From contig LJUD01000001.1 of NCBI GenBank assembly GCA_001304035.1, positions 1-34,851 on the forward strand: a stretch of 34,851 bases of DNA, in the 5' to 3' direction. This document shows positions 1-34,851 of this stretch, in pieces (the stretch's first letter is position 1; the number at the start of each line of letters is the position of its first letter). Origin of the DNA: a bacterium SM23_31. Its GTDB lineage: Bacteria > SM23-31. The position numbers and the translations under genes were made by a program. The notes under the pieces were generated by a model. The model searched no databases, was not told where the DNA came from, and saw nothing but the letters and a program-made list of their open reading frames with translations.

Positions 1-839
1 GTAAACGTCTTACCTGTGGCAAAAGACTGCGGTTTCAGCGTACTCTGGATTTCCCGAACAGTCTCTCTTTGTGTGCGCCCAGTTCCTGCGAAAATATCCG
101 AAACTACGGCGTTTCCTACGTGGGTGTAAACGAAATTTTCGCTGTAGGCGTTATTCGGATTGCCGATAGGACCGTAATTGTAAAGCATACCCGCGGCTCC
201 GTGTTTGACAGCGTTCTCAAGCTTGTACTGGTGGAACGAATACGGACGCCATTTCAGGAACAGTTCCCTCTCCTGACCGGTTGATACGGGAGCTTCTCTC
301 TCCATAAGGACTATTTTCCCCCGCACGTCCACGTCTTTATATTCGTCAAAATCCAGTTCCGGTGCGGTAATGCCGTAGCCGACATATACAACTTCTGCGG
401 TAACTTCACCCGAGCCGGACGTCGAGCCGGGAATGAATTCGTCGTAGTAATGGTAATACTTCCGGTAAACGGTATTTTCGCCCGGAATATGCAAATATGC
501 ATGGCAGCCGGGAAAAATAAGCGTATACGGATTGGGAAAAGCCTGAAGATACGTGCCGTTATCTCCCGCCGGCTTTATTTTCCATTTTTTCAGATAAGAT
601 ATCAACCACTCTGCGCATTCATTATATTCTTCCGTTCCTGTCAGCCTCCCTGCATATTTGTCCGAAGCCATCTCTTTCACATATTCGAATATCGTATTGC
701 TTGATATCGTATGCATTGTCTGGACAATTCTCCGTTCCAAACCTGCCTGAGCCGGCTGCGGTTGAGCGGCTGCGAAATTCGAAAGCATCAGAATACAGCC
801 GGTCACGCAGAAAAATAATAGTCTGCTCCACCTTTTCAT
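1..839 (-). CDS. M28-family peptidase with PA (protease-associated) domain, N-terminal part; gene continues past the left window edge
   Basis: Absent from the ORF track because no stop lies inside the window. Manual translation of the minus frame from ATG at 839-837 gives MKRWSRLLFFCVTGCILMLSNFAAAQ (signal peptide), then EVVYVGYGI...DVRGKIVLMEREAP (PA-domain-like), then KHGAAGMLYNYGP. The frame stays open to position 1. Confidence 0.7.
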   Translation of the reverse strand, partial: MKRWSRLLFFCVTGCILMLSNFAAAQPQPAQAGLERRIVQTMHTISSNTIFEYVKEMASDKYAGRLTGTEEYNECAEWLISYLKKWKIKPAGDNGTYLQAFPNPYTLIFPGCHAYLHIPGENTVYRKYYHYYDEFIPGSTSGSGEVTAEVVYVGYGITAPELDFDEYKDVDVRGKIVLMEREAPVSTGQERELFLKWRPYSFHQYKLENAVKHGAAGMLYNYGPIGNPNNAYSENFVYTHVGNAVVSDIFAGTGRTQRETVREIQSTLKPQSFATGKTF

Positions 840-1004
840 TTTCTCCTCCTGCATTTAAATTGATACATTTTGTTTCATCTTTATGTAAGCATCCTTATTC
901 GGGGACCGGGAACAAGGAAATTTACAATATTACCGATGTCGAAATTACATGCAATTTCCCGGCAGCGAGCTCGAGTGATTGCCGACAGCATATTCGGTTT
1001 ATAA

Positions 1005-2135
1005 TCAGCTTTTGACCGCTTTACTGAAGTATTTCCAGTGTGCATCGGTCATTGCATTAGCTGAAAAAAGCACAATCCCTTTTGCCCCGCCGTCGAAAGA
1101 GGCTTCGACAGCTTCGGTCAATTCATCCGGTCTCAACTGTGGAACATATAGACCGCTGTATAACGGGATATTTTTCGGCAGTGACATTACGCCTTTCTCC
1201 GTCTGCTTTTTTATCCACTCCATGTCTTCGTTATAAAAACTGTGATAAAGCATGGGCATTACTGCATCCAGATTCCAACGGTACCATTCCTGACGAACAA
1301 ATTCCCAGTTAGGGAATACTGCCGCTGATATCACTTTATTGTATTTATGCGCAATGGGGATCAATTTATCATTAACGATATTCGTTATACTGTCATACCG
1401 GAATTGTCTCCACTCTTTATTCTCGCTCGGTTCTTGAAGCTTTAATGGATCGATGCCCGTTTTTTCTTTGAATTTATTACGGCACACTTCACAGTAGCAG
1501 TAATCGTACTCGGGGTACTCACGGTCCTGAACGATACCATATTTCGGCTGGAGCGCTTCCGCCAAAATAACGTCCGGGTAGCGAATGTAATCTAAATGAA
1601 TTCCATCGAGTGTCTCATATTGTGCAAGTTCGGCTGCCGTCATTTGTATAAACTCGTGCACTTCGGGCCTTGAAGGACAAAGGAACTTGCAATAATCAAC
1701 ATAAGCCGGCTTATCCAATGAAGATTCCCCTTTGCCGTTAACACTAAACCACTCAGGGTGTTTTTTTTGAATATCTTCAATATTGCAGGGCATGCACCAC
1801 ATCCAGGCGTGAATTTCAAGACCTTCCGCTTTTGCAGCCGGCAGAATCATCTCAAGCCAATTTTCGTCAACGGGAAGGTGTTTACTTGCATAATGCGCAC
1901 GCCGGCTGCCGTAAATTTCAGGCAGTATCGCATGTATACCCGCTTCGTGCATTCCGGCGAACTTTCTTTTCCATTCATCAACCGGCGTTTTCAAATCAGT
2001 TGTTATCCATGCCCAGTTTTTATGTTTTTCCTGCCCGTCTTTCCTGATGAGAAAGCATGATTTAAAAATAAGACTATTGGCTGCCAATCCGACAGCGCCT
2101 GCGCCGAGTATTTTCAAAAATTCTCTTTTGTTCAT
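1005..2135 (-). CDS. Glycoside-hydrolase-like family 10 (GHL10/DUF187-type) protein with signal/Tat-like leader
   Basis: 376-aa ORF. N-terminal KREFLKILGAGAVGLAA leader. GIHLDYIRYP and EIHAWMW motifs are typical of GHL10 TIM-barrel proteins. Confidence 0.6.
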   Translation of the reverse strand: MNKREFLKILGAGAVGLAANSLIFKSCFLIRKDGQEKHKNWAWITTDLKTPVDEWKRKFAGMHEAGIHAILPEIYGSRRAHYASKHLPVDENWLEMILPAAKAEGLEIHAWMWCMPCNIEDIQKKHPEWFSVNGKGESSLDKPAYVDYCKFLCPSRPEVHEFIQMTAAELAQYETLDGIHLDYIRYPDVILAEALQPKYGIVQDREYPEYDYCYCEVCRNKFKEKTGIDPLKLQEPSENKEWRQFRYDSITNIVNDKLIPIAHKYNKVISAAVFPNWEFVRQEWYRWNLDAVMPMLYHSFYNEDMEWIKKQTEKGVMSLPKNIPLYSGLYVPQLRPDELTEAVEASFDGGAKGIVLFSANAMTDAHWKYFSKAVKS

Positions 2136-2199
2136 ATAAATTTTCTTCCTGCTGAATACCTAACCGAGATTCACCATATAGACTTCATAAATGTACACA

Positions 2200-2517
2200 T
2201 CACTTCCCGTATACCGCCTGGTCGATTTTGTATTTTCTGATAATGGAAAAACTTTCTTCACTCCTTGCTCTTTTGTAAGCATATCCGTTTTTTATAACAG
2301 CGGGTATGAACGGAAAATATACTGACCGTAAAAACTCGCCGGTTCCTGCATCGAGTACTTCAGCTAAATATTTTACCTCAACACCCTCCTTGAATTCGTA
2401 CCTTGACTGGTTGTAAGAATCCTTTAAAAAAAGAAAAACCGTTTCCCCATCAGCAAGAAGCTCGTACAGCGGATAAAAATATTCATACTTCCTTTTTTTT
2501 GCATCTTTTCTGATCAA
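2200..2517 (-). CDS. C-terminal continuation of the beta-propeller reading frame (same frame as 2635..3483, open from 2634 down to 2200)
   Basis: Manual translation shows the frame after the TAG at 2635-2637 stays open (EYILHIVNLENFKKKEISRKYTPGSTKEALKSGIYKDVE LIRKDAKK...). The tracked ORF starts at a TTG. No independent start or RBS is evident. Confidence 0.4.
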   Translation of the reverse strand: MIRKDAKKRKYEYFYPLYELLADGETVFLFLKDSYNQSRYEFKEGVEVKYLAEVLDAGTGEFLRSVYFPFIPAVIKNGYAYKRARSEESFSIIRKYKIDQAVYGK

Positions 2518-2634
2518 TTCTACATCCTTATAAATGCCGCTTTTAAGCGCCTCTTTGGTTGAGCCTGGAGTATACTTTCTGCTTATCTCTTTCTTTTTAA
2601 AGTTTTCAAGATTAACGATATGAAGTATATATTC

Positions 2635-3483
2635 CTATTCACTATTTACAGTGCGAGTGTCAAAAACAGGATTTGTATAAATAATCCTGTTTCCTGGGAG
2701 CATTGCACACAAAAACTGGAACTGCTGAAAAGGCTTTTCATAATGTTTGCCATAGGGTGTTTGTGCTACCAAAAGATTTTTATCATTTAAACCTTTAGGA
2801 TAATAAGACGCCAATTCGACATATTCACCGTCATTATCATAGACAAGCGCATCTGATATAATGTGATCATGTATGAGTACGCGTGATTCTAGCGATCTAT
2901 AAATATCAGGAGTTTCATCAAGTTTTTTCCAGGAATCGAAATATAATATTTTTATTAATTCATCTACAGGATATACCCTCCGAAGCATAAAATTAGAATA
3001 ATACCCGTGTTCTTTTCTAAATGCAGTTAAATTAAAATCAGTATAATAATTTTTCTTTTCAATAAAGGTAAGATCAGGAGCAAAGAGATTGAAGCTACTA
3101 CCACCGTCAATAACGGCAAGGTAGCCACCGGGGTTTACTACAGGTGAACCGGCGGATGAAAATTCCCCAGGTCCCTGACCCGGACGACCAACTATTGATT
3201 TTTCTTTTCCGTTACTGTCAAAAACCTTAATGCATTCTTCGTCGATCACAAAAATATCATTTACGCTGCTTACAGCAATTCCCCTCGGCTGTGCCAGCAG
3301 AAATTCATCTTTGGTAATAGTATTTTCATCCCCGAAAGAAAGTTCAAACGTAAGCACATCGGTTAATGGCGGCGGTATTTCCACAGTCTGAATGTCAACA
3401 TCTGTGCTGCAATTAAAAAACGGAAGAAAAAGAGACAGGCAAATAATCGATATGCTTTTAAGGAAGGATATTAGGATTTTCAT
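2635..3483 (-). CDS. 6-bladed beta-propeller (TolB-like, BF3164-type) lipoprotein, N-terminal 282 codons ending at an in-frame TAG
   Basis: Signal peptide plus lipobox-like FFNC. GRPGQGPGEF motif and repeated hydrophobic/D-x-x-G blade pattern are typical of this family. Confidence 0.6.
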   Translation of the reverse strand: MKILISFLKSISIICLSLFLPFFNCSTDVDIQTVEIPPPLTDVLTFELSFGDENTITKDEFLLAQPRGIAVSSVNDIFVIDEECIKVFDSNGKEKSIVGRPGQGPGEFSSAGSPVVNPGGYLAVIDGGSSFNLFAPDLTFIEKKNYYTDFNLTAFRKEHGYYSNFMLRRVYPVDELIKILYFDSWKKLDETPDIYRSLESRVLIHDHIISDALVYDNDGEYVELASYYPKGLNDKNLLVAQTPYGKHYEKPFQQFQFLCAMLPGNRIIYTNPVFDTRTVNSE

Positions 3484-3692
3484 GAGAACTCCCTTGAATT
3501 TAGTTTATGCAGCAATATCAACATTTTTATTTTGTGAAGCAAGCTTTTTTAGTCATATACGAACTCAACAAATCACTTGATTTTTTGGTTATTAAAGTCT
3601 TTTAATACAAACCCGGTAATGCGGGTATCCCCTGCCCGCCGATTAATATCTGTGATAAAAATAAACCAAAAAAGTTGATACATTTTATACAT

Positions 3693-3711
3693 TGTATTAT
3701 AAATATATACA
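3693..3711. promoter_or_regulatory. TGTAT-N9-ATACA palindrome (copy 1 of 3)
   Basis: tgtat tataaatat ataca read directly. It overlaps a sigma-70-like TTGATA(3675-3680)-N17-TATAAA(3698-3703) on the plus strand. Confidence 0.35.
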
Positions 3712-3821
3712 TTTAAAATTTCTCTGTCCTGAATTTATTTTAAACGATTTTATATTTTTTTAAGATATTGTAATTTAAAGAATTACATAAGCATTGAAAA
3801 AAGACAAACATTAGATTTCAG

Positions 3822-3831
3822 GTCACGTGAC
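3822..3831. promoter_or_regulatory. Perfect 10-bp palindrome GTCACGTGAC, candidate enhancer (UAS) for the downstream sigma-54 promoter
   Basis: Isolated GC-rich palindrome in very AT-rich DNA, about 150 bp upstream of the -24 element at 3980. Confidence 0.3.
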
Positions 3832-3979
3832 AGATTAATATGTAATATAAAATAAAACATAAGAAACATAATTTAATAACAAAATAATTTTTTAAAGAAA
3901 ACAGTCGAATCTTGTAAATAAAATAATAACAATATATTACCAATGTTTTTCATGCACGTATTATTTAAAGAAACGGATA

Positions 3980-3995
3980 TGGCATATTATTTGCA
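3980..3995 (+). promoter_or_regulatory. Sigma-54 (-24/-12) promoter
   Basis: TGGCAT-attat-TTGCA against consensus TGGCAC-N5-TTGCW, with correct GG/GC spacing. It ends 58 nt upstream of ATG 4054. An NtrC-type activator is encoded at 10361..11794. Confidence 0.6.
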
Positions 3996-4053
3996 GATTA
4001 AGTTTTCAGAACACAAGAATATTTGTCAAAAGAAAAAATAGGAGGTGATTAAA

Positions 4054-5814
4054 ATGACAACATCATTTAATGAAGTTCTGGTGGTGGATGATGAAAAAGT
4101 CGTCTGCCAAAATTGTGAGAAAATTTTAAGGGAAGAAGGTTTTTCAGTAACAACGGTATTAAGCGGGCAAGAGTGTCTCGAATTAATAAATGAAAGAAAA
4201 TATGATGCCGTTATTCTGGACTTGAAAATCCCTGATATCAACGGTATGGAAATTTTAAAAGTGATCAAGGACAAAAACCCGCGTACCGCTGTAATAATAA
4301 TAACCGGGTACTCTTCAGCGGGAAGTGCTATTGAAGCTATGAAGTTAGGGGCTGCCGATTTTATTCCCAAACCTTTTACGCCGGATGAACTTTCTATTCC
4401 TTTGAAAGAAGCATTAAAAAGGAACAATCCGCTTGGAGGGGAGGGAGATATTGCGGTAGAGCCGATTATTAAAAAAGTTAAACTCGAAGAAGAAATCAGA
4501 GAAATTAAGTATGAAGAAGAAATCAGAGAAATTAAGTATGAAAAGTGGTCTTTAGATCTTTACAAACATGCCTATTTCTCTGAATGGATGGGAGTGCAAA
4601 TCGGTAAAGATGAAACGGCTCGAATTGTGCTGAATAATATGTTTTTTGAATTAAAAGGCAAGGTGAAATATATTGACCTTCCACAGGCAGGGGAGGAAGT
4701 AGACACCGATAATCCCAGCTTCAGGATATTTTATACAAATAAGGAAACATCTTTAACCTATATGGAAGCGTTTTGTTCTCCTGTTTCCGGAAAAGTAGTT
4801 GAAGTAAATCCTTTTGCTACAAGAAAGATAAATACTGTTAATGAGGATCCATTCCATTCCGGCTGGCTTATCAGGATAGAACCTTCAAGACTTCCCGAAG
4901 ACCTTAACATGCTGGAATCACGGAGAATACTTATCGCGGATGATGATAAAGAATCGCGGGAATCGTTGAATAAATATTTCAAGGATGATATCTACAATAT
5001 TTACCAAGCCTGGGACCTGAAGGATATCATAGAAGGCGTAAAAGAAAAGCAGTATGATGTAGCAATTCTGGGAGAAAATGTATACGGCACGCCGGTCTAT
5101 GATGCGGCTCAAAATATAAGAAGCGTTGACGAAAACCTTCCTATTATTGTTGTAACTGAAATTGATTCACCTGAATTAGCCGGGAAAGTTCGGGAACATG
5201 ACATATTTTACTATGCCATGAAACCTCTGGATGAAGCTGAAATTGACCTGGCTGTCAGAAATGCTTTCATGAAAATCGAACTAAAAAAACGGGCAATTCA
5301 GAAACCGTACAGGTTCGACCTGCCAAGCTTCATCAAAAGTATAGAGGTGGTGAATCGTTCCGGGAATCGTATTGCTGTAATAGGACTGGGAAACATATTC
5401 AATGAGGATATCGGTATCGGTCAAAACCTCGTGGACAGGCTAAAGAAAAACAATCTGCCCGTTGATCTGGACATGGACAGAAGAGAGCTCTATGGGAAAG
5501 AGATTATCCCGTATATAGAGAAAAATGATAAGATTATTTTAATCAACGGGATAGAGATGGGTTTTAATCCGGGGAAAATCAAGAAATTCTTTTATGATTC
5601 ATTTAAAACCGAGATAATCGACTACAAACCCAAACAGGATATCAGAATCAGCCAAATTGGTTATCCCGAGATTATGCATTGGATAAATGCTACAGGTATT
5701 GATACTGAAATGGTTGTAATCGGAATACAGACAAATCGGAAGGAAAGATTCTCATTCTCTCTGGAACAAAATAGTGAAGTAATCGATGAAATTCTATCAG
5801 AGGTATTGTCATAA
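4054..5814 (+). CDS. Chimeric response regulator: REC, GcvH-like domain, pseudo-receiver, hydrogenase-maturation-protease-like (HycI/HyaD-fold) domain
   Basis: The track ORF starts at GTG 4045. ATG 4054 lies 8 nt after AGGAGG (4039-4044). REC: VLVVDDE...ILDLKIPD...KPF. GcvH-like: CSPVSGKVVEVN...NEDPFHSGWLIRI. Second REC-like: ILIADDD...AILGENV. C-terminus: IAVIGLGNIFNEDIGIG...IILINGIEMGFNPG. Confidence 0.8.
   Translation: MTTSFNEVLVVDDEKVVCQNCEKILREEGFSVTTVLSGQECLELINERKYDAVILDLKIPDINGMEILKVIKDKNPRTAVIIITGYSSAGSAIEAMKLGAADFIPKPFTPDELSIPLKEALKRNNPLGGEGDIAVEPIIKKVKLEEEIREIKYEEEIREIKYEKWSLDLYKHAYFSEWMGVQIGKDETARIVLNNMFFELKGKVKYIDLPQAGEEVDTDNPSFRIFYTNKETSLTYMEAFCSPVSGKVVEVNPFATRKINTVNEDPFHSGWLIRIEPSRLPEDLNMLESRRILIADDDKESRESLNKYFKDDIYNIYQAWDLKDIIEGVKEKQYDVAILGENVYGTPVYDAAQNIRSVDENLPIIVVTEIDSPELAGKVREHDIFYYAMKPLDEAEIDLAVRNAFMKIELKKRAIQKPYRFDLPSFIKSIEVVNRSGNRIAVIGLGNIFNEDIGIGQNLVDRLKKNNLPVDLDMDRRELYGKEIIPYIEKNDKIILINGIEMGFNPGKIKKFFYDSFKTEIIDYKPKQDIRISQIGYPEIMHWINATGIDTEMVVIGIQTNRKERFSFSLEQNSEVIDEILSEVLS
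4486..4539 (+). repeat. Perfect 27-bp tandem duplication (2 units) inside the CDS, encoding EEEIREIKY twice
   Basis: gaagaagaaatcagagaaattaagtat occupies 4486-4512 and repeats exactly at 4513-4539. Confidence 0.95.
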
Positions 5815-5837
5815 TTGCAATTAATTAGACCGGTAAC

Positions 5838-5880
5838 AGAGCCTTCGGGAGCATCCACTCCCGAAGGCTCTTTCTATTTC
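5838..5880 (+). terminator. Rho-independent terminator
   Basis: 13-bp perfect stem agagccttcggga / tcccgaaggctct with an 8-nt loop, followed by ttctatttc. It starts 24 nt after the stop at 5814. Confidence 0.75.
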
Positions 5881-5948
5881 ATCAATATTTTTAGTCGCTT
5901 GAATAATGCCGGAATATCCGATTATTTTTAAATATTTGCAAATAACAT

Positions 5949-5977
5949 TTGACAATATTAAATGAATTTATTATAAT
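5949..5977 (+). promoter_or_regulatory. Consensus sigma-70-type promoter for the hydrogenase/sensor operon
   Basis: TTGACA (5949-5954), a 17-nt spacer, then TATAAT (5972-5977). Confidence 0.6.
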
Positions 5978-5985
5978 ATAACTTT

Positions 5986-6006
5986 ATGTATAAATATTTA
6001 ATACAT
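5986..6006. promoter_or_regulatory. ATGTAT-N9-ATACAT palindrome (copy 2 of 3), candidate operator just downstream of the -10
   Basis: atgtat aaatattta atacat read directly, 9 nt after the TATAAT. Confidence 0.4.
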
Positions 6007-6123
6007 GTTTAGTATATGTATAAAATTATTATCATAAGCAAATTCTTTTCCTAATCGGATTAGAAAATTACTAAATCTTGAATAATAAAAAATGTTATAT
6101 TTTTATGAACAGGATAGAACACT

Positions 6124-7110
6124 ATGCATAATTTACTCTGGTTGAAAAGCGCAGGCTGTGGAGGAGACAGTATATCTCTATTGAATCTTGACCAGCCGGA
6201 TTTATATACTGCTTTTAAAATGCTTGACATAAAAGTCGTTTGGTTTCCTTCTTTGAGTTTCGAGTCTGATAAGGATGTTCATGAGATACTCAATAAAATT
6301 ATTAATGGTGAAGAAAAATTGGATTTTTTGATGGTGGAAGGAGCAGTATGCGATGAAGATGAAAATAAAACCAATTATGTTACCTTTTGTGGACATCCGA
6401 TGAAACACTGGATTATTGAGCTTGCAAAAAGAGCATCTTTCACTATCGCGGTGGGAACCTGTGCTTCTTTTGGCGGCATCATGACAACAGGTTCTGATAA
6501 TATTAAATGGATGGGTCTTCAATATTTAATGAAAAAACATGGCGGAATACTCGGGGTAGACTACAGTTCTTCTTCGGGTTTTCCTGTAATAAATATTGCA
6601 GGCTGTCCTGCTCATCCTGACTGGATAATAGAAACCCTGAATTTTATTACTAAAGGCAAACTAACAGTAGATAACCTGGACAAATATCAACGTCCGGACT
6701 TATTTTACAGTAAGCTTGCTCATCATGCTTGCCCCCGGAACGAATACTATGAATTTAAAGCTTCCGCTGAAGAATATGGTCAACAGGGATGCCTTTTTGA
6801 AAACCTGGGGTGCAAAGCAACGCAGTGTGAATCCGATTGTAATGAAAGGCTGTGGCTGGGACGCACGGGGAGCTGTACGCGGGGCGGGTTTCCCTGTATT
6901 TCCTGTACCTCTCCCGTTTTTCCGGACGGATTTTTACCATTCTTTGAAACACAGAAAATTGAAGATATCCCCACTACTCTTCCTCTTGATGTTCCCAAGG
7001 CGTGGTATGTAGGAATAAGCGGTATGGCTAAACTTGCCTGCCCTAAAAGGCTGGCTGTCAACGCTGTATCTTTTAAAAAGATTGATGTGGAAAATGAGAA
7101 AGAAGAATAA
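6124..7110 (+). CDS. [NiFe]-hydrogenase small subunit, cytoplasmic type (no Tat leader, no C-terminal anchor)
   Basis: Starts MHNLLWLKSAGCGGDS. Cluster motifs GTCASFGG, GCPAHPDW, HHACP, GCLFENLGCKATQCESDC and SCTRGGFPCISC. Confidence 0.85.
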   Translation: MHNLLWLKSAGCGGDSISLLNLDQPDLYTAFKMLDIKVVWFPSLSFESDKDVHEILNKIINGEEKLDFLMVEGAVCDEDENKTNYVTFCGHPMKHWIIELAKRASFTIAVGTCASFGGIMTTGSDNIKWMGLQYLMKKHGGILGVDYSSSSGFPVINIAGCPAHPDWIIETLNFITKGKLTVDNLDKYQRPDLFYSKLAHHACPRNEYYEFKASAEEYGQQGCLFENLGCKATQCESDCNERLWLGRTGSCTRGGFPCISCTSPVFPDGFLPFFETQKIEDIPTTLPLDVPKAWYVGISGMAKLACPKRLAVNAVSFKKIDVENEKEE

Positions 7111-7114
7111 CAGA

Positions 7115-8611
7115 ATGAATAAGACTATAACAATAGGTTCTTTCAGCCGAATTGAAGGCGATCTTGAGATAAAGGTAGAATTAGAGAACGGCAAAATCAC
7201 CAAAGCCTACACTTCCGGAACTATGTTCCGCGGATTTGAGCGAATCCTCAAAGGCAGGGACCCTATGGATTCCTTAGTTTTCACATGTAGAGTCTGCGGT
7301 CTATGCGGTCTTTCACACTCGGCTGCATCTTCCTCAGCATTAAAGGAAGCATACAAAGCGGAAATGCCCCCAAATGCTTATTATGTAAAAAATATCCTTT
7401 TAGCCATTGAAAATATTGCGAACCATCTTACACAAATATATATGTTTTTCATGGTTGATTTTTTAAATAAAAAATATAAAGACATATCGGATTATGATAT
7501 TATTGCGAAGAGATATACTCCATTTACAGGTGAATCACAAAAAAAAGTTATATACGCACGAAAAAAATTATTGGAAATTATGGGGATAATTGGGGGTAAA
7601 TGGCCTAATTCTCTGGTAATGCAGCCCGGTGGTGTAACTAAAACACTCAGCCTTAGCGAAATTGTTTCCTGCTATGGAATACTCAGTGAAATCAGGGAGT
7701 TTTTAGAGAATACCCTTCTTGGTTGTCCTATGGAAAGCTGGCTGGAAAACAGGAGCTTCAGCGATATTGAAAAATGGATGGATGATGAAAAAAATGCAAA
7801 AAGCGATTTAGGAATGTTTATAAATTTTGGGACAAAAACCGGTCTATCTGAGATAGGAGCCGGCTCAGAAAAATTATTATCCTGCGGCGCGTATGAGGAA
7901 CCGGATGGAACATTCTGGCTAAAAAGCGGTTTATATGATGGAAGTTGGCTTCCCTTTGAACAAATAAAAATAGAAGAACACATTGCTTATTCCTGGTACG
8001 AAGGGTATGACGGAGGCATTCACCCCTCTAAAGGGATAACGATACCAAACACACGGAAAGAAAATGCATATAGCTGGTCAAAGTCTCCACGATATAATAA
8101 CGAAGTTATCGAAATGGGACCTCTTGCCCGGATGTTAGTGGGAAATAATCCATTAGCTTCGGATATTTTTAAAAAAAATGGATCAAGTGTTTTTACGCGC
8201 CAATTAATGAGAATTCATGAGACTATAATGTTGGCAGGTAAAATAAAAGACTGGCTCGATAATATCGACACGGAATCTCCTTTTTATATCAAACACAATA
8301 AATTGAAAGATTGCAGCGGGATTGGTTTAATAGAGGCTGCAAGAGGAATGCTCGGACACTGGATCAGTGTGGTTGATAATAGAATTTTCAATTATCAGAT
8401 AATTACACCAACCACATGGAATTTTTCCCCCCGGGATTCAGCCGGAAATCCCGGTATTTTAGAAAAATCCCTTACAAATCTCGAAATAGAAGATCCTGAA
8501 AACCCGATTGAGATGTACCATGTAATACGGTCTTTCGATCCCTGTATGGCTTGTACAGTGCATTCCGTCCGCGGAACAAAAAACGATGCATCATTTCATC
8601 TTACAATTTAG
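7115..8611 (+). CDS. [NiFe]-hydrogenase large subunit with 15-aa C-terminal extension
   Basis: N-terminal RIEGDLEI and RVCGLCGLSH. C-terminal DPCMACTVH followed by SVRGTKNDASFHLTI. Start chosen at ATG 7115 (MNKTITIG). ATG 7094 is an alternative; the track start 7034 would overlap the small subunit by 77 nt. Confidence 0.85.
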   Translation: MNKTITIGSFSRIEGDLEIKVELENGKITKAYTSGTMFRGFERILKGRDPMDSLVFTCRVCGLCGLSHSAASSSALKEAYKAEMPPNAYYVKNILLAIENIANHLTQIYMFFMVDFLNKKYKDISDYDIIAKRYTPFTGESQKKVIYARKKLLEIMGIIGGKWPNSLVMQPGGVTKTLSLSEIVSCYGILSEIREFLENTLLGCPMESWLENRSFSDIEKWMDDEKNAKSDLGMFINFGTKTGLSEIGAGSEKLLSCGAYEEPDGTFWLKSGLYDGSWLPFEQIKIEEHIAYSWYEGYDGGIHPSKGITIPNTRKENAYSWSKSPRYNNEVIEMGPLARMLVGNNPLASDIFKKNGSSVFTRQLMRIHETIMLAGKIKDWLDNIDTESPFYIKHNKLKDCSGIGLIEAARGMLGHWISVVDNRIFNYQIITPTTWNFSPRDSAGNPGILEKSLTNLEIEDPENPIEMYHVIRSFDPCMACTVHSVRGTKNDASFHLTI

Positions 8612-8613
8612 AT

Positions 8614-9063
8614 ATGATTATTGTGATCGGATATGGAAATACGCTCAGAGGGGATGATGGAGTCGGAGTAGAAATTATACAAAAATTGAAAAAAATGAAT
8701 CTTCAAAAACATATAAAAATCATTAATGGAGGAATCAGCGGTATTGATGTGCTTATGGATATTGGGGAATTCGAGAAACTCATAATTATTGATTCGATTA
8801 TCAGCGGCGGAAAAGAAGGTGCTCTTTATCGGATAACTCCTCCGGCATTGCCGGAGGTCGAAGAAGGAGTTCTATCGACTCATGCTCCTTCCTGGATCAG
8901 CTTTTTGAGATCTAATGTTGAATCCAGCGGGAAAGGCTATTGGTCAAACGTGATTTTTTATGGCATCGAAATAAGAAACACAATGATTGGGACAGAACTA
9001 AGTTCAAAGATTGCCCGTAAAATGCCCGATTATATAAATTCCATTCTCAAGGAGCTACAATGA
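8614..9063 (+). CDS. Hydrogenase maturation endopeptidase (HyaD/HybD type)
   Basis: MIIVIGYGNTLRGDDGVGV, IIIDSI and STH motifs. ATG 8614 lies 2 nt after the large-subunit stop. Confidence 0.8.
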   Translation: MIIVIGYGNTLRGDDGVGVEIIQKLKKMNLQKHIKIINGGISGIDVLMDIGEFEKLIIIDSIISGGKEGALYRITPPALPEVEEGVLSTHAPSWISFLRSNVESSGKGYWSNVIFYGIEIRNTMIGTELSSKIARKMPDYINSILKELQ

Positions 9064-10364
9064 GTGCAACAAGAGCAGAAAATTTATTAAAGACTTCTAA
9101 TAAAGATGTGCTTCAGGAGAGAATGTGGATCGAGATCATTAATCGGATGGAAAACCTTTATGCAAAGCTGGCAAACCGGCAGGAAGAAATAGAAAAGAAA
9201 AACAGAGAATTATTAAAAACAAAAGGATTCATTGAAAATGTTCTTAACCATATGGCATGTGCATTGATCGTTCTGGATTCTAACGGCAACATTAAAATGG
9301 TCAATGATGCCGCACTGACAATACTTGGATACAAAGAAGAAGACCTCCTTGGCAGACCAATGGAATTGATCTTTGAAAAGACCGACGGGAAAAGCCTCGT
9401 TATAGGATGTTCGTATTTTGAAAAGCTGGTAAAAGACGGAGCAATTAATAATTTTGAAATTTATTTTCGCAGTAAAGAGGGCGAAAGGATCCCTATGGTT
9501 TTGAGTGGATCTGTAACGAGAAATATATCTGGTGAAATTGATGATATAATTTCCGTGGCAAGAGATCTCCGGGACACAAAACGTATGTTGGCAGAAAAGG
9601 CAAGGGCAGAAGCAGAAAGGGCAAAGGCAGATGAGTTAGAAAAGGCTTATAATGAACTTCAGGAACTTAAAGCTCAACTTATACAATCGGAAAAGATGGC
9701 ATCCCTCGGACAACTGGCTGCCGGGATTGCCCATGAAATTAATAATCCGCTTACCGGTGTTTTGACTTCCGGGCATATATTACTTAAGAGATGTAAACCG
9801 GTTGATTCTAATAGAGAAGACCTTGAAATTATTGTCAATGAGACAACCCGGTGCCGGGAAATAGTACGGGGGCTTCTGGATTTTGCCCGACAGTCCAGTC
9901 CCCAAATGGTAACTGTAGACCTGACAAAATTAATTAACAAAACCCTCTCGATTATGGAAAATCAATTTCATATCAAAAATATTAAAATAATTAAAAAGTT
10001 GAAGGAAAATATCCCGGAGATTATGTTAGATGTAAACCAGATCGAGCAGGTTTTTGTCAACCTTTTACTAAATTCCATTGAAGCAATGCCCGAAGGTGGG
10101 ACCATTCTCATTGCTACTGAATACGATCAGTATTATATAATTATTACTTTTCAAGATACCGGACAAGGCATTCCCGAGAATATAATAGGAAAAATATTTG
10201 ATCCGTTTTTTTCAACGAAGTCTCGGAAAAAGGGTACAGGACTCGGCTTGTCAGTCAGCTACGGAATTATAAAGAAACATAATGGAACAATAGAAGTAAA
10301 AAGCAAGGAAAATGAAGGAACAATATTTACAATAAAACTTCCCATAAAACAAAATATTCTATGA
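9060..10364 (+). CDS. Soluble PAS-domain sensor histidine kinase
   Basis: No hydrophobic segments. PAS-like region LIVLDSNGNIKMVNDAA. H-box AAGIAHEINNPL. HATPase G-boxes DTGQGI and GTGLGL. ATGA overlap with the upstream gene. Confidence 0.85.
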   Translation: MSATRAENLLKTSNKDVLQERMWIEIINRMENLYAKLANRQEEIEKKNRELLKTKGFIENVLNHMACALIVLDSNGNIKMVNDAALTILGYKEEDLLGRPMELIFEKTDGKSLVIGCSYFEKLVKDGAINNFEIYFRSKEGERIPMVLSGSVTRNISGEIDDIISVARDLRDTKRMLAEKARAEAERAKADELEKAYNELQELKAQLIQSEKMASLGQLAAGIAHEINNPLTGVLTSGHILLKRCKPVDSNREDLEIIVNETTRCREIVRGLLDFARQSSPQMVTVDLTKLINKTLSIMENQFHIKNIKIIKKLKENIPEIMLDVNQIEQVFVNLLLNSIEAMPEGGTILIATEYDQYYIIITFQDTGQGIPENIIGKIFDPFFSTKSRKKGTGLGLSVSYGIIKKHNGTIEVKSKENEGTIFTIKLPIKQNIL

Positions 10365-11794
10365 GTATGCTCGAAGAAAAAATTAATAAAAACATCGCTG
10401 TCCTGGTCATTGATGACGAGTCGGTGGTAAGAAATGCATGCCGCAAAATCCTGACAGAAGAAGGTTACAAGGTTATTCTGGCTGAAAACGGCAGAGAAGG
10501 CCTGGAAAAATCTGAAATGGGAATAGGAGATGTCATTCTCGTTGACCTTAAAATGCCGGATATAAGCGGGATGGAGGTTTTGAAAGAGATAAAGATAAAA
10601 TTTCCCCGTAAACCCGTCATCGTAATAACGGGATATTCCACAGTAGATTCAGCCGTGGAAGCGATGAAATTAGGCGCTTTCGATTATGTTCCAAAACCAT
10701 TTACACCGGATGAGCTTTCTCTTATTGTTCACAAAGCTTTAGAAAAGAAAAAGCTGCTTGATGAGTTAGATTTCTTGCGGAAAGAGCTTTATGAAAAATA
10801 TAAAGTTAAAAACATAATCGGTAAAAGCGAGGGGATGAAGGAAGTTTTTCGTCTTGTCAGCAAGGTTGCAAATACAGACAGCACCGTCCTGATCTATGGA
10901 GAAAGTGGTACAGGCAAAGAGGTAATAGCAAAGGCTATTCATATCCAGAGCCGCCGGCAGGACAAAAGGTTTTTGGCGATTGACTGCAGTGCTCTATCCC
11001 CGACCCTTCTTGAAAGTGAATTATTCGGACACGTAAAAGGAGCTTTCACAGGTGCAATATCTACCAAACCGGGCATTTTTGAAATAGCAAACAACGGAAC
11101 AATTTTCCTCGATGAAATATCGAATATCAGTTCTGAAATACAGGCTAAACTCCTGCGGATTATCGAAGAGCAAGAATATAAGCCGGTCGGCGGCTCTGAA
11201 ATGAAAAAAATCGATGTCCGGTTAATATCTGCTACAAATAAAGACCTTAAATTGTTTGTCAAAAAAAATATATTCAGGGAAGACCTTTTTTATCGTTTGA
11301 ACGTTTTTCCGATATTCCTTCCTCCATTGAGAGAAAGAAAGGAAGACATTCCACTTTTAGCTACCCATTTCTTAAAACTGTTCACAAAAGAGCTGAACAA
11401 ACAAATAGACGGATTTTCCGATGAATCCATGAATCTTTTTATCAATTATCATTGGCCCGGAAATGTCAGGGAGTTGAAAAACACGGTGGAAAGGCTGGTA
11501 ATTACCGTGGAAGATGATATTATCAAACCGGAATATTTATCCGATATTCTTAAGACGCAAAGTATAAGAGAATACATAACCATCCCGAAAGATAAAGACG
11601 AATTAAGAAAACTGAAGAAAAAGATTAAGAATCAGGCAATTGCAGAGCTCGAGAAAAAATTCCTTTTAGAATCACTGAAACAAAATAACTGGAATGTTTC
11701 ACGGGCTGCCCGGGAAACCGGATTTCAAAGAACAAATTTTCATACTCTAATGAGAAAATACAAGATTAAATTATCAGATAAAGAGTCTTTCTGA
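10361..11794 (+). CDS. NtrC-family sigma-54-dependent response regulator (REC, AAA+, Fis-type HTH)
   Basis: REC with VDLKMPD. Walker A GESGTGKE. GAFTGA motif intact. C-terminal HTH NVSRAARETGFQRTNFHTLMRKY. ATGA overlap with the kinase gene. Confidence 0.9.
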   Translation: MSMLEEKINKNIAVLVIDDESVVRNACRKILTEEGYKVILAENGREGLEKSEMGIGDVILVDLKMPDISGMEVLKEIKIKFPRKPVIVITGYSTVDSAVEAMKLGAFDYVPKPFTPDELSLIVHKALEKKKLLDELDFLRKELYEKYKVKNIIGKSEGMKEVFRLVSKVANTDSTVLIYGESGTGKEVIAKAIHIQSRRQDKRFLAIDCSALSPTLLESELFGHVKGAFTGAISTKPGIFEIANNGTIFLDEISNISSEIQAKLLRIIEEQEYKPVGGSEMKKIDVRLISATNKDLKLFVKKNIFREDLFYRLNVFPIFLPPLRERKEDIPLLATHFLKLFTKELNKQIDGFSDESMNLFINYHWPGNVRELKNTVERLVITVEDDIIKPEYLSDILKTQSIREYITIPKDKDELRKLKKKIKNQAIAELEKKFLLESLKQNNWNVSRAARETGFQRTNFHTLMRKYKIKLSDKESF

Positions 11795-11824
11795 AGATAA
11801 TAAAGTCAGGAAAATATATAACTT

Positions 11825-11845
11825 TCCGCCAGAGGCGGATTTGTA
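11825..11845. terminator. Short hairpin between the convergent operons, possible terminator
   Basis: tccgcc aga ggcgga followed by tttg on the plus strand. The stem is only 6 bp with a weak T-tract. Confidence 0.35.
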
Positions 11846-11941
11846 ATCAAATAACTCGAGAATAAAAGGACGAAAATCAAAAGGTTTTTATATAACCTCC
11901 ACCCGTTTGGCACTGAGCGGACTATCCGGCAGTAATCAGTG

Positions 11942-12385
11942 TCATCCCGTCAAGATATTAACTAACCTGCAAACCGATTGTTCCAATTCGGTGCTCAATC
12001 CTTCTTTAAGCTCAGTTGTTGCCGGTTGAATACCGAGTAGAAAAATTTTAGCTGGAATATGCTGGCAAATATAAGAAGCGAAAAGGTTCAGAGAAGCATT
12101 ATGTGTAGAGAATCCATATTCACTACATTCGTCAGGAGTAAAGATTTTCCAACTGCCGGGTTCGCCTTCAAAGGAGAGAGCATCTATAATGATAATAGTA
12201 TCCGGGCGATACTGGATAATAAACTTAGTATAATTTTCAGGAACTGTTCCAACGTCTAATATATTAGTAAAACCTGCCGAAGATAATTTTTCAACTAAAA
12301 CCGGACCAACCCCATCATCTCCCCGCTGGCGATTACCCACACCGATAAAAAGTACACGCCCGACAGCAATCTCGTCAAGATTCAC
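11942..12385 (-). CDS. Hydrogenase maturation endopeptidase (HycI type)
   Basis: FIGVGNRQRGDDGVG, IIIDAL...PG and FSTHNASL motifs. It is the last gene of the group-4 hydrogenase cluster. Confidence 0.8.
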   Translation of the reverse strand: MNLDEIAVGRVLFIGVGNRQRGDDGVGPVLVEKLSSAGFTNILDVGTVPENYTKFIIQYRPDTIIIIDALSFEGEPGSWKIFTPDECSEYGFSTHNASLNLFASYICQHIPAKIFLLGIQPATTELKEGLSTELEQSVCRLVNILTG

Positions 12386-12497
12386 AATTAATCATGATAA
12401 TTATTCAAACTTTTATTGTATAGTATTTATTATTTTTATAATAAATTGATGTCTGGAGCAGGAGTATTCACTTCTGAGATATTATCACACGAAAGGT

Positions 12498-13118
12498 TTA
12501 TTCAAATGTGCCCCACTCTTCGGAAAGGATTACGTTTCTGCGGCAGTCGGGACATAAAATCCGGGCATTATCATTCCTTCCGATTCTCCGTTTATCCCGT
12601 TCCGGTGTTTGGGCTACCAGTTCTAATTCCCCCAAACCGACAAGCATCAATGTCCAGTTTCCGGCAACACTCGAGCCTAACCGGTGGTAAATCCACTTCA
12701 AGTGATCCTTCGTAGCAAACGGTCTGCCGCATATTTCACATTTAACCATCTCTTTTTCAACTTTTTCAACAGCGTCTGCCCGATCAAAAACGGCAAGATC
12801 AAACTCCTGATTCTGAATAATCCCCTTTTTAGTAGTGCATTTTTCCACGCACGTTCCACAATAAACACAATTATCCAAATGGACGGTTAATATACGATAT
12901 ATCTTATCATCTTTCTGTTCTTCGGTAATTTCAATTGCATTAGCCGGACATACTTCGCTGCAAGCTCCGCATCCGATGCATTCTTCCTCCTGATATTCCG
13001 GTTTGCCCCGAAATTCTACAGGTATCGGAGGAGGAGATTTTGGAAAATCTATTGTATAGGGACCCGCTACTAATGCGATAACTGCTTCTTTTAATTCCCG
13101 TAGTTTCGGTTTCTTCAT
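12498..13118 (-). CDS. 2x[4Fe-4S] ferredoxin subunit, HycF/NuoI-like
   Basis: CIGCGACSEVCP and CVYCGTCVEKC, plus a C-terminal CEICGRPF...CPDCRR tail resembling the Cys tail of E. coli HycF. Confidence 0.75.
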   Translation of the reverse strand: MKKPKLRELKEAVIALVAGPYTIDFPKSPPPIPVEFRGKPEYQEEECIGCGACSEVCPANAIEITEEQKDDKIYRILTVHLDNCVYCGTCVEKCTTKKGIIQNQEFDLAVFDRADAVEKVEKEMVKCEICGRPFATKDHLKWIYHRLGSSVAGNWTLMLVGLGELELVAQTPERDKRRIGRNDNARILCPDCRRNVILSEEWGTFE

Positions 13119-13141
13119 GATTTTATTTCTCCGCCAATATT

Positions 13142-13492
13142 TCAGGAGTCTTCTTTTTTCAGCGAACCTTGCCGGTCTTCAAGGTACTTATCACATGCAC
13201 TGCCTTTCCATAATTTATAACCGGCTTTATGGGACGCTCGCGAAATGGCATGTGCCGCAGTAGGTGAAGTCATAAAAATAAACCAAATGCAAAGAATAGC
13301 TTTTATACCTACTGCATTTATACCATTATAAAAGACTGCCCCTAAGAGAATTAAGCACGTTCCTAAAGTAACACATTTTGTCGAACTCTGGAGCCGGTTG
13401 TATACATCAGGAAGCCGTACCAAGCCTAAACAGCCGGAAAAGTCGAAAATAAGTCCGCAAACGATCAAAATAAATCCGATTGTTTCAGTCAT
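13142..13492 (-). CDS. Mrp/Mnh antiporter subunit G-like
   Basis: Three TM segments with RLPDVYNRLQSSTK and SPTAAHAISRA motifs. Start moved to ATG 13492, which overlaps the upstream stop by 8 nt; the track start 13528 would overlap more. Confidence 0.75.
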   Translation of the reverse strand: MTETIGFILIVCGLIFDFSGCLGLVRLPDVYNRLQSSTKCVTLGTCLILLGAVFYNGINAVGIKAILCIWFIFMTSPTAAHAISRASHKAGYKLWKGSACDKYLEDRQGSLKKEDS

Positions 13493-13739
13493 CGTAAGTT
13501 CTTCCTTCCAGAAACTTTGATAAAGCAATCGATCCTATAAAGCTCAATAACGCCCAGGCTAAGGCAATGTTCATATATAAATCTTGCTTGCTTAATGCAG
13601 AGAATATCCCACAAAATCCAACTATAATAATTCCTAATATATCATTAGCCACTATCCGGTCGGATGGTGTCGGACCAAAGGCAATTCGGTACAGACACAT
13701 AAAACAACATATAATTAATACAACAATACAACCGGTCAT
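13485..13739 (-). CDS. Mrp/Mnh antiporter subunit F-like
   Basis: 84 aa, three hydrophobic helices, GPTPSDRIVAND motif. Confidence 0.7.
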   Translation of the reverse strand: MTGCIVVLIICCFMCLYRIAFGPTPSDRIVANDILGIIIVGFCGIFSALSKQDLYMNIALAWALLSFIGSIALSKFLEGRTYDD

Positions 13740-14257
13740 TCGAATATCCTCCTGAGAATATTTTCAAATTTATTTACGATAATAATAGTTGCGCCTTCTA
13801 TGTCTTTCGCAAGCACATTAATCCAATGAATATAGAGATATTCTCCTTCTATATCTACAGTTAAGGTACCCGGGGTTAACGTGATAGAATTTGCCAGAAA
13901 TGTCTTTGCAAGATCGGTTGTAAGGGCAGTACGAACCTTTACTATCCCTGGATTAATGGGCAAGTCCGGATGGAGCACCCGGTAGAGAACATCAAGATTT
14001 GCCTTGAATACACAATAGAGAAAATAAGGGATATATACTAAAAGCCAGAAAAGACGGCGTGGAGTAAATAGTAGTACCATGTTAGGGGGAAACAAATCCG
14101 ATAAAAAAAGCACAACGCCTGCTGCAACAATTACGCCGACAATTAAGGTCAACGGGTCTATTGTCCATGTAAGCGCTAACCAAATAAGAAACATTAAAAG
14201 AAACTCAAAAAGGCGTACTCTGAATTTGAATCCTGTTGACTTTTCTATTGACTCCAT
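13736..14257 (-). CDS. Mrp/Mnh antiporter subunit E-like
   Basis: 173 aa. N-terminal TM pair, then ANSITLTPGTLTVDI motif. 4-nt overlap with the F subunit. Confidence 0.7.
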   Translation of the reverse strand: MESIEKSTGFKFRVRLFEFLLMFLIWLALTWTIDPLTLIVGVIVAAGVVLFLSDLFPPNMVLLFTPRRLFWLLVYIPYFLYCVFKANLDVLYRVLHPDLPINPGIVKVRTALTTDLAKTFLANSITLTPGTLTVDIEGEYLYIHWINVLAKDIEGATIIIVNKFENILRRIFE

Positions 14258-14491
14258 ACGATATCCCGGAAAATTACATTATTTATTTGTTAAAAACGTC
14301 AAAGAGGTTTACGATGCCTCATTGACGCCCCGAGTATTCGGGGCGGCTACCGATTATATTTTTTATTATTACCTGCACATGATAGCCGCACACCTATAGT
14401 GTGCGCTTGATTTTGCCAAAGTTCTGCTAATATTAAAATTTGCGAAAGTCCTGATAATAGCATAATTCTAATAGCAAACAGCTAACAGTGA

Positions 14492-15973
14492 TTATGGAAC
14501 TACTTGTAATACCAGTTGTATATATTTTTGCTGGTCTATTACGGTATCCCGTGCTATCTCTAATAAAGTATTGCCGAAAAAGGGATATAGAAGACCGGAC
14601 AGGAGACATAATACTGCAAAAATAACAAGCACCGTCCCCATTAAAACCGGAACCTCCTTGATGTTCTTCAATTTCTCAGGGAGGTCTCCAAATATAGAAT
14701 ATCTCTGTACCTTAATGAAGGAGACCAGCGTAAGAAAACTGACACCAACGGTAACTGCTGCGATTGCATAATATTCCGCCTGAACCAGGGCAATAATAAT
14801 AAGCAATTTGCTCCAGAAACCGTTAAACGGGGGTATTCCGGATATAGAAAGTGATGCAATAGAGCATGAGCTTGAAGTAACCGGCATTCTTTTAAAGAGT
14901 CCGCCCATTTCCTTAAGATTTCTCGTGCCGGTACTGTATTCAACTGCCCCCGAGCATAAAAATAAAAGAGACTTGAAAAAAGCATGGTTCATCAAATGGA
15001 ACAAAGCTCCGAGTATGCCCAGAGGAGTAGCAAGCCCGATTCCAACCATTACATAACCCATCTGACTTATACTGTGATATGCTAAAAGCCGTTTGAAGTC
15101 CCACTGCCCCACAGCGAGTAATACACCGACAACCATCGACAATACTCCGAGGGACATCAATATTATATGAGTGATATTGGTCATACCGATAACATGGTAA
15201 ACGACACGAATGATAGCATAAATACCACAGGCTTTGATGAGTACTCCCGAGAGCATGGCAGAAATTGGTGCAGGGGCAGATGGGTGAGCATCCGGCAGCC
15301 ATGCATGAAATGGAACCATAGCACCTTTCAAGCCAAAACCCATAATAAAAAGCCCTTCTGCAAAGAGAACCGATCTGTTTATCCCGTTAGCCAAAATTGA
15401 GTTAGCCAAATCAGCCATGTTCAGTGTTCCAAAAGTAGCATATAAAATTGCAATACCCAGCAAAATTAATGTAGATGAAACACTTCCTAAAATCATATAT
15501 TTGAAAGAAGCTTCCAATTCTTCATGTTCGCATCCAAATCCCACCAGTGCATAGGAGGAAATAGTAGCAATCTCTAAAAACACAAATAAATTAAATATGT
15601 CACCTGTAATAACCACACCGCTCATTCCCGCTACCATTAACATAAAAAGTGAGTAAAACCGTATCTTGGATGTGTACATCTCCATATATTTAAATGAATA
15701 TAAAAGGGATAATAAACCCACGATATTTATAAGGAGTAATAATAATGTGCTAATACTATCAGAAACCAGCGTGATACCTATCGGGGGTATCCACTTTCCA
15801 ATAAAATATGAAAACGGTTCATGACCAATTAGAGCAATAACCATGATAAGTAAAATGATTTCTGCAATAGCCACAATGACTTCAACTAATTTGGTGAGCG
15901 ATTTCGGAAAAAGGAGAATAAGAAATGCTACGCCTAACGGAATAGCGACGAACAATGGATACAATTGCTGCAT
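14492..15973 (-). CDS. Antiporter-like proton/sodium-translocating subunit (MrpD/NuoM/N family)
   Basis: 493 aa and polytopic. Motifs WLPDAHPSAPAPISAMLSG and LLAYHSISQMGY. Confidence 0.85.
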   Translation of the reverse strand: MQQLYPLFVAIPLGVAFLILLFPKSLTKLVEVIVAIAEIILLIMVIALIGHEPFSYFIGKWIPPIGITLVSDSISTLLLLLINIVGLLSLLYSFKYMEMYTSKIRFYSLFMLMVAGMSGVVITGDIFNLFVFLEIATISSYALVGFGCEHEELEASFKYMILGSVSSTLILLGIAILYATFGTLNMADLANSILANGINRSVLFAEGLFIMGFGLKGAMVPFHAWLPDAHPSAPAPISAMLSGVLIKACGIYAIIRVVYHVIGMTNITHIILMSLGVLSMVVGVLLAVGQWDFKRLLAYHSISQMGYVMVGIGLATPLGILGALFHLMNHAFFKSLLFLCSGAVEYSTGTRNLKEMGGLFKRMPVTSSSCSIASLSISGIPPFNGFWSKLLIIIALVQAEYYAIAAVTVGVSFLTLVSFIKVQRYSIFGDLPEKLKNIKEVPVLMGTVLVIFAVLCLLSGLLYPFFGNTLLEIARDTVIDQQKYIQLVLQVVP

Positions 15974-16034
15974 AATTACCTATCTAACCCCAAATATAAT
16001 TTATGATGAGCAAACAGAAGTCTACAATTATTCT

Positions 16035-16385
16035 CTACCCTCTCAACCTGCTTATTTCAGACGTATCAAACGTTTTATATTTTTCGTAAAGACGTAAGGC
16101 GATACTGACCATCATGATTAAAACACCCAAACTAATTACAATGGAAGTTAATACTAATGCTTGTGGTAATGGGTCGACACTTTGTTGGGAAAACGTTTGC
16201 TTATTCATACCTTCAAAGAGAACAGGAGGAATTCCCCCTGATTTATAGCCAATTAAAATTAAAAAGAGATTTACCGCATAATCAAGAATTGCTATACCAA
16301 TAATTTTTTTTATAAGATGTTTTTTTGCTATTAAACAATACAATCCCATTACAAACAGGAAAAAACACATTAAGTAGATGGTCAT
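16035..16385 (-). CDS. MrpC/NuoK-like small membrane subunit
   Basis: 116 aa, three TM helices, DPLPQALVLTSIVI motif. Confidence 0.7.
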   Translation of the reverse strand: MTIYLMCFFLFVMGLYCLIAKKHLIKKIIGIAILDYAVNLFLILIGYKSGGIPPVLFEGMNKQTFSQQSVDPLPQALVLTSIVISLGVLIMMVSIALRLYEKYKTFDTSEISRLRG

Positions 16386-16397
16386 TGAAACTTCTCC

Positions 16398-16880
16398 TTA
16401 CAAATTACGATCTATATTACCTACATATTCCTCATCATTCTCATATTCTTCTGCATCGCCGACAAAGCGTCCAAAAAAAACAAGCAACACAAATATTGTA
16501 AAAATAGCGGATACAATGATTATGCTAATAGCTATATCTGCAAACGGAATCAAACCGGCGCTGTGTAAATGAAATTCCTTACCGTGATCTATGAAATTAA
16601 AAAAGAATGTCCCATCTATATAACCCAACAGGGCAATAGCCAGAAATGCCAGAGCTCCGATACAACTGAGAAAATGAGCTACATTTGTTCTCATTTTCTG
16701 AATGGCTTTTTCTCTTCCAAAAACCAGCATAATCAGGATAAAACCGCACGTTAGAATAACTCCGCCTGCGAAACCGCCTCCAACGCCTAAATGTCCAAAT
16801 AAAATAATGTTAATACCATAGAGAAAAATCAGTCCAATTACAAATTGGGTTACTTTCTTTACAATAAGACTCATACCCAT
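16398..16880 (-). CDS. MnhB/MrpB-domain membrane subunit
   Basis: GHLGVGGGFAGG motif (MnhB GHxxPGGGFxGG type) with four TM helices. Confidence 0.7.
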   Translation of the reverse strand: MGMSLIVKKVTQFVIGLIFLYGINIILFGHLGVGGGFAGGVILTCGFILIMLVFGREKAIQKMRTNVAHFLSCIGALAFLAIALLGYIDGTFFFNFIDHGKEFHLHSAGLIPFADIAISIIIVSAIFTIFVLLVFFGRFVGDAEEYENDEEYVGNIDRNL

Positions 16881-16913
16881 TTGAGTGCGCTCCTTTGTTT
16901 ACCGGTGTACCTA

Positions 16914-17444
16914 CTATAGGTTCACACCCCTTTTACGGCCGATTCTTCGCATTATAACTGTAGCACCTAATACTGATACGAAAAGAACCGTTGCTTCACC
17001 CAATGTATCATAGGCTCGATAGTCCAGTATTATAGAAGTTACTATATTGCTTGCCCCGGTTTCAGCCAGCCCGTTATCCAGATAATGTTGTGAAGTTCTC
17101 ATTAAAGACTCACCAAATGCATGCATTTCCAGAAATGCGTATGATGCGAATACCAGAAACAGCCCCACAAAGACCAAACTTGACACCATAGCAAAGGTAT
17201 CTCGATGTTTCTCGATGGCAGTATTATCCACAGAAATAGTCGCCCGAATTAAAATAACGAGTGCTAAAATTTCAACAACTACCTGAGTAATCGCAAGGTC
17301 CGGCGCTCCCAGCATCAAAAATAGTATACTGAGTGTAAAACCAACTATTCCAACCGATATGACCGAAGAAAGTAGATTGCGTGTTTCTATTGCAACAATT
17401 GATCCCAGAATCATAATCGCTAATAGGGTGTAAAAAACGAGCAT
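16914..17444 (-). CDS. MbhD/MbhE-like subunit (DUF4040 plus MrpA C-terminal/MnhB N-terminal-like segment)
   Basis: GAPDLAITQVVVE (DUF4040-like) and NIVTSIILDYRAYDTLGEATVLF motifs. Confidence 0.65.
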   Translation of the reverse strand: MLVFYTLLAIMILGSIVAIETRNLLSSVISVGIVGFTLSILFLMLGAPDLAITQVVVEILALVILIRATISVDNTAIEKHRDTFAMVSSLVFVGLFLVFASYAFLEMHAFGESLMRTSQHYLDNGLAETGASNIVTSIILDYRAYDTLGEATVLFVSVLGATVIMRRIGRKRGVNL

Positions 17445-17464
17445 AAAGCCCTCTCATTGAAAAT

Positions 17465-19291
17465 TTAGCGGACTAAAATGAACAAAAGAATTCCCAATCC
17501 TATAATACACCAGGACAGGTACGTAGATAAGACTCCGTTATGTAAAGCACGGAGGCTCTGAACTAAAATATTCCCGATACGACCGCCCAGATTGTAAATA
17601 TCAAACGTTCCTTTTTCACCGTCCCGGTATGCACCTTTTAAACCACCCATATCGATTATAGTATTATAAAAGTCCGTACCGTGAACAGGCTTCAGTCTGT
17701 CTGAAAACTCGCTACCTCCTACAAATACTTCTGCCTGCCTTTTTGTTAAGAATTTTCCGAGCAGAAATATTAACATACCAATGACGAGACCTGCTAAAAT
17801 CAGCCCGGTAGCCAGAGTAGGGTCCCATATTGCATCACTTGCGACAGGAACGGCACTCTGGGGATAACTTCCCTCTACTGCCGGGATTAACAGGTATTTC
17901 ATCGGCAAACTGGCAAAAACTCCAAATATAATGCACAATGCTGCCAGAACTACTAAAGGTGCACCCAATGAAAATCCTTCTTTTTTCATTTTCTCAGAAC
18001 CAGGCGCAGGGCTTCCAAAAAAGACAGAATGGATAACCTTGACAAATGAAGCAAGAGTTAAAGCACTACCAAACATTGCAGCAACGAGGAAAATGGGCTG
18101 ATTAATATCAACCAGACTCTGGTAGATTAACCATTTCGAAAAGAATCCATTTAATGGCGGAATACCGGAAATGGCAAGCGATGCTATAACCATTGATATA
18201 AATGTATACGGCAATATCCTTGCAAGACCGCCTAATTTATCCAAAGCGGTTGTTCCGGCACGGTTTTCTACAACAGCGCTTCCAAGAAACAAACAACTCT
18301 TATATATGGCATGATTTATCATGTGGAAAAGTCCACCGATAACCCCGACCATCGTTCCCGTCCCAATTCCCAGTACCATATATCCAACCTGGCTTACTGC
18401 GTGAAAAGAGAGGAGTTTTTTAAGGTTATGCTGAATGAGAGCCATCATAACGCTTACGATAATCGTAACAGCGCCGATAATTAACATGAGCATTGAAAGG
18501 CTATGGGAAACCTTGAAAATAGATAGATTGATTAATCCTAAGAAGTAAATTCCCAGCAATTTATCAAGCGCTGCCGGAAGAAACGCCATGACCGGTGTCG
18601 GAGCAGATTCTGAGATTGCAGGTATCCATGAATGAACCGGAATAGCTCCGGCTTTTGCCAGGGTTGCTACTAAAAAGAAGATAAATACAGCGGTTGTAAG
18701 CCCACTCTCAACGGGAATTGTCAATGCACTTATCCGGAGTGTACCATATTGAACCCATATAATAACTATTCCTAATAAAAGTAGTACATCGGAAAGACCC
18801 AATATTACAAAACTTTTCCCCGCTGCTGCATTAGCCGTACCTTTGCCCATATTTATGAGGTAATACAATAGAACCGTTGTAACTTCCCAGCATAACAGTA
18901 GCAGAAATAAATTATCGGCGGTAACAATCCCTATTGATACAGTGACAGTCCAAAGGATAAAGGGAAAATAAAACCGGGAAATTTCGCGGTTAGCATAATA
19001 TCCTGCGGAAAAGACGCTGATAATAACTCCAAAAAATGTAATAAAAAGTAATCCCATTAATCCTAATCGTGTCAGGGTAAAATCTAAGGAGAATGTGAGA
19101 TTGTCCACCGTGAACCATTCCCAACCGGCGGATATACCGGATTTTCCAATCAAAGCTAATGCGCTGATAAAACCCAGCAGCGCCCCTGCTATGGTTAAAA
19201 AATTTGTCAGAAAGGGAATTCGCCTGGGTAAAATGAATAACACTAATCCGAATAAACCTGTAAAAAAGACTGGATATAATAACTCATTCAT
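17465..19291 (-). CDS. Antiporter-like large membrane subunit (MrpA/NuoL/HycC family)
   Basis: 608 aa and polytopic. Motifs VHSWIPAISESAPTPVMAFL and LLSFHAVSQVGYM. Confidence 0.85.
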   Translation of the reverse strand: MNELLYPVFFTGLFGLVLFILPRRIPFLTNFLTIAGALLGFISALALIGKSGISAGWEWFTVDNLTFSLDFTLTRLGLMGLLFITFFGVIISVFSAGYYANREISRFYFPFILWTVTVSIGIVTADNLFLLLLCWEVTTVLLYYLINMGKGTANAAAGKSFVILGLSDVLLLLGIVIIWVQYGTLRISALTIPVESGLTTAVFIFFLVATLAKAGAIPVHSWIPAISESAPTPVMAFLPAALDKLLGIYFLGLINLSIFKVSHSLSMLMLIIGAVTIIVSVMMALIQHNLKKLLSFHAVSQVGYMVLGIGTGTMVGVIGGLFHMINHAIYKSCLFLGSAVVENRAGTTALDKLGGLARILPYTFISMVIASLAISGIPPLNGFFSKWLIYQSLVDINQPIFLVAAMFGSALTLASFVKVIHSVFFGSPAPGSEKMKKEGFSLGAPLVVLAALCIIFGVFASLPMKYLLIPAVEGSYPQSAVPVASDAIWDPTLATGLILAGLVIGMLIFLLGKFLTKRQAEVFVGGSEFSDRLKPVHGTDFYNTIIDMGGLKGAYRDGEKGTFDIYNLGGRIGNILVQSLRALHNGVLSTYLSWCIIGLGILLFILVR

Positions 19292-19429
19292 GGACTTTTA
19301 CCTTAACTATTACTATTAAGCTTCTTTATCTCCCGAAAGTACGTGCCCGAATTCATTACAGCAGGGTCGACAAGGAACTCACTTTTCCGGATAATCCAAA
19401 TGTCATATAATCATTCACATCCGGGTTTT

Positions 19430-20644
19430 TCAAAATTCTAATTTCAAGGGAAGATCAGGTGGTCTTCCTAATTCCCTGGCAATTGCTTTTGTCTTTTCCT
19501 GTCCCATCCGTACCAGGTCATTGCCGGTATATATTATCTTTCCGGAACCGGGGTCAACAACTACTGCCATCCGTTCAGTACAACTGTAGCAGGGGTCGCA
19601 TGAGGCAAGAGTTATAGTAACATCACTGATAGATTCACCGATACAGGAAGCATGGAAGGATGGAACATTCACATTACTGGGTGCGCGAACCTTCCACCGT
19701 TCCGGCATATTCGTTCCGTTGGAGCGCACATAATGAATATCTTCACCCCTGGGGGCTTCGTAGCGTCCTATACCCTCTCCGACAGGTATTTGTTTTATTG
19801 TATTTAAAATAGGACCTTTTGGAAACTGTTTCACACACTGTTCAACGATTTTAGTGGATTCAATGATTTCCAACAATCGTACTGCCACTTTGGCAAAGAC
19901 ATCGCCATCTTTCCATACAATAACTTCCCAGTCTACTTCATCGTAAGCGCCGTAAGGTTCATCCCGCCTAACATCGGTATCGACTCCGGAAGCCCTTGCT
20001 GTAGGACCAACAACACACCAGTCTACAGCATCTTCATAGGTTAATACGCCAACATTTTTGGTACGGGAATGGATAACCGGGTCGTCGATTACCGCTTCCA
20101 ATAACATTTTTGTCTGTCCCCGGAGGGTACTCATGATTTCTAATAATTTGGGAAAATGTTTTTCATCAAGGTCGCGGCGTACGCCTCCGGGTTTCAAGAT
20201 ACTGGATGTTCGACGATTGCCCGTCAGCGCTTCAAGTATATCCAGGACCGGTTCCCGGTATTTCCATGCCCACATAAAGACCGTATTATATCCAATGAAA
20301 TGTCCGGCTAATCCCGCCCAGAGGAGGTGACTGTGACACCGTTCCAGCTCACCGAGTATCGTCCGAATATACGCTGTCCGTTTCGGAATTTCAATCCCTA
20401 AAAGATTTTCCACGGCATGGCAGAAACAGACCGTATGTGTAACCGAACAAATTCCGCAGATTCGCTCCGTCTGAATAACTACCTGATCATAAGTTTTGCT
20501 TTGCCCCAGCAATTCATGACCTTTATGTATATATCCCATATTGGCTTCTATATCGACAACCTTTTCCCCTTCGACCGTTAATAGAAAGTTTGCCGGTTCA
20601 TCTTGAAGAGGATGAAACGGACCAATGGGAATTACTGTGCTCAT
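19430..20644 (-). CDS. Group-4 [NiFe]-hydrogenase large subunit (NuoD/HycE/MbhL-like) with long C-terminal extension
   Basis: GPFHP, RICGICSVTH and DPCYSCTER motifs, followed by a 46-aa tail. ATGA overlap with the NuoC-like gene. Confidence 0.9.
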   Translation of the reverse strand: MSTVIPIGPFHPLQDEPANFLLTVEGEKVVDIEANMGYIHKGHELLGQSKTYDQVVIQTERICGICSVTHTVCFCHAVENLLGIEIPKRTAYIRTILGELERCHSHLLWAGLAGHFIGYNTVFMWAWKYREPVLDILEALTGNRRTSSILKPGGVRRDLDEKHFPKLLEIMSTLRGQTKMLLEAVIDDPVIHSRTKNVGVLTYEDAVDWCVVGPTARASGVDTDVRRDEPYGAYDEVDWEVIVWKDGDVFAKVAVRLLEIIESTKIVEQCVKQFPKGPILNTIKQIPVGEGIGRYEAPRGEDIHYVRSNGTNMPERWKVRAPSNVNVPSFHASCIGESISDVTITLASCDPCYSCTERMAVVVDPGSGKIIYTGNDLVRMGQEKTKAIARELGRPPDLPLKLEF

Positions 20645-21108
20645 GCTTCACCTATACTTTCTCTGAATTTTTCCAGGTCAAAGTCTTTTCGCAATGGATA
20701 TACATCTTCCGGGATACTACGAGCCTTGAACAGTCTTTTCAACTTGGGATGTCCCTTAAAGACCACACCTAAAAAATCGTGAATTTCCCGTTCAATCCAA
20801 TATGCGCCTTTCAGAATATCCTGGACACTGTCCAGCTCCGGCATATGTTTCGGAGTCGTTACCCGAATTGTAGCAACCAGGGGGAAACCATTAAATGAAA
20901 AGTGGTACATAACTTCAATGCCTTCCCGTACTTCTATCCCCGTTGCAGTAGAAAGCCTGCCCTTTTTTTCTTTATAAACATACTGAATAACTTCACGGAG
21001 GTCTTTCGGTTGAACCCGGACATACAGCCTCTTATCTGAAGCGGTTTCAAAGCGTACCTTTTCGGAAAAAGTCTCAGAAAGATAGAACGTCATTTCTTTG
21101 GCGGTCAT
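20641..21108 (-). CDS. NuoC/MbhK-like 30-kDa-family subunit (separate from the large subunit)
   Basis: GAYWIEREIHDFLGVVFKGHP motif. Start moved to ATG 21108 (ATGA overlap with the NuoB-like stop). The track start 21180 would overlap the upstream gene by 76 nt. Confidence 0.8.
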   Translation of the reverse strand: MTAKEMTFYLSETFSEKVRFETASDKRLYVRVQPKDLREVIQYVYKEKKGRLSTATGIEVREGIEVMYHFSFNGFPLVATIRVTTPKHMPELDSVQDILKGAYWIEREIHDFLGVVFKGHPKLKRLFKARSIPEDVYPLRKDFDLEKFRESIGEA

Positions 21109-21551
21109 TTTGCTACTCCATTTAAAGATTGCAGGGCTTTCACTATCCCCATAATGATAGCCTCCGGTCGGGGTGGACAACCAGGAATGTATACAATTAT
21201 TGCATTCGGATCGATAGCCCGAATAACCTTGTCCGGGGGACCTGACACACTGTACGCATCTTTAAAAATACCCATAGAACAGGCACATACGCCAACACAC
21301 GCTACAACACACGGCTTGGGAGTTTCCCGATATACCTGTTCTAAAGGTTCTTTGCAATGGGATGCTACCGGACCGCTGACAAGCAAAATATCAGCGTGAC
21401 GAGGGCTTCCCACAAGTTTTATCCCGAAACGTTCTATATCAAATCGAGGGGTTAAACAATCTAATATTTCTATATCACAATTATTGCAGCCGCTCGTCCC
21501 TACGTGATATACCCATGGAGACTTTATTAATGCTTTCTTAAATATATCCAT
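21105..21551 (-). CDS. Group-4 hydrogenase small subunit (NuoB/HycG/MbhJ-like)
   Basis: GCNNC, SPRHADILLVSG and IPGCPPRPE motifs. Confidence 0.85.
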   Translation of the reverse strand: MDIFKKALIKSPWVYHVGTSGCNNCDIEILDCLTPRFDIERFGIKLVGSPRHADILLVSGPVASHCKEPLEQVYRETPKPCVVACVGVCACSMGIFKDAYSVSGPPDKVIRAIDPNAIIVYIPGCPPRPEAIIMGIVKALQSLNGVAK

Positions 21552-21622
21552 TTGCCCTTATATAATCTTAAATTGAAAAGTAATTGGTTTTTTTTCGATT
21601 ATTAAAAATACCTTTCAAAATT

Positions 21623-22558
21623 TTAATAACCAAAATAGGCTAAAATCATTGCCAATATAGCAATTAGTGTCATCGGACCCCAGAAAAACCGCATTGCAGT
21701 ATCAATTCTTAACCGGGGATTCGTATTTTTTATTAGAATAAATACTACAGCGATAGCCAGAATTTTTAGAATCGACCACAGGATGTGCAAACCCGTGAAC
21801 GGCAGCCCTCCCAGAAAAATGAGCGATAAAAATATTGTCAGTACAAAAAAGGACATGGCTTGGGTTAATTTGATGAGGGCCAATGCCACCCCGGAGTATT
21901 CAAGTATAGCCCCTTCCATGAGTTCCGTATCGGCTTCCGCCATATCAAAGGGGGGTAAGCCTAATTTTGCGACCGTGCAGATAATCGCTACCAAAAAAGC
22001 CAATATAACGGAAATATTGGCAATGACAAATCCTCCCTCTTGTTGAATGAGTATAATATTACCAAGAGACAGAGTGTGTAACTTAAATGCTACTACCAAT
22101 ACAGATATGATAAACGGGAGTTCGTATCCGAGGGTAAGTTTCATCTCACGGCTCGCACCAATGGCAGAAAAAGGATTCCCCGAAGAGGTTCCTCCCAAAA
22201 CAATGGCAAGAGACGGTAATGCCAAAAGGTAAAATATAACAATCAAATCCCCAACAAAAGTTTTGGCAGGGTTGAGATTCGTTAACCATAAGATCATCGA
22301 AACGAGAGCAATTCCAACAAATCCGATAAGGGGCGCCAATAAAAAACCGGTTTTACTGCTTATTCTGGGTACAATTAATTCTTTGCCAAGGAGTTTCATT
22401 ACATCATAAAACGGCTGTAAAAATGGGGGCCCTTTACGCCATTGTACACGGGCAGAAACTTTCCGGTCTACCCATTGAAACACCAATCCAACGACAGCAG
22501 TGAACAGAATCCCCGGAAAGAAAAGAAACGCAACAATGTAAAAAGCCACATTATCCAT
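21623..22558 (-). CDS. NuoH/HycD/MbhM-like membrane subunit
   Basis: 311 aa. WVDRKVSARVQWRKGP and FDMAEADTELMEG motifs. Confidence 0.85.
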   Translation of the reverse strand: MDNVAFYIVAFLFFPGILFTAVVGLVFQWVDRKVSARVQWRKGPPFLQPFYDVMKLLGKELIVPRISSKTGFLLAPLIGFVGIALVSMILWLTNLNPAKTFVGDLIVIFYLLALPSLAIVLGGTSSGNPFSAIGASREMKLTLGYELPFIISVLVVAFKLHTLSLGNIILIQQEGGFVIANISVILAFLVAIICTVAKLGLPPFDMAEADTELMEGAILEYSGVALALIKLTQAMSFFVLTIFLSLIFLGGLPFTGLHILWSILKILAIAVVFILIKNTNPRLRIDTAMRFFWGPMTLIAILAMILAYFGY

Positions 22559-22592
22559 ATGTTTTAAACCCTTGCTGGAGAATATATTTATC

Positions 22593-23342
22593 TTAAGAAA
22601 ATTGTACGCGCAATCCCTCTAAAGTTTTAAGATTTTCTTTAGAACGCACATCATCCGGGTCAAGCTCCACCGCCCGTCGAAAGGCTGCGATAGATGCATC
22701 CAGGTCTCCTTTCTTATAAAATGCTATACCCAGATGATAGTTGGCAATGGCATCATCCGGATTCGTTTCCAGAAATTTTTTAAATGTCTCAATTGTTTCG
22801 TCCGTTAGACCTTTTGTAGCGCAGACAATCCCTAAATGATAATACGCAATAATAAAATTCGGATGGGCTTCAATTAATTTTCTATAGGCTTCACAGGCTT
22901 CGTCCATTTTGCCCTGGTGGTAATATACACTTCCCAACCAATACAGGGCATTATGAAAATCCGGATTTAATTCTAATGCCTTTTTAAACTCCTTGACTGC
23001 TTTATCAATTTTTGCTTCCTGATGATATGCCAACCCGAGGCTGTAATGTATATCAGCCCTGTGGGGGGCTAAGGCGAGGGCACGTTCAAGATGATAAACC
23101 GCCTCTTTCAATTTGGCAGAGCGATAATATGCATTCCCGACATGGAGGTGAATATCTCCTCTGGGTTCTAATTTTAATATTTTTTCAAACTCTGCAATGG
23201 ACTCCAGATACAACCCTTTCAATTCCAATTCCCAGGCTCCCGCTAAAATAGACTGTACACCAGTAATTCTCAGGTCATATCCGCATTCAATACAATACTT
23301 ATTCTCAGGTAGATTGTCAGTTTTACAACGTGTGCATTTCAT
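22593..23342 (-). CDS. Zinc-ribbon plus TPR-repeat protein
   Basis: N-terminal CTRCKT...CIECG ribbon, then about 5-6 TPR-like units (repeated YYxxGxxxEAxxxxxKALELxP pattern). Confidence 0.7.
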   Translation of the reverse strand: MKCTRCKTDNLPENKYCIECGYDLRITGVQSILAGAWELELKGLYLESIAEFEKILKLEPRGDIHLHVGNAYYRSAKLKEAVYHLERALALAPHRADIHYSLGLAYHQEAKIDKAVKEFKKALELNPDFHNALYWLGSVYYHQGKMDEACEAYRKLIEAHPNFIIAYYHLGIVCATKGLTDETIETFKKFLETNPDDAIANYHLGIAFYKKGDLDASIAAFRRAVELDPDDVRSKENLKTLEGLRVQFS

Positions 23343-23379
23343 ATACTATAACCCTCCTAATTGTTACGTATATTTCACC

Positions 23380-23871
23380 TTACATTCTTCGTATAATAGC
23401 ACGGGATGAAATCCGACCGCCTATCCATACTTCTTCAGCACTCGCCTCGGTGATTTCTTCAAAACTCAGTGCACCCGAAGTACAAGTCGCTACACATCTG
23501 GGGATTTTTTCATTTAATACCCGGTCTATACAGAGGTCACATTTTGCTGTAACATGCTTCATAAGGTCTATACTGATCACCCCAAATGGACAGGCAAATA
23601 CACAAGAATGACAACCGATGCATAATAAATTGGATCGATGAACAAATCCATATTCATCTTTTTGCAGTGCCTCTGTCGGACATGCTTCAACACAGGCGGG
23701 CTTTTCGCAATGCCGGCAATGGAGGGGCAGAATGGCGATTTCCCCAATCCTGCCGAGCATGACATTCGCCTGTTCATGATATCCGAGAGCACAGGCAGCA
23801 ACACAACTCTGGCATCCTATACACAGGTCAAGATCTAAAATAATTCGTTTATTAATTTTCTTCTTCTCCAT
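23380..23871 (-). CDS. Multi-[4Fe-4S] ferredoxin, HycB/DmsB-like
   Basis: CIGCQSCVAAC, CRHCEKPACVEACP, CIGCHSCVFACP and CDLC...C motifs. Confidence 0.8.
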   Translation of the reverse strand: MEKKKINKRIILDLDLCIGCQSCVAACALGYHEQANVMLGRIGEIAILPLHCRHCEKPACVEACPTEALQKDEYGFVHRSNLLCIGCHSCVFACPFGVISIDLMKHVTAKCDLCIDRVLNEKIPRCVATCTSGALSFEEITEASAEEVWIGGRISSRAIIRRM

Positions 23872-23878
23872 GATTCAC

Positions 23879-25717
23879 TCAGAGAAATTCTACGCTCACT
23901 TTTGCAGGTTTAATATTCAAATAGCCCCACTGGGGGAGCATTTCCCACTGCAACAGGCTCCGGATTTGTGGAAAATGAACCGGTGCAATGATCATCCCTT
24001 TTTCAGCTCGACGGCTTACTTTTACCGGGATAGTAATCTTATTTTCACTGGAACTTATCCGAACCATCCCCGAAATGTGCACTCCATTTTCCCCTTCTGC
24101 AATCATAGCTATTGGTTCCGGGCACATGCGCTGGGACCAGGATAAATACTGAGTAATTGCTCCATCACCCGAATGGGAAAAATCATTATTCGGAACCAGC
24201 ATTTTTTGATTAGATTCAACTGCTGAATTATCTTTTATTAAATCTTTAATCTCTATGAAGTGATTGGCAATATCCTCTTCGGTTTCCTGCGCTGCGGCTT
24301 CAGGTGGCTCGATTTGCTTTTTATCAAATCCTTTTTGGTGAAGAGCATCGATGAGAATGGATAGAATCCCTCCGGTTGTTTTTATATGTCCGGGAGGCGA
24401 TAAAACAGCGTCCAATTTCAGAGAGTTGCCCAACATATTAATAGTGGTGCCTGTTTTTTCAACCCAGGGAGCGGCAGGCAGTATGACATGTGAGAATCCC
24501 GTTGTATCATTAGGAAAAATGGAAGTGCTTAATAAAAAGTCGAGCTTCTTTATGGCATTGGTTGCCCGTGTGCCCGGAAAAGTCCTGATAATGTCGACAC
24601 CAAAATTCAATAATACTTTCAGGCTTCCTTTTTCAGCAGCTTCTATCATTTGTGAAGCGGTCATCCCTGCAGCGGGCTTAAAGTTAGCAATGGCTTCATG
24701 CATTCCCAGAGAATTGGCACCAGTAAAAACCGGAAGGAAATAACTATCCGTAGCATCCGATAGTGCCTGACATAATTCTGTTACCAAGTCTGCCCGATCA
24801 TATACACCAAAACCTGATACCAGGGTCACTATAGAAGGTTTTTCCCGCATCATCAAACCGGCGGCAGATTGAATTTGATCAAGGCTCACACCGGTGAGCT
24901 TGCAAATATCCTCGATTTCTATAGAGTCTAATACATGCTTAACGGCTGCTTTCCATGGTATAGCTTGTTGTTTACCTATTTGTTCAAGTAAGAGTATTAA
25001 GATACCCGTTAGAACCATTACTTCAGTTCCCGGATTAGCCCGCAGATGGAGGTCAGCAAACCATCCGGTATTTGAATTAGAAGATTCAAGGACTACCATC
25101 TTGTTAGCCCGCTGGTCGTATTTGGCTTTAAGAAAATGTCTTGATAGAACAGGGCTTACACCAAACACGTCCCCGACAATAAAAGATGTATGCATTCCAT
25201 CGATTTCTTCAATACTTGGCAGTCTTTTCTGAAAGAATGCTCCCTGCCGGATCTTAGCGAGAATAGGCTCGTCTTCTAATGCACAATAATCGATATGGGG
25301 GGTTCCGATAATTTGGGCGAGGTCTATTGCCTGCTCTGTTTCCTCAATGGTAAGATAAGGACTGAGCATAATACCTACACTCTCTGCCCCATTTTTCTCG
25401 ACCAGAGCGGCTATTTGCTCTATTATATCTGTCGTTACATTCTCCCAGTGTACGTCCCGGTATCCTGATGATTTCAGGATCCGGGGTCCCGGGATACGTT
25501 TCGGATGATGTAATAATTCAAATAAATAATTGCACTTGCCGCACAATGATCCCCGGTTAATGGGATTATCCAGTTGATATTCCAGTTCATTAGTAGCAAT
25601 GGGCTGATAATAAACCCTGTCTTCTCCTCGATTTACGGTTAATCCACACCCGAGTGAACAGAAAAAACAGATTGTATTTCGTGGTTCTTTCATACTTATT
25701 AGCTCATGTCTTATCAA
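23879..25717 (-). CDS. Molybdopterin-oxidoreductase-family subunit, FdhF-like but lacking formate-dehydrogenase catalytic residues
   Basis: N-terminal CFFCSLGCG...CGKC [4Fe-4S] motif and a C-terminal molybdopterin-binding-like barrel (ITIPVKVSRRAEKGMIIAPVHF). TTG start at 25717; ATG alternative at 25693. Confidence 0.75.
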   Translation of the reverse strand: MIRHELISMKEPRNTICFFCSLGCGLTVNRGEDRVYYQPIATNELEYQLDNPINRGSLCGKCNYLFELLHHPKRIPGPRILKSSGYRDVHWENVTTDIIEQIAALVEKNGAESVGIMLSPYLTIEETEQAIDLAQIIGTPHIDYCALEDEPILAKIRQGAFFQKRLPSIEEIDGMHTSFIVGDVFGVSPVLSRHFLKAKYDQRANKMVVLESSNSNTGWFADLHLRANPGTEVMVLTGILILLLEQIGKQQAIPWKAAVKHVLDSIEIEDICKLTGVSLDQIQSAAGLMMREKPSIVTLVSGFGVYDRADLVTELCQALSDATDSYFLPVFTGANSLGMHEAIANFKPAAGMTASQMIEAAEKGSLKVLLNFGVDIIRTFPGTRATNAIKKLDFLLSTSIFPNDTTGFSHVILPAAPWVEKTGTTINMLGNSLKLDAVLSPPGHIKTTGGILSILIDALHQKGFDKKQIEPPEAAAQETEEDIANHFIEIKDLIKDNSAVESNQKMLVPNNDFSHSGDGAITQYLSWSQRMCPEPIAMIAEGENGVHISGMVRISSSENKITIPVKVSRRAEKGMIIAPVHFPQIRSLLQWEMLPQWGYLNIKPAKVSVEFL

Positions 25718-25724
25718 CTATATT

Positions 25725-26552
25725 TTAGCCCAAAACTCCGGGAAAGTCTTTAATCAGGTCATAATTCATATCCGGGCCGTCTTTACACAGATAATATGGG
25801 CCGACGTTGCATCGCCCGCATATCCCCATTCCACAGCTCATATTCCTGTTCATAGAAAGGTATATTTGCTTTGGAGTAAATTTGGCATTCAACAGACTTA
25901 AAGTGACAAATTTTAACATCACTTCCGGTCCACATACAACTGAATAGCTATTGTTGAGATTAATATCCAGAACTTTCAGTAATTCCGTAACTAATCCTAC
26001 ATTACCTTCCCATCCCGGATGGGGAGTGTCAATGGTAATGGTCATATCGACTTTTTTATATTTTGCCCATTCATCAAAAAACTTGTAATAGACTAATTCC
26101 TCCGGATTTTTTGCGCCATATTTGATAGATACACGTTCGACTTTGTCAATGTCATGAAAAAGAGCTAAGAGGAGGGCTCTCAGGGGCGCAAGTCCTACTC
26201 CGCCGCCAACTACCAAAATTTCCTTTTTATAAAACTTCTCCAAGGGATATCCCTTACCAAACGGTCCCCGTAATCCTACTATATCACCCGGCTTCAATTT
26301 ATGCAAGGCATCCGTTACTGTTCCTGCTTTGAGTACCGTAATTTCCAACCGTTCAGGTTCATAAGGTGAGGAAGACGGAGTAAACGGGGCTTCCCCCACA
26401 CCGGGAACGGTTAACTGCATAAACTGTCCTGCCCGGAAATGAATAGGGGGATCGGGACACGTTACAAATGTCTTAATAGTCGGTGTTTCAGTTATAACAT
26501 CTTCTAAAGGGAGAAATACCGGTGCAAATATATTTTCCATGATTCCTGCCAT
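25725..26552 (-). CDS. FAD/NAD(P)-binding [2Fe-2S] oxidoreductase subunit (AsrB / sulfhydrogenase gamma / PyrK-like)
   Basis: GGGVGLAPLR nucleotide-binding motif and C-terminal CGMGICGRCNV...C cluster motif. Confidence 0.8.
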   Translation of the reverse strand: MAGIMENIFAPVFLPLEDVITETPTIKTFVTCPDPPIHFRAGQFMQLTVPGVGEAPFTPSSSPYEPERLEITVLKAGTVTDALHKLKPGDIVGLRGPFGKGYPLEKFYKKEILVVGGGVGLAPLRALLLALFHDIDKVERVSIKYGAKNPEELVYYKFFDEWAKYKKVDMTITIDTPHPGWEGNVGLVTELLKVLDINLNNSYSVVCGPEVMLKFVTLSLLNAKFTPKQIYLSMNRNMSCGMGICGRCNVGPYYLCKDGPDMNYDLIKDFPGVLG

Positions 26553-26576
26553 CTATTGATTCTTTGGAAAATAAGG

Positions 26577-27656
26577 CTACTTCAATTCAACATACTTTTC
26601 AATGTTCTTTAACACTTCACGTTTATCAATCTGTCCCATGCACGTTTCAATGCATCGACCGCATCCTGAACAAGCTTCAAATCCATAGTTTTTGACGAAC
26701 GAATCAAATTTATGATAATAATGATTTTTGAATCGGTCGACAAGGTGCAGTCTGGGTGTAATTCCTCCTGCCATGCGTGCATAACCTGCGTGAAAACATG
26801 AATCCCACACCTTCATCCGTTCATTCCCATCATCATGCTTCTGGTCATACAATAGGAAACAATAACACGTAGGGCACACATAATTACATCCGTTACATTC
26901 TACGCAGGTTTTGGAAACATCATGCCAAATTGGAGCATTAATGTTTTCTTCAATAATCCGCTGCCGTGATTCTGCTGTTTTATAATTTTGATTTTGGCGT
27001 TCGACGATTTTATTGAGTTTTGTTCTTTGTTGGTTTCGATGATTTATATGCTCTTTGGTTGCCTCCGTGAACAGGTCCAAGTGATCCTTAATAATTTTCT
27101 CTCCTTTTTCAGAACCGCTTTCAAAAATATAACCACCGTTTATGGGTGACATATTTAAATCGTATTCTTCTTCCGGATGCGGCTGTAATCCAACAACCGT
27201 GCAAAAACAATTCTCCAGTGCCTCTGTACAATCTCCCGAAATAATTACTGTGTTTTCACTATTATCGCTGTATAAGGGATCAACATATTCCCCTTTTAAA
27301 AAGATTGTATCCAATACCTTCTTTCCCAAAAGGTCGCATGCTTTCACGCCAAAAACTATTCGCTGCTTTTCAGAGGCTTCCACTGTGTCGGAGACCGGAA
27401 GATACTGTGCCACTACACATTTCGCCTGGAAAAATAATGCTTTTAAGAAAGGCAAAGCCGTTCGAAAAGGATTAAACAAAAATGATTCGGATTCGGCTTC
27501 CTTTCCATTCCATGAACTCAGAAAATACTTATTATCATGTGTATAAGGAACATATACAGTATTGGAGGAAGCTAACCGGGCTATTAATTGAGCAATATCA
27601 GTAAATTTTATATAATTCATTTTTCCATCTTCTGTATGCCCGTTAAATTTATGCAA
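26577..27656 (-). CDS. Iron-sulfur subunit (AsrA / sulfhydrogenase beta-like)
   Basis: GVKACD, CVECNGCNYVCPTCYCF and CSGCGRCIETC motifs. The track start is TTG 27656; ATG 27620 (MNYIKF) is an equally plausible start. Confidence 0.75.
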   Translation of the reverse strand: MHKFNGHTEDGKMNYIKFTDIAQLIARLASSNTVYVPYTHDNKYFLSSWNGKEAESESFLFNPFRTALPFLKALFFQAKCVVAQYLPVSDTVEASEKQRIVFGVKACDLLGKKVLDTIFLKGEYVDPLYSDNSENTVIISGDCTEALENCFCTVVGLQPHPEEEYDLNMSPINGGYIFESGSEKGEKIIKDHLDLFTEATKEHINHRNQQRTKLNKIVERQNQNYKTAESRQRIIEENINAPIWHDVSKTCVECNGCNYVCPTCYCFLLYDQKHDDGNERMKVWDSCFHAGYARMAGGITPRLHLVDRFKNHYYHKFDSFVKNYGFEACSGCGRCIETCMGQIDKREVLKNIEKYVELK

Positions 27657-27731
27657 AAAATTAAAAGCATAAATTATTAGGTGAAATTAAGTGGAATTTA
27701 GGTTTAAAAAGTGAAATTACATTTAAAATAA

Positions 27732-27760
27732 ATTATAATAAAAATAAAATTAAAATTCAA
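27732..27760 (-). promoter_or_regulatory. Sigma-70-type promoter for the group-4 hydrogenase operon
   Basis: On the minus strand, TTGAAT (27760-27755), a 17-nt spacer, then TATAAT (27737-27732), about 75-110 nt upstream of the candidate starts. The AT-rich context raises false-positive risk. Confidence 0.45.
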
Positions 27761-27802
27761 CAATAAACCGAAAAAAATAAGCAAAAAAAATTTTACTTTT
27801 AT

Positions 27803-27822
27803 ATGTATATTTATTTTATACA
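27803..27822. promoter_or_regulatory. ATGTAT-N9-ATACA palindrome (copy 3 of 3)
   Basis: atgtat atttatttt ataca read directly, about 45 bp upstream of the -35 proposed above. Confidence 0.35.
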
Positions 27823-28145
27823 GGTGTATAAAAAAAGCATATTATGCCGGAGGTTAACTTCCTCGTTAAAATAGTCAGCACATCTTATATCTCTTTTCAA
27901 TCGCTCTTCTAAACTCAACATGATCAAGAAAATAATCCGGACTCAATTATGCTCAAACGTGCAAGAAACGTGCGCATAAACTAAAAAATGTCTGAGCAAA
28001 ACAACGTTCACTAAACATAACGAAACAGTAGCTCTCCGCTCCACAAACTAACTTAACAGATAGTGTGCTGATATAACCTGTTCAGCATAAAATGCTTGCC
28101 CTAAAAAGCTACAAAAATTGTGCCATTCTCTAACATTTTCTACTT

Positions 28146-28170
28146 AATTGCGAATTAATTACGAATTATG
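28146..28170 (+). repeat. Short copy of the AATTACG-heptad repeat element
   Basis: aattgcgaattaattacgaattatg shares ttaattgcgaatta plus attacgaatt with the arms at 34395..34622. It overlaps the stop codon of the RsbW-like gene. Confidence 0.6.
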
Positions 28171-28599
28171 AAATTTTTTTATCATGATAATTCTTGTACC
28201 GGAAGGTGAAAAGGTAAAATCGATATGGTCCATCAGTGAGTGTAAGATAAATATTCCCCTGCCGCTTTCTTTTAAAATATTCTCCGGAGCCAGCGGGTCG
28301 CTGAGGGTATCAGGATCAAATCCGCTGCCTTCGTCTCTGACCGTTATTTTTATGTCTTTTTTTGACGCAAAAAAATCTACAATTACTTTTTTTGATATGT
28401 CGCTCTTATTCCCATGAATAATTGCATTGTTAACCGCTTCGGTAACCGCAATAGCTACATTGTCTTTGTCATCTTCGCATAATCCTGCCTCGTCTGCGAC
28501 TTTTCCCGCTAATTCCTCAACCGCAACAAGATTTTCCTGTAAGCTCTGAATAACTATCGAATATTTCCGAGTTTTTTGTTTTGCCATAGACATATACAT
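28159..28599 (-). CDS. Anti-sigma-factor-type serine kinase (RsbW/SpoIIAB-like HATPase)
   Basis: EAVNNAIIHGN (N-box), RDEGSGFD (G1) and ESGRGIF (G2) motifs. Alternative start at ATG 28587 (MAKQK). Confidence 0.7.
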   Translation of the reverse strand: MYMSMAKQKTRKYSIVIQSLQENLVAVEELAGKVADEAGLCEDDKDNVAIAVTEAVNNAIIHGNKSDISKKVIVDFFASKKDIKITVRDEGSGFDPDTLSDPLAPENILKESGRGIFILHSLMDHIDFTFSPSGTRIIMIKKFHNS

Positions 28600-28701
28600 A
28601 TCCCAAAGATAAACATGAATAACCGATAAGTATGGTTCTCCGCCGTATGATATGCGGCAAATTCAATTCCAAAAAATCTTGAATGACAATAAAAATTTAA
28701 T

Positions 28702-30585
28702 CTAAAGGTCCGCCTCCGGCGGAAATAGCCAGTTGACGGATAAATCGACATATTGAAAATTCTCTTTTACTGTTCCCCGTTTAACAAATCTTTTTGCCGC
28801 ATTAAATGTAACCAGTGACGAAGGCCCGGTCTGATATTCAATTTCAATACTGATGCCGATATCATTAATTTTCGAAAGACGTTTTTGTAATTCATGCACG
28901 GCTTGTGTTTGGTGATGTGTCTCGGTTCGTATAAATGTTGACACTCCCGGTACAAGCTGCAGTACAGGTGTCATCCGGTACGGATATTTTATTGAGCCTG
29001 TCAGAATTTTCCTCTCGATAATAATATTTTGCACAAATTGCTTCCATTTTAACAAGCCGTTTTCCTCTAAATCGAGCTGGACATGGGTTTCAAACCTTCC
29101 TTTGTGTGTTACCGGCAGGGTTACTGTTTGATTCATTGAAAATTTACGAAAAACAAAACTGCGCACCTGAACAAATTCATCGTCAAAATCGTAGTCGACG
29201 TAATTTGCCAGAACACTGAAATTGCCTGTTACTTTTATTCCGGACGGGGATTGATACTCAACCAAGCTTCCGGTCTGAAAAATACGGTTCCAGTTATTAT
29301 CGGCACTGCGCCGGCGGAATATGTATACAAGGTGATCCAGGTTTGCTAAGGCATTGATTGTAACCGATAATCCGGGATTAATTCTATACACGTATCCACC
29401 ATTAAACCAAACTCGAAACTCGTCTCTGTCATCGTAATTATTTCTTGAAGGTGTATCGTACTGAAATTTTTCAATGAAACACTGAACCGAATATCTATGA
29501 CTGTAGAAGGGCACACCGTCAGCCGATAATCCTAATGCCAATTTTTTGCTGTTATTATCAGGAGTATCAAACGGCACCGCTCCAAACACTCTATCTGCCG
29601 GTGTCGTCGAAGTGTACCGCTGCTGTGCATTTTCATAATTAAAATGCACGCGGGCGGTATGTTGTCCTTTTAGTGTATTCAGAGTAATTTCAATGTTATT
29701 AGTACGGTCTTTACGCAGCCGTTTTATAATAACATCGTTGACACCCGCCGACGATATGTTAACATTACCGGTTAAGAATTCGGTTTTAATTCTCATGTCG
29801 GTTCGATCAAATATATTATACGTCAATATATTTGAAACGTTCTGGCTGACTTCTTTGCGGGTTTCAAGATTGCCAGCAAGCGAAACGTAATAATCTCTGC
29901 GCCGTCTGTAATAAGTGTATTGCAGTGTGTCCGCAGTGCCTTCATGAAAAGTTCTATGCAGTGATGCGGCAATATAGTGATTATTATTATGCCTTGCGTT
30001 TAAATTTTCAGACATATAGTTCATATACCCTTCAGTGGTATATTCACCGATTTTTGTTTCATATACAGAGACGTCTATTCCATGCCGGAGTCCTTTATCG
30101 GGAGTATCGGTGCGCTTGTCCCATTTAAAGCCAAGCAATGGCGTAACGGCTATATTTTGATGCATGGTAACAGGCGCTTGAATATTTAAAGAATTCTCTG
30201 TAATGTTATTTAAAAATCCGCTCTGAAGATCAGATAGGTATTCCGACCTTGCAGTGATAATTGATGCGACATTATTGTTGAATGGTAACCTGTATTGAAT
30301 ATGTAATTGATTTCTATCTTTCCATTTATCATCCTGATACAGCGTTTTTATTCGATTAATGTCGAAATTGTTCTGTAGTGTGATTATTCCATTATTTAGG
30401 GGTTTCTCAACTGCAGCGGTTCCCTTCCAAAAATAGATGTTGTTTTTTTGATTGTATGTGAGGTGTATCTTCCAGTCTTCGGGCGACGATGAAATTCCTA
30501 TCTGTGCAAATACCATACAGGGCGATATTGCAATTATAATGAGTGATATCCACCACTCCGTGTCCCGTTTCCCTACCTTGAACAT
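28702..30585 (-). CDS. Secreted, probably outer-membrane beta-rich protein of unknown function
   Basis: 627 aa. Signal peptide ending VFAQ. Composition is rich in Y/N/T/R with alternating patterns. No family recognised. Confidence 0.5.
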   Translation of the reverse strand: MFKVGKRDTEWWISLIIIAISPCMVFAQIGISSSPEDWKIHLTYNQKNNIYFWKGTAAVEKPLNNGIITLQNNFDINRIKTLYQDDKWKDRNQLHIQYRLPFNNNVASIITARSEYLSDLQSGFLNNITENSLNIQAPVTMHQNIAVTPLLGFKWDKRTDTPDKGLRHGIDVSVYETKIGEYTTEGYMNYMSENLNARHNNNHYIAASLHRTFHEGTADTLQYTYYRRRRDYYVSLAGNLETRKEVSQNVSNILTYNIFDRTDMRIKTEFLTGNVNISSAGVNDVIIKRLRKDRTNNIEITLNTLKGQHTARVHFNYENAQQRYTSTTPADRVFGAVPFDTPDNNSKKLALGLSADGVPFYSHRYSVQCFIEKFQYDTPSRNNYDDRDEFRVWFNGGYVYRINPGLSVTINALANLDHLVYIFRRRSADNNWNRIFQTGSLVEYQSPSGIKVTGNFSVLANYVDYDFDDEFVQVRSFVFRKFSMNQTVTLPVTHKGRFETHVQLDLEENGLLKWKQFVQNIIIERKILTGSIKYPYRMTPVLQLVPGVSTFIRTETHHQTQAVHELQKRLSKINDIGISIEIEYQTGPSSLVTFNAAKRFVKRGTVKENFQYVDLSVNWLFPPEADL

Positions 30586-30701
30586 AATAGCAGAATAGCT
30601 ATTCTTAGCTTGCTCCTGTTTTGCCCGCAGGATGCACTTCGTGATTGGCTGTGTCTACAGTACATAAACGGCTACCTCAACCGGTAGGATGGGTGTCGAT
30701 G

Positions 30702-31064
30702 TTAATAGTCTTTCCCGCTAAGCGGGATTGGAGTTAATTTATATATTTTTTCCCCGGGTTTTACTAACCCGAATTTTTCACGGGCGATACGCTCCAGATA
30801 GTCGGGGTCTTGCTTCTGAAGAAGCTGCCTTTCCATTTCCAACTGCTTGGACTCTAATTCTAATTGAGCCAACTCTGTTTGAAGACGTTTTTCCTCCCGG
30901 TTCAATTGATAATATTGATAGAGACCGTAATCCCCAAAACTATAAATACATATCACGAGCAATAAGATTCCGAGAATGATCAAACGCTTTACACTTCTCT
31001 TCCGTCTTGTAAGGATCCGGGAAATATTTTTTTGCGCTTTATCCGACATAAAGACTGAATACAT
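30702..31064 (-). CDS. ftsB: Septum formation initiator (FtsB/DivIC family)
   Basis: One TM helix, a coiled coil (LQTELAQLELESKQLEMERQLL), then DPDYLERIAREKFGLVKPGEKIY, which is typical of this family. Confidence 0.65.
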   Translation of the reverse strand: MYSVFMSDKAQKNISRILTRRKRSVKRLIILGILLLVICIYSFGDYGLYQYYQLNREEKRLQTELAQLELESKQLEMERQLLQKQDPDYLERIAREKFGLVKPGEKIYKLTPIPLSGKDY

Positions 31065-31097
31065 ATTGTATTAAAATTAAGGAATTGAATTTTACGA

Positions 31098-32384
31098 TTA
31101 AAACAGCCCTAAAAATTTTTTCTTTGTTTCGGGAGCAAACTCTAAAGCAATCCGCCGGTCGATTCCTTCTTTCAATAATATTTCACGGATTTCCTGAGTC
31201 GGCAATTCACCGAGCGTTTTAATAATTTCTTTTGCCTTTTCCCGTTCTTCTTTCATTCTATCGGTTTTTAAGTCACTTATAATATCGCGAGCTTTGCTCA
31301 TCAAACTATCCAACCTTTTCATTTGAATTTCGAGCCGTCTCAATTCTTCTCCAGGCATAGGTACTTTAGATTTTTCAGATCCTCTTATCTTTTGTGTAAG
31401 TCTATGCTTTGTTTTTTGTGCACGTCCGAGAACCGAACTTAGTATTTTTAAAGCTTCTTCTGTTTCTTTCAACTTAATATAAATTCCCGCAACCAGCATA
31501 AGAAGGTCGACTTCCGCAACCACACTTTTAACAGCATGGGAGGTTTTGAATGCTTGATTAAGCATTTCAATTGCTTTTTTCAATGCCGATTGTTCGTCTC
31601 CGGCAACTTCCGGCCACCCTTTTTTTAAGAATTTTATCAACTTATCAAGCGTACTTTTTATTTTATTACTAATTTCCTCTTTTTGACCTAATTCCCTGTA
31701 AAGCCAACCGAGTCTAAGATAATAGCGGCCAATTTTTAATGAGTCTCTTTCTTCATTATCTTTTAGGATTTCCTGAATAAAAATTGCCAGTAAGTGCAGC
31801 TTTATTGCCTGGTAGTAATTCATTTTGTCATAATCGATATTCTCCCCCAATTTATCGATTATTTTTTCAACCCTCGGGTCATCCTGATACTGGTCTATAA
31901 AGGCATTTTTAATAATTCGAAAATTACTGAAGGAGTCTTTTAACGGATTTTCGAAATCTACATAGGAATCGGTGTAATGACAATTATAGCAGTGCCACAT
32001 ATAATATAAAGGCGGATAATACTTTTTAAATACTTTTTCAGTCCATACAAAGTCTTGAACATGCTTGTCAACATCTATGTTTTGTTCGGAATAAATTTTA
32101 GCCTTAAACCACCTCTGTTCGCTTGTTGTGCCGCAGACCGGGCACTTTAATTGGCGGAGATAAAACGGGTTTTTTGGGGATTCTTCTTCTAAGGCAATTT
32201 CTCCTATATCAGCACCCTGTCTCTTCGCTGCGGTCTTTTTAGCAGGGGGCGTCATTTTTTTAGCGCATTCCTCGCAAACTAAGAAATCGAAGTTATAATG
32301 CGATCCACAAATATTTTCTCGATTACACTTCGGGCACTCAAAATGGTCCTGCTCATCAAATTCCCCGCATATTGGGCATTTCAA
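31098..32384 (-). CDS. Zinc-ribbon protein, DUF2225-like with helical C-terminal region
   Basis: CPICG...CPKC, CPVCG and CYNCHY pairs followed by a long helical, TPR-like region. The family call rests on motif resemblance only. Confidence 0.45.
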   Translation of the reverse strand: MKCPICGEFDEQDHFECPKCNRENICGSHYNFDFLVCEECAKKMTPPAKKTAAKRQGADIGEIALEEESPKNPFYLRQLKCPVCGTTSEQRWFKAKIYSEQNIDVDKHVQDFVWTEKVFKKYYPPLYYMWHCYNCHYTDSYVDFENPLKDSFSNFRIIKNAFIDQYQDDPRVEKIIDKLGENIDYDKMNYYQAIKLHLLAIFIQEILKDNEERDSLKIGRYYLRLGWLYRELGQKEEISNKIKSTLDKLIKFLKKGWPEVAGDEQSALKKAIEMLNQAFKTSHAVKSVVAEVDLLMLVAGIYIKLKETEEALKILSSVLGRAQKTKHRLTQKIRGSEKSKVPMPGEELRRLEIQMKRLDSLMSKARDIISDLKTDRMKEEREKAKEIIKTLGELPTQEIREILLKEGIDRRIALEFAPETKKKFLGLF

Positions 32385-32969
32385 AACTACTCCTCCTGTA
32401 TAAATTAATGCTGCACCTTAATAACAAATCTTCGGTAAATTCTGTATATGCGCATTAGTAAAGCTGCCTGTTTGTCCCACCGCGTGGCAGTGTTTTCGCC
32501 AAAGATTTCACAAATGCGCCCGGGTTCTCACGGCAAAATTCCGGTTCAAAATTTATTGTCTAATGTCAAATACGGTTCAAAATTTACAAAATTTTTGATA
32601 ATAAAATTAAAATATATATAATTCTATCTGAAAATGCAAATTTTTTCTGTGATTTTCTGTCTTATAGAATATTAAGGTTACGGTATAGAATAACTTGACT
32701 TGTATTAAAGGGTTTTGTATATTTGTAAAAATAAATATTATCGGCAAGTCATATCAACAGTTTTTTTTGCATATCTCAGCTATTAAACAAACCTGTAATA
32801 TGGTCATTAGTATCATTTAGAAAATGGTATTGATTTGTTAGGTGAATTCCCCGATTAGAATAACTAAATGTCCTTGAATAACTTTACATCATTATTGTTT
32901 ATTGTAAAAATACTCGTGAAAAAATCATGTAAATCCAAATTTTATATTATTATTTCAGGGAGGTAACCG

Positions 32970-34379
32970 ATGAAAACTAAAAAGCGTTTTCGTGCAGCTT
33001 TTCTTGTAATTTTTTCGATACTTATTTCCGTTTCCGTGCTCTATGCCCAGTCCCCGGAAGAGTATCAAAAAAGGCGTCAGGCGGTGATAGAAAAAATGGA
33101 GCCAAATAGTGTTCTGATTCTCAGAGGCAATGGGCCTTCCGGTGAATTTAGACCATTTCGTCAGGAGAATAATTTTTATTACCTGACAGGCTTGAATGAA
33201 CCTGGAGGAGCATTAATTTTACGCGCTCCGCGGGGTGGCAGACCGGGTATTAACGAACCGCAGGCAGCGAGAGTTTACCGTGGTATTCAAAGCGCCGGAG
33301 GTACAGGCAGTGCAATGCTGTTCATCAACCGCCGGAGCGGAAACGTTGATTGGGATCCGCAGACCCTGGGTTTAGAGGGAGCGCAGGAACAACTGGGATT
33401 TCAAGATGTGAAACCATCTCAGGATTTTCAAAGCGAGTTTGAAAGGATAGTGTTAAGCAGACCGTCCGTGATTTATATGGATTATGAGCGGTCACAGGGA
33501 TTGCATACACCGTTTACACCGGATGAAGACCTTTTTAAAAAAGCGCGCGACAGAGGCGCCGTTTTTGAAATAAGATCCGCCTCCGCAATGATCAACCCGC
33601 TGCGCGGCATTAAATCACAGGCGGAAATAGAATTATTACAGACAGCTATCGACATTACTGCTGAAGCGCAAAAAGAAGCCGTTCGGTCCATACAGTCCGG
33701 AATGTATGAATATCAACTGCAGTCAATTATTGAACATGTATATTCCTTCAACGGAGCCAAGTGGCCCGGTTTCAATTCCATCGTTGGTTCCGGGCCAAAC
33801 TCCTGTATATTGCACTGGAGTGAAAATTCCAGGAAAATGGAAGACGGAGACTTGGTGGTCATCGATATCGGTGCGGAATATAACATGTATACTGCGGATG
33901 TAACCCGGACAATACCGGTAAACGGCAAATTCAACCAACGCCAGAAAGATATTTATGAAATCGTTCTCAAAGCCAACGAAGGGGCAATCGAGATGATCGC
34001 TCCGGGTATTAATATGCGCGACGTCAGCAACAAGGCGAGTGAAATCCTTGCCGAAGGGCTGATTAAAGTGGGCTTAATCAAGGACAGAAGCGAACTTCGC
34101 CAATACTACTTCCATGGATTAAGCCATCCGATAGGTTTGCAGGTGCACGATGTCGGCGGTACAAGCGTGCTCGAACCGGGAATGGTTATCACAATCGAGC
34201 CGGGGATTTATATCCGTGAAGAAAGTCTCGGCGTGCGTATCGAAGATGACGTGCTCGTTACGGAAACGGGACATGAGGTTATGTCAAAAAACGCCCCGAA
34301 AACTATTGCCGAAATCGAGGCTCTTGCTGAAGAAAAAGGCATTGATTTTTCAAAATACATAATTAAGAAAAAACCGTGA
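32970..34379 (+). CDS. Xaa-Pro aminopeptidase (M24B family) with signal peptide
   Basis: RBS GGGAGG upstream. N-terminal domain FRQENNFYYLTG. Metal-binding motifs VVIDIGAEYNMYTADVTRT, HGLSHPIGLQVHD, EPGIYI and GVRIEDDVLVT. Confidence 0.85.
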   Translation: MKTKKRFRAAFLVIFSILISVSVLYAQSPEEYQKRRQAVIEKMEPNSVLILRGNGPSGEFRPFRQENNFYYLTGLNEPGGALILRAPRGGRPGINEPQAARVYRGIQSAGGTGSAMLFINRRSGNVDWDPQTLGLEGAQEQLGFQDVKPSQDFQSEFERIVLSRPSVIYMDYERSQGLHTPFTPDEDLFKKARDRGAVFEIRSASAMINPLRGIKSQAEIELLQTAIDITAEAQKEAVRSIQSGMYEYQLQSIIEHVYSFNGAKWPGFNSIVGSGPNSCILHWSENSRKMEDGDLVVIDIGAEYNMYTADVTRTIPVNGKFNQRQKDIYEIVLKANEGAIEMIAPGINMRDVSNKASEILAEGLIKVGLIKDRSELRQYYFHGLSHPIGLQVHDVGGTSVLEPGMVITIEPGIYIREESLGVRIEDDVLVTETGHEVMSKNAPKTIAEIEALAEEKGIDFSKYIIKKKP

Positions 34380-34394
34380 AAGAAGGGCGAATTT

Positions 34395-34622
34395 CGAATG
34401 ACGAATTACGAATTACGAATGAGGAGTCTTGAGTCTTAAATTAGGAATTTTAAAACCCGGTTTATGTGCATATATGTATCTTGGTTTTCTTTTTAAAGAT
34501 AAGCAACAATCAGATAAGAAGAAAGATAATATATAAATGATACCACGTTTAACATACTTGAGAATTTCTATTAATTATTTTACTTCGCACTTCGACATTC
34601 GTAATTCGTAATTTGTAATTCG
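34395..34622. repeat. 27-nt imperfect inverted repeats built from AATTACG heptads, flanking 174 bp (MITE-like or long-hairpin element)
   Basis: Left arm 34395-34421 is cgaatgacgaattacgaattacgaatg. Right arm 34596-34622 is cattcgtaattcgtaatttgtaattcg. 25 of 27 positions are complementary. Confidence 0.7.
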
Positions 34623-34651
34623 CAATTAATGCTCAATCGAAGGAGGATACT

Positions 34652-34851
34652 ATGAGTTCTATTATTACCAGAAGAAATTTCCTTAAAACAAGTGGTGCTG
34701 TTGGTGCCGGTTTGACCATTTTAACCGGCACCGGTGCAGTTTATGGGAAAAACACAAAACGGCAAGTCATACGGAGGCCCGTCATTTTAAACAGCAGAAG
34801 CGGCAGCAGTGAACTTGGTACAAGCGGTAATGCAGACGGCTGGGCGATTCT
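34652..34851 (+). CDS. Tat-signal protein, 5' part only (runs off the right edge)
   Basis: AGGAGG at 34641-34646. ATG 34652 gives MSSIITRRNFLKTSGAVGAGLTIL, a twin-arginine motif. The frame stays open to the window end. Confidence 0.6.
   Translation, partial: MSSIITRRNFLKTSGAVGAGLTILTGTGAVYGKNTKRQVIRRPVILNSRSGSSELGTSGNADGWAI

What the first reader, a model, noticed from the sequence alone, without database searches (positions are those of the whole stretch)
3980..11794. HupUV/HupT/HupR-like H2-sensing cassette with non-canonical wiring
The small subunit lacks a Tat leader and a membrane anchor. The large subunit is followed, with ATGA-coupled overlaps at 9060 and 10361, by a soluble PAS histidine kinase and a REC-AAA+(GAFTGA)-HTH sigma-54 activator. 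This is the gene logic of the proteobacterial regulatory hydrogenases (HoxBC-HoxJ-HoxA, HupUV-HupT-HupR).

Three things differ here.

- The only good sigma-54 promoter I find (TGGCAT-N5-TTGCA, 3980-3995) drives the chimeric response regulator. That gene is insulated by a strong terminator (5838-5880). The hydrogenase/kinase/activator genes sit behind a consensus sigma-70 promoter.
- The receiver of the chimeric protein is a close paralogue of the NtrC receiver. More than half of aligned positions are identical by eye, including AxEAMKLGAxDxxPKPFTPDELS. This suggests one kinase feeds two regulators.
- The cassette is convergent with a group-4 hydrogenase operon that could be its physiological target.
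Basis: partly seen in the sequence, partly recalled or inferred. Interest (0 to 1): 0.75.

Follow-up and report, generated by a model that had tools for sequence, protein, structure and literature searches.

The report
Hydrogen-sensor cassette driving a pseudo-enzyme regulator
An uncultured anaerobe carries a HupUV/HoxBC-type hydrogen-sensing hydrogenase with its kinase and sigma-54 activator, and the activator's conserved local target is an odd regulator built from a dead hydrogenase-maturation protease, which is linked by comparative genomics to a neighbouring energy-converting hydrogenase.

Summary
The described genes and signals are real, with one omission. A hydrogenase maturation protease gene (8614-9063) lies between the large subunit and the kinase, and the large subunit keeps a 15-residue C-terminal tail. 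Canonical H2 sensors lack both.

The hydrogenase is a Tat-less group 2 enzyme. Proteobacterial HoxC/HupV sensors nest inside its family in my tree. The small-subunit C-terminus and the kinase N-terminus resemble HoxB and HoxJ/HupT. A PAS kinase follows the hydrogenase genes in relatives only 45-50% identical.

The six-gene cassette is conserved in four lineages. A -24/-12 promoter precedes the chimeric regulator gene, or a relative of it, in 12 of the 13 distinct loci where the upstream DNA is held.

New points:
- The regulator is REC, then GcvH-like without a conserved lipoyl lysine, then a pseudo-receiver, then a HycI-like domain that has lost two of three metal ligands.
- In three other contigs its orthologue sits directly upstream of the orthologous group-4 operon.
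- A compound DNA element occurs exactly twice in the window, upstream of the regulator gene and upstream of the group-4 operon.

H2 sensing itself is inferred, not shown. I rate this a new variant of a known kind, moderately to highly interesting.

The parts
3688..3711 (+). Compound cis element TACA-T-TGTAT-N7-ATATACA. Candidate upstream activator site, copy 1.
   Evidence: Exactly 2 matches in the window and 0 in 100 shuffles. It sits at the same place upstream of the regulator gene in L002, L005, L011 and L012 and in L025. Variants that depart from the strict pattern by one or more bases occur in L013 and L023 and in L027, L028 and L035.
3765..3787 (+). Conserved near-palindrome ATATTGTAATTTAAAGAATTACA. 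Second candidate activator site.
   Evidence: Conserved in L002. It is nearly identical (2 mismatches) upstream of the 39%-identical regulator homologue of a KSB1 genome, L012.
3822..3831 (+). Perfect 10-bp palindrome GTCACGTGAC.
   Evidence: L002 has GTTACGTAAC at the same position, a symmetric double change that keeps the palindrome. It is not kept in L005 or L011.
3927..3939 (+). IHF-like site TAACAATATATTA (WATCAANNNNTTR with 1 mismatch), lying between the upstream elements and the promoter.
   Evidence: The block is conserved in all four loci. L002 and L011 have a perfect TATCAATATATTA. The IHF consensus is from my own knowledge.
3980..3995 (+). Sigma-54 type -24/-12 promoter TGGCATATTATTTGCA.
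   Evidence: The position is conserved in L002, L005 and L011, with TTGT at -12. Equivalent sites lie upstream of homologues in L012, L013, L023, L025, L027, L028, L029, L031 and L035.
4054..5814 (+). Chimeric response regulator of 586 aa. REC1 is canonical (D12, D13, D56, T84, K106). It is followed by a GcvH-like domain with no conserved lipoyl lysine, then REC2, a pseudo-receiver with Gly at the phospho-Asp position, then a HycI-like pseudo-protease.
   Evidence: Pfam, family alignment, match to PDB 5TTX, alignment of HycI-like domains, AF2 domain pLDDT of 80-90.
5838..5871 (+). Intrinsic terminator with a 14-bp stem and 9 G-C pairs.
   Evidence: The stem is kept through compensatory changes in L002 and L005.
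5949..5977 (+). Consensus sigma-70 promoter TTGACA-N17-TATAAT.
   Evidence: It is the only 12/12 match in 9 kb. It is identical in L002, and the -35 hexamer is kept in L005.
6124..7110 (+). Group 2 [NiFe]-hydrogenase small subunit. It has no Tat leader and a HoxB-like C-terminal peptide.
7115..8611 (+). Group 2 [NiFe]-hydrogenase large subunit. It has RIEGD, RVCGLCGLSH and DPCMACTVH followed by a 15-aa extension.
8614..9063 (+). Hydrogenase maturation endopeptidase of the HybD/HycI family, with the metal ligands intact.
9060..10364 (+). Soluble PAS histidine kinase, HoxJ/HupT-like.
10361..11794 (+). NtrC-family sigma-54 activator (REC, AAA+ with GAFTGA, HTH_8).
11825..11839 (+). Terminator-like hairpin after the activator gene.
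11942..27656 (-). Convergent group-4 (Mrp-linked) [NiFe]-hydrogenase operon. It also encodes AsrA/AsrB-like subunits, a molybdopterin oxidoreductase (formate dehydrogenase alpha-like) and its own HycI. This is the likely physiological target.
   Evidence: The large subunit has CGIC...H and DPCYSCTER plus a 44-aa tail.
27804..27828 (-). Second copy of the compound cis element (TACA-CC-TGTAT-N7-ATATACA). Its 5' end lies 208 nt upstream of the first ATG of the group-4 operon (27620).
28110..28125 (-). Weaker -24/-12-like site TGGCACAATTTTTGTA, about 490 nt upstream of the group-4 operon.
   Evidence: It is not conserved in L011. No other such site lies between the element and the ATG.

Best explanation
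I read this as an H2-sensing two-component system of the HoxBC-HoxJ-HoxA / HupUV-HupT-HupR type, in an uncultured anaerobe that is probably related to KSB1.

**Proposed mechanism**
1. The sigma-70 promoter at 5949 transcribes five genes: sensor hydrogenase small subunit, large subunit, its own maturation protease, a soluble PAS kinase, and an NtrC-type activator. This part is shown.
2. The cytoplasmic hydrogenase reports H2 to the kinase, probably through the HoxB-like C-terminal peptide of the small subunit. This is inferred.
3. The kinase sets the phosphorylation state of two paralogous receivers: the activator's receiver and REC1 of the chimeric regulator. This is inferred from 56% identity and intact phospho-acceptor residues.
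4. The activator binds the conserved upstream elements (TACA-N-TGTAT...ATATACA and ATATTGTAATTTAAAGAATTACA). With an IHF-like bend it fires the -24/-12 promoter at 3980. Conservation of the architecture is shown. Binding is inferred.
5. That promoter's only product is the chimeric regulator, because a strong terminator closes the unit. The protein has one live receiver and three degenerate domains (GcvH-like, pseudo-receiver, HycI-like without metal ligands). It therefore acts through protein contacts, not catalysis or DNA binding.
6. Its most likely partner or target is the group-4 Mrp-type hydrogenase complex encoded next door. It may also serve as an inducible phosphate sink on the kinase.
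7. The second copy of the cis element in front of the group-4 operon suggests the activator also acts there directly.
For: **The cassette is a conserved unit**
- The six-gene cassette occurs in four lineages with different flanks: window, L002/L003, L005 and L105.

**The hydrogenase looks like a sensor**
- It is a group 2 enzyme. The best PDB match is Huc and the large subunit is 39% identical to HoxC.
- HoxC/HupV nest within this family in the NJ tree. Bootstrap is 75 for their local clade, 59 for the clade that holds the window together with 2b, and 100 for a separate 2a clade.
- The small subunit lacks a Tat leader. It is 45% identical to HoxB and 35% to a Huc-type small subunit. Its C-terminal stretch LPLDVPKAWYVG...KLA.PKR matches HoxB.
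- The gas-channel positions are Leu and Phe. Sensors have Ile and Phe, and standard enzymes have Val and Leu (PMC11023054).
- The operon encodes no electron-acceptor subunit.

**The kinase is HoxJ/HupT-like**
- It aligns with both over its full length and shares the N-terminal motif W-x-[ED]-[IV]-[IL]-x3-[ED]-x2-Y-x2-L.
- A PAS kinase follows the hydrogenase genes in distant relatives L008, L009 and L010.
- In L008 the activator gene is followed by a -24/-12 site, then a regulator with a related pseudo-receiver, then a group-3b-like hydrogenase operon.

**The sigma-54 promoter is conserved**
- -24/-12 sites lie upstream of regulator-family genes in the window, L002, L005, L011, L012, L013, L023, L025, L027, L028, L029, L031 and L035.
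- The background rate of such sites is 0.015 per 100 bp.

**Activator and cis element go together**
- The recognition helix QRTNFH[AT]LM[RN]KY is shared by activators in loci that carry the elements. It is absent from the L008 activator and from HoxA.
- The cis element occurs twice in the window and zero times in shuffles.

**The group-4 operon is linked to the regulator**
- The regulator orthologue (59-62% identical) sits directly upstream of the orthologous group-4 operon in L011, L025 and L027. The group-4 large subunits there are 86-88% identical to the window's.

**The regulator is a pseudo-enzyme**
- In the HycI-like domain the metal ligands are changed, D62 to N and H93 to Q. REC2 lacks the phospho-acceptor Asp. 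No lipoyl lysine is conserved in the GcvH-like domain.
Against: - Features that define canonical regulatory hydrogenases are missing. The large subunit keeps a C-terminal extension and has a dedicated protease. The L1 motif ends in His, as in catalytic enzymes, not the Gln67 of HoxC.
- Deep nodes of the NJ tree are weakly supported (28-61%). I had no reference sequences for groups 2c, 2d or 2e, so the HydDB subgroup is undetermined.
- No canonical -24/-12 site lies between the cis element and the group-4 start codon. The element is absent from the group-4 leader in L011.
- L005 and L105 carry the cassette without an adjacent group-4 operon.
- More distant regulator relatives head Hdr-like or cytochrome operons, not hydrogenase operons.
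- The domain-only structure model is poor (pLDDT 55). Its fold matches do not separate HycI from other alpha/beta sandwiches.
- rpoN is not in the window.
Confidence: 0.6

Rival explanations
1. The group 2 hydrogenase is a working cytoplasmic uptake or H2-recycling enzyme, in the manner of group 2a Huc. The PAS kinase and activator simply share its operon and sense something else, such as redox state or a metabolite, through the PAS domain.
For: - The large subunit keeps the catalytic-type L1 His, a C-terminal extension and a dedicated protease.
- Huc (2a) is the best solved match.
- Large-subunit identity to 2a (40%) equals that to 2b (39%).
Against: - The operon has no electron-acceptor or partner subunit.
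- PAS-kinase linkage is conserved across relatives 45-54% identical, including members whose large subunit has no extension and no protease, like true sensors.
- The small-subunit C-terminus resembles HoxB, and the kinase N-terminus resembles HoxJ/HupT.
- The sensors nest inside this family.
- The operon is behind a sigma-70 promoter, not under its own activator.
Confidence: 0.2
2. The sensing cassette is as proposed, but the chimeric regulator is only an inducible phosphate sink or feedback element on the kinase. It has no specific hydrogenase partner. Its proximity to the group-4 operon reflects co-transcription history, not a physical interaction.
For: - REC1 is a close paralogue of the activator's receiver in all loci, at 44-57% identity.
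- All other domains have lost their catalytic or acceptor residues.
- Relatives head operons for different redox complexes.
Against: - The three degenerate domains are well conserved. They carry a family-specific motif, Q-I-G-[YF]-P..W..A.G, in the HycI-like domain. That argues for a retained binding function.
- A pure sink would need only REC1.
Confidence: 0.25
3. The conserved upstream elements are bound by a different global regulator, not by the cassette's activator. The shared element at the regulator gene and at the group-4 operon would then reflect a common second input.
For: - At the group-4 operon the element is followed by a sigma-70-like TTGAAT-N17-TATAAT (read by eye) and by no -24/-12 site.
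- At the regulator gene the element lies unusually far from the promoter, about 270 bp upstream of -24.
Against: - The element co-occurs with activators that share one recognition helix, across distant loci with different sensor kinases. It is absent where the helix differs.
Confidence: 0.2

Closest known systems
HoxBC-HoxJ-HoxA of Cupriavidus necator and HupUV-HupT-HupR of Rhodobacter capsulatus (group 2b regulatory [NiFe]-hydrogenase systems)
   Same: - Tat-less cytoplasmic small subunit with a HoxB-like C-terminal peptide.
- Group 2 large subunit with RxEGD and bulky gas-channel residues.
- Soluble PAS kinase with the same N-terminal motif.
- NtrC-family activator with GAFTGA.
- The sensor genes are expressed from a promoter separate from the regulated one.
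   Different: - The large subunit keeps a C-terminal extension and a dedicated endopeptidase.
- The L1 motif has His instead of Gln.
- Gene order differs: SSU-LSU-protease-HK-EBP here, hoxA-hoxB-hoxC-hoxJ in C. necator.
- The host is an anaerobe with group-4 and other anaerobic hydrogenases, not an aerobic Knallgas or phototrophic proteobacterium.
- The activator's conserved local target is a non-DNA-binding multi-domain regulator gene, not an uptake hydrogenase operon.
Group 2a (Huc / cyanobacterial-type) and putative group 2c [NiFe]-hydrogenases (HydDB)
   Same: - Cytosolic group 2 enzymes.
- Huc is the best solved-structure match.
- 2a enzymes also have a C-terminal extension, a protease and the L1 His.
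- 2c enzymes are predicted sensors in anaerobes and methylotrophs (PMC5037454 and PMC4853749).
   Different: - 2a forms a separate clade with 100% bootstrap and is not kinase-linked.
- 2c is described as linked to diguanylate cyclases. Here, and in all relatives examined, the partner is a histidine kinase.
- I had no 2c reference sequence to test.
HybD/HycI [NiFe]-hydrogenase maturation endopeptidases
   Same: The C-terminal domain of the chimeric regulator is homologous to them (Pfam HycI E 3e-6; PDB 5TTX E 2.7e-6). It keeps the GxGN start and the general alpha/beta layout.
   Different: - Two of the three metal ligands are replaced, Asp to Asn and His to Gln. None of the three is conserved across the REC-fused family.
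- The domain has its own motif, QIG[YF]P.
- It is fused to receiver domains.
- It is most likely a binding module, not a protease.
Classical NtrC/IHF-dependent sigma-54 promoters (for example glnAp2 or nifH)
   Same: A GG-N10-GC core, an IHF-like site about 45 bp upstream, and palindromic upstream sites.
   Different: - The -12 element is TTGT in most orthologous loci.
- The best-conserved upstream element lies about 270 bp from -24.
- The transcription unit is a single gene closed by a strong terminator.

Membership tests
Regulatory (H2-sensing) [NiFe]-hydrogenase, group 2b (HoxBC/HupUV) | Large and small subunits fall in group 2 and branch with HoxC/HupV rather than with catalytic 2a enzymes. 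| tested here: inconclusive
   In the NJ tree 2b nests within the window's kinase-linked family and 2a is separate with 100% bootstrap. The clade joining the window and 2b has only 51-59% support, and no 2c-2e references were available. The small subunit is 45% identical to HoxB and 35% to a 2a small subunit.
Regulatory (H2-sensing) [NiFe]-hydrogenase, group 2b (HoxBC/HupUV) | The small subunit has no Tat signal peptide and no membrane anchor. | tested here: met
   The protein starts MHNLLWL, three residues before the conserved core. HoxK has a 43-residue RRSFLK leader and a C-terminal anchor.
Regulatory (H2-sensing) [NiFe]-hydrogenase, group 2b (HoxBC/HupUV) | The small subunit has the C-terminal peptide used for oligomerisation and kinase docking. 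Its role in HoxB is from my own knowledge. | tested here: met
   IPTTLPLDVPKAWYVGISGMAKLACPKRLAVNAVSF aligns with HoxB IPIGLPTDMPKAWFVALASLSKSATPKRVKLNATAD, about 47% identical. The Huc-type tail is unlike it. The function was not tested.
Regulatory (H2-sensing) [NiFe]-hydrogenase, group 2b (HoxBC/HupUV) | The large subunit ends at the DPCxxCxxH histidine, with no C-terminal extension and no endopeptidase needed. | tested here: not met
   The large subunit has a 15-residue extension, SVRGTKNDASFHLTI, and an adjacent protease gene at 8614-9063. Some family members do lack an extension (P0115), and P0056 has only 4 residues.
Regulatory (H2-sensing) [NiFe]-hydrogenase, group 2b (HoxBC/HupUV) | Sensor-type active-site surroundings: Asp in RxEGD, and Gln in place of the L1 His (HoxC D15 and Q67). 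| tested here: not met
   Asp is present (RIEGD), but 2a enzymes have it too. The L1 motif ends in His (RVCGLCGLSH), unlike HoxC RVCGICSVSQ.
Regulatory (H2-sensing) [NiFe]-hydrogenase, group 2b (HoxBC/HupUV) | A narrow gas channel: Ile and Phe where standard enzymes have Val and Leu (PMC11023054). | tested here: met
   Leu sits at the HoxC I62 position and Phe at the F110 position. Leu is an isomer of Ile, not identical to it. Some relatives have Leu or Tyr at the second site.
Regulatory (H2-sensing) [NiFe]-hydrogenase, group 2b (HoxBC/HupUV) | Genetic linkage to a soluble HoxJ/HupT-type PAS kinase and an NtrC-family regulator. | tested here: met
   The linkage is conserved in L002, L005, L105, L008, L009 and L010.
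Regulatory (H2-sensing) [NiFe]-hydrogenase, group 2b (HoxBC/HupUV) | H2-dependent control of kinase activity, low catalytic turnover, and insensitivity to O2. | not testable with these tools
   This needs biochemistry.
Sigma-54 dependent promoter | GG and GC elements 10 bp apart, matching TGGCAC-N5-TTGCW, placed upstream of a gene. | tested here: met
   TGGCATATTATTTGCA lies at 3980-3995, 58 bp before the ATG.
Sigma-54 dependent promoter | Conservation at orthologous positions, an upstream activator site, and a cognate activator nearby. | tested here: met
Sigma-54 dependent promoter | rpoN is present in the genome, and a transcription start lies near +1. | not testable with these tools
   No rpoN is in the window. 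The genome is not available.
HybD/HycI hydrogenase maturation endopeptidase (for the C-terminal domain of the chimeric regulator) | Sequence homology to the family. | tested here: met
   Pfam PF01750 E 3.2e-6, 27.4 bits against a cutoff of 23. PDB 5TTX E 2.7e-6 over 123 residues.
HybD/HycI hydrogenase maturation endopeptidase (for the C-terminal domain of the chimeric regulator) | The three metal-binding residues (HybD E16, D62, H93). | tested here: not met
   The first is kept in the window (NED). The second is Asn and the third is Gln. None is conserved across the REC-fused domains, whereas both true proteases in the window keep all three.
Glycine-cleavage H protein / lipoyl carrier (for the second domain of the chimeric regulator) | A conserved lipoyl-lysine in the hairpin. 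| tested here: not met
   Pfam GCV_H scores E 3e-14. The aligned position is K, R, E or N among close homologues, and a 5-residue insertion follows it.
Response regulator receiver (REC1 and REC2 of the chimeric regulator) | An acidic pocket, the phospho-acceptor Asp, and the conserved Thr and Lys. | tested here: met
   REC1 has D12, D13, D56, T84 and K106, all present and invariant. REC2 has Gly at the acceptor position (DVAILG), so it is a pseudo-receiver.

The most novel reading that the evidence does not exclude
A dedicated H2-sensing hydrogenase controls an energy-converting group-4 hydrogenase through more than transcription. It also acts through a phosphorylation-gated adaptor whose output domain is a catalytically dead maturation endopeptidase. 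Phosphorylated or unphosphorylated REC1 would let the HycI-like domain bind the long C-terminal tail of the group-4 large-subunit precursor. That binding would gate its final maturation step. This would be post-translational, signal-dependent control of [NiFe]-hydrogenase maturation. REC-HycI-like proteins would then be a new class of response-regulator output, spread across many uncultured anaerobes.
Probability: 0.15. Interest if true: 0.85.

Novelty: new variant of a known kind. Interest (0 to 1): 0.62.

Why it matters
- H2 sensing by regulatory hydrogenases has been worked out only in aerobic or phototrophic Proteobacteria. This locus, and the large family around it in Nitrospirota, Thermodesulfobacterium, Aerophobetes, WOR-3 and KSB1-like bacteria, suggests the same logic is widespread in anaerobes. 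There it would couple H2 partial pressure to H2-evolving or H2-consuming complexes, which is central to syntrophy and sediment energetics.
- The family contains members with and without the large-subunit extension and protease. It is therefore a natural series for asking what turns a catalytic hydrogenase into a sensor.
- The sigma-54-driven REC / GcvH-like / pseudo-REC / pseudo-HycI protein is an undescribed type of response regulator, as far as the searched literature shows. It has clear, testable partners.

Tried and rejected
- **Species-genome scan.** A scan of the species-genome collection with the large subunit returned only a 24%-identical Omnitrophota hit. It gave no named close genome and no rpoN check.
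- **Source contig.** An exact look-up of the window's large subunit found only a 2-kb contig.
- **Literature.** Greening et al. 2016 is not held. Searches on group 2c gave little beyond the HydDB table and a motif quotation. The quoted 2c L2 motif, SFDxCLVCTVH, does not discriminate between subgroups.
- **Fold searches.** The whole-protein search returned only receiver domains. The domain-only model was poor (pLDDT 55), and its matches mix HycI/HybD with lumazine-synthase-like and flavodoxin-like folds. I count this as inconclusive.
- **Sigma-54 at the group-4 operon.** I looked for a conserved sigma-54 promoter in front of the group-4 operon. I found only the weaker site at 28125, which is not conserved in L011, and nothing between the cis element and the ATG. 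I reject the idea that the group-4 operon has a clear sigma-54 promoter in the window.
- **Riboswitch or sRNA.** A check for these in the leaders found no Rfam match.
- **Diguanylate cyclase linkage.** I considered whether distant relatives are cyclase-linked, as group 2c is described. Pfam shows hybrid histidine kinases instead.
- **Metagenome scan.** The scan with the regulator alignment used receiver-domain peptides, so most of its 80 loci are generic receivers. Only L025, L027, L028-L031 and L035 were informative.

Full report
**1. What is in the sequence**

The plus strand from 3980 to 11840 holds two transcription units.

Unit 1:
- It starts at a -24/-12 site, TGGCATATTATTTGCA (3980-3995).
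- It has a strong ribosome-binding site and ATG at 4054.
- It encodes a single 586-aa gene (4054-5814).
- It ends at a 14-bp-stem terminator (5838-5871).

Unit 2:
- It starts at the only perfect TTGACA-N17-TATAAT in the 9 kb scanned (5949-5977).
- It encodes a [NiFe]-hydrogenase small subunit (6124-7110), a large subunit (7115-8611) and a maturation endopeptidase (8614-9063).
- It then encodes a soluble PAS-HisKA-HATPase kinase (9060-10364) and a REC-AAA+(GAFTGA)-HTH_8 activator (10361-11794).
- The genes are tightly coupled, with a 4-nt gap, a 2-nt gap and two ATGA overlaps.
- A hairpin follows at 11825-11839.

Convergent on the minus strand (11942 to about 27656) is a genuine group-4 operon:
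- Its large subunit has RICGICSVTH and DPCYSCTER followed by a 44-residue tail.
- It has Mrp-type membrane subunits and NuoH/B/C-like subunits.
- It has a molybdopterin oxidoreductase (formate dehydrogenase alpha-like) and AsrA/AsrB-like iron-sulfur and flavin subunits.
- It has its own HycI.

No Rfam family matches the window. rpoN is not in the window.

**2. What kind of hydrogenase**

- Both subunits match M. smegmatis Huc (group 2a) best among solved structures. The scores are 367 and 223 bits, against 244 and 112 for the periplasmic group 1 [NiFeSe] enzymes.
- Against plasmid records the large subunit is 39% identical to C. necator HoxC, the H2 sensor.
- I built an NJ tree with three 2b, four 2a and two 1d references plus 34 family members. 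Group 2a is a separate clade with 100% bootstrap.
- In that tree HoxC/HupV nest inside the family that contains the window. Support is 75% for their local clade and 51-59% for the larger one. No 2c-2e references could be obtained, so the HydDB label stays open.
- The small subunit has no Tat leader. It is 45% identical to HoxB and 35% to a Huc-type subunit.
- It shares the HoxB C-terminal peptide. In C. necator that peptide mediates oligomerisation and HoxJ binding; this is from my own knowledge.
- The two gas-channel positions that are Ile and Phe in sensors, and Val and Leu in standard enzymes (PMC11023054), are Leu and Phe here.

Against strict membership:
- The L1 motif ends in His, not the Gln of HoxC.
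- The extension and protease are present.
- Within the family some members have no extension (P0115) or 4-6 residues (P0056, P0257) and no adjacent protease. The trait therefore varies within the family.

**3. Kinase and activator**

- The kinase aligns with HoxJ from residue 10 to the end at 25% identity.
- It shares with HoxJ and a Fuscovulum HupT an N-terminal helix, MWIEIINRMENLYAKL in the window and TWLDVIRKMDEVYLQL in HoxJ.
- The activator is a standard GAFTGA enhancer-binding protein, 34% identical to HoxA.

**4. Conservation**

- The six-gene cassette recurs in L002/L003 (large subunit 86% identical), L105 (77%) and L005 (76%). Flanks differ: the group-4 operon in L002, an IS21 element and a group-3c-like cluster in L005, and unrelated genes in L105.
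- In relatives 45-54% identical (Nitrospirota-type and others; named members include Thermodesulfobacterium hydrogeniphilum and an Aerophobetes protein annotated HupV) the two hydrogenase genes are always followed by a PAS kinase or hybrid kinase.
- In L008 the order is SSU, LSU, kinase, activator, then a -24/-12 site. After that come a regulator whose first domain resembles REC2 of the window protein, a REC-kinase, and a group-3b-like hydrogenase operon. That is a direct sensor-to-hydrogenase wiring in a relative.

**5. The promoter of the chimeric gene**

- The 330 bp upstream are strikingly conserved in the window, L002, L005 and L011.
- The conserved blocks are the TGGCA(C/T)-N5-TTTG(C/T) core, an IHF-like TATCAATATATTA block about 45 bp upstream, ATATTGTAATTTAAAGAATTACA, and TACA-N-TGTAT-N7-ATATACA.
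- -24/-12 sites also precede the homologous or related regulator genes in L012, L013, L023, L025, L027, L028, L029, L031 and L035.
- In L012, L013, L029, L031 and L035 a kinase and an activator sit immediately beside the regulator gene. The kinases in L012 and L013 carry Cache sensor domains. The activators in L029, L031 and L035 are 49-51% identical to the window's.
- The background rate of such sites is 0.015 per 100 bp, so this association is not chance.
- Activators in loci that carry the elements share the recognition helix QRTNFH[AT]LM[RN]KY. The L008 activator and HoxA do not.
- I conclude that 'kinase, then activator, then sigma-54, then this regulator family' is a conserved module. 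In the window's lineage its input is a hydrogenase.

**6. The chimeric regulator**

- REC1 is a complete receiver.
- The GcvH-like domain has no conserved lipoyl lysine.
- REC2 has Gly at the phospho-acceptor position.
- The HycI-like domain has Asn and Gln where HybD has D62 and H93. Both true proteases in the window keep all three ligands.
- An exhaustive profile-free search with residues 181-586 found 1542 relatives. They include about 520-560-aa REC-GcvH-REC proteins and shorter REC-HycI-like and REC-REC-HycI-like proteins.
- All the REC-fused HycI-like domains lack the ligands and share the motif QIG[YF]P..W..A.G. One of them heads a multihaem cytochrome / Hdr-like / NuoF-like operon, again behind a -24/-12 site.
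- I found no paper describing such fusions.
- AlphaFold gives confident individual domains (pLDDT 80-90) joined by flexible linkers.

**7. Link to the group-4 operon**

- In L011, L025 and L027 the orthologous regulator (59-62% identical) lies directly upstream of, and co-directional with, the orthologous group-4 operon. The group-4 large subunits there are 86-88% identical. The gap between regulator gene and operon is only about 140 nt in L027.
- In the window the pattern TACA-N{1,2}-TGTAT-N{2,12}-ATATACA occurs exactly twice, at 3688-3711 upstream of the regulator gene and at 27828-27804 upstream of the group-4 operon. Both copies point toward their gene. The pattern occurs zero times in 100 shuffles.
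- No -24/-12 site lies between the second copy and the ATG. A sigma-70-like TTGAAT-N17-TATAAT is there by eye.
- The weaker TGGCACAATTTTTGTA at 28125 lies upstream of the element and is not conserved in L011.
- Co-regulation is therefore well supported, but its mechanism at the group-4 promoter is open.

**8. Host**

The housekeeping aminopeptidase P in the window matches named KSB1 proteins best, at 59-62% identity. The nearest named relative of the regulator is also from KSB1. This is a weak taxonomic inference.

**9. Verdict**

- The interpretation as a HupUV/HupT/HupR-like sensing cassette with unusual output wiring is supported by phylogeny, shared accessory motifs, conserved synteny and conserved promoter architecture. 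It is not proven biochemically.
- It is not a strict member of canonical group 2b, because two defining features were tested and not met. It most likely works like one.
- The most original element is the sigma-54-driven pseudo-enzyme regulator and its tie to the group-4 hydrogenase.

Noticed in passing
window 4486-4542: A perfect 27-nt tandem duplication (2.1 copies, 100% match) sits in the REC1-GcvH linker of the chimeric regulator. It gives EEEIREIKY twice. All homologues lack it, so it is a recent in-frame slippage event.
   Followed up: partly
window 5997-6023: TTTAATACATG-like repeats (period 11, 2.5 copies) lie just downstream of the sigma-70 promoter of the sensor operon. The block ATAAATATTTAATACATGTTT is conserved in L002 and L005. 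It may be an operator for autoregulation. It contains ATACA/TGTAT-like half sites similar to those of the upstream element.
   Followed up: partly
window 28159-28599 and 28702-30585 (minus strand): An RsbW-type anti-sigma-factor kinase (HATPase_c_2) and a 627-aa ORF with no Pfam match lie immediately upstream of the group-4 operon leader. They may add a partner-switching input.
   Followed up: no
window 14258-14491 (minus-strand operon): A 235-nt non-coding gap lies inside the group-4 operon, between the MnhE-like and MrpD-like genes. It has two GC-rich hairpins (GCGCACACTATAGGTGTGCG and GCCGCCCCGAATACTCGGGGCG). L002 has a larger gap at the same place, with a similar first hairpin.
   Followed up: no
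window 22593-23342 (minus strand): A 249-aa TPR-repeat protein is encoded in the middle of the group-4 hydrogenase operon, between the HycB-like ferredoxin and the NuoH-like subunit. It is conserved at the same place in L011. That is unusual for such operons.
   Followed up: no
L027 5560-5930: In one relative a small ORF sits between the -24/-12 promoter and the regulator gene. By eye it resembles NifX/NifB-type FeMo-cofactor-binding proteins. The promoter there would drive three units: small ORF, regulator and group-4 operon.
   Followed up: no
L010 13787-14483 (minus strand): Ten copies of AGGCACCGTGGTTGTA, spaced at multiples of 27 nt, lie inside an unannotated 276-aa ORF next to a distant sensor-hydrogenase locus. 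This points to a repetitive protein, not promoters.
   Followed up: no
L005 1406-6299: In the 76% relative the cassette lies just downstream of a group-3c-like (MvhD/FlpD-linked) hydrogenase with its own protease, a single-domain receiver and a membrane kinase. The sensor cassette tends to sit beside whichever hydrogenase the genome has.
   Followed up: partly

What the first reader, a model, noticed from the sequence alone, without database searches (positions are those of the whole stretch)
4054..5814. Four-domain response regulator ending in a degenerate hydrogenase-maturation-protease domain
Read from the translation, the protein has four parts.

- Canonical receiver: acidic pair DD, phospho-acceptor Asp in ILDLKIPD (codon 4219-4221), conserved T and K.
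- GcvH-like domain: CSPVSGKVVEVN...NEDPFHSGWLIRI. The position aligned to the lipoyl-lysine of E. coli GcvH (ESVKAASDIYAPVSG) is Thr (4756-4758), so it is probably not lipoylated.
- Second receiver-like domain: the phospho-acceptor position reads Gly (AILGENV).
- HycI/HyaD-fold domain: IAVIGLGNIFNEDIGIG...IILINGIEMGFNPG.

The two bona fide endopeptidases in this window carry GDDGVG and IIIDS/IIIDA. In the fourth domain the second Asp is Ile (5410-5412) and the IIxD Asp is Asn. These correspond to two of the three metal ligands defined in E. coli HybD (Glu16, Asp62, His93). So the window holds three paralogous protease folds, one apparently inactive and wired to a phospho-receiver. I do not recognise this architecture as described. 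A plausible role is phosphorylation-controlled binding of the uncleaved large-subunit C-terminal tail, giving a maturation checkpoint or sensor. That role is speculation.
Basis: partly seen in the sequence, partly recalled or inferred. Interest (0 to 1): 0.85.

Follow-up and report, generated by a model that had tools for sequence, protein, structure and literature searches.

The report
Response regulator carrying dead hydrogenase protease
A rare signalling protein from an uncultured sediment bacterium joins a phosphorylation switch to inactive copies of a hydrogenase-maturation protease and a glycine-cleavage H protein, and always sits beside hydrogenase genes, which suggests an undescribed link between hydrogen sensing and hydrogenase assembly or activity.

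Summary
ORF 4054-5814 (586 aa) has four domains:
- a canonical receiver (D56);
- a GcvH-like domain with no conserved lipoyl-Lys;
- a pseudo-receiver (acceptor is Gly340);
- a homologue of [NiFe]-hydrogenase maturation endopeptidases (Pfam and NCBIfam above cut-off; hhalign 97%).

The family is very rare: 14 clusters among 5.8 billion proteins, all unnamed, with no literature found.

New findings:
- The dead endopeptidase domain defines a wider, undescribed set of response-regulator output domains: REC-HycI-like, REC-REC*-HycI-like, and REC-GcvH-REC-HycI-like x1-2.
- The genes carry conserved sigma54-type promoters.
- Close family members always lie next to hydrogenase genes. They sit before a group-2 hydrogenase/protease/PAS-kinase/sigma54-activator operon (as here) or directly before a group-4 hydrogenase operon.

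Best reading: a phospho-switched docking protein with no DNA-binding domain that acts on a hydrogenase large subunit or its maturation complex. This is inferred, not shown. I classify it as a new variant of a known kind, of moderately high interest.

The parts
3910..3942 (+). Conserved upstream promoter blocks: TCTTGTAAAT (consensus ATTTTGTAA) and CAATATATTACCA. Candidate activator or IHF site.
   Evidence: Conserved in non-coding DNA of six loci whose proteins are 59-76% identical. The second block occurs only here in the window.
3980..3995 (+). Sigma54-type promoter, -24/-12: TGGCATATTATTTGCA, 58 nt before the ATG.
   Evidence: One of only two matches in the window with at most one mismatch. 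TGGCAY-N5-TTTGY is conserved upstream of the gene in L001, L003, L007, L008 and L009.
4040..4045 (+). Ribosome-binding site AGGAGG.
   Evidence: Read from the sequence. GGAGG is conserved in all six aligned loci.
4054..5814 (+). Coding sequence of the four-domain response regulator (586 aa).
4069..4419 (+). REC1 (aa 6-122): canonical NtrC-type receiver with D12, D13, D56, T84 and K106.
   Evidence: Pfam Response_reg. Top NCBIfam hits are AtoC, NtrX, ZraR and NtrC receivers. Key residues are invariant. It is 56% identical to the receiver of the sigma54 activator at 10361-11794.
4420..4548 (+). Low-confidence charged linker (aa 123-165). It includes a perfect 27-bp tandem duplication at 4486-4542 (EEEIREIKY x2).
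   Evidence: pLDDT below 50 at aa 125-162. TRF: period 27, 2.1 copies, 100% match. All other family members have a single copy.
4549..4917 (+). GcvH-like domain (aa 166-288) without a conserved lipoyl-Lys.
   Evidence: Pfam GCV_H E 3e-14. PDB GcvH E 5e-10. Residue table and alignment with E. coli GcvH.
4918..5289 (+). REC2 (aa 289-412): pseudo-receiver whose acceptor position is Gly340 (5071-5073).
   Evidence: Second Response_reg stretch. Aligned with REC1. G340 is present in all 11 close members and in P0013; P0078 and P0269 have Asp there.
5326..5811 (+). Catalytically degenerate HycI/HybD-like (peptidase A31) domain (aa 425-586). I453, N498 and S533 replace the three metal ligands.
5838..5881 (+). 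Intrinsic terminator (14-bp stem with 9 G-C pairs, then a T-run). The gene is therefore monocistronic.
5949..5977 (+). Sigma70 consensus promoter, 12 of 12 (TTGACA-17-TATAAT), in front of the sensor-hydrogenase operon.
6124..7110 (+). Small subunit of a cytosolic [NiFe] hydrogenase, without a Tat signal.
   Evidence: Oxidored_q6 + NiFe_hyd_SSU_C. The protein aligns from position 40 of the NiFeSe small-subunit model, so the signal-peptide region is absent.
7115..8611 (+). Group-2 [NiFe] hydrogenase large subunit (498 aa) with a 15-aa C-terminal tail after DPCMACTVH.
   Evidence: Best PDB match is the chain set 7utd/7uus, E 1e-108; that these are M. smegmatis Huc is from my own knowledge. Translation.
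8614..9063 (+). Real HyaD/HybD-type maturation endopeptidase (GDDGVG, IIIDS, STH).
9060..10364 (+). Soluble PAS-HisKA-HATPase histidine kinase. Candidate phosphodonor for REC1.
10361..11794 (+). NtrC-type sigma54 activator (REC-AAA+-HTH_8). Candidate activator of the 3980 promoter.
11942..12385 (-). Real HycI-type endopeptidase, the last gene of the group-4 hydrogenase operon. By pairwise BLAST it is the window's closest paralogue of the dead domain.
   Evidence: TIGR00142 hycI, 110 bits. 29% identity over 150 aa, E 5e-8.
12498..27656 (-). Rest of the group-4 operon: formate-hydrogenlyase/Mrp-type membrane-bound [NiFe] hydrogenase. Its large subunit (19430-20644) has a 46-aa tail.
   Evidence: The same operon lies directly downstream of the homologue in L003/L004 and L009.

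Best explanation
Shown:
- The gene encodes a response regulator with no DNA-binding domain.
- Its N-terminal NtrC-type receiver is intact.
- The other three domains are a GcvH-like barrel without the lipoyl-Lys, a pseudo-receiver with Gly at the acceptor position, and a peptidase-A31 (HybD/HycI) homologue with all three metal ligands replaced.
- All four domains are under purifying selection.
- The dead A31 domain is the signature output module of a small, undescribed clade of response regulators.
- The gene is monocistronic, with a conserved sigma54-type promoter.
- In every close relative examined it lies next to [NiFe] hydrogenase genes.

Inferred:
1. The adjacent module (group-2 hydrogenase, PAS kinase, sigma54 activator) senses H2 or redox state and switches on this gene through the sigma54 promoter.
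2. The new protein is phosphorylated on D56, most simply by the same PAS kinase.
3. Phosphorylation rearranges the REC1/pseudo-receiver pair. PleD is the architectural precedent (REC, adaptor REC, output).
4. This exposes or dimerises the dead endopeptidase domain.
5. That domain docks on a [NiFe] large subunit or its maturation complex, on the face normally used by the real endopeptidase. It cannot cleave, so it would act as a decoy or adaptor. It would gate the last maturation step, or tether signalling components to the enzyme.

The target could be the group-4 enzyme or the group-2 sensor. The data do not decide between them.
For: - Architecture and homology.
- Loss of ligands in the family and across the whole receiver-fused clade.
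- Selection: mean pairwise identity is REC1 0.79, GcvH 0.68, REC2 0.66, HycI-like 0.70, against 0.54-0.55 in the linkers.
- A clade-specific motif (RExxGKEIxxYLE) replaces the D(G/C/F)GT region. PMC2670836 proposes that region is involved in docking and specificity.
- Wider clade of REC-fused dead A31 domains.
- Genomic linkage, type A: gene, small subunit, large subunit, protease, PAS kinase, sigma54 activator. Seen in the window, L001/L002, L007 and L008.
- Genomic linkage, type B: gene directly upstream of a group-4 operon, in L003/L004 and L009.
- Simple REC-HycI-like forms: one sits between a Cache kinase/sigma54 activator pair and a group-4 operon (L013). Another follows a group-3 hydrogenase cluster (L012).
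- Sigma54 promoters. Terminator and separate sigma70 promoter for the sensor operon.
- Real A31 proteases form stable complexes with large subunits, with or without the tail (PMC5299533). The fold is therefore an established large-subunit docking module.
- REC1 is of the same NtrC type as the operon's activator receiver (56% identity).
Against: - There is no experimental data on any member.
- Published protease docking depends on the [NiFe] cofactor, and the lost residues are the proposed Ni ligands. Docking in the canonical mode is therefore doubtful.
- Two wider-clade members have no [NiFe] hydrogenase within 10 kb. L010 has a multihaem cytochrome with Hdr-like and NuoEF-like genes. L011 has two-component genes only.
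- REC1 is no closer to its own operon's activator than to sigma54 activators of other loci (52-58%), so a shared kinase is not demonstrated.
- The inter-domain geometry is unknown (pTM 0.43).
- The isolated-domain model is poor (pLDDT 54), and Foldseek support is weak (TM at most 0.46).
- The role of the GcvH-like domain is unexplained.
Confidence: 0.4

Rival explanations
1. Phosphate sink or feedback modulator. The sigma54-induced protein competes with the sigma54 activator for phosphoryl groups from the PAS kinase and so tunes or terminates the response. The extra domains only localise or stabilise it.
For: - REC1 is an intact NtrC-type receiver, 56% identical to the operon activator's receiver.
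- The gene has its own sigma54 promoter, so it can be induced by the pathway it would damp.
- Additional single-domain receivers are common in related loci.
Against: - It does not explain why three extra domains are conserved at 66-70% identity.
- It does not explain why the dead A31 domain recurs as the C-terminal module in several architectures.
- REC1 similarity to the neighbouring activator is not locus-specific.
Confidence: 0.25
2. The A31 fold has been taken over as a general protein-interaction module with a partner that is not a hydrogenase. Candidates are the kinase, the sigma54 activator, or Hdr-like or flavin-based redox complexes. The hydrogenase linkage would reflect a shared regulon, not physical contact.
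For: - All Ni ligands are lost, and in the wider clade the GxGN motif is lost too.
- Members occur next to Hdr-like, NuoEF-like and cytochrome genes (L005, L010) or next to two-component genes only (L011).
- Every locus with at least 6 kb of upstream flank, except type B (L003, L009), has a kinase plus sigma54 activator pair nearby.
Against: - The close family keeps GLGN, the invariant first Asp (D452) and an overall endopeptidase-like profile above the curated cut-offs.
- It is hydrogenase-linked in all 6 independent contexts examined.
Confidence: 0.2
3. The C-terminal domain is still an active endopeptidase that uses other residues. The protein would be a phosphorylation-controlled third maturation protease.
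For: - Homology to A31 peptidases is solid.
- The first Asp of the GDDG motif (D452) is retained in 10 of 11 members.
Against: - All three ligand columns are non-acidic, non-His and variable: I/F/N/S; N/D/S/K; S/N/K.
- Each of the two hydrogenases already has its own intact endopeptidase.
Confidence: 0.03
4. A decaying fusion, or an assembly or annotation artefact, with no function for the degenerate domains.
For: - The family is known only from metagenomes.
- The linker carries a recent 27-bp duplication.
Against: - Full-length orthologues with the same domain order occur on independent contigs from several samples.
- The degenerate domains are as conserved as the GcvH-like domain and more conserved than the linkers.
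- The promoter, RBS and terminator are intact and conserved.
Confidence: 0.02

Closest known systems
[NiFe]-hydrogenase maturation endopeptidases (peptidase family A31: HybD, HyaD, HycI, HoxW, HupD)
   Same: - Homologous fold and sequence profile (Pfam HycI and TIGR00072 above cut-off; hhalign 97%; best PDB sequence match 5ttx).
- The nearest active relatives are mostly HyaD/HybD/HupD-type and share the motif xIGxPxV...G..PEVxVIGxQ.
- Encoded beside hydrogenase genes.
   Different: - All three proposed Ni ligands (HybD Glu16, Asp62, His93; PMC2670836) are replaced.
- The D(G/C)GT region is replaced by a clade-specific RExxGKEIxxYLE motif.
- There is an extra N-terminal strand motif (xVxTVNRSG).
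- It is the C-terminal domain of a response regulator, not a stand-alone protein of about 150-170 aa.
PleD-type REC / adaptor-REC / output response regulators
   Same: - A phosphorylatable receiver, followed by a receiver-like domain lacking the acceptor Asp, followed by an output domain.
- PleD chains are the top Foldseek hits for the full-length model.
- Relatives P0135 and P0150 have exactly REC-REC*-output.
   Different: - The output is a dead endopeptidase fold, not a GGDEF cyclase.
- A GcvH-like domain and a long linker lie between the two receivers.
- The PleD superposition is poor (RMSD about 15 A), so the resemblance is one of architecture only.
RssB (receiver fused to an inactive PP2C-like domain, acting as an adaptor). 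Comparison from my own knowledge.
   Same: A response regulator whose output is a catalytically dead enzyme fold that works by binding a protein partner.
   Different: The pseudo-enzyme fold and the partner are unrelated. No adaptor activity has been shown here. This is an analogy only.
Glycine-cleavage H protein and lipoate-binding GcvH-like proteins (such as LbpA of sHdr systems; the latter from my own knowledge)
   Same: GCV_H homology, E 3e-14, with the PVSG...N...GW core.
   Different: - No conserved Lys at or near the hairpin tip.
- Embedded in a response regulator.
- No gcvP/gcvT or lipoate-ligase genes in the window.
- The distant homologue P0078 does have a Lys at the aligned position and sits next to HdrCBA-like genes.
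H2-sensing two-component systems (HoxBC-HoxJ-HoxA of Cupriavidus necator; HupUV-HupT-HupR)
   Same: - A cytosolic group-2 [NiFe] hydrogenase without a Tat signal.
- A soluble PAS histidine kinase.
- An NtrC-type activator encoded together with them.
   Different: - Here the large subunit keeps a 15-aa tail and has its own endopeptidase. Classical sensor large subunits lack the extension (my own knowledge).
- A further sigma54-driven response regulator with a dead endopeptidase domain precedes the operon. No such component is described for the Hox or Hup systems.

Membership tests
Response regulator (CheY-like receiver) | Receiver-domain profile match above the curated cut-off | tested here: met
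   Pfam Response_reg 158 bits against cut-off 30.2, two stretches.
Response regulator (CheY-like receiver) | Acidic pair, phospho-acceptor Asp, conserved Thr/Ser and Lys in REC1 | tested here: met
   D12, D13, D56, T84 and K106 are invariant in 13 sequences.
Response regulator (CheY-like receiver) | Phosphotransfer from a cognate histidine kinase | not testable with these tools
   The candidate kinase is at 9060-10364. REC1 is NtrC-type but not locus-specifically similar to the activator's receiver.
Pseudo-receiver / adaptor receiver (PleD D2-like) | Receiver fold lacking the phospho-acceptor Asp | tested here: met
   G340 aligns with D56. D296, D297, T368 and K390 are retained. G340 is present in all 11 close members and in P0013.
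Pseudo-receiver / adaptor receiver (PleD D2-like) | Mediates phosphorylation-dependent dimerisation with REC1 | not testable with these tools
   Inter-domain confidence of the model is low (pTM 0.43).
GcvH / lipoyl-carrier proteins | GCV_H fold and profile match | tested here: met
   Pfam GCV_H 53 bits against cut-off 22.2. PDB GcvH E 5e-10.
GcvH / lipoyl-carrier proteins | Conserved lipoyl-lysine at the beta-hairpin tip | tested here: not met
   The three alternative aligned columns (230, 234, 235) read K/R/E/N, L/S/F and T/I. The hairpin turn in the model is aa 230-234. The window protein happens to have K230, but this is not conserved.
GcvH / lipoyl-carrier proteins | Genomic association with glycine-cleavage P/T/L genes or lipoate ligase genes | tested here: not met
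   None among the annotated genes of the window.
Peptidase A31 hydrogenase maturation endopeptidase | Sequence and profile homology | tested here: met
   Pfam HycI 27.4 against 23. TIGR00072 52 against 47.45. hhalign 97.2%. PDB 5ttx E 3e-6.
Peptidase A31 hydrogenase maturation endopeptidase | Three metal ligands (HybD Glu16, Asp62, His93, or their equivalents) | tested here: not met
   I453, N498 and S533 in the window; variable and non-liganding across the family and the whole REC-fused clade. P0001 alone has Asp at position 498.
Peptidase A31 hydrogenase maturation endopeptidase | Predicted three-dimensional fold matches solved A31 structures | tested here: inconclusive
   The isolated-domain model has pLDDT 54. 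The top Foldseek hits are A31 peptidases (5ttx, 5zby, 2kml, 5ija, 2e85), but TM is at most 0.46.
Peptidase A31 hydrogenase maturation endopeptidase | Stand-alone protein of about 150-170 aa that cleaves a large-subunit tail | tested here: not met
   It is the C-terminal domain of a 586-aa protein. Cleavage activity is not testable here.
H2-sensing hydrogenase two-component module (context) | Cytosolic group-2 hydrogenase encoded with a PAS kinase and an NtrC-type activator | tested here: met
   The same gene order is found in L001, L007 and L008.
H2-sensing hydrogenase two-component module (context) | Sensor large subunit lacks the C-terminal extension and needs no endopeptidase (own knowledge of group 2b) | tested here: not met
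   A 15-aa tail follows DPCMACTVH, and a dedicated endopeptidase is encoded at 8614-9063.
Proposed new clade: receiver-fused dead A31 (HycI-like) output domain | Located C-terminal to one or more receivers; motifs xVxTVxRxGxRxA, RExxGKEIxxYLExxDxV and IGxPxVxxWxxAxG; no metal ligands | tested here: met
   Profile search and alignment. The members tested hit TIGR00072 at E 1e-5 to 1e-14.

The most novel reading that the evidence does not exclude
The protein is a phosphorylation-controlled decoy endopeptidase. When phosphorylated (or dephosphorylated), its dead A31 domain occupies the protease-docking face of a [NiFe] large subunit. It thereby gates the final proteolytic step of hydrogenase maturation in response to H2. 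This would be the first signal-dependent, post-translational checkpoint on metalloenzyme maturation exerted by a two-component system. It would also make the receiver-fused dead A31 domain a new class of response-regulator output.
Probability: 0.2. Interest if true: 0.85.

Novelty: new variant of a known kind. Interest (0 to 1): 0.62.

Why it matters
Response regulators are usually transcription factors or enzymes. Here the output is a pseudo-enzyme derived from the protease that completes [NiFe]-hydrogenase maturation, and the gene is embedded in hydrogenase loci.

If the domain docks on a large subunit, three things follow:
- Two-component signalling would be shown to act directly on hydrogenase assembly or activity, not only on transcription.
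- There would be a natural inactive protease for trapping and studying the poorly understood protease/large-subunit complex.
- A new output-domain family would be added to response-regulator censuses.

The locus also documents a group-2 hydrogenase, kinase and sigma54 circuit in uncultured sediment phyla (SM23-31, KSB1, Krumholzibacteria), apparently wired to a group-4 energy-converting hydrogenase.

Tried and rejected
1. The many 410-aa and 557-aa 'response regulators' scoring about 210 bits in the first search are REC-X-REC proteins. They have no GCV_H or HycI signal and are not relatives beyond the receivers.
2. Foldseek on the full-length model returned only receiver and PleD hits. It says nothing about the other domains.
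3. The C-terminal domain modelled alone had pLDDT 54. Its Foldseek hits are led by A31 peptidases, but TM is at most 0.46. I use this only as weak corroboration.
4. A scan of 185,579 species-representative genomes with two family peptide patterns confirmed no relative. Wider-clade alignments were too divergent for pattern scanning.
5. The word-indexed search with the wider-domain profile missed the REC-fused members. It returned only stand-alone 183-aa forms.
6. I tested whether REC1 is specifically co-evolved with its operon's sigma54 activator receiver. The identity (52-60%) equals that to activators of unrelated loci, so I rejected this as evidence for a shared kinase.
7. I looked for the conserved upstream block at other promoters in the window and found none. 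I also looked for TGGCA...TTGY upstream of the group-4 operons in L003 and L009 and found none. A common regulon with the group-4 operon is therefore not shown. The window's candidate site at 28110-28125 is 453 nt from the annotated start.
8. The subfamily of origin is unresolved. BLAST favours the window's HycI-type paralogue. Profiles and the nearest active relatives favour the HyaD/HybD type.
9. Literature searches for REC-HycI or REC-GcvH fusions and for SM23-31 hydrogenases found nothing relevant.
Full report
**1. The observation**

ORF 4054-5814 (+) encodes 586 aa. The ATG at 4054 lies 8 nt after an AGGAGG. Pfam recognises four domains:
- two Response_reg stretches (aa 8-113 and about aa 291-400);
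- GCV_H at aa 181-288 (E 3e-14, 53 bits against cut-off 22);
- HycI at aa 481-583 (27.4 bits against cut-off 23).

Independent evidence agrees.
- The middle segment matches solved GcvH proteins (E 5e-10).
- The best solved match for the last segment is a hydrogenase maturation peptidase (5ttx, E 3e-6).
- The last segment passes NCBIfam TIGR00072 (52 bits against 47.45).
- An hhalign comparison of the family's C-terminal alignment with six real endopeptidases gives 97.2% probability, E 4.5e-11.

An AlphaFold model of the whole protein has mean pLDDT 73. The domain cores reach 80-90 and the linkers are low. The last domain modelled alone is poor (pLDDT 54). Even so, its top Foldseek hits are A31 peptidases, with TM at most 0.46. 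I treat that as weak corroboration only.

**2. Residue-level claims**

REC1 has the full catalytic set (D12, D13, D56, T84, K106), invariant in 13 sequences. REC2 keeps D296, D297, T368 and K390, but has Gly340 at the acceptor position in all 11 close members and in P0013.

In the last domain the endopeptidase ligand positions are I453, N498 and S533. So all three proposed nickel ligands are lost, not two. Across the family these columns read I/F/N/S, N/D/S/K and S/N/K. The alignment of the third ligand is secured by the nearest active relatives: SLHEIGLPQV against RISQIGYPEI.

The position equivalent to the lipoyl-Lys cannot be fixed, because of a 5-6 residue insertion. Different alignments place it on K230, L234 or T235. 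The model's hairpin turn is aa 230-234. None of these columns conserves Lys, so the family is not a lipoyl carrier. The window protein's own K230 is an unconserved coincidence.

All four domains are under comparable purifying selection. Mean pairwise identity is 0.79, 0.68, 0.66 and 0.70, against 0.54-0.55 in the linkers. The 'degenerate' domains are therefore functional, not decaying.

**3. Rarity and relatives**

Searching without the N-terminal receiver recovers only 14 clusters among 5.8 billion proteins. All are unnamed and all come from metagenomes. No relative was confirmed in 185,579 species-representative genomes.

The window is the complete 34,851-bp contig of 'bacterium SM23_31', an NCBI metagenome-assembled genome in which the neighbouring genes are annotated as hypothetical proteins. 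SM23-31 is treated as a candidate phylum near Calditrichota and Zixibacteria (PMC10439189).

An exhaustive profile search with the C-terminal domain gave a new result. Between the family itself and ordinary stand-alone endopeptidases lies a tier of receiver-fused proteins:
- REC-HycI-like, about 300-320 aa (P0124, P0126-P0128, P0130, P0132);
- REC-HycI-like plus a C-terminal extension (P0129);
- REC-REC*-HycI-like (P0135, P0150);
- REC-GcvH-REC-HycI-like x2 (P0269);
- the distant four-domain protein P0078, whose C-terminus matches at hhalign 79%, E 1.6e-5.

All of them lack the three ligands. They share motifs absent from real endopeptidases: xVxTVxRxGxRxA, RExxGKEIxxYLExxDxV and IGxPxVxxWxxAxG. 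The second motif replaces the D(G/C/F)GT region. PMC2670836 proposes that this region takes part in docking and specificity. The members tested still hit the hydrogenase-protease superfamily model.

The dead A31 domain is therefore a recurrent response-regulator output module. The window protein is one elaborated form of it. KSB1 protein P0013 (39% identical) is REC-GcvH-REC* without the last domain. The GcvH-like and HycI-like modules thus combine independently.

**4. Genomic setting**

Downstream in the window lie five genes:
- a small subunit without a Tat signal (6124-7110);
- a large subunit (7115-8611) whose best solved relative is the 7utd/7uus chain set (E 1e-108; Huc of M. smegmatis, from my own knowledge), which places it in group 2, and which has a 15-aa tail;
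- its own HyaD/HybD-type endopeptidase (8614-9063);
- a soluble PAS histidine kinase (9060-10364);
- an NtrC-type sigma54 activator (10361-11794).

This resembles the HoxBC-HoxJ-HoxA and HupUV-HupT-HupR H2-sensing systems. The difference is that the large subunit keeps a tail and a protease.

Convergent on the minus strand is a group-4, formate-hydrogenlyase/Mrp-type hydrogenase operon (11942-27656). It ends in a real HycI, and its large subunit has a 46-aa tail.

Relatives show two arrangements.
- Type A: gene, small subunit, large subunit, protease, PAS kinase, sigma54 activator. Seen in L001/L002, L007 and L008.
- Type B: gene directly upstream of the same kind of group-4 operon. Seen in L003/L004 and L009.

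In the wider clade:
- P0132 lies between a Cache kinase/sigma54 activator pair and a group-4 operon.
- P0124 follows a group-3 hydrogenase/kinase/HycI cluster.
- P0013 is 5 kb from a group-3 hydrogenase.
- P0078 and P0128 are next to Hdr-like and NuoEF-like genes.
- P0150 is next to two-component genes only.

**5. Expression signals**

The best sigma54 consensus match in the window is TGGCATATTATTTGCA at 3980-3995, 58 nt before the ATG. The same element (TGGCAY-N5-TTTGY) and two upstream blocks are conserved in the non-coding DNA of six loci. Sigma54-type sites also precede the genes for P0078, P0013, P0128, P0150 and P0132. The background rate is 0.019 per 400 nt.

A 14-bp-stem terminator follows the stop codon (5838-5871). 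The sensor operon has its own perfect sigma70 promoter (5949-5977).

So the sensor module looks constitutively expressed, whereas this regulator needs an enhancer-binding protein. The neighbouring activator is the obvious candidate, but this is an inference.

**6. How it most likely works**

Shown: the architecture, the loss of catalytic residues, selection on all domains, clade membership, the promoter type and the hydrogenase linkage.

Inferred:
1. The group-2 hydrogenase/PAS-kinase/activator module turns the gene on.
2. D56 is phosphorylated, most simply by the same kinase. REC1 is NtrC-type and 56% identical to the activator's receiver. This similarity is not locus-specific.
3. The REC1/pseudo-receiver pair acts as a PleD-like switch.
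4. The dead A31 domain docks on a [NiFe] large subunit or its maturation complex, as a decoy or adaptor.

The literature supports one step of this and undercuts another. Real proteases form stable complexes with large subunits, whether or not the tail is present. However, docking depends on the [NiFe] cofactor, and the tail is not the key docking site (PMC5299533). The lost residues are the proposed Ni ligands (PMC2670836). An A31 fold is therefore a credible large-subunit docking module.

I put 0.4 on the docking model. The rivals are a phosphate sink or feedback role (0.25), an A31 fold re-used for a non-hydrogenase partner (0.2), residual protease activity (0.03) and a functionless fusion (0.02).

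Which hydrogenase is the target is open. Pairwise BLAST favours the group-4 HycI paralogue (29% identity over 150 aa). Profiles and the nearest active relatives favour the HyaD/HybD type.

**7. Comparison and novelty**

As a homologue, the last domain belongs to peptidase family A31. It fails that family's defining functional features: the ligands, the stand-alone form and, presumably, cleavage. The GcvH-like domain fails the lipoyl-Lys test.

In architecture the protein resembles PleD (REC, adaptor REC, output). In concept it resembles RssB, a receiver fused to a dead enzyme fold that acts as an adaptor; that comparison is from my own knowledge.

I found no description of a receiver/A31 or receiver/GcvH fusion. 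I classify it as a new variant of a known kind: a response regulator with a previously undescribed pseudo-enzyme output domain.

Interest is moderately high (0.62). The architecture and the wider clade are new and hydrogenase-linked. The function is inferred only, and the organisms are uncultured.

Noticed in passing
window 4486-4542: A perfect in-frame 27-bp tandem duplication (EEEIREIKY x2) in the REC1/GcvH linker. The 93%-identical P0001 and all other family members have one copy, so the event is recent and strain-specific. The P0007/P0009/P0010/P0011 subclade has a different insertion of about 20 aa in the same linker.
   Followed up: yes
window 5949-5977: A sigma70 consensus promoter matching 12 of 12 positions (TTGACA-17-TATAAT) in front of the group-2 hydrogenase/kinase/activator operon. 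It contrasts with the sigma54 promoter of the gene under study.
   Followed up: partly
window 6124-9063: A group-2 (Huc-like) cytosolic hydrogenase is encoded with a PAS kinase and a sigma54 activator, like an H2 sensor. Unlike classical HoxC/HupV sensors, its large subunit keeps a 15-aa C-terminal tail and has a dedicated endopeptidase. It may be a distinct sensory subgroup.
   Followed up: partly
window 28110-28125 (-): The second-best sigma54-like site, TGGCACAATTTTTGTA, lies upstream of the group-4 operon. It is 453 nt from the annotated TTG start (27656). Similar sites were not found upstream of the group-4 operons in L003 and L009, so its significance is uncertain.
   Followed up: partly
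window 22593-23342 (-): A TPR-repeat protein gene is embedded in the group-4 hydrogenase operon, between the Fer4_11 gene and the NuoH-like gene. A 249-aa gene occupies the same position in L003/L004. This is an unusual component for such an operon.
   Followed up: no
window 28159-28599 (-) and 28702-30585 (-): An RsbW/SpoIIAB-like HATPase_c_2 protein lies just upstream of the group-4 operon. Next to it is a 626-aa ORF with no Pfam match at E 1e-5.
   Followed up: no
L005 9760-11385 (P0078): This distant four-domain homologue has a Lys at the aligned lipoyl position (IEGKGQHLIPSPITG) and an Asp at the REC2 acceptor position. It sits immediately upstream of HdrC/B/A-like genes. This recalls lipoate-binding GcvH-like proteins of Hdr-like systems, so it may be a modified or more 'active' ancestral form.
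   Followed up: partly
P0269 (731 aa, no locus fetched): The architecture is REC-GcvH-REC followed by two tandem dead HycI-like domains. REC2 has an Asp at the acceptor position.
   Followed up: partly
L010 10001-15186 (P0128): The simple REC-HycI-like gene ends exactly where a gene for a 1408-aa multihaem cytochrome begins (coordinate 10960). HdrC/B-like, NuoE/F-like and Fer2_4 genes follow. This is a redox context with no [NiFe] hydrogenase within 10 kb.
   Followed up: no
P0131 and P0272-P0275 (183 aa); P0129 (466 aa): Stand-alone 183-aa versions of the dead HycI-like domain exist on long contigs and have no NCBIfam hit. P0129 carries an extra C-terminal domain of about 165 aa that JGI labels rubrerythrin.
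   Followed up: no
L001 1-9344: In the P0005 locus, the type-A module is preceded by a second hydrogenase cluster (HdrA-like, FlpD/MvhD, FrhB-like, a group-3 hydrogenase, HycI) with its own receiver and kinase. One neighbourhood therefore holds two hydrogenases and two signalling sets.
   Followed up: no

Follow-up and report, generated by a model that had tools for sequence, protein, structure and literature searches.

The operon examined here lies within a window of 34,851 nucleotides from the bacterium SM23_31 (GCA_001304035.1 LJUD01000001.1:1-34851), and its 19 genes are predicted to encode a [NiFe] hydrogenase that sits in the membrane, pumps ions and carries an electron module of the NAD(P)H type. 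To judge from sequence, the operon is best explained as a member of the described Hun or "Mbh-Mrp-oxidoreductase" class of group 4 [NiFe] hydrogenases. The gene combination, which the original prediction did not recognise, is not new, with synteny published earlier for several lineages. Hun was described as a predicted 16-subunit supercomplex of HydDB group 4g in Kosmotoga isolates and in MAGs of Atribacteria, Firmicutes, Omnitrophica, Elusimicrobia and Bacteroidetes (Glass et al., bioRxiv, 10.1101/536078). Matching synteny has been published for Elusimicrobia, as the "Mbh-Mrp-oxidoreductase type" (10.1101/765248), and for Saganbacteria RX5A, as an "enigmatic group 4 hydrogenase" (PMC6349859); Zixibacteria and Omnitrophica hold the nearest relatives of the enigmatic enzyme (PMC6349859; 10.1101/765248). 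The pairing of modules is found in a 2026 paper on group 4 clusters that combine homologues of the sulfhydrogenase I (SHI) beta and gamma subunits with a Cys/Sec-less Fdh-like subunit (PMC13582414). The original prediction had named prior documentation of the synteny for a characterised enzyme as evidence against it; the synteny is indeed documented, but the literature that could be searched records no characterised enzyme of the Hun class.

Recomputation of the open reading frames confirmed 19 genes, all on the minus strand, running from 27620 to 11942, and matches of the 19 products to Pfam, NCBIfam and PDB, together with recomputed junctions, bore out the gene order, families and spacers first listed. 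Four starts were corrected, that of the AsrA-like gene to 27620 (not 27656), that of MopB to 25693, that of NuoC to 21108, giving an ATGA overlap with NuoB rather than a 76-nt overlap, and that of MrpG to 13492. Measured from the most plausible ATG starts, and backed by how long the products are in L081, a KSB1 relative, the junctions in gene order are 24, 31, 7, 37, 34, 71, -4, -4, 138, 20, 33, 12, 61, 234, -4, -8, 23 and 112 nt. A consensus scan of the 502-nt upstream gap gave as its top minus-strand match a candidate sigma-70-type promoter, TTGAAT-17-TATAAT (27732..27760, minus strand, 10/12 matches), a pattern match only, about 110 nt 5′ of the first ATG. The 234-nt intra-operon spacer at the MrpD/MrpE junction (14258..14491, minus strand) appears to be structured and lineage-specific, folding into hairpins that include GCCCCGAATACTCGGGGC (MFE -60.8 kcal/mol, z = -2.5), while the matching junction in L081 is 48 nt. 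Since GUUUUU lies directly 3′ of the last hairpin, partial termination within the spacer is possible.

At its core the operon encodes a complex-I-like module of NuoH, NuoB, NuoC, [NiFe] large and NuoI/HycF-like subunits. The hunD-like gene (21623..22558) encodes a NuoH/MbhM-like membrane subunit (Pfam NADHdh 1e-70) and the hunE-like gene (21105..21551) a NuoB-like hydrogenase small subunit with CxxC, C and CPP cysteines (Oxidored_q6 1e-24). The hunF-like NuoC-like product (20641..21108; Complex1_30kDa 2e-26) is 155 aa long from ATG 21108, as it is in L081, and is encoded separately from the NuoD-like large subunit, as had been predicted and as both the reading frames and Pfam indicate. The large subunit itself (hunG-like, 19430..20644, 404 aa; Complex1_49kDa 2e-71 plus NiFeSe_Hases) has intact L1 RICGICSVTH (CGIC) and L2 DPCYSCTER (CYSC) motifs and ends in a C-terminal extension of 46 aa that would serve HycI processing; among solved structures it is closest to Pyrococcus furiosus MbhL (6cfw, 293 bits), followed by HycE (7z0s, 266 bits). 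The hunP-like gene (12498..13118) encodes a HycF/NuoI-like protein with 2x[4Fe-4S] and a Cys-rich CxxC...CxxC tail at its C terminus (HyfH 2e-33, Pfam Fer4_7), matching at 1e-34 PRK12387, the NCBIfam model for the formate hydrogenlyase (FHL) iron-sulfur subunit. The last gene (11942..12385) encodes a HycI-type maturation endopeptidase (Pfam HycI 4e-16), matched over at least half the query length in 33/80 related loci, with many contigs stopping before the HycI position.

Family matches likewise support the group 4 assignment of the hydrogenase and the expected membrane arm, a complete split Mrp set with two antiporter-like pumps. The first pump is the hunH-like NuoL/MrpA-N-like subunit (17465..19291, 608 aa; Proton_antipo_M 3e-54), which spans full NuoL, residues 26-607 aligning with positions 28-610 of the 615 in the NCBIfam model. 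It is followed by an MbhD+MbhE-like subunit corresponding to the C-terminal part of MrpA (16914..17444; Pfam MbhD 4e-16, MbhE 6e-11), an MnhB/MrpB-like subunit (16398..16880; MnhB 2e-18), an MrpC/NuoK-like subunit (16035..16385; Oxidored_q2 6e-26) and the second antiporter subunit, MrpD-like and 493 aa long (14492..15973; Proton_antipo_M 5e-73). Beyond the 234-nt spacer lie MrpE-like (13736..14257; MNHE 2e-40), MrpF-like (13485..13739; MrpF_PhaF 2e-17) and MrpG-like (13142..13492; PhaG_MnhG_YufB 4e-26) subunits.

The peripheral arm is assigned, again from homology, to a four-cluster HycB-type ferredoxin and SHI beta/gamma homologues. The hunA-like gene (26577..27620) encodes an AsrA or sulfhydrogenase-beta-like multi-FeS subunit of 347 aa from ATG 27620 (Fer4_22 1e-27) that matches SHI beta (9nez_B) at 1e-33 with its Cys motifs aligned, these being retained in 49-58 of 58 orthologues; its NCBIfam matches to ShyB, HydB and AsrA all fall under the equivalog cut-off. 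The adjoining hunB-like gene (25725..26552, 275 aa; Pfam FAD_binding_6, NAD_binding_1, DHODB_Fe-S_bind) encodes an AsrB or sulfhydrogenase-gamma-like FAD, NAD(P)H and [2Fe-2S] subunit matching SHI gamma (9nez_C) at 1e-48. The GGGxGxAP NAD(P)-binding motif of this subunit is present in 56/61 orthologues and the CX4CX2C...C [2Fe-2S] motif in all 61, with the FAD-site motif also conserved. Homology of this kind shows the two proteins to be genuine homologues of the subunits that make up the NADPH module in P. furiosus SHI, and the sulfhydrogenase-type module that had been proposed is thus upheld. The hunC-like gene (23380..23871, 163 aa; Fer4_11 4e-21) encodes a HycB/CooF/HydN-type ferredoxin in whose translation four [4Fe-4S] Cys motifs can be read; it is matched in 72/80 related loci, and in the remainder the contig stops before the gene. 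HycB, HycF and HycI are FHL-type parts by their family matches, in keeping with the initial reading.

Given the SHI homology and the conserved NAD(P), FAD and [2Fe-2S] motifs, the NAD(P)H-linked, ion-translocating hydrogenase originally put forward is a reasonable prediction. Those who named Hun predicted that its electrons come from ferredoxin and not from NAD(P)H (10.1101/536078), with HunA, HunB and HunC passing electrons from reduced ferredoxin to the NiFe site, H2 evolution pumping H+/Na+ as in Mbh, and the NAD(P)-binding domain vestigial or regulatory. This published model fits the default annotation of HydDB 4g, the large subunit is nearest to the ferredoxin-dependent Mbh, the energetics are straightforward and ferredoxin-linked partners can dock on polyferredoxins of the HycB/CooF type. 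We nevertheless regard it as unlikely, if still a serious contender, in that Mbh receives ferredoxin directly on the NuoI-like subunit and does without AsrA- and AsrB-like ones, AsrA/AsrB-like genes are never missing from the 53 related loci with enough upstream DNA, the closest characterised homologue of the AsrB-like subunit is the NADPH-binding SHI gamma, and FNR-type NAD(P) and FAD motifs conserved across phyla would be unexpected in a vestigial domain.

The comparison set comprised the loci of the 80 closest large-subunit relatives, drawn from about ten phyla. Gene order is conserved across all 80, which is far beyond what chance would explain. The search for asrAB-like genes beside group 4 hydrogenases that had been suggested found both in each of the 53 loci with enough upstream DNA, always directly upstream of (MopB-)HycB-NuoH. 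The Hun hallmark CGIC-CYCC occurs in 49/80 large-subunit relatives, while 31/80 have CYSC as in the window. Saganbacteria and Margulisbacteria loci (L048, L035, L058) have the same order as the window, and L081 has the identical 19 genes between different flanks, such that the 19 genes behave as one module.

It is synteny only that points to the soluble-type subunits assembling onto the membrane complex, and the same genes could encode two enzymes linked only by co-transcription, an AsrA/AsrB(-MopB)-HycB oxidoreductase that is soluble and, apart from it, an Mbh-Mrp hydrogenase that depends on ferredoxin. Physical association of the subunits is a prediction, and the largest spacers after the lineage-specific 234-nt one, 138 nt ahead of hunH and 112 nt ahead of hycI, show that coupling is not tight everywhere; both points are compatible with such a division. 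It is very improbable, however, in view of the strict colinearity in about ten phyla although flanking genes differ, the short HycB/TPR/NuoH junctions (34-37 nt) at which no terminator-like site is present on the coding strand, and the role of HycB in E. coli FHL, where it bridges a soluble dehydrogenase to HycF (FHL structure, PDB 7z0s family).

Between hunB and hunC lies an optional FdhF-related gene of the molybdopterin-oxidoreductase family (MopB; 23879..25693, minus strand, 604 aa; Pfam Molybdop_Fe4S4 and Molybdopterin, with no Pfam Molydop_binding match). The original prediction took this gene, with HycB, HycF and HycI, as pointing to formate-hydrogenlyase ancestry, and a formate hydrogenlyase or formate-respiring enzyme of 4a/4b logic, in which MopB oxidises formate and the hydrogenase evolves H2, would suit the FHL-type HycB, HycF and HycI, the NCBIfam top match to Fdh-alpha (164 bits against a cut-off of 666) and the top PDB matches to formate dehydrogenases (F420-FDH 9t1s_L, HDCR FdhF 7qv7_S). 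Alignment to solved formate dehydrogenases revealed that MopB is without the catalytic Sec/Cys-His-Arg set: the Sec/Cys140 position is an invariant Asp141, the following residue (the His141 position) is variable and there is no Arg333 motif. In addition, of the 53 related clusters with enough upstream DNA most (30) lack the gene and 23 have it, no formate transporter gene was found by Pfam among the operon genes, and Carnevali et al. were unable to place the Saganbacterial orthologue among formate dehydrogenases (PMC6349859). As such the formate reading is scarcely credible; MopB keeps its [4Fe-4S] cluster, all four FeS cysteines being conserved, but by its residues is not a formate dehydrogenase.

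The same subunit is central to a proposal made from AlphaFold3 models of related clusters (PMC13582414), in which the FeS network of a three-terminal confurcating or bifurcating enzyme would branch to the NAD(P)H flavoprotein, to the NiFe site and to a catalytic MopB, a Mo/W-bisPGD enzyme with an Asp ligand acting on some other substrate. The invariant Asp, the conserved FeS cysteines, Lys/Arg44 equivalent and cofactor-proximal LP...E...G segment, and the long forms with domain IV still detectable as a third aligned stretch are in keeping with this. Given the Asp, the Lys/Arg44 equivalent and the LP...E...G segment, long-form MopB might bind a Mo/W cofactor and carry out chemistry. Such an enzyme is nonetheless doubtful, as 30/53 otherwise identical clusters are without MopB, which is scattered patchily across the two main branches when large subunits are placed in a rough tree and is the fastest-evolving gene of the cluster (median orthologue identity 27%, the lowest of the operon). 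Short forms have no domain IV, the C-terminal domain being wholly missing from Margulis-/Saganbacteria and Latescibacteria MopB, and profile alignment found the DPR and G-S-N motifs of solved formate dehydrogenases replaced in this family. No Moco riboswitch or other Rfam element was found upstream in an Rfam search, and there is a single FNR-type FAD with no second flavin as in known bifurcating enzymes.

The patchy distribution would fit repeated loss. The neighbouring Zn-ribbon and TPR protein (22593..23342, 249 aa; Pfam TPR families, N-terminal CxxC...CxxC) is encoded only together with MopB, in 19/23 MopB-positive and 0/30 MopB-negative loci, and the two are best explained as dispensable accessories. 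By analogy, MopB may be either a cofactor-less scaffold comparable to the C-terminal domain of NuoG or a side branch to some substrate.

On balance, then, the operon probably encodes an ion-translocating [NiFe] hydrogenase whose electron exchange with NAD(P)H runs by way of the four-cluster ferredoxin and the SHI-beta/gamma-like module, with MopB as an accessory. NAD(P)H would be oxidised at the AsrB-like flavoprotein, electrons passing from its [2Fe-2S] cluster via the AsrA-like FeS clusters, HycB, HycF and the NuoB-like cluster to the NiFe site, where protons would be reduced to H2. H2 formation would power the outward transport of H+/Na+ by the Mrp arm, and the reaction should also be able to run in reverse. 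NAD(P)H has a potential of about -320 mV and H+/H2 about -270 mV at 1 Pa, while at standard H2 pressure H2 formation from NAD(P)H is endergonic. By our own estimate from textbook potentials, the H2-forming direction would pay only where H2 pressure is very low, as it is in anoxic sediment. By analogy with Mbh and complex I, ion export should add to the energy needed for electron flow to the NiFe site, and with this added to the endergonic reaction the proposed direction would require H2 to be at or below about 1 Pa.

Among described systems Hun is the closest, hunA-P having the same AsrA-like, AsrB-like, FeS, NuoH, NuoB, NuoC, [NiFe] large, NuoL-like, Mrp-like and NuoI-like products in the same order, a 4Fe-4S molybdopterin gene that may likewise lie between hunB and hunC, and a common sediment habitat, with White Oak estuary "SM" MAGs in the Hun figure (10.1101/536078). 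The window differs in its L2 motif (CYSC rather than the reported CYCC) and, unlike the Hun description, has a Zn-ribbon/TPR gene and an internal hycI. Saganbacterial and Margulisbacterial loci have a short MopB (~460-490 aa) without the C-terminal domain where that of the window is long, and several of their Mrp small subunits have no match where the window has the full set. The clusters of PMC13582414 share, by description, the input module and the Fdh-like subunit without the Mo-ligand Cys/Sec, but have HyfE- and HyfC-like subunits, 11-12 genes and a placement in HydDB 4b.

P. furiosus Mbh (group 4d, 6cfw) shares the NuoB/C/D/H/I-like and Mrp-derived subunits and the redox-driven H+/Na+ transport predicted for the window; it has one antiporter-like subunit rather than two, a different gene order and no AsrA/AsrB, HycB or MopB, its electrons coming straight from ferredoxin. 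E. coli FHL (4a, 7z0s) and Thermococcus Fdh-Mfh-Mnh (4b) share MopB, the chain from HycB-type ferredoxin to HycF, NuoB and NiFe, and HycI processing, and 4b enzymes also the Mrp module that FHL-1 lacks. Their Fdh subunit is catalytic, with the Sec/Cys that the MopB of the window lacks, HycE is a NuoC-NuoD fusion where the window has separate genes, and they are without the NAD(P)H module. In P. furiosus SHI (group 3b, 9nez) homologous beta and gamma subunits link NADPH to the NiFe site, but in a soluble group 3 enzyme rather than a membrane-bound group 4 one. Complex I is analogous in its NADH module, non-catalytic MopB-derived NuoG, NuoI/NuoB chain and antiporter arm, with the difference that it uses NuoE/NuoF (FMN) and reduces quinone where the NiFe centre was lost.

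All 19 ORFs of the minus-strand block (27656/27620 to 11942) belong to the gene families named for them in the original prediction, as borne out by Pfam, NCBIfam and PDB searches. The block begins with an AsrA-like and an AsrB-like gene, resembling respectively the beta and gamma subunits of the P. furiosus sulfhydrogenase I (SHI), followed by genes for MopB, a molybdopterin-oxidoreductase-family subunit of 604 aa, a HycB/CooF-type four-cluster ferredoxin and a Zn-ribbon/TPR protein (22593-23342, minus strand). The middle part encodes NuoH-, NuoB- and NuoC-like subunits, the [NiFe] large subunit (AMJ80_00105) and an antiporter subunit of NuoL length, with MbhD/E, MnhB, MrpC, MrpD, a 234-nt spacer, MrpE, MrpF and MrpG next and the cluster ending with a HycF/NuoI-like ferredoxin carrying a Cys-rich tail and HycI. 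One cluster holds a complex-I-type set, comprising NuoB-, NuoC-, NuoH- and NuoI-like proteins with an antiporter-like subunit (Pfam, NCBIfam), together with a complete Mrp (CPA3) module, homologues of the N- and C-terminal parts of MrpA and of MrpB, C, D, E, F and G being detected through the Pfam families Proton_antipo_M (twice), MbhD/MbhE, MnhB, Oxidored_q2, MNHE, MrpF_PhaF and PhaG_MnhG_YufB. Four mechanical ORF starts require trimming, and given the most plausible ATG starts, which are supported by how long the products are in L081, a KSB1 relative with 83% identity, the junctions are also as first described: NuoB overlaps NuoC and NuoC overlaps NuoD through ATGA, and there are spacers of 138, 234 and 112 nt. 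L081 carries the identical 19 genes between unrelated flanking genes, so that the 19 genes constitute the unit.

The spacer between mrpD and mrpE (14258-14491, minus strand) is structured (z = -2.5) and contains two perfect hairpins and a weak, terminator-like last hairpin with a run of U behind it. In L081 this junction measures 48 nt as against 234 nt in the window, making the long spacer a lineage-specific insertion that may be either an inserted element or an internal attenuator; the repeated element that it contains has no further copy in the window.

The large subunit is homologous to NuoD, matching Pfam Complex1_49kDa (2e-71) and NiFeSe_Hases, and among solved structures it matches MbhL, the large subunit of the P. 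furiosus membrane-bound hydrogenase Mbh (4e-86), and HycE (6e-78). Both CxxC NiFe-binding motifs are intact (L1 RICGICSVTH and L2 DPCYSCTER) and the C-terminal tail is 46 residues long. Its nearest named relatives are MAGs of candidate division KSB1 and one SAG, and a rough NJ tree of the window sequence, its best 80 relatives and MbhL placed the first two in a single clade remote from MbhL. The window has the motif pair CGIC-CYSC, with the second motif being CYCC in 49 and CYSC in 31 of the best 80 related loci, while the pair in Hun, a predicted 16-subunit supercomplex, is CGIC-CYCC. The Hun large subunit, HunG (RXG63129), was assigned to group 4g by HydDB (Glass et al., 10.1101/536078), and Mrp-linked Omnitrophota enzymes have been put in 4g in the literature, while clusters with the same input module have been placed in 4b, with 4g found to be polyphyletic (PMC13582414).

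The best 80 loci from a genome scan with the window large subunit come from KSB1, Calditrichia, Acidobacteria, Omnitrophota, Margulis-/Saganbacteria, Zixibacteria, Latescibacteria, Planctomycetota (including Pirellulales, Sedimentisphaerales and Brocadiia), Bacteroidales, Gemmatimonadota and Balneolales; the literature adds Atribacteria, Elusimicrobia and Kosmotoga as carriers. A tblastn comparison of the 19 window proteins with these 80 loci revealed that the colinear gene order recurs. The original prediction had proposed a search for asrAB-like genes beside group-4 hydrogenases, and the pair was present in 53/53 of those best 80 loci in which 3.9 kb or more of sequence precedes HycB. Within the same 53 loci MopB was present in 23, and the Zn-ribbon/TPR gene was found in 19 of the 23 loci with MopB versus none of the 30 without it, its confinement to MopB-containing clusters suggesting a MopB-specific assembly or docking factor. 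In locus L015 (Planctomycetota) the genes ahead of HycB (1057-3699) do not resemble AsrA or AsrB; one ORF there has a Molydop_binding domain and another, of 606 aa, has no Pfam match. The MopB of this locus is different, possibly split, and its input module may be different or disrupted. L053 likewise gave no AsrA or AsrB matches.

The AsrB-like protein aligns with the solved NADPH-binding SHI gamma at 1e-48, having FNR-like FAD and NAD(P) domains and a C-terminal [2Fe-2S] motif (CX4CX2C...C), while the AsrA-like protein, with multi-Cys FeS motifs, aligns with SHI beta at 1e-33 with matching cysteine motifs. Among 61 AsrB-like orthologues all have the [2Fe-2S] motif, 56 have GGGxGxAP, the glycine-rich NAD(P) motif, and 50 have PFTPSSSP, the flavin-site motif. 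The NCBIfam scores of both proteins fall far under the equivalog cut-offs for ShyBC, HydBG and AsrAB, which marks them as homologues with the same fold and cofactors rather than as orthologues. No AsrC, the sirohaem catalytic subunit, was found in the window operon by Pfam, and in the related loci (MopB-)HycB is preceded by AsrA- and AsrB-like genes only. The absence of AsrC was also remarked on by Glass et al. (10.1101/536078).

The operon supplies the parts for a continuous FeS path, these being a pyridine-nucleotide flavoprotein, an FeS protein, a four-cluster ferredoxin, a two-cluster ferredoxin, a NuoB-like cluster and the NiFe site, alongside a Mrp-type membrane arm with two antiporter-like pumps. 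From the gene content, all subunits would join in one complex with NAD(P)H as the probable electron partner of the hydrogenase, and by analogy with Mbh, proton reduction would power export of H+ or Na+. The potential of NAD(P)H is about -320 mV and that of the H+/H2 couple -414 mV at 1 bar, the latter rising by about 30 mV per ten-fold fall in H2 pressure. By our own estimate from these textbook potentials, at about 1 Pa H2 the NADH-driven reaction yields roughly 10 kJ/mol and a reduced NADPH pool up to about 20 kJ/mol, approximately enough for one ion per H2. Taking ferredoxin as the donor, as in the published Hun model, is simpler energetically but leaves the invariably attached and conserved NAD(P)-binding flavoprotein unaccounted for. 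With NAD(P)H as donor, high H2 would reverse the enzyme and dissipate the gradient.

MopB offers a further possible terminal. By sequence it comes closest to formate dehydrogenases (F420-FDH 9t1s, HDCR FdhF 7qv7 and FdhH 1aa6), in which the catalytic residues are Sec/Cys140 as Mo ligand, His141 and Arg333 in E. coli FdhH numbering. A survey of 28 MopB family members showed that the four [4Fe-4S] cysteines are conserved and that the Lys44 equivalent is kept as Lys or Arg, with the DPR and G-S-N motifs of the aligned formate dehydrogenases being replaced. The gene had been called FdhF-like, a label that does not hold in the sense of a formate dehydrogenase, as ungapped profile alignments anchored on xD-x-C-A place an invariant Asp (D141) at the Sec/Cys ligand, the catalytic-His position is variable in alignments to the F420-FDH and HDCR FdhF structures, and no Arg333 motif was found in the alignment of the 28 members with an FdhH ruler sequence. 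A reading of Sec to Glu and His to Asp came from a first MAFFT alignment with a one-residue gap before the active-site motif and was dropped in favour of the profile alignments, which are ungapped and were made against solved formate dehydrogenases; the Sec/Cys-His mapping is confirmed by the PDB alignments. As judged by sequence, MopB is no formate dehydrogenase, and the core function can do without it.

MopB has the lowest median identity in the cluster (27%, where the large subunit reaches 57% and the AsrB-like protein 51%), and in Margulis-/Saganbacteria and Latescibacteria it is only 460-490 aa long, without the C-terminal domain. Loci with MopB occur here and there on each of the two main branches of the rough large-subunit tree, a pattern consistent with repeated loss of an ancestral gene. 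Nar-type enzymes bind their Mo/W cofactor through Asp and the C-terminal domain of NuoG is a cofactor-less scaffold; by analogy the long form of MopB may either bind a Mo/W cofactor through its Asp or serve as a cofactor-less FeS scaffold. In the first case flavoprotein, NiFe site and a Mo/W centre acting on a further substrate might share one FeS network. In group-4b clusters analysed recently about half of the Fdh-like subunits lack the Mo-ligand Cys/Sec and co-occur with SHI-beta/gamma homologues, and a three-branched FeS network with bifurcation or confurcation involving a further substrate was proposed there on the basis of AlphaFold3 models (PMC13582414, 2026). Three-terminal confurcation including a MopB branch is weakened because MopB is dispensable.

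A second hydrogenase unit (4054-11794, plus strand) is convergent with the operon and is preceded by a near-consensus sigma-54 promoter, TGGCATATTATTTGCA (3980-3995, plus strand). Its first gene (4054-5814) encodes a 586-aa protein of unusual fused make-up, which starts with a receiver domain (Pfam Response_reg 1e-46), continues with a domain like glycine-cleavage H (GCV_H 3e-14) and another receiver-like region, and ends in a hydrogenase-protease domain of HycI type (HycI 3e-6). A Tat-less small subunit (6124-7110) and a large subunit with a 15-residue C-terminal tail (7115-8611), for which the closest solved structure is M. smegmatis Huc (7utd, 1e-108), are followed on the same strand by an endopeptidase, a PAS histidine kinase and a sigma-54 activator. 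The unit resembles an H2 sensor or regulatory module of the cytosolic group-2 type. The predicted reversal at high H2 makes control by H2 attractive and lends this neighbour some relevance. Homologues of the kinase and activator immediately precede the asrA-like gene in L057 and L067 (Brocadiia), L055 (Latescibacter) and L024 (unclassified), with a sensor-like large subunit also beside the hun-type operon in L057 and L067 and partial matches in L012, L042 and L061. A convincing sigma-54 promoter in front of a hun-type operon was found only in L042, so that the regulatory link is a lead and not a result.

In the 502-nt region upstream of the window operon two imperfect sigma-54-like -24/-12 candidates, TGGCACAATTTTTGTA (28110-28125, minus strand), with T for the conserved C of the -12 GC, and another at 27960-27975 (minus strand), are not convincing. 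When the 500 nt preceding the asrA-like genes of related loci were scanned with a strict motif, the one match was that in L042, with no enrichment over background, and sigma-54 control as a general feature of the operon was dropped. The 500-nt leader had no Rfam match to a Moco or other riboswitch at gathering score or E<=1. Directly upstream of the operon lies a gene for an RsbW/SpoIIAB-like anti-sigma-factor kinase (28159-28599, minus strand) and farther upstream one for a DUF2225 zinc-ribbon/TPR protein (31098-32384, minus strand), neither of which adjoins the operon in L081. A joint reading, in which NAD(P)H flavoprotein, NiFe site and an Asp-ligated Mo/W centre would form a three-terminal, H2-regulated machine with a Mrp pump, and in which the adjacent hydrogenase would sense H2 and signal through the kinase and the sigma-54 activator so that the enzyme operates only while the surrounding H2 level favours its direction, is improbable as a whole.

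Since the class occurs in many uncultured anaerobic lineages, its electron partner affects how the making and use of H2 in sediments are modelled. Should this partner be NAD(P)H and not ferredoxin, the organisms could re-oxidise pyridine nucleotides directly to H2 with energy conserved, a quinone-free counterpart of the complex I solution; the literature already contains this as a prediction and biochemistry is the gap, no biochemical characterisation of the class having been found in the openly accessible literature. The linkage of AsrA/AsrB-like genes in all 53 loci, the invariant Asp of MopB with the TPR gene's strict confinement to clusters that have MopB, and the recurrent sensor-like hydrogenase module beside the operon may each go slightly beyond the publications consulted.

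While the gene reading of the original prediction was correct and its functional prediction sensible, the combination, which it did not recognise, belongs to a known, named and uncharacterised class, the same arrangement having been described three times (10.1101/536078; PMC6349859; 10.1101/765248) and the input module in a fourth study (PMC13582414). Matheus Carnevali et al. (PMC6349859) reported the same cluster from Saganbacteria RX5A, where it includes asrA, asrB, cooF and a molybdopterin protein that could not be classified, and named the hydrogenase of group 4 "enigmatic"; it was also termed the "Mbh-Mrp-oxidoreductase type", with the oxidoreductase function left undefined there (Meheust et al., 10.1101/765248). 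Papers on Staphylothermus and on Guaymas contained nothing specific to it. The 16-subunit Hun supercomplex, described from Atribacteria, Omnitrophica, Elusimicrobia, Bacteroidetes and cultured Kosmotoga with White Oak estuary MAGs included in a figure, has HunA similar to AsrA and HunB similar to AsrB (Glass et al., 10.1101/536078), and its order of AsrA-like, AsrB-like, FeS, NuoH, NuoB, NuoC, large subunit, NuoL-like, Mrp-like and NuoI-like genes is matched by the window and the best 80 loci.

Follow-up and report, generated by a model that had tools for sequence, protein, structure and literature searches.

The gene at positions 23879 to 25717 of the window, the 34,851-nucleotide stretch of contig LJUD01000001.1 from bacterium SM23_31 analyzed here, encodes a formate dehydrogenase (FDH)-like protein that, judged from its sequence, is not a formate dehydrogenase. 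It is best explained as a relic that serves as an Fe-S scaffold, in the manner of NuoG, within an ion-coupled hydrogenase linked to NAD(P)H, a reading that we hold with somewhat more confidence than doubt. Its homologs constitute one old and diverged clade from which the catalytic residues are missing throughout. The architecture that joins a Cys/Sec-less Fdh to homologs of SHI-beta and SHI-gamma, the NADPH-oxidizing subunits of P. furiosus sulfhydrogenase I (SHI), is not new, having appeared in print in 2019 (PMC6349859) and 2026 (PMC13582414).

The gene and the fold of its product

23879..25717, minus strand: Fdh-like subunit gene, 612 codons as listed; four-domain Mo/W-bisPGD-type fold without the Sec/Cys-His-Arg catalytic residues
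25541..25669, minus strand: FS0 motif CxxCxxxC...C with the Lys44 equivalent (codons Cys17, Cys20, Cys24, Cys59 and Lys61), by alignment
25268..25276, minus strand: Glu148-Asp149-Glu150 codons, in place of FdhF Val139/Sec140/His141, by alignments and AF2
24725..24727, minus strand: Phe331 codon, at the FdhF Arg333 position, by alignments

The frame 25717..23879 on the minus strand is uninterrupted over 612 codons and, as a preliminary description of this DNA had stated, contains no in-frame TGA. Homologs of the protein begin 'MKE...', so that translation probably begins with the ATG at 25693, which is codon 9 of the ORF as listed, and not with the TTG at 25717. Two Pfam domains are present, Molybdop_Fe4S4 (residues 14-70) and Molybdopterin (82-453). 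The AF2 model (pLDDT 91, pTM 0.92) matches FDH and Nap structures in Foldseek with TM scores of 0.81-0.84, the four-domain fold of the bisPGD enzymes being present, and reaches 0.84 against FdhF inside the E. coli formate hydrogenlyase (FHL; 7z0t_A); the scores against NuoG structures are lower (0.62-0.73). The best PDB and NCBIfam matches are FDH, Nas and Nap, and none is of the NarG type, which the preliminary description had named as an example of enzymes with an Asp ligand.

The active site

A MAFFT L-INS-i alignment with E. coli FdhF (from NC_000913), E. coli NuoG and 54 Cys-containing FDH/Nas relatives places C17, C20, C24, C59 and K61 on FdhF C8, C11, C15, C42 and K44, in agreement with the N-terminal [4Fe-4S] match to FdhF previously drawn by hand. 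Within the family, C59 is found in 44/44 representatives, the other FS0 Cys are missing only in N-terminally truncated representatives and in three with Asp at the third Cys, and Lys/Arg is conserved at the Lys44 position. In FDHs, Lys44 is the link from FS0 to the pterin.

In the same alignment Sec140, His141 and Arg333 fall, in ungapped register, on Asp149, Glu150 and Phe331, and hmmalign to an HMM of active enzymes only returns an identical register. phmmer against PDB chains and a family-centred MAFFT alignment each insert one gap, which brings Sec140 onto Glu148 and His141 onto Asp149. The hand register (Asp149 on SeCys140, Glu150 on His141) is thus reproduced by two methods and shifted by one residue in the other two. 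As far as alignment can tell, the register at the ligand site is uncertain by one residue, and the absence of the catalytic residues is unaffected: Cys, Sec, His and Arg are absent from the catalytic positions in all four alignments. The family column at Arg333 holds F, Y, P or L and never R, consistent with the Phe assigned there by hand. The earlier claim that the SeCys/Cys140, His141 and Arg333 equivalents are all missing stands on these four alignments and on the curated FDH model (NCBIfam TIGR01591), against which the protein scores 164 bits, far under the cut-off of 666. With no Sec/Cys ligand, adjacent His or substrate-binding Arg, the protein therefore should not be able to work as a formate dehydrogenase.

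The top sequence and structure matches are nevertheless formate dehydrogenases, which favors the view that the protein is a true formate dehydrogenase whose active site is unusual and that the operon encodes an ordinary formate hydrogenlyase or a formate-respiring group 4b complex. Given the replacement of all three residues and the model score, this is considered very improbable.

Asp149 is present in 40/44 family representatives, while the residue preceding it is not conserved. In the DSSP string of the AF2 model it sits directly ahead of a predicted helix (150-158) and may be a helix N-cap. Cys145, raised in the preliminary description as a possible Mo ligand with His/Arg equivalents nearby, was rejected as an alternative metal ligand: it aligns with FdhF Cys136 (the 'CCAR' motif) and occurs in only 5 of the 44 representatives. 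Among the 44, no Cys outside FS0 is conserved.

Probable decay and selection at the cofactor site

Of 113 consensus columns of the active enzymes, the Fdh-like protein retains 50 and cofactor-less E. coli NuoG 44. E. coli NuoG itself was chosen as the cofactor-less yardstick because a control group, made up of Cys-less homologs longer than 750 aa that carry an N-terminal extension and are provisionally called NuoG-like, is heterogeneous: it keeps 70% of the active consensus, and in it true NuoG probably stands together with Cys-less NAD-FDH-like proteins of other kinds. Among positions conserved in 95-100% of active enzymes, Arg460, Asp478, Gly580-Arg581, Asp440 and Asp429 are altered or variable in the family. 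The Arg460 column is Gly in 86% of members, the Asp478 column varies (D/E/T/V), and the Gly580-Arg581 (TGR-motif) columns are a gap for the family in both automatic alignments. In the window's protein, DPR202-204 is replaced by ESS, Asn404-Pro405 by Asp-Ile, Asp429 by Ser, Asp440 by His and Asp478 by Thr. Relative to FdhF, about 100 residues are deleted, among them the stretch near 341-379 and some of domain IV; since hmmalign to the active-enzyme HMM places the family's domain IV poorly, only deletion was concluded from the C-terminal columns.

That residues conserved in 95-100% of active FDH/Nas/Nap enzymes are lost or variable to the extent seen in NuoG, together with the deletions, speaks against the subunit still being a Mo/W-bisPGD enzyme, with its metal on Asp149 (or Glu148) or without a protein ligand, and acting on a substrate other than formate. 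Such an enzyme is thought unlikely, but several observations are in its favor. Asp149 is nearly invariant in a family only 25-30% identical; its conservation differs from the variable ligand column of the long Cys-less homologs, and an Asp-ligated Mo/W site therefore stays conceivable. Conservation also extends to the FS0 Cys and to Lys/Arg at the Lys44 position. Two ribose-binding positions keep an acidic side chain, Asp202 (D in 30/44 and D/E in 34/44, some members having A, G or S) and Asp223 (Glu, here Glu232, in 40/44 and Asp in 4/44). The predicted fold appears intact and is modeled confidently, domain IV barrel included. Elsewhere in the superfamily, Asp, Ser or no protein ligand at all is found (NarG, DMSO reductase, arsenite oxidase), which likewise counts toward a Mo/W enzyme. 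In a published AlphaFold3 (AF3) model, the Fdh-like protein ends its own, separate branch of the Fe-S network, read by those authors as a third catalytic site (PMC13582414).

On the other side, the protein is without similarity to the Asp-ligated type II enzymes, neither the residue before Asp149 nor the Arg333 position is conserved, and genes related to Moco or encoding FdhD/FdhE were found in none of the eight loci examined. If the subunit were such an enzyme, the complex would couple H2/H+, NAD(P)(H) and a substrate X, possibly by con- or bifurcation as already proposed (PMC13582414). The fully specified version, in which an active FDH-clade Mo/W-bisPGD enzyme with Asp149 as ligand acts on the substrate X and the complex is a membrane-bound, ion-coupled (con/bifurcating) machine that joins this substrate to H2 and NAD(P)H in a three-way coupling, is judged a shade less probable again.

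Part of this evidence counts directly against the scaffold explanation. Near-invariant polar residues occupy former cofactor-contact columns (Asp183, Glu232, Asp375, Glu420 and Arg586) and, together with the near-invariant Asp149, are, at the level of sequence conservation, a sign of selection at that site; the conserved Lys/Arg and the subunit's own Fe-S branch in the AF3 model also count against a scaffold. The analogy with NuoG put forward in the preliminary description holds in the proportion of consensus columns kept, in the altered conserved positions and in the NAD(P)H/FAD module encoded immediately upstream. It does not extend to family membership: the N-terminal domain of NuoG is lacking, the NuoG model (NCBIfam TIGR01973) gives 77 bits against a cut-off of 470, and the structural scores are those of a more distant relative.

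The family and its loci

The Fdh-like clade, monophyletic in an NJ tree, comprises at least 43 clusters at 50% identity. Its proteins are about 555-620 aa long, and in no cluster is a Cys conserved at the ligand site; one member has no recorded Pfam match. Length and the FS0 Cys are maintained across the clade, as are about 30 positions that are invariant or nearly so. Loss of catalytic and of many cofactor-binding residues might be expected of a decaying pseudogene or functionless remnant left in the operon, a reading whose chances are put at next to nothing and which was rejected because the ORF is intact (and confidently modeled), the clade is conserved and the operon position is fixed in 8/8 loci.

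These eight loci are the window, L001, L004, L005, L006, L007, L053 and L054, whose Fdh-like proteins are 25-54% identical to the query. In all eight, SHI-beta and SHI-gamma homologs are followed directly by the Fdh-like gene, and this directly by a four-cluster HycB-type ferredoxin, after which come hydrogenase/Mrp genes. The order Fdh, ferredoxin, hydrogenase resembles FHL and HydDB calls group 4b formate-respiring (PMC5037454), both of which would suit a genuine formate dehydrogenase; against this, every locus has an NAD(P)H module instead, and no formate transporter or FdhD gene was found near the Fdh-like gene. A gene of matching size lies at the position of the window's tetratricopeptide repeat (TPR) gene in 5/8 loci, homology being confirmed in four (window, L001, L004 and L005).

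Only one close homolog carries a taxonomic name, from a KSB1 genome, and KSB1 is among the phyla listed in the 2026 survey (PMC13582414). A pattern scan for the close family in GTDB species representatives matched 99 places without a single relative, and the close family is therefore absent from those representatives. A second GTDB scan, with the conserved TPR protein, returned 42 loci, of which one (Planctomycetota) has an Fdh-like gene and the rest are generic TPR proteins. Genomes with members of the clade include Planctomycetota GCA_016716265.1, KSB1 GCA_042564295.1 and Saganbacteria RX5A. The nearest Cys-His or Thr-His relatives (P0096, P0089) lie in Hdr/MvhD-linked clusters without the SHI-beta/gamma context, and the context of P0105 is unrelated.

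The operon

26577..27656, minus strand: SHI-beta homolog (HydB/ShyB, AsrA), poly-[4Fe-4S] protein (PDB 9nez_B, E 1e-33)
25725..26552, minus strand: SHI-gamma homolog (HydG/ShyC, AsrB) with FAD-binding, NAD(P)-binding and [2Fe-2S] domains
23380..23871, minus strand: HycB/CooF/DmsB-type ferredoxin; 16 Cys in four motifs, implying four [4Fe-4S] clusters
22593..23342, minus strand: TPR protein with N-terminal zinc-ribbon
21623..22558, minus strand: NuoH/MbhM/HycD-like membrane subunit
21105..21551, minus strand: NuoB/MbhJ-like hydrogenase small subunit
20641..21180, minus strand: NuoC/MbhK-like subunit
19430..20644, minus strand: group 4 [NiFe] hydrogenase large subunit; Ni-binding motifs RICGICSVTH and DPCYSCTER both intact
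12498..19291, minus strand: membrane/Mrp module and distal ferredoxin, overall span of the next eight genes
19291-17465, minus strand: NuoL/MbhH-like
17444-16914, minus strand: MbhD/E
16880-16398, minus strand: MnhB
16385-16035, minus strand: NuoK/MnhC
15973-14492, minus strand: MrpD
14257-13736, minus strand: MnhE
13528-13142, minus strand: MnhG
13118-12498, minus strand: NuoI/MbhN-like 2x[4Fe-4S] protein
11942..12385, minus strand: HycI-type hydrogenase maturation endopeptidase, the last gene of the operon
28111..28125, minus strand: tentative sigma-54 -24/-12 element TGGCACAATTTTTGT, 1 mismatch

The solved structures nearest to the large subunit are MbhL (group 4d; 6cfw_L, 3.8e-86) and HycE (group 4a; 7z0s_E, 5.7e-78). 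The candidate sigma-54 element precedes the first gene of the operon by about 455 nt; the number of matches in the promoter scan was not above chance and only their positions are suggestive. Genes for a cytoplasmic group-2-type hydrogenase, a PAS histidine kinase and a sigma-54 activator neighbor the operon. These neighbors could weakly suggest that control responds to H2, and hence that H2 is taken up.

Proposed role of the Fdh-like subunit

As a relic scaffold, the Fdh-like protein would be a subunit of an Mrp-linked group 4 (4b-type) [NiFe] hydrogenase with a changed input module, the '4b' label of the window's hydrogenase being taken from its architecture and the published papers. The subunit would persist as a scaffold that carries Fe-S and sits on the ferredoxin, much as FdhF docks on HycB, while the beta/gamma module would now trade electrons with NAD(P)(H). 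As a whole, the complex would operate as an NAD(P)H:H+/H2:NAD(P)+ oxidoreductase that translocates ions. The direction and coupling of such a complex are speculative, because the transfer from NADH to H2 is uphill at standard conditions. By analogy, the dead Fdh domain may play the role that NuoG's Mo-enzyme-like domain and cluster N7 have in complex I. FdhF cluster A1 has been shown to superpose on cluster N7, which is off-pathway (PMC9474812).

Should the scaffold explanation be correct, the clade would be a second and independent instance of the transition from which the NADH-input arm of complex I is thought to have arisen; in both, the FDH head on a membrane hydrogenase would have lost catalysis and stayed as an Fe-S scaffold while a flavoprotein took over electron input. 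It would also provide a membrane-bound, ion-coupled enzyme linking H2 directly to NAD(P)H, a reaction long postulated in the energetics of anaerobes and syntrophs and for which, to our knowledge, no enzyme has been identified. Metagenome surveys label genes of this clade 'formate dehydrogenase' or 'molybdopterin oxidoreductase', and formate metabolism should not be deduced from them.

Comparison with known systems

The closest published counterparts are the Cys/Sec-less Fdh subunits reported to co-occur with SHI-beta/gamma homologs in an in silico survey of group 4b hydrogenases (PMC13582414, Front Microbiol 2026, section 16) and the 'enigmatic hydrogenase' of Saganbacteria RX5A, which is of like architecture (PMC6349859, Nat Commun 2019, Supplementary Note 5). 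The window has the same parts in the same order: AsrA/SHI-beta-like, AsrB/SHI-gamma-like, Cys/Sec-less Fdh-like, CooF/HycB-like ferredoxin, hydrogenase core and Mrp-type subunits. Its hydrogenase large subunit is of the ordinary CxxC type and not a Sec variant. Neither paper reports that His141 and Arg333 are lost, that cofactor contacts have decayed more widely, that the Asp149 motif and the TPR gene are conserved, or that a hydrogenase and sigma-54 regulator cluster lies nearby.

With E. coli FdhF in FHL (7z0t, 1fdo) the subunit shares the four-domain fold (TM 0.82-0.84), the FS0 motif, Lys44 and a gene position adjoining a four-cluster HycB-type ferredoxin and a group 4 hydrogenase. It differs in lacking Sec140, His141 and Arg333, in being about 100 residues shorter at only about 18% identity, and in the replacement of many residues of the MGD environment; the partner hydrogenase, unlike that of FHL, is Mrp-linked and nearer to MbhL than to HycE.

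The Mo-enzyme-like domain of NuoG/Nqo3 likewise descends from an FDH-like ancestor, no longer has the ligand Cys or the catalytic residues but keeps an FS0-type cluster, retains a similar fraction of the active-enzyme consensus, and belongs to a complex-I-family machine beside an NAD(P)H-oxidizing flavoprotein module. Here, however, the N-terminal 2Fe-2S (N1b) and 4Fe-4S (N4, N5) [FeFe]-hydrogenase-like domain is absent, FS0 starting at residue 17 whereas E. coli NuoG has about 220 residues ahead of it. The flavoprotein partner is of the SHI-gamma/beta type (FAD) in place of NuoE/NuoF (FMN), and Asp is conserved at the ligand site, which is variable in the Cys-less long (provisionally NuoG-like) homologs. 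Docking is presumably FHL-like, a mode that differs from the docking of NuoG (PMC9474812). Finally, sulfhydrogenase I of P. furiosus (group 3b; 9nez) shares the adjacent beta and gamma homologs in the same beta-then-gamma order, but in the window these are joined to a membrane-bound group 4 hydrogenase and an Fdh-like subunit and not to a group 3b alpha/delta dimer.

Operon and gene order

The gene for the Fdh-like protein is the third of a long operon, headed by homologs of the beta and gamma subunits of P. furiosus sulfhydrogenase I (SHI).

Genes of the minus-strand operon
27656-26577, minus strand, SHI-beta/AsrA-like (PDB 9nez_B, sulfhydrogenase 1 beta, 1e-33)
26552-25725, minus strand, SHI-gamma/AsrB-like, with FAD, NAD(P) and 2Fe-2S domains
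25717-23879, minus strand, Fdh-like protein
23871-23380, minus strand, HycB/CooF-type ferredoxin, 16 Cys
23342-22593, minus strand, TPR protein
22558-21623, minus strand, NuoH-like
21551-21105, minus strand, NuoB-like
21180-20641, minus strand, NuoC-like
20644-19430, minus strand, [NiFe] large subunit, both Ni motifs intact (nearest structures MbhL 6cfw_L, 3.8e-86, and HycE 7z0s_E, 5.7e-78)
19291-13142, minus strand, NuoL/MbhH-like, MbhD/E, MnhB, MnhC, MrpD, MnhE and MnhG
13118-12498, minus strand, NuoI-like 2x[4Fe-4S] protein
12385-11942, minus strand, HycI protease

The NuoB-like and NuoC-like ORFs overlap by about 76 nt (21105-21180, minus strand), as do the small and large subunit ORFs of a second hydrogenase (7034-7110, plus strand); these overlaps are probably artefacts: the ORFs were listed mechanically, and TTG codons upstream of the true starts would account for them. 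Identical gene order was found in seven further loci: L001 (KSB1, GCA_042564295.1), L005 (Planctomycetota, GCA_016716265.1), L004, L006, L007, L053 and L054. Their Fdh-like proteins share 25-54% identity with that of the window. Genes for Moco biosynthesis, FdhD/FdhE or a formate transporter were detected neither in the window nor in these seven loci.

The TPR position is filled by a size-matched gene (229-251 aa) in five of the eight loci; the 251-aa gene at this position in L054 has no Pfam match, and L006 and L053 lack the TPR gene. Homology was confirmed for four genes lying between those for the ferredoxin and the NuoH-like protein (window, 22593-23342, minus strand; L001, 10120-10869; L004, 6100-6792; L005, 12360-13049), which share 37-39% identity across phyla and are thus better conserved than the Fdh-like proteins of the same loci (roughly 30%). 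In the window and KSB1 the TPR protein carries an N-terminal zinc-ribbon. Its possible roles are those of an assembly factor or of an additional subunit in hydrogenases of this type.

The Fdh-like protein and its family

The ORF comprises 612 open codons from a TTG at 25717; homologs begin with "MKE...", matching an ATG at 25693 (MKEPRNT...), so the listed start is probably wrong and the real protein probably has 604 aa. Residue numbers here follow the ORF as listed from TTG 25717, as in the preliminary description. Pfam assigns Molybdop_Fe4S4 to residues 14-70 and Molybdopterin to 82-453, but no Molydop_binding domain. An AlphaFold2 model based on an alignment of 25 family sequences has high confidence (pLDDT 91.2, pTM 0.92) and includes a C-terminal beta-barrel, indicating that domain IV is present, although shortened.

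Both sequence and fold resemble formate dehydrogenases. The best phmmer matches in the PDB are an F420-dependent FDH (9t1s_L, E 5.7e-28), FdhF of HDCR (7qv7_S) and E. coli FdhH (1aa6, E 1.8e-16), with NuoG/Nqo3 reached only at 2e-06. Foldseek gave the model TM scores of 0.81-0.84 to FDH and Nap structures, among them FdhF within E. coli formate hydrogenlyase (7z0t_A, 0.84), and only 0.62-0.73 to NuoG chains. The protein falls below the NCBIfam cut-offs for both Fdh-alpha (TIGR01591, 164 against 666 bits) and NuoG (TIGR01973, 77 against 470 bits), and membership in NuoG is rejected.

A word-indexed search returned nine clusters at 54-79% identity, one annotated as candidate division KSB1, the next matches being genuine FDH/Nas at no more than 28%. 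An exhaustive profile search recovered a much wider set of about 555-620 aa that aligns end to end with the query. The smallest neighbor-joining clade containing the members verified in loci comprises 43 of the 145 sequences analyzed, all of about 555-620 aa, and one has no Pfam match on record. The top-ranked profile matches that retain the active-site His are P0096 (Cys-His; L008, 10001-11968) and P0089 (Thr-His; L009, 2558-4471), both lacking Arg333. Their neighbors encode HdrB/C-like (CCG) proteins, an HdrA-like protein of about 1090 aa, MvhD/FlpD and a group 4 hydrogenase, a cluster unlike that of the query, and represent another uncharacterized Fdh-like/hydrogenase combination.

Catalytic and Fe-S positions

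The query and eight close homologs were aligned by MAFFT L-INS-i with E. coli FdhF and NuoG (from NC_000913) and 54 Cys-containing FDH/Nas relatives. As the preliminary description had proposed, the N-terminal [4Fe-4S] motif (FS0) matches FdhF: C8, C11, C15 and C42 are kept as C17, C20, C24 and C59, and K44 as K61. Sec140, His141 and Arg333 are replaced by Asp149, Glu150 and Phe331, respectively, again in agreement with that description. Aligning to an HMM of the active enzymes only (hmmalign) gave the identical register, whereas phmmer and a family-centred MAFFT alignment of 44 representatives add one gap, pairing Sec140 with Glu148 and His141 with Asp149. The register proposed for these two residues is therefore uncertain by one position, but no alignment places Cys, Sec, His or Arg at the catalytic positions of the query, and their loss is borne out. 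We conclude with high confidence that the protein is no formate dehydrogenase.

Cys145, considered as a substitute ligand, aligns with FdhF Cys136 and occurs in only 5 of the 44 representatives; beyond the Fe-S site these share no conserved Cys. Two clade members have a Cys in the hmmalign ligand column, P0070 after the Asp (PEDC) and P0068 upstream of the motif, and in the family-centred alignment neither lies at the ligand position. In that alignment Asp149 is present in 40 of 44, within a P-x-D-x-x-[LI]-L motif and preceded by E, T, D or A; the Arg333 column holds F, Y, P or L and never R. C59 is invariant (44/44), and at the Lys44 position 31 representatives have R and 11 have K. In P0075 (L007), P0080 and P0088 the third FS0 Cys is Asp (C..C..D..C), a hint that in this sub-branch the cluster has an Asp ligand or is altered.

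Cofactor environment

Conservation in 80% or more of the active enzymes defines 113 alignment columns, of which 50 are retained by the query and 44 by the cofactor-less E. coli NuoG. The interpretation in the preliminary description is supported in part, its analogy with NuoG being plausible. Replacements (FdhF numbering) include DPR202-204 by ESS, Asp223 by Glu, Asn404-Pro405 by Asp-Ile, Asp429 by Ser, Asp440 by His, Asp478 by Thr, Asn662 by Arg and Asp670 by Leu; the Gly580-Arg581 (TGR-motif) columns and a segment around 341-379 are deleted. Within the family, Arg460, present in 100% of active enzymes, is Gly in 86%, the Asp478 position is variable, and the Asp202 position is D in 30 of 44 and A, G or S in some. 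Mean family identity to the active consensus is 44% over 77 highly conserved columns.

In the main rival reading, which we regard as rather unlikely, Asp149 would be the ligand of an active Mo/W site that acts on a new substrate. The strongest point in its favour is that Asp149 is conserved, and the strongest against it that the cofactor contacts have decayed to the level of NuoG. Some 30 positions vary little or not at all at 25-30% family identity, several of them polar residues in columns that once made cofactor contacts (Asp149, Asp183, Glu232, Asp375, Glu420 and Arg586); E. coli NuoG retains some such columns too, and they are not diagnostic. The ligand column is variable in long Cys-less homologs, provisionally NuoG-like. 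In the AlphaFold2 model Asp149 directly precedes helix 150-158, and a role as helix N-cap would account for its conservation without a metal.

Second hydrogenase cluster and regulation

A plus-strand cluster (4045-11794) is convergent with the group 4 operon.

Genes of the plus-strand cluster
4045-5814, plus strand, 589-aa fusion of two receiver domains, GCV_H (glycine-cleavage H-protein, lipoyl-type) and a C-terminal HycI-like hydrogenase protease domain, an unusual architecture
6124-7110, plus strand, cytoplasmic [NiFe] small subunit, no signal region
7034-8611, plus strand, [NiFe] large subunit (best PDB match M. smegmatis Huc, group 2a, 7utd_A, 1e-108)
8551-9063, plus strand, HycI-type protease
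9060-10364, plus strand, PAS histidine kinase
10361-11794, plus strand, sigma-54 activator (response regulator)

L005 and L053 likewise have a histidine kinase paired with a sigma-54 activator, immediately upstream of the operon. Allowing one mismatch, TGGCAC-N5-TTGC occurs in the window only at 3980-3994 (plus strand) and 28111-28125 (minus strand), both intergenic, upstream of the two hydrogenase clusters and correctly oriented, although two matches are at chance level (1.3 expected). The second cluster may serve to sense or take up H2 and to control the neighboring operon; if it is a sensor, H2-induced expression and H2 uptake might be the natural reading. Nearby are a 627-aa ORF (28702-30585, minus strand) with a signal-peptide-like N-terminus and no Pfam match and, downstream of it, an RsbW/SpoIIAB-type anti-sigma kinase (28159-28599).

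Proposed function and comparison with known systems

This hydrogenase class has been described in silico, and the query is a further member. An "enigmatic" group 4 hydrogenase of Saganbacteria RX5A, with relatives in Zixibacteria and Omnitrophica, is encoded together with genes resembling asrA, asrB and cooF and one for a molybdopterin oxidoreductase not identifiable as formate dehydrogenase (Matheus Carnevali et al., 2019; PMC6349859, main text and Supplementary Note 5). [quoted passage not shown] Biochemical data on the class were not found in the literature. The point itself is thus already published, and its interest lies in complex I evolution and H2/NAD(P)H energetics.

We lean, by a modest degree, toward an origin from a formate-hydrogenlyase-like ancestor whose Fdh head would have lost catalysis, and probably its cofactor, while being retained on the four-cluster ferredoxin as a scaffold that carries Fe-S. 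The SHI-beta/gamma module would exchange electrons with NAD(P)(H), giving an ion-coupled NAD(P)H:H+/H2:NAD(P)+ oxidoreductase. The standard potentials are -414 mV for H+/H2 and -320 mV for NAD(P)+/NAD(P)H; electron transfer from H2 to NAD(P)+ accordingly releases about 18 kJ/mol and could power the export of ions, and the reverse would require an ion gradient or very low H2 pressure.

Such a scaffold would parallel NuoG. In the formate hydrogenlyase structure, cluster A1 of FdhF overlays N7, an off-pathway cluster of Nqo3, and the docking of FdhF differs from that of NuoG, implying independent recruitment events (PMC9474812). If the scaffold reading is true, the clade of the query would represent another such event.
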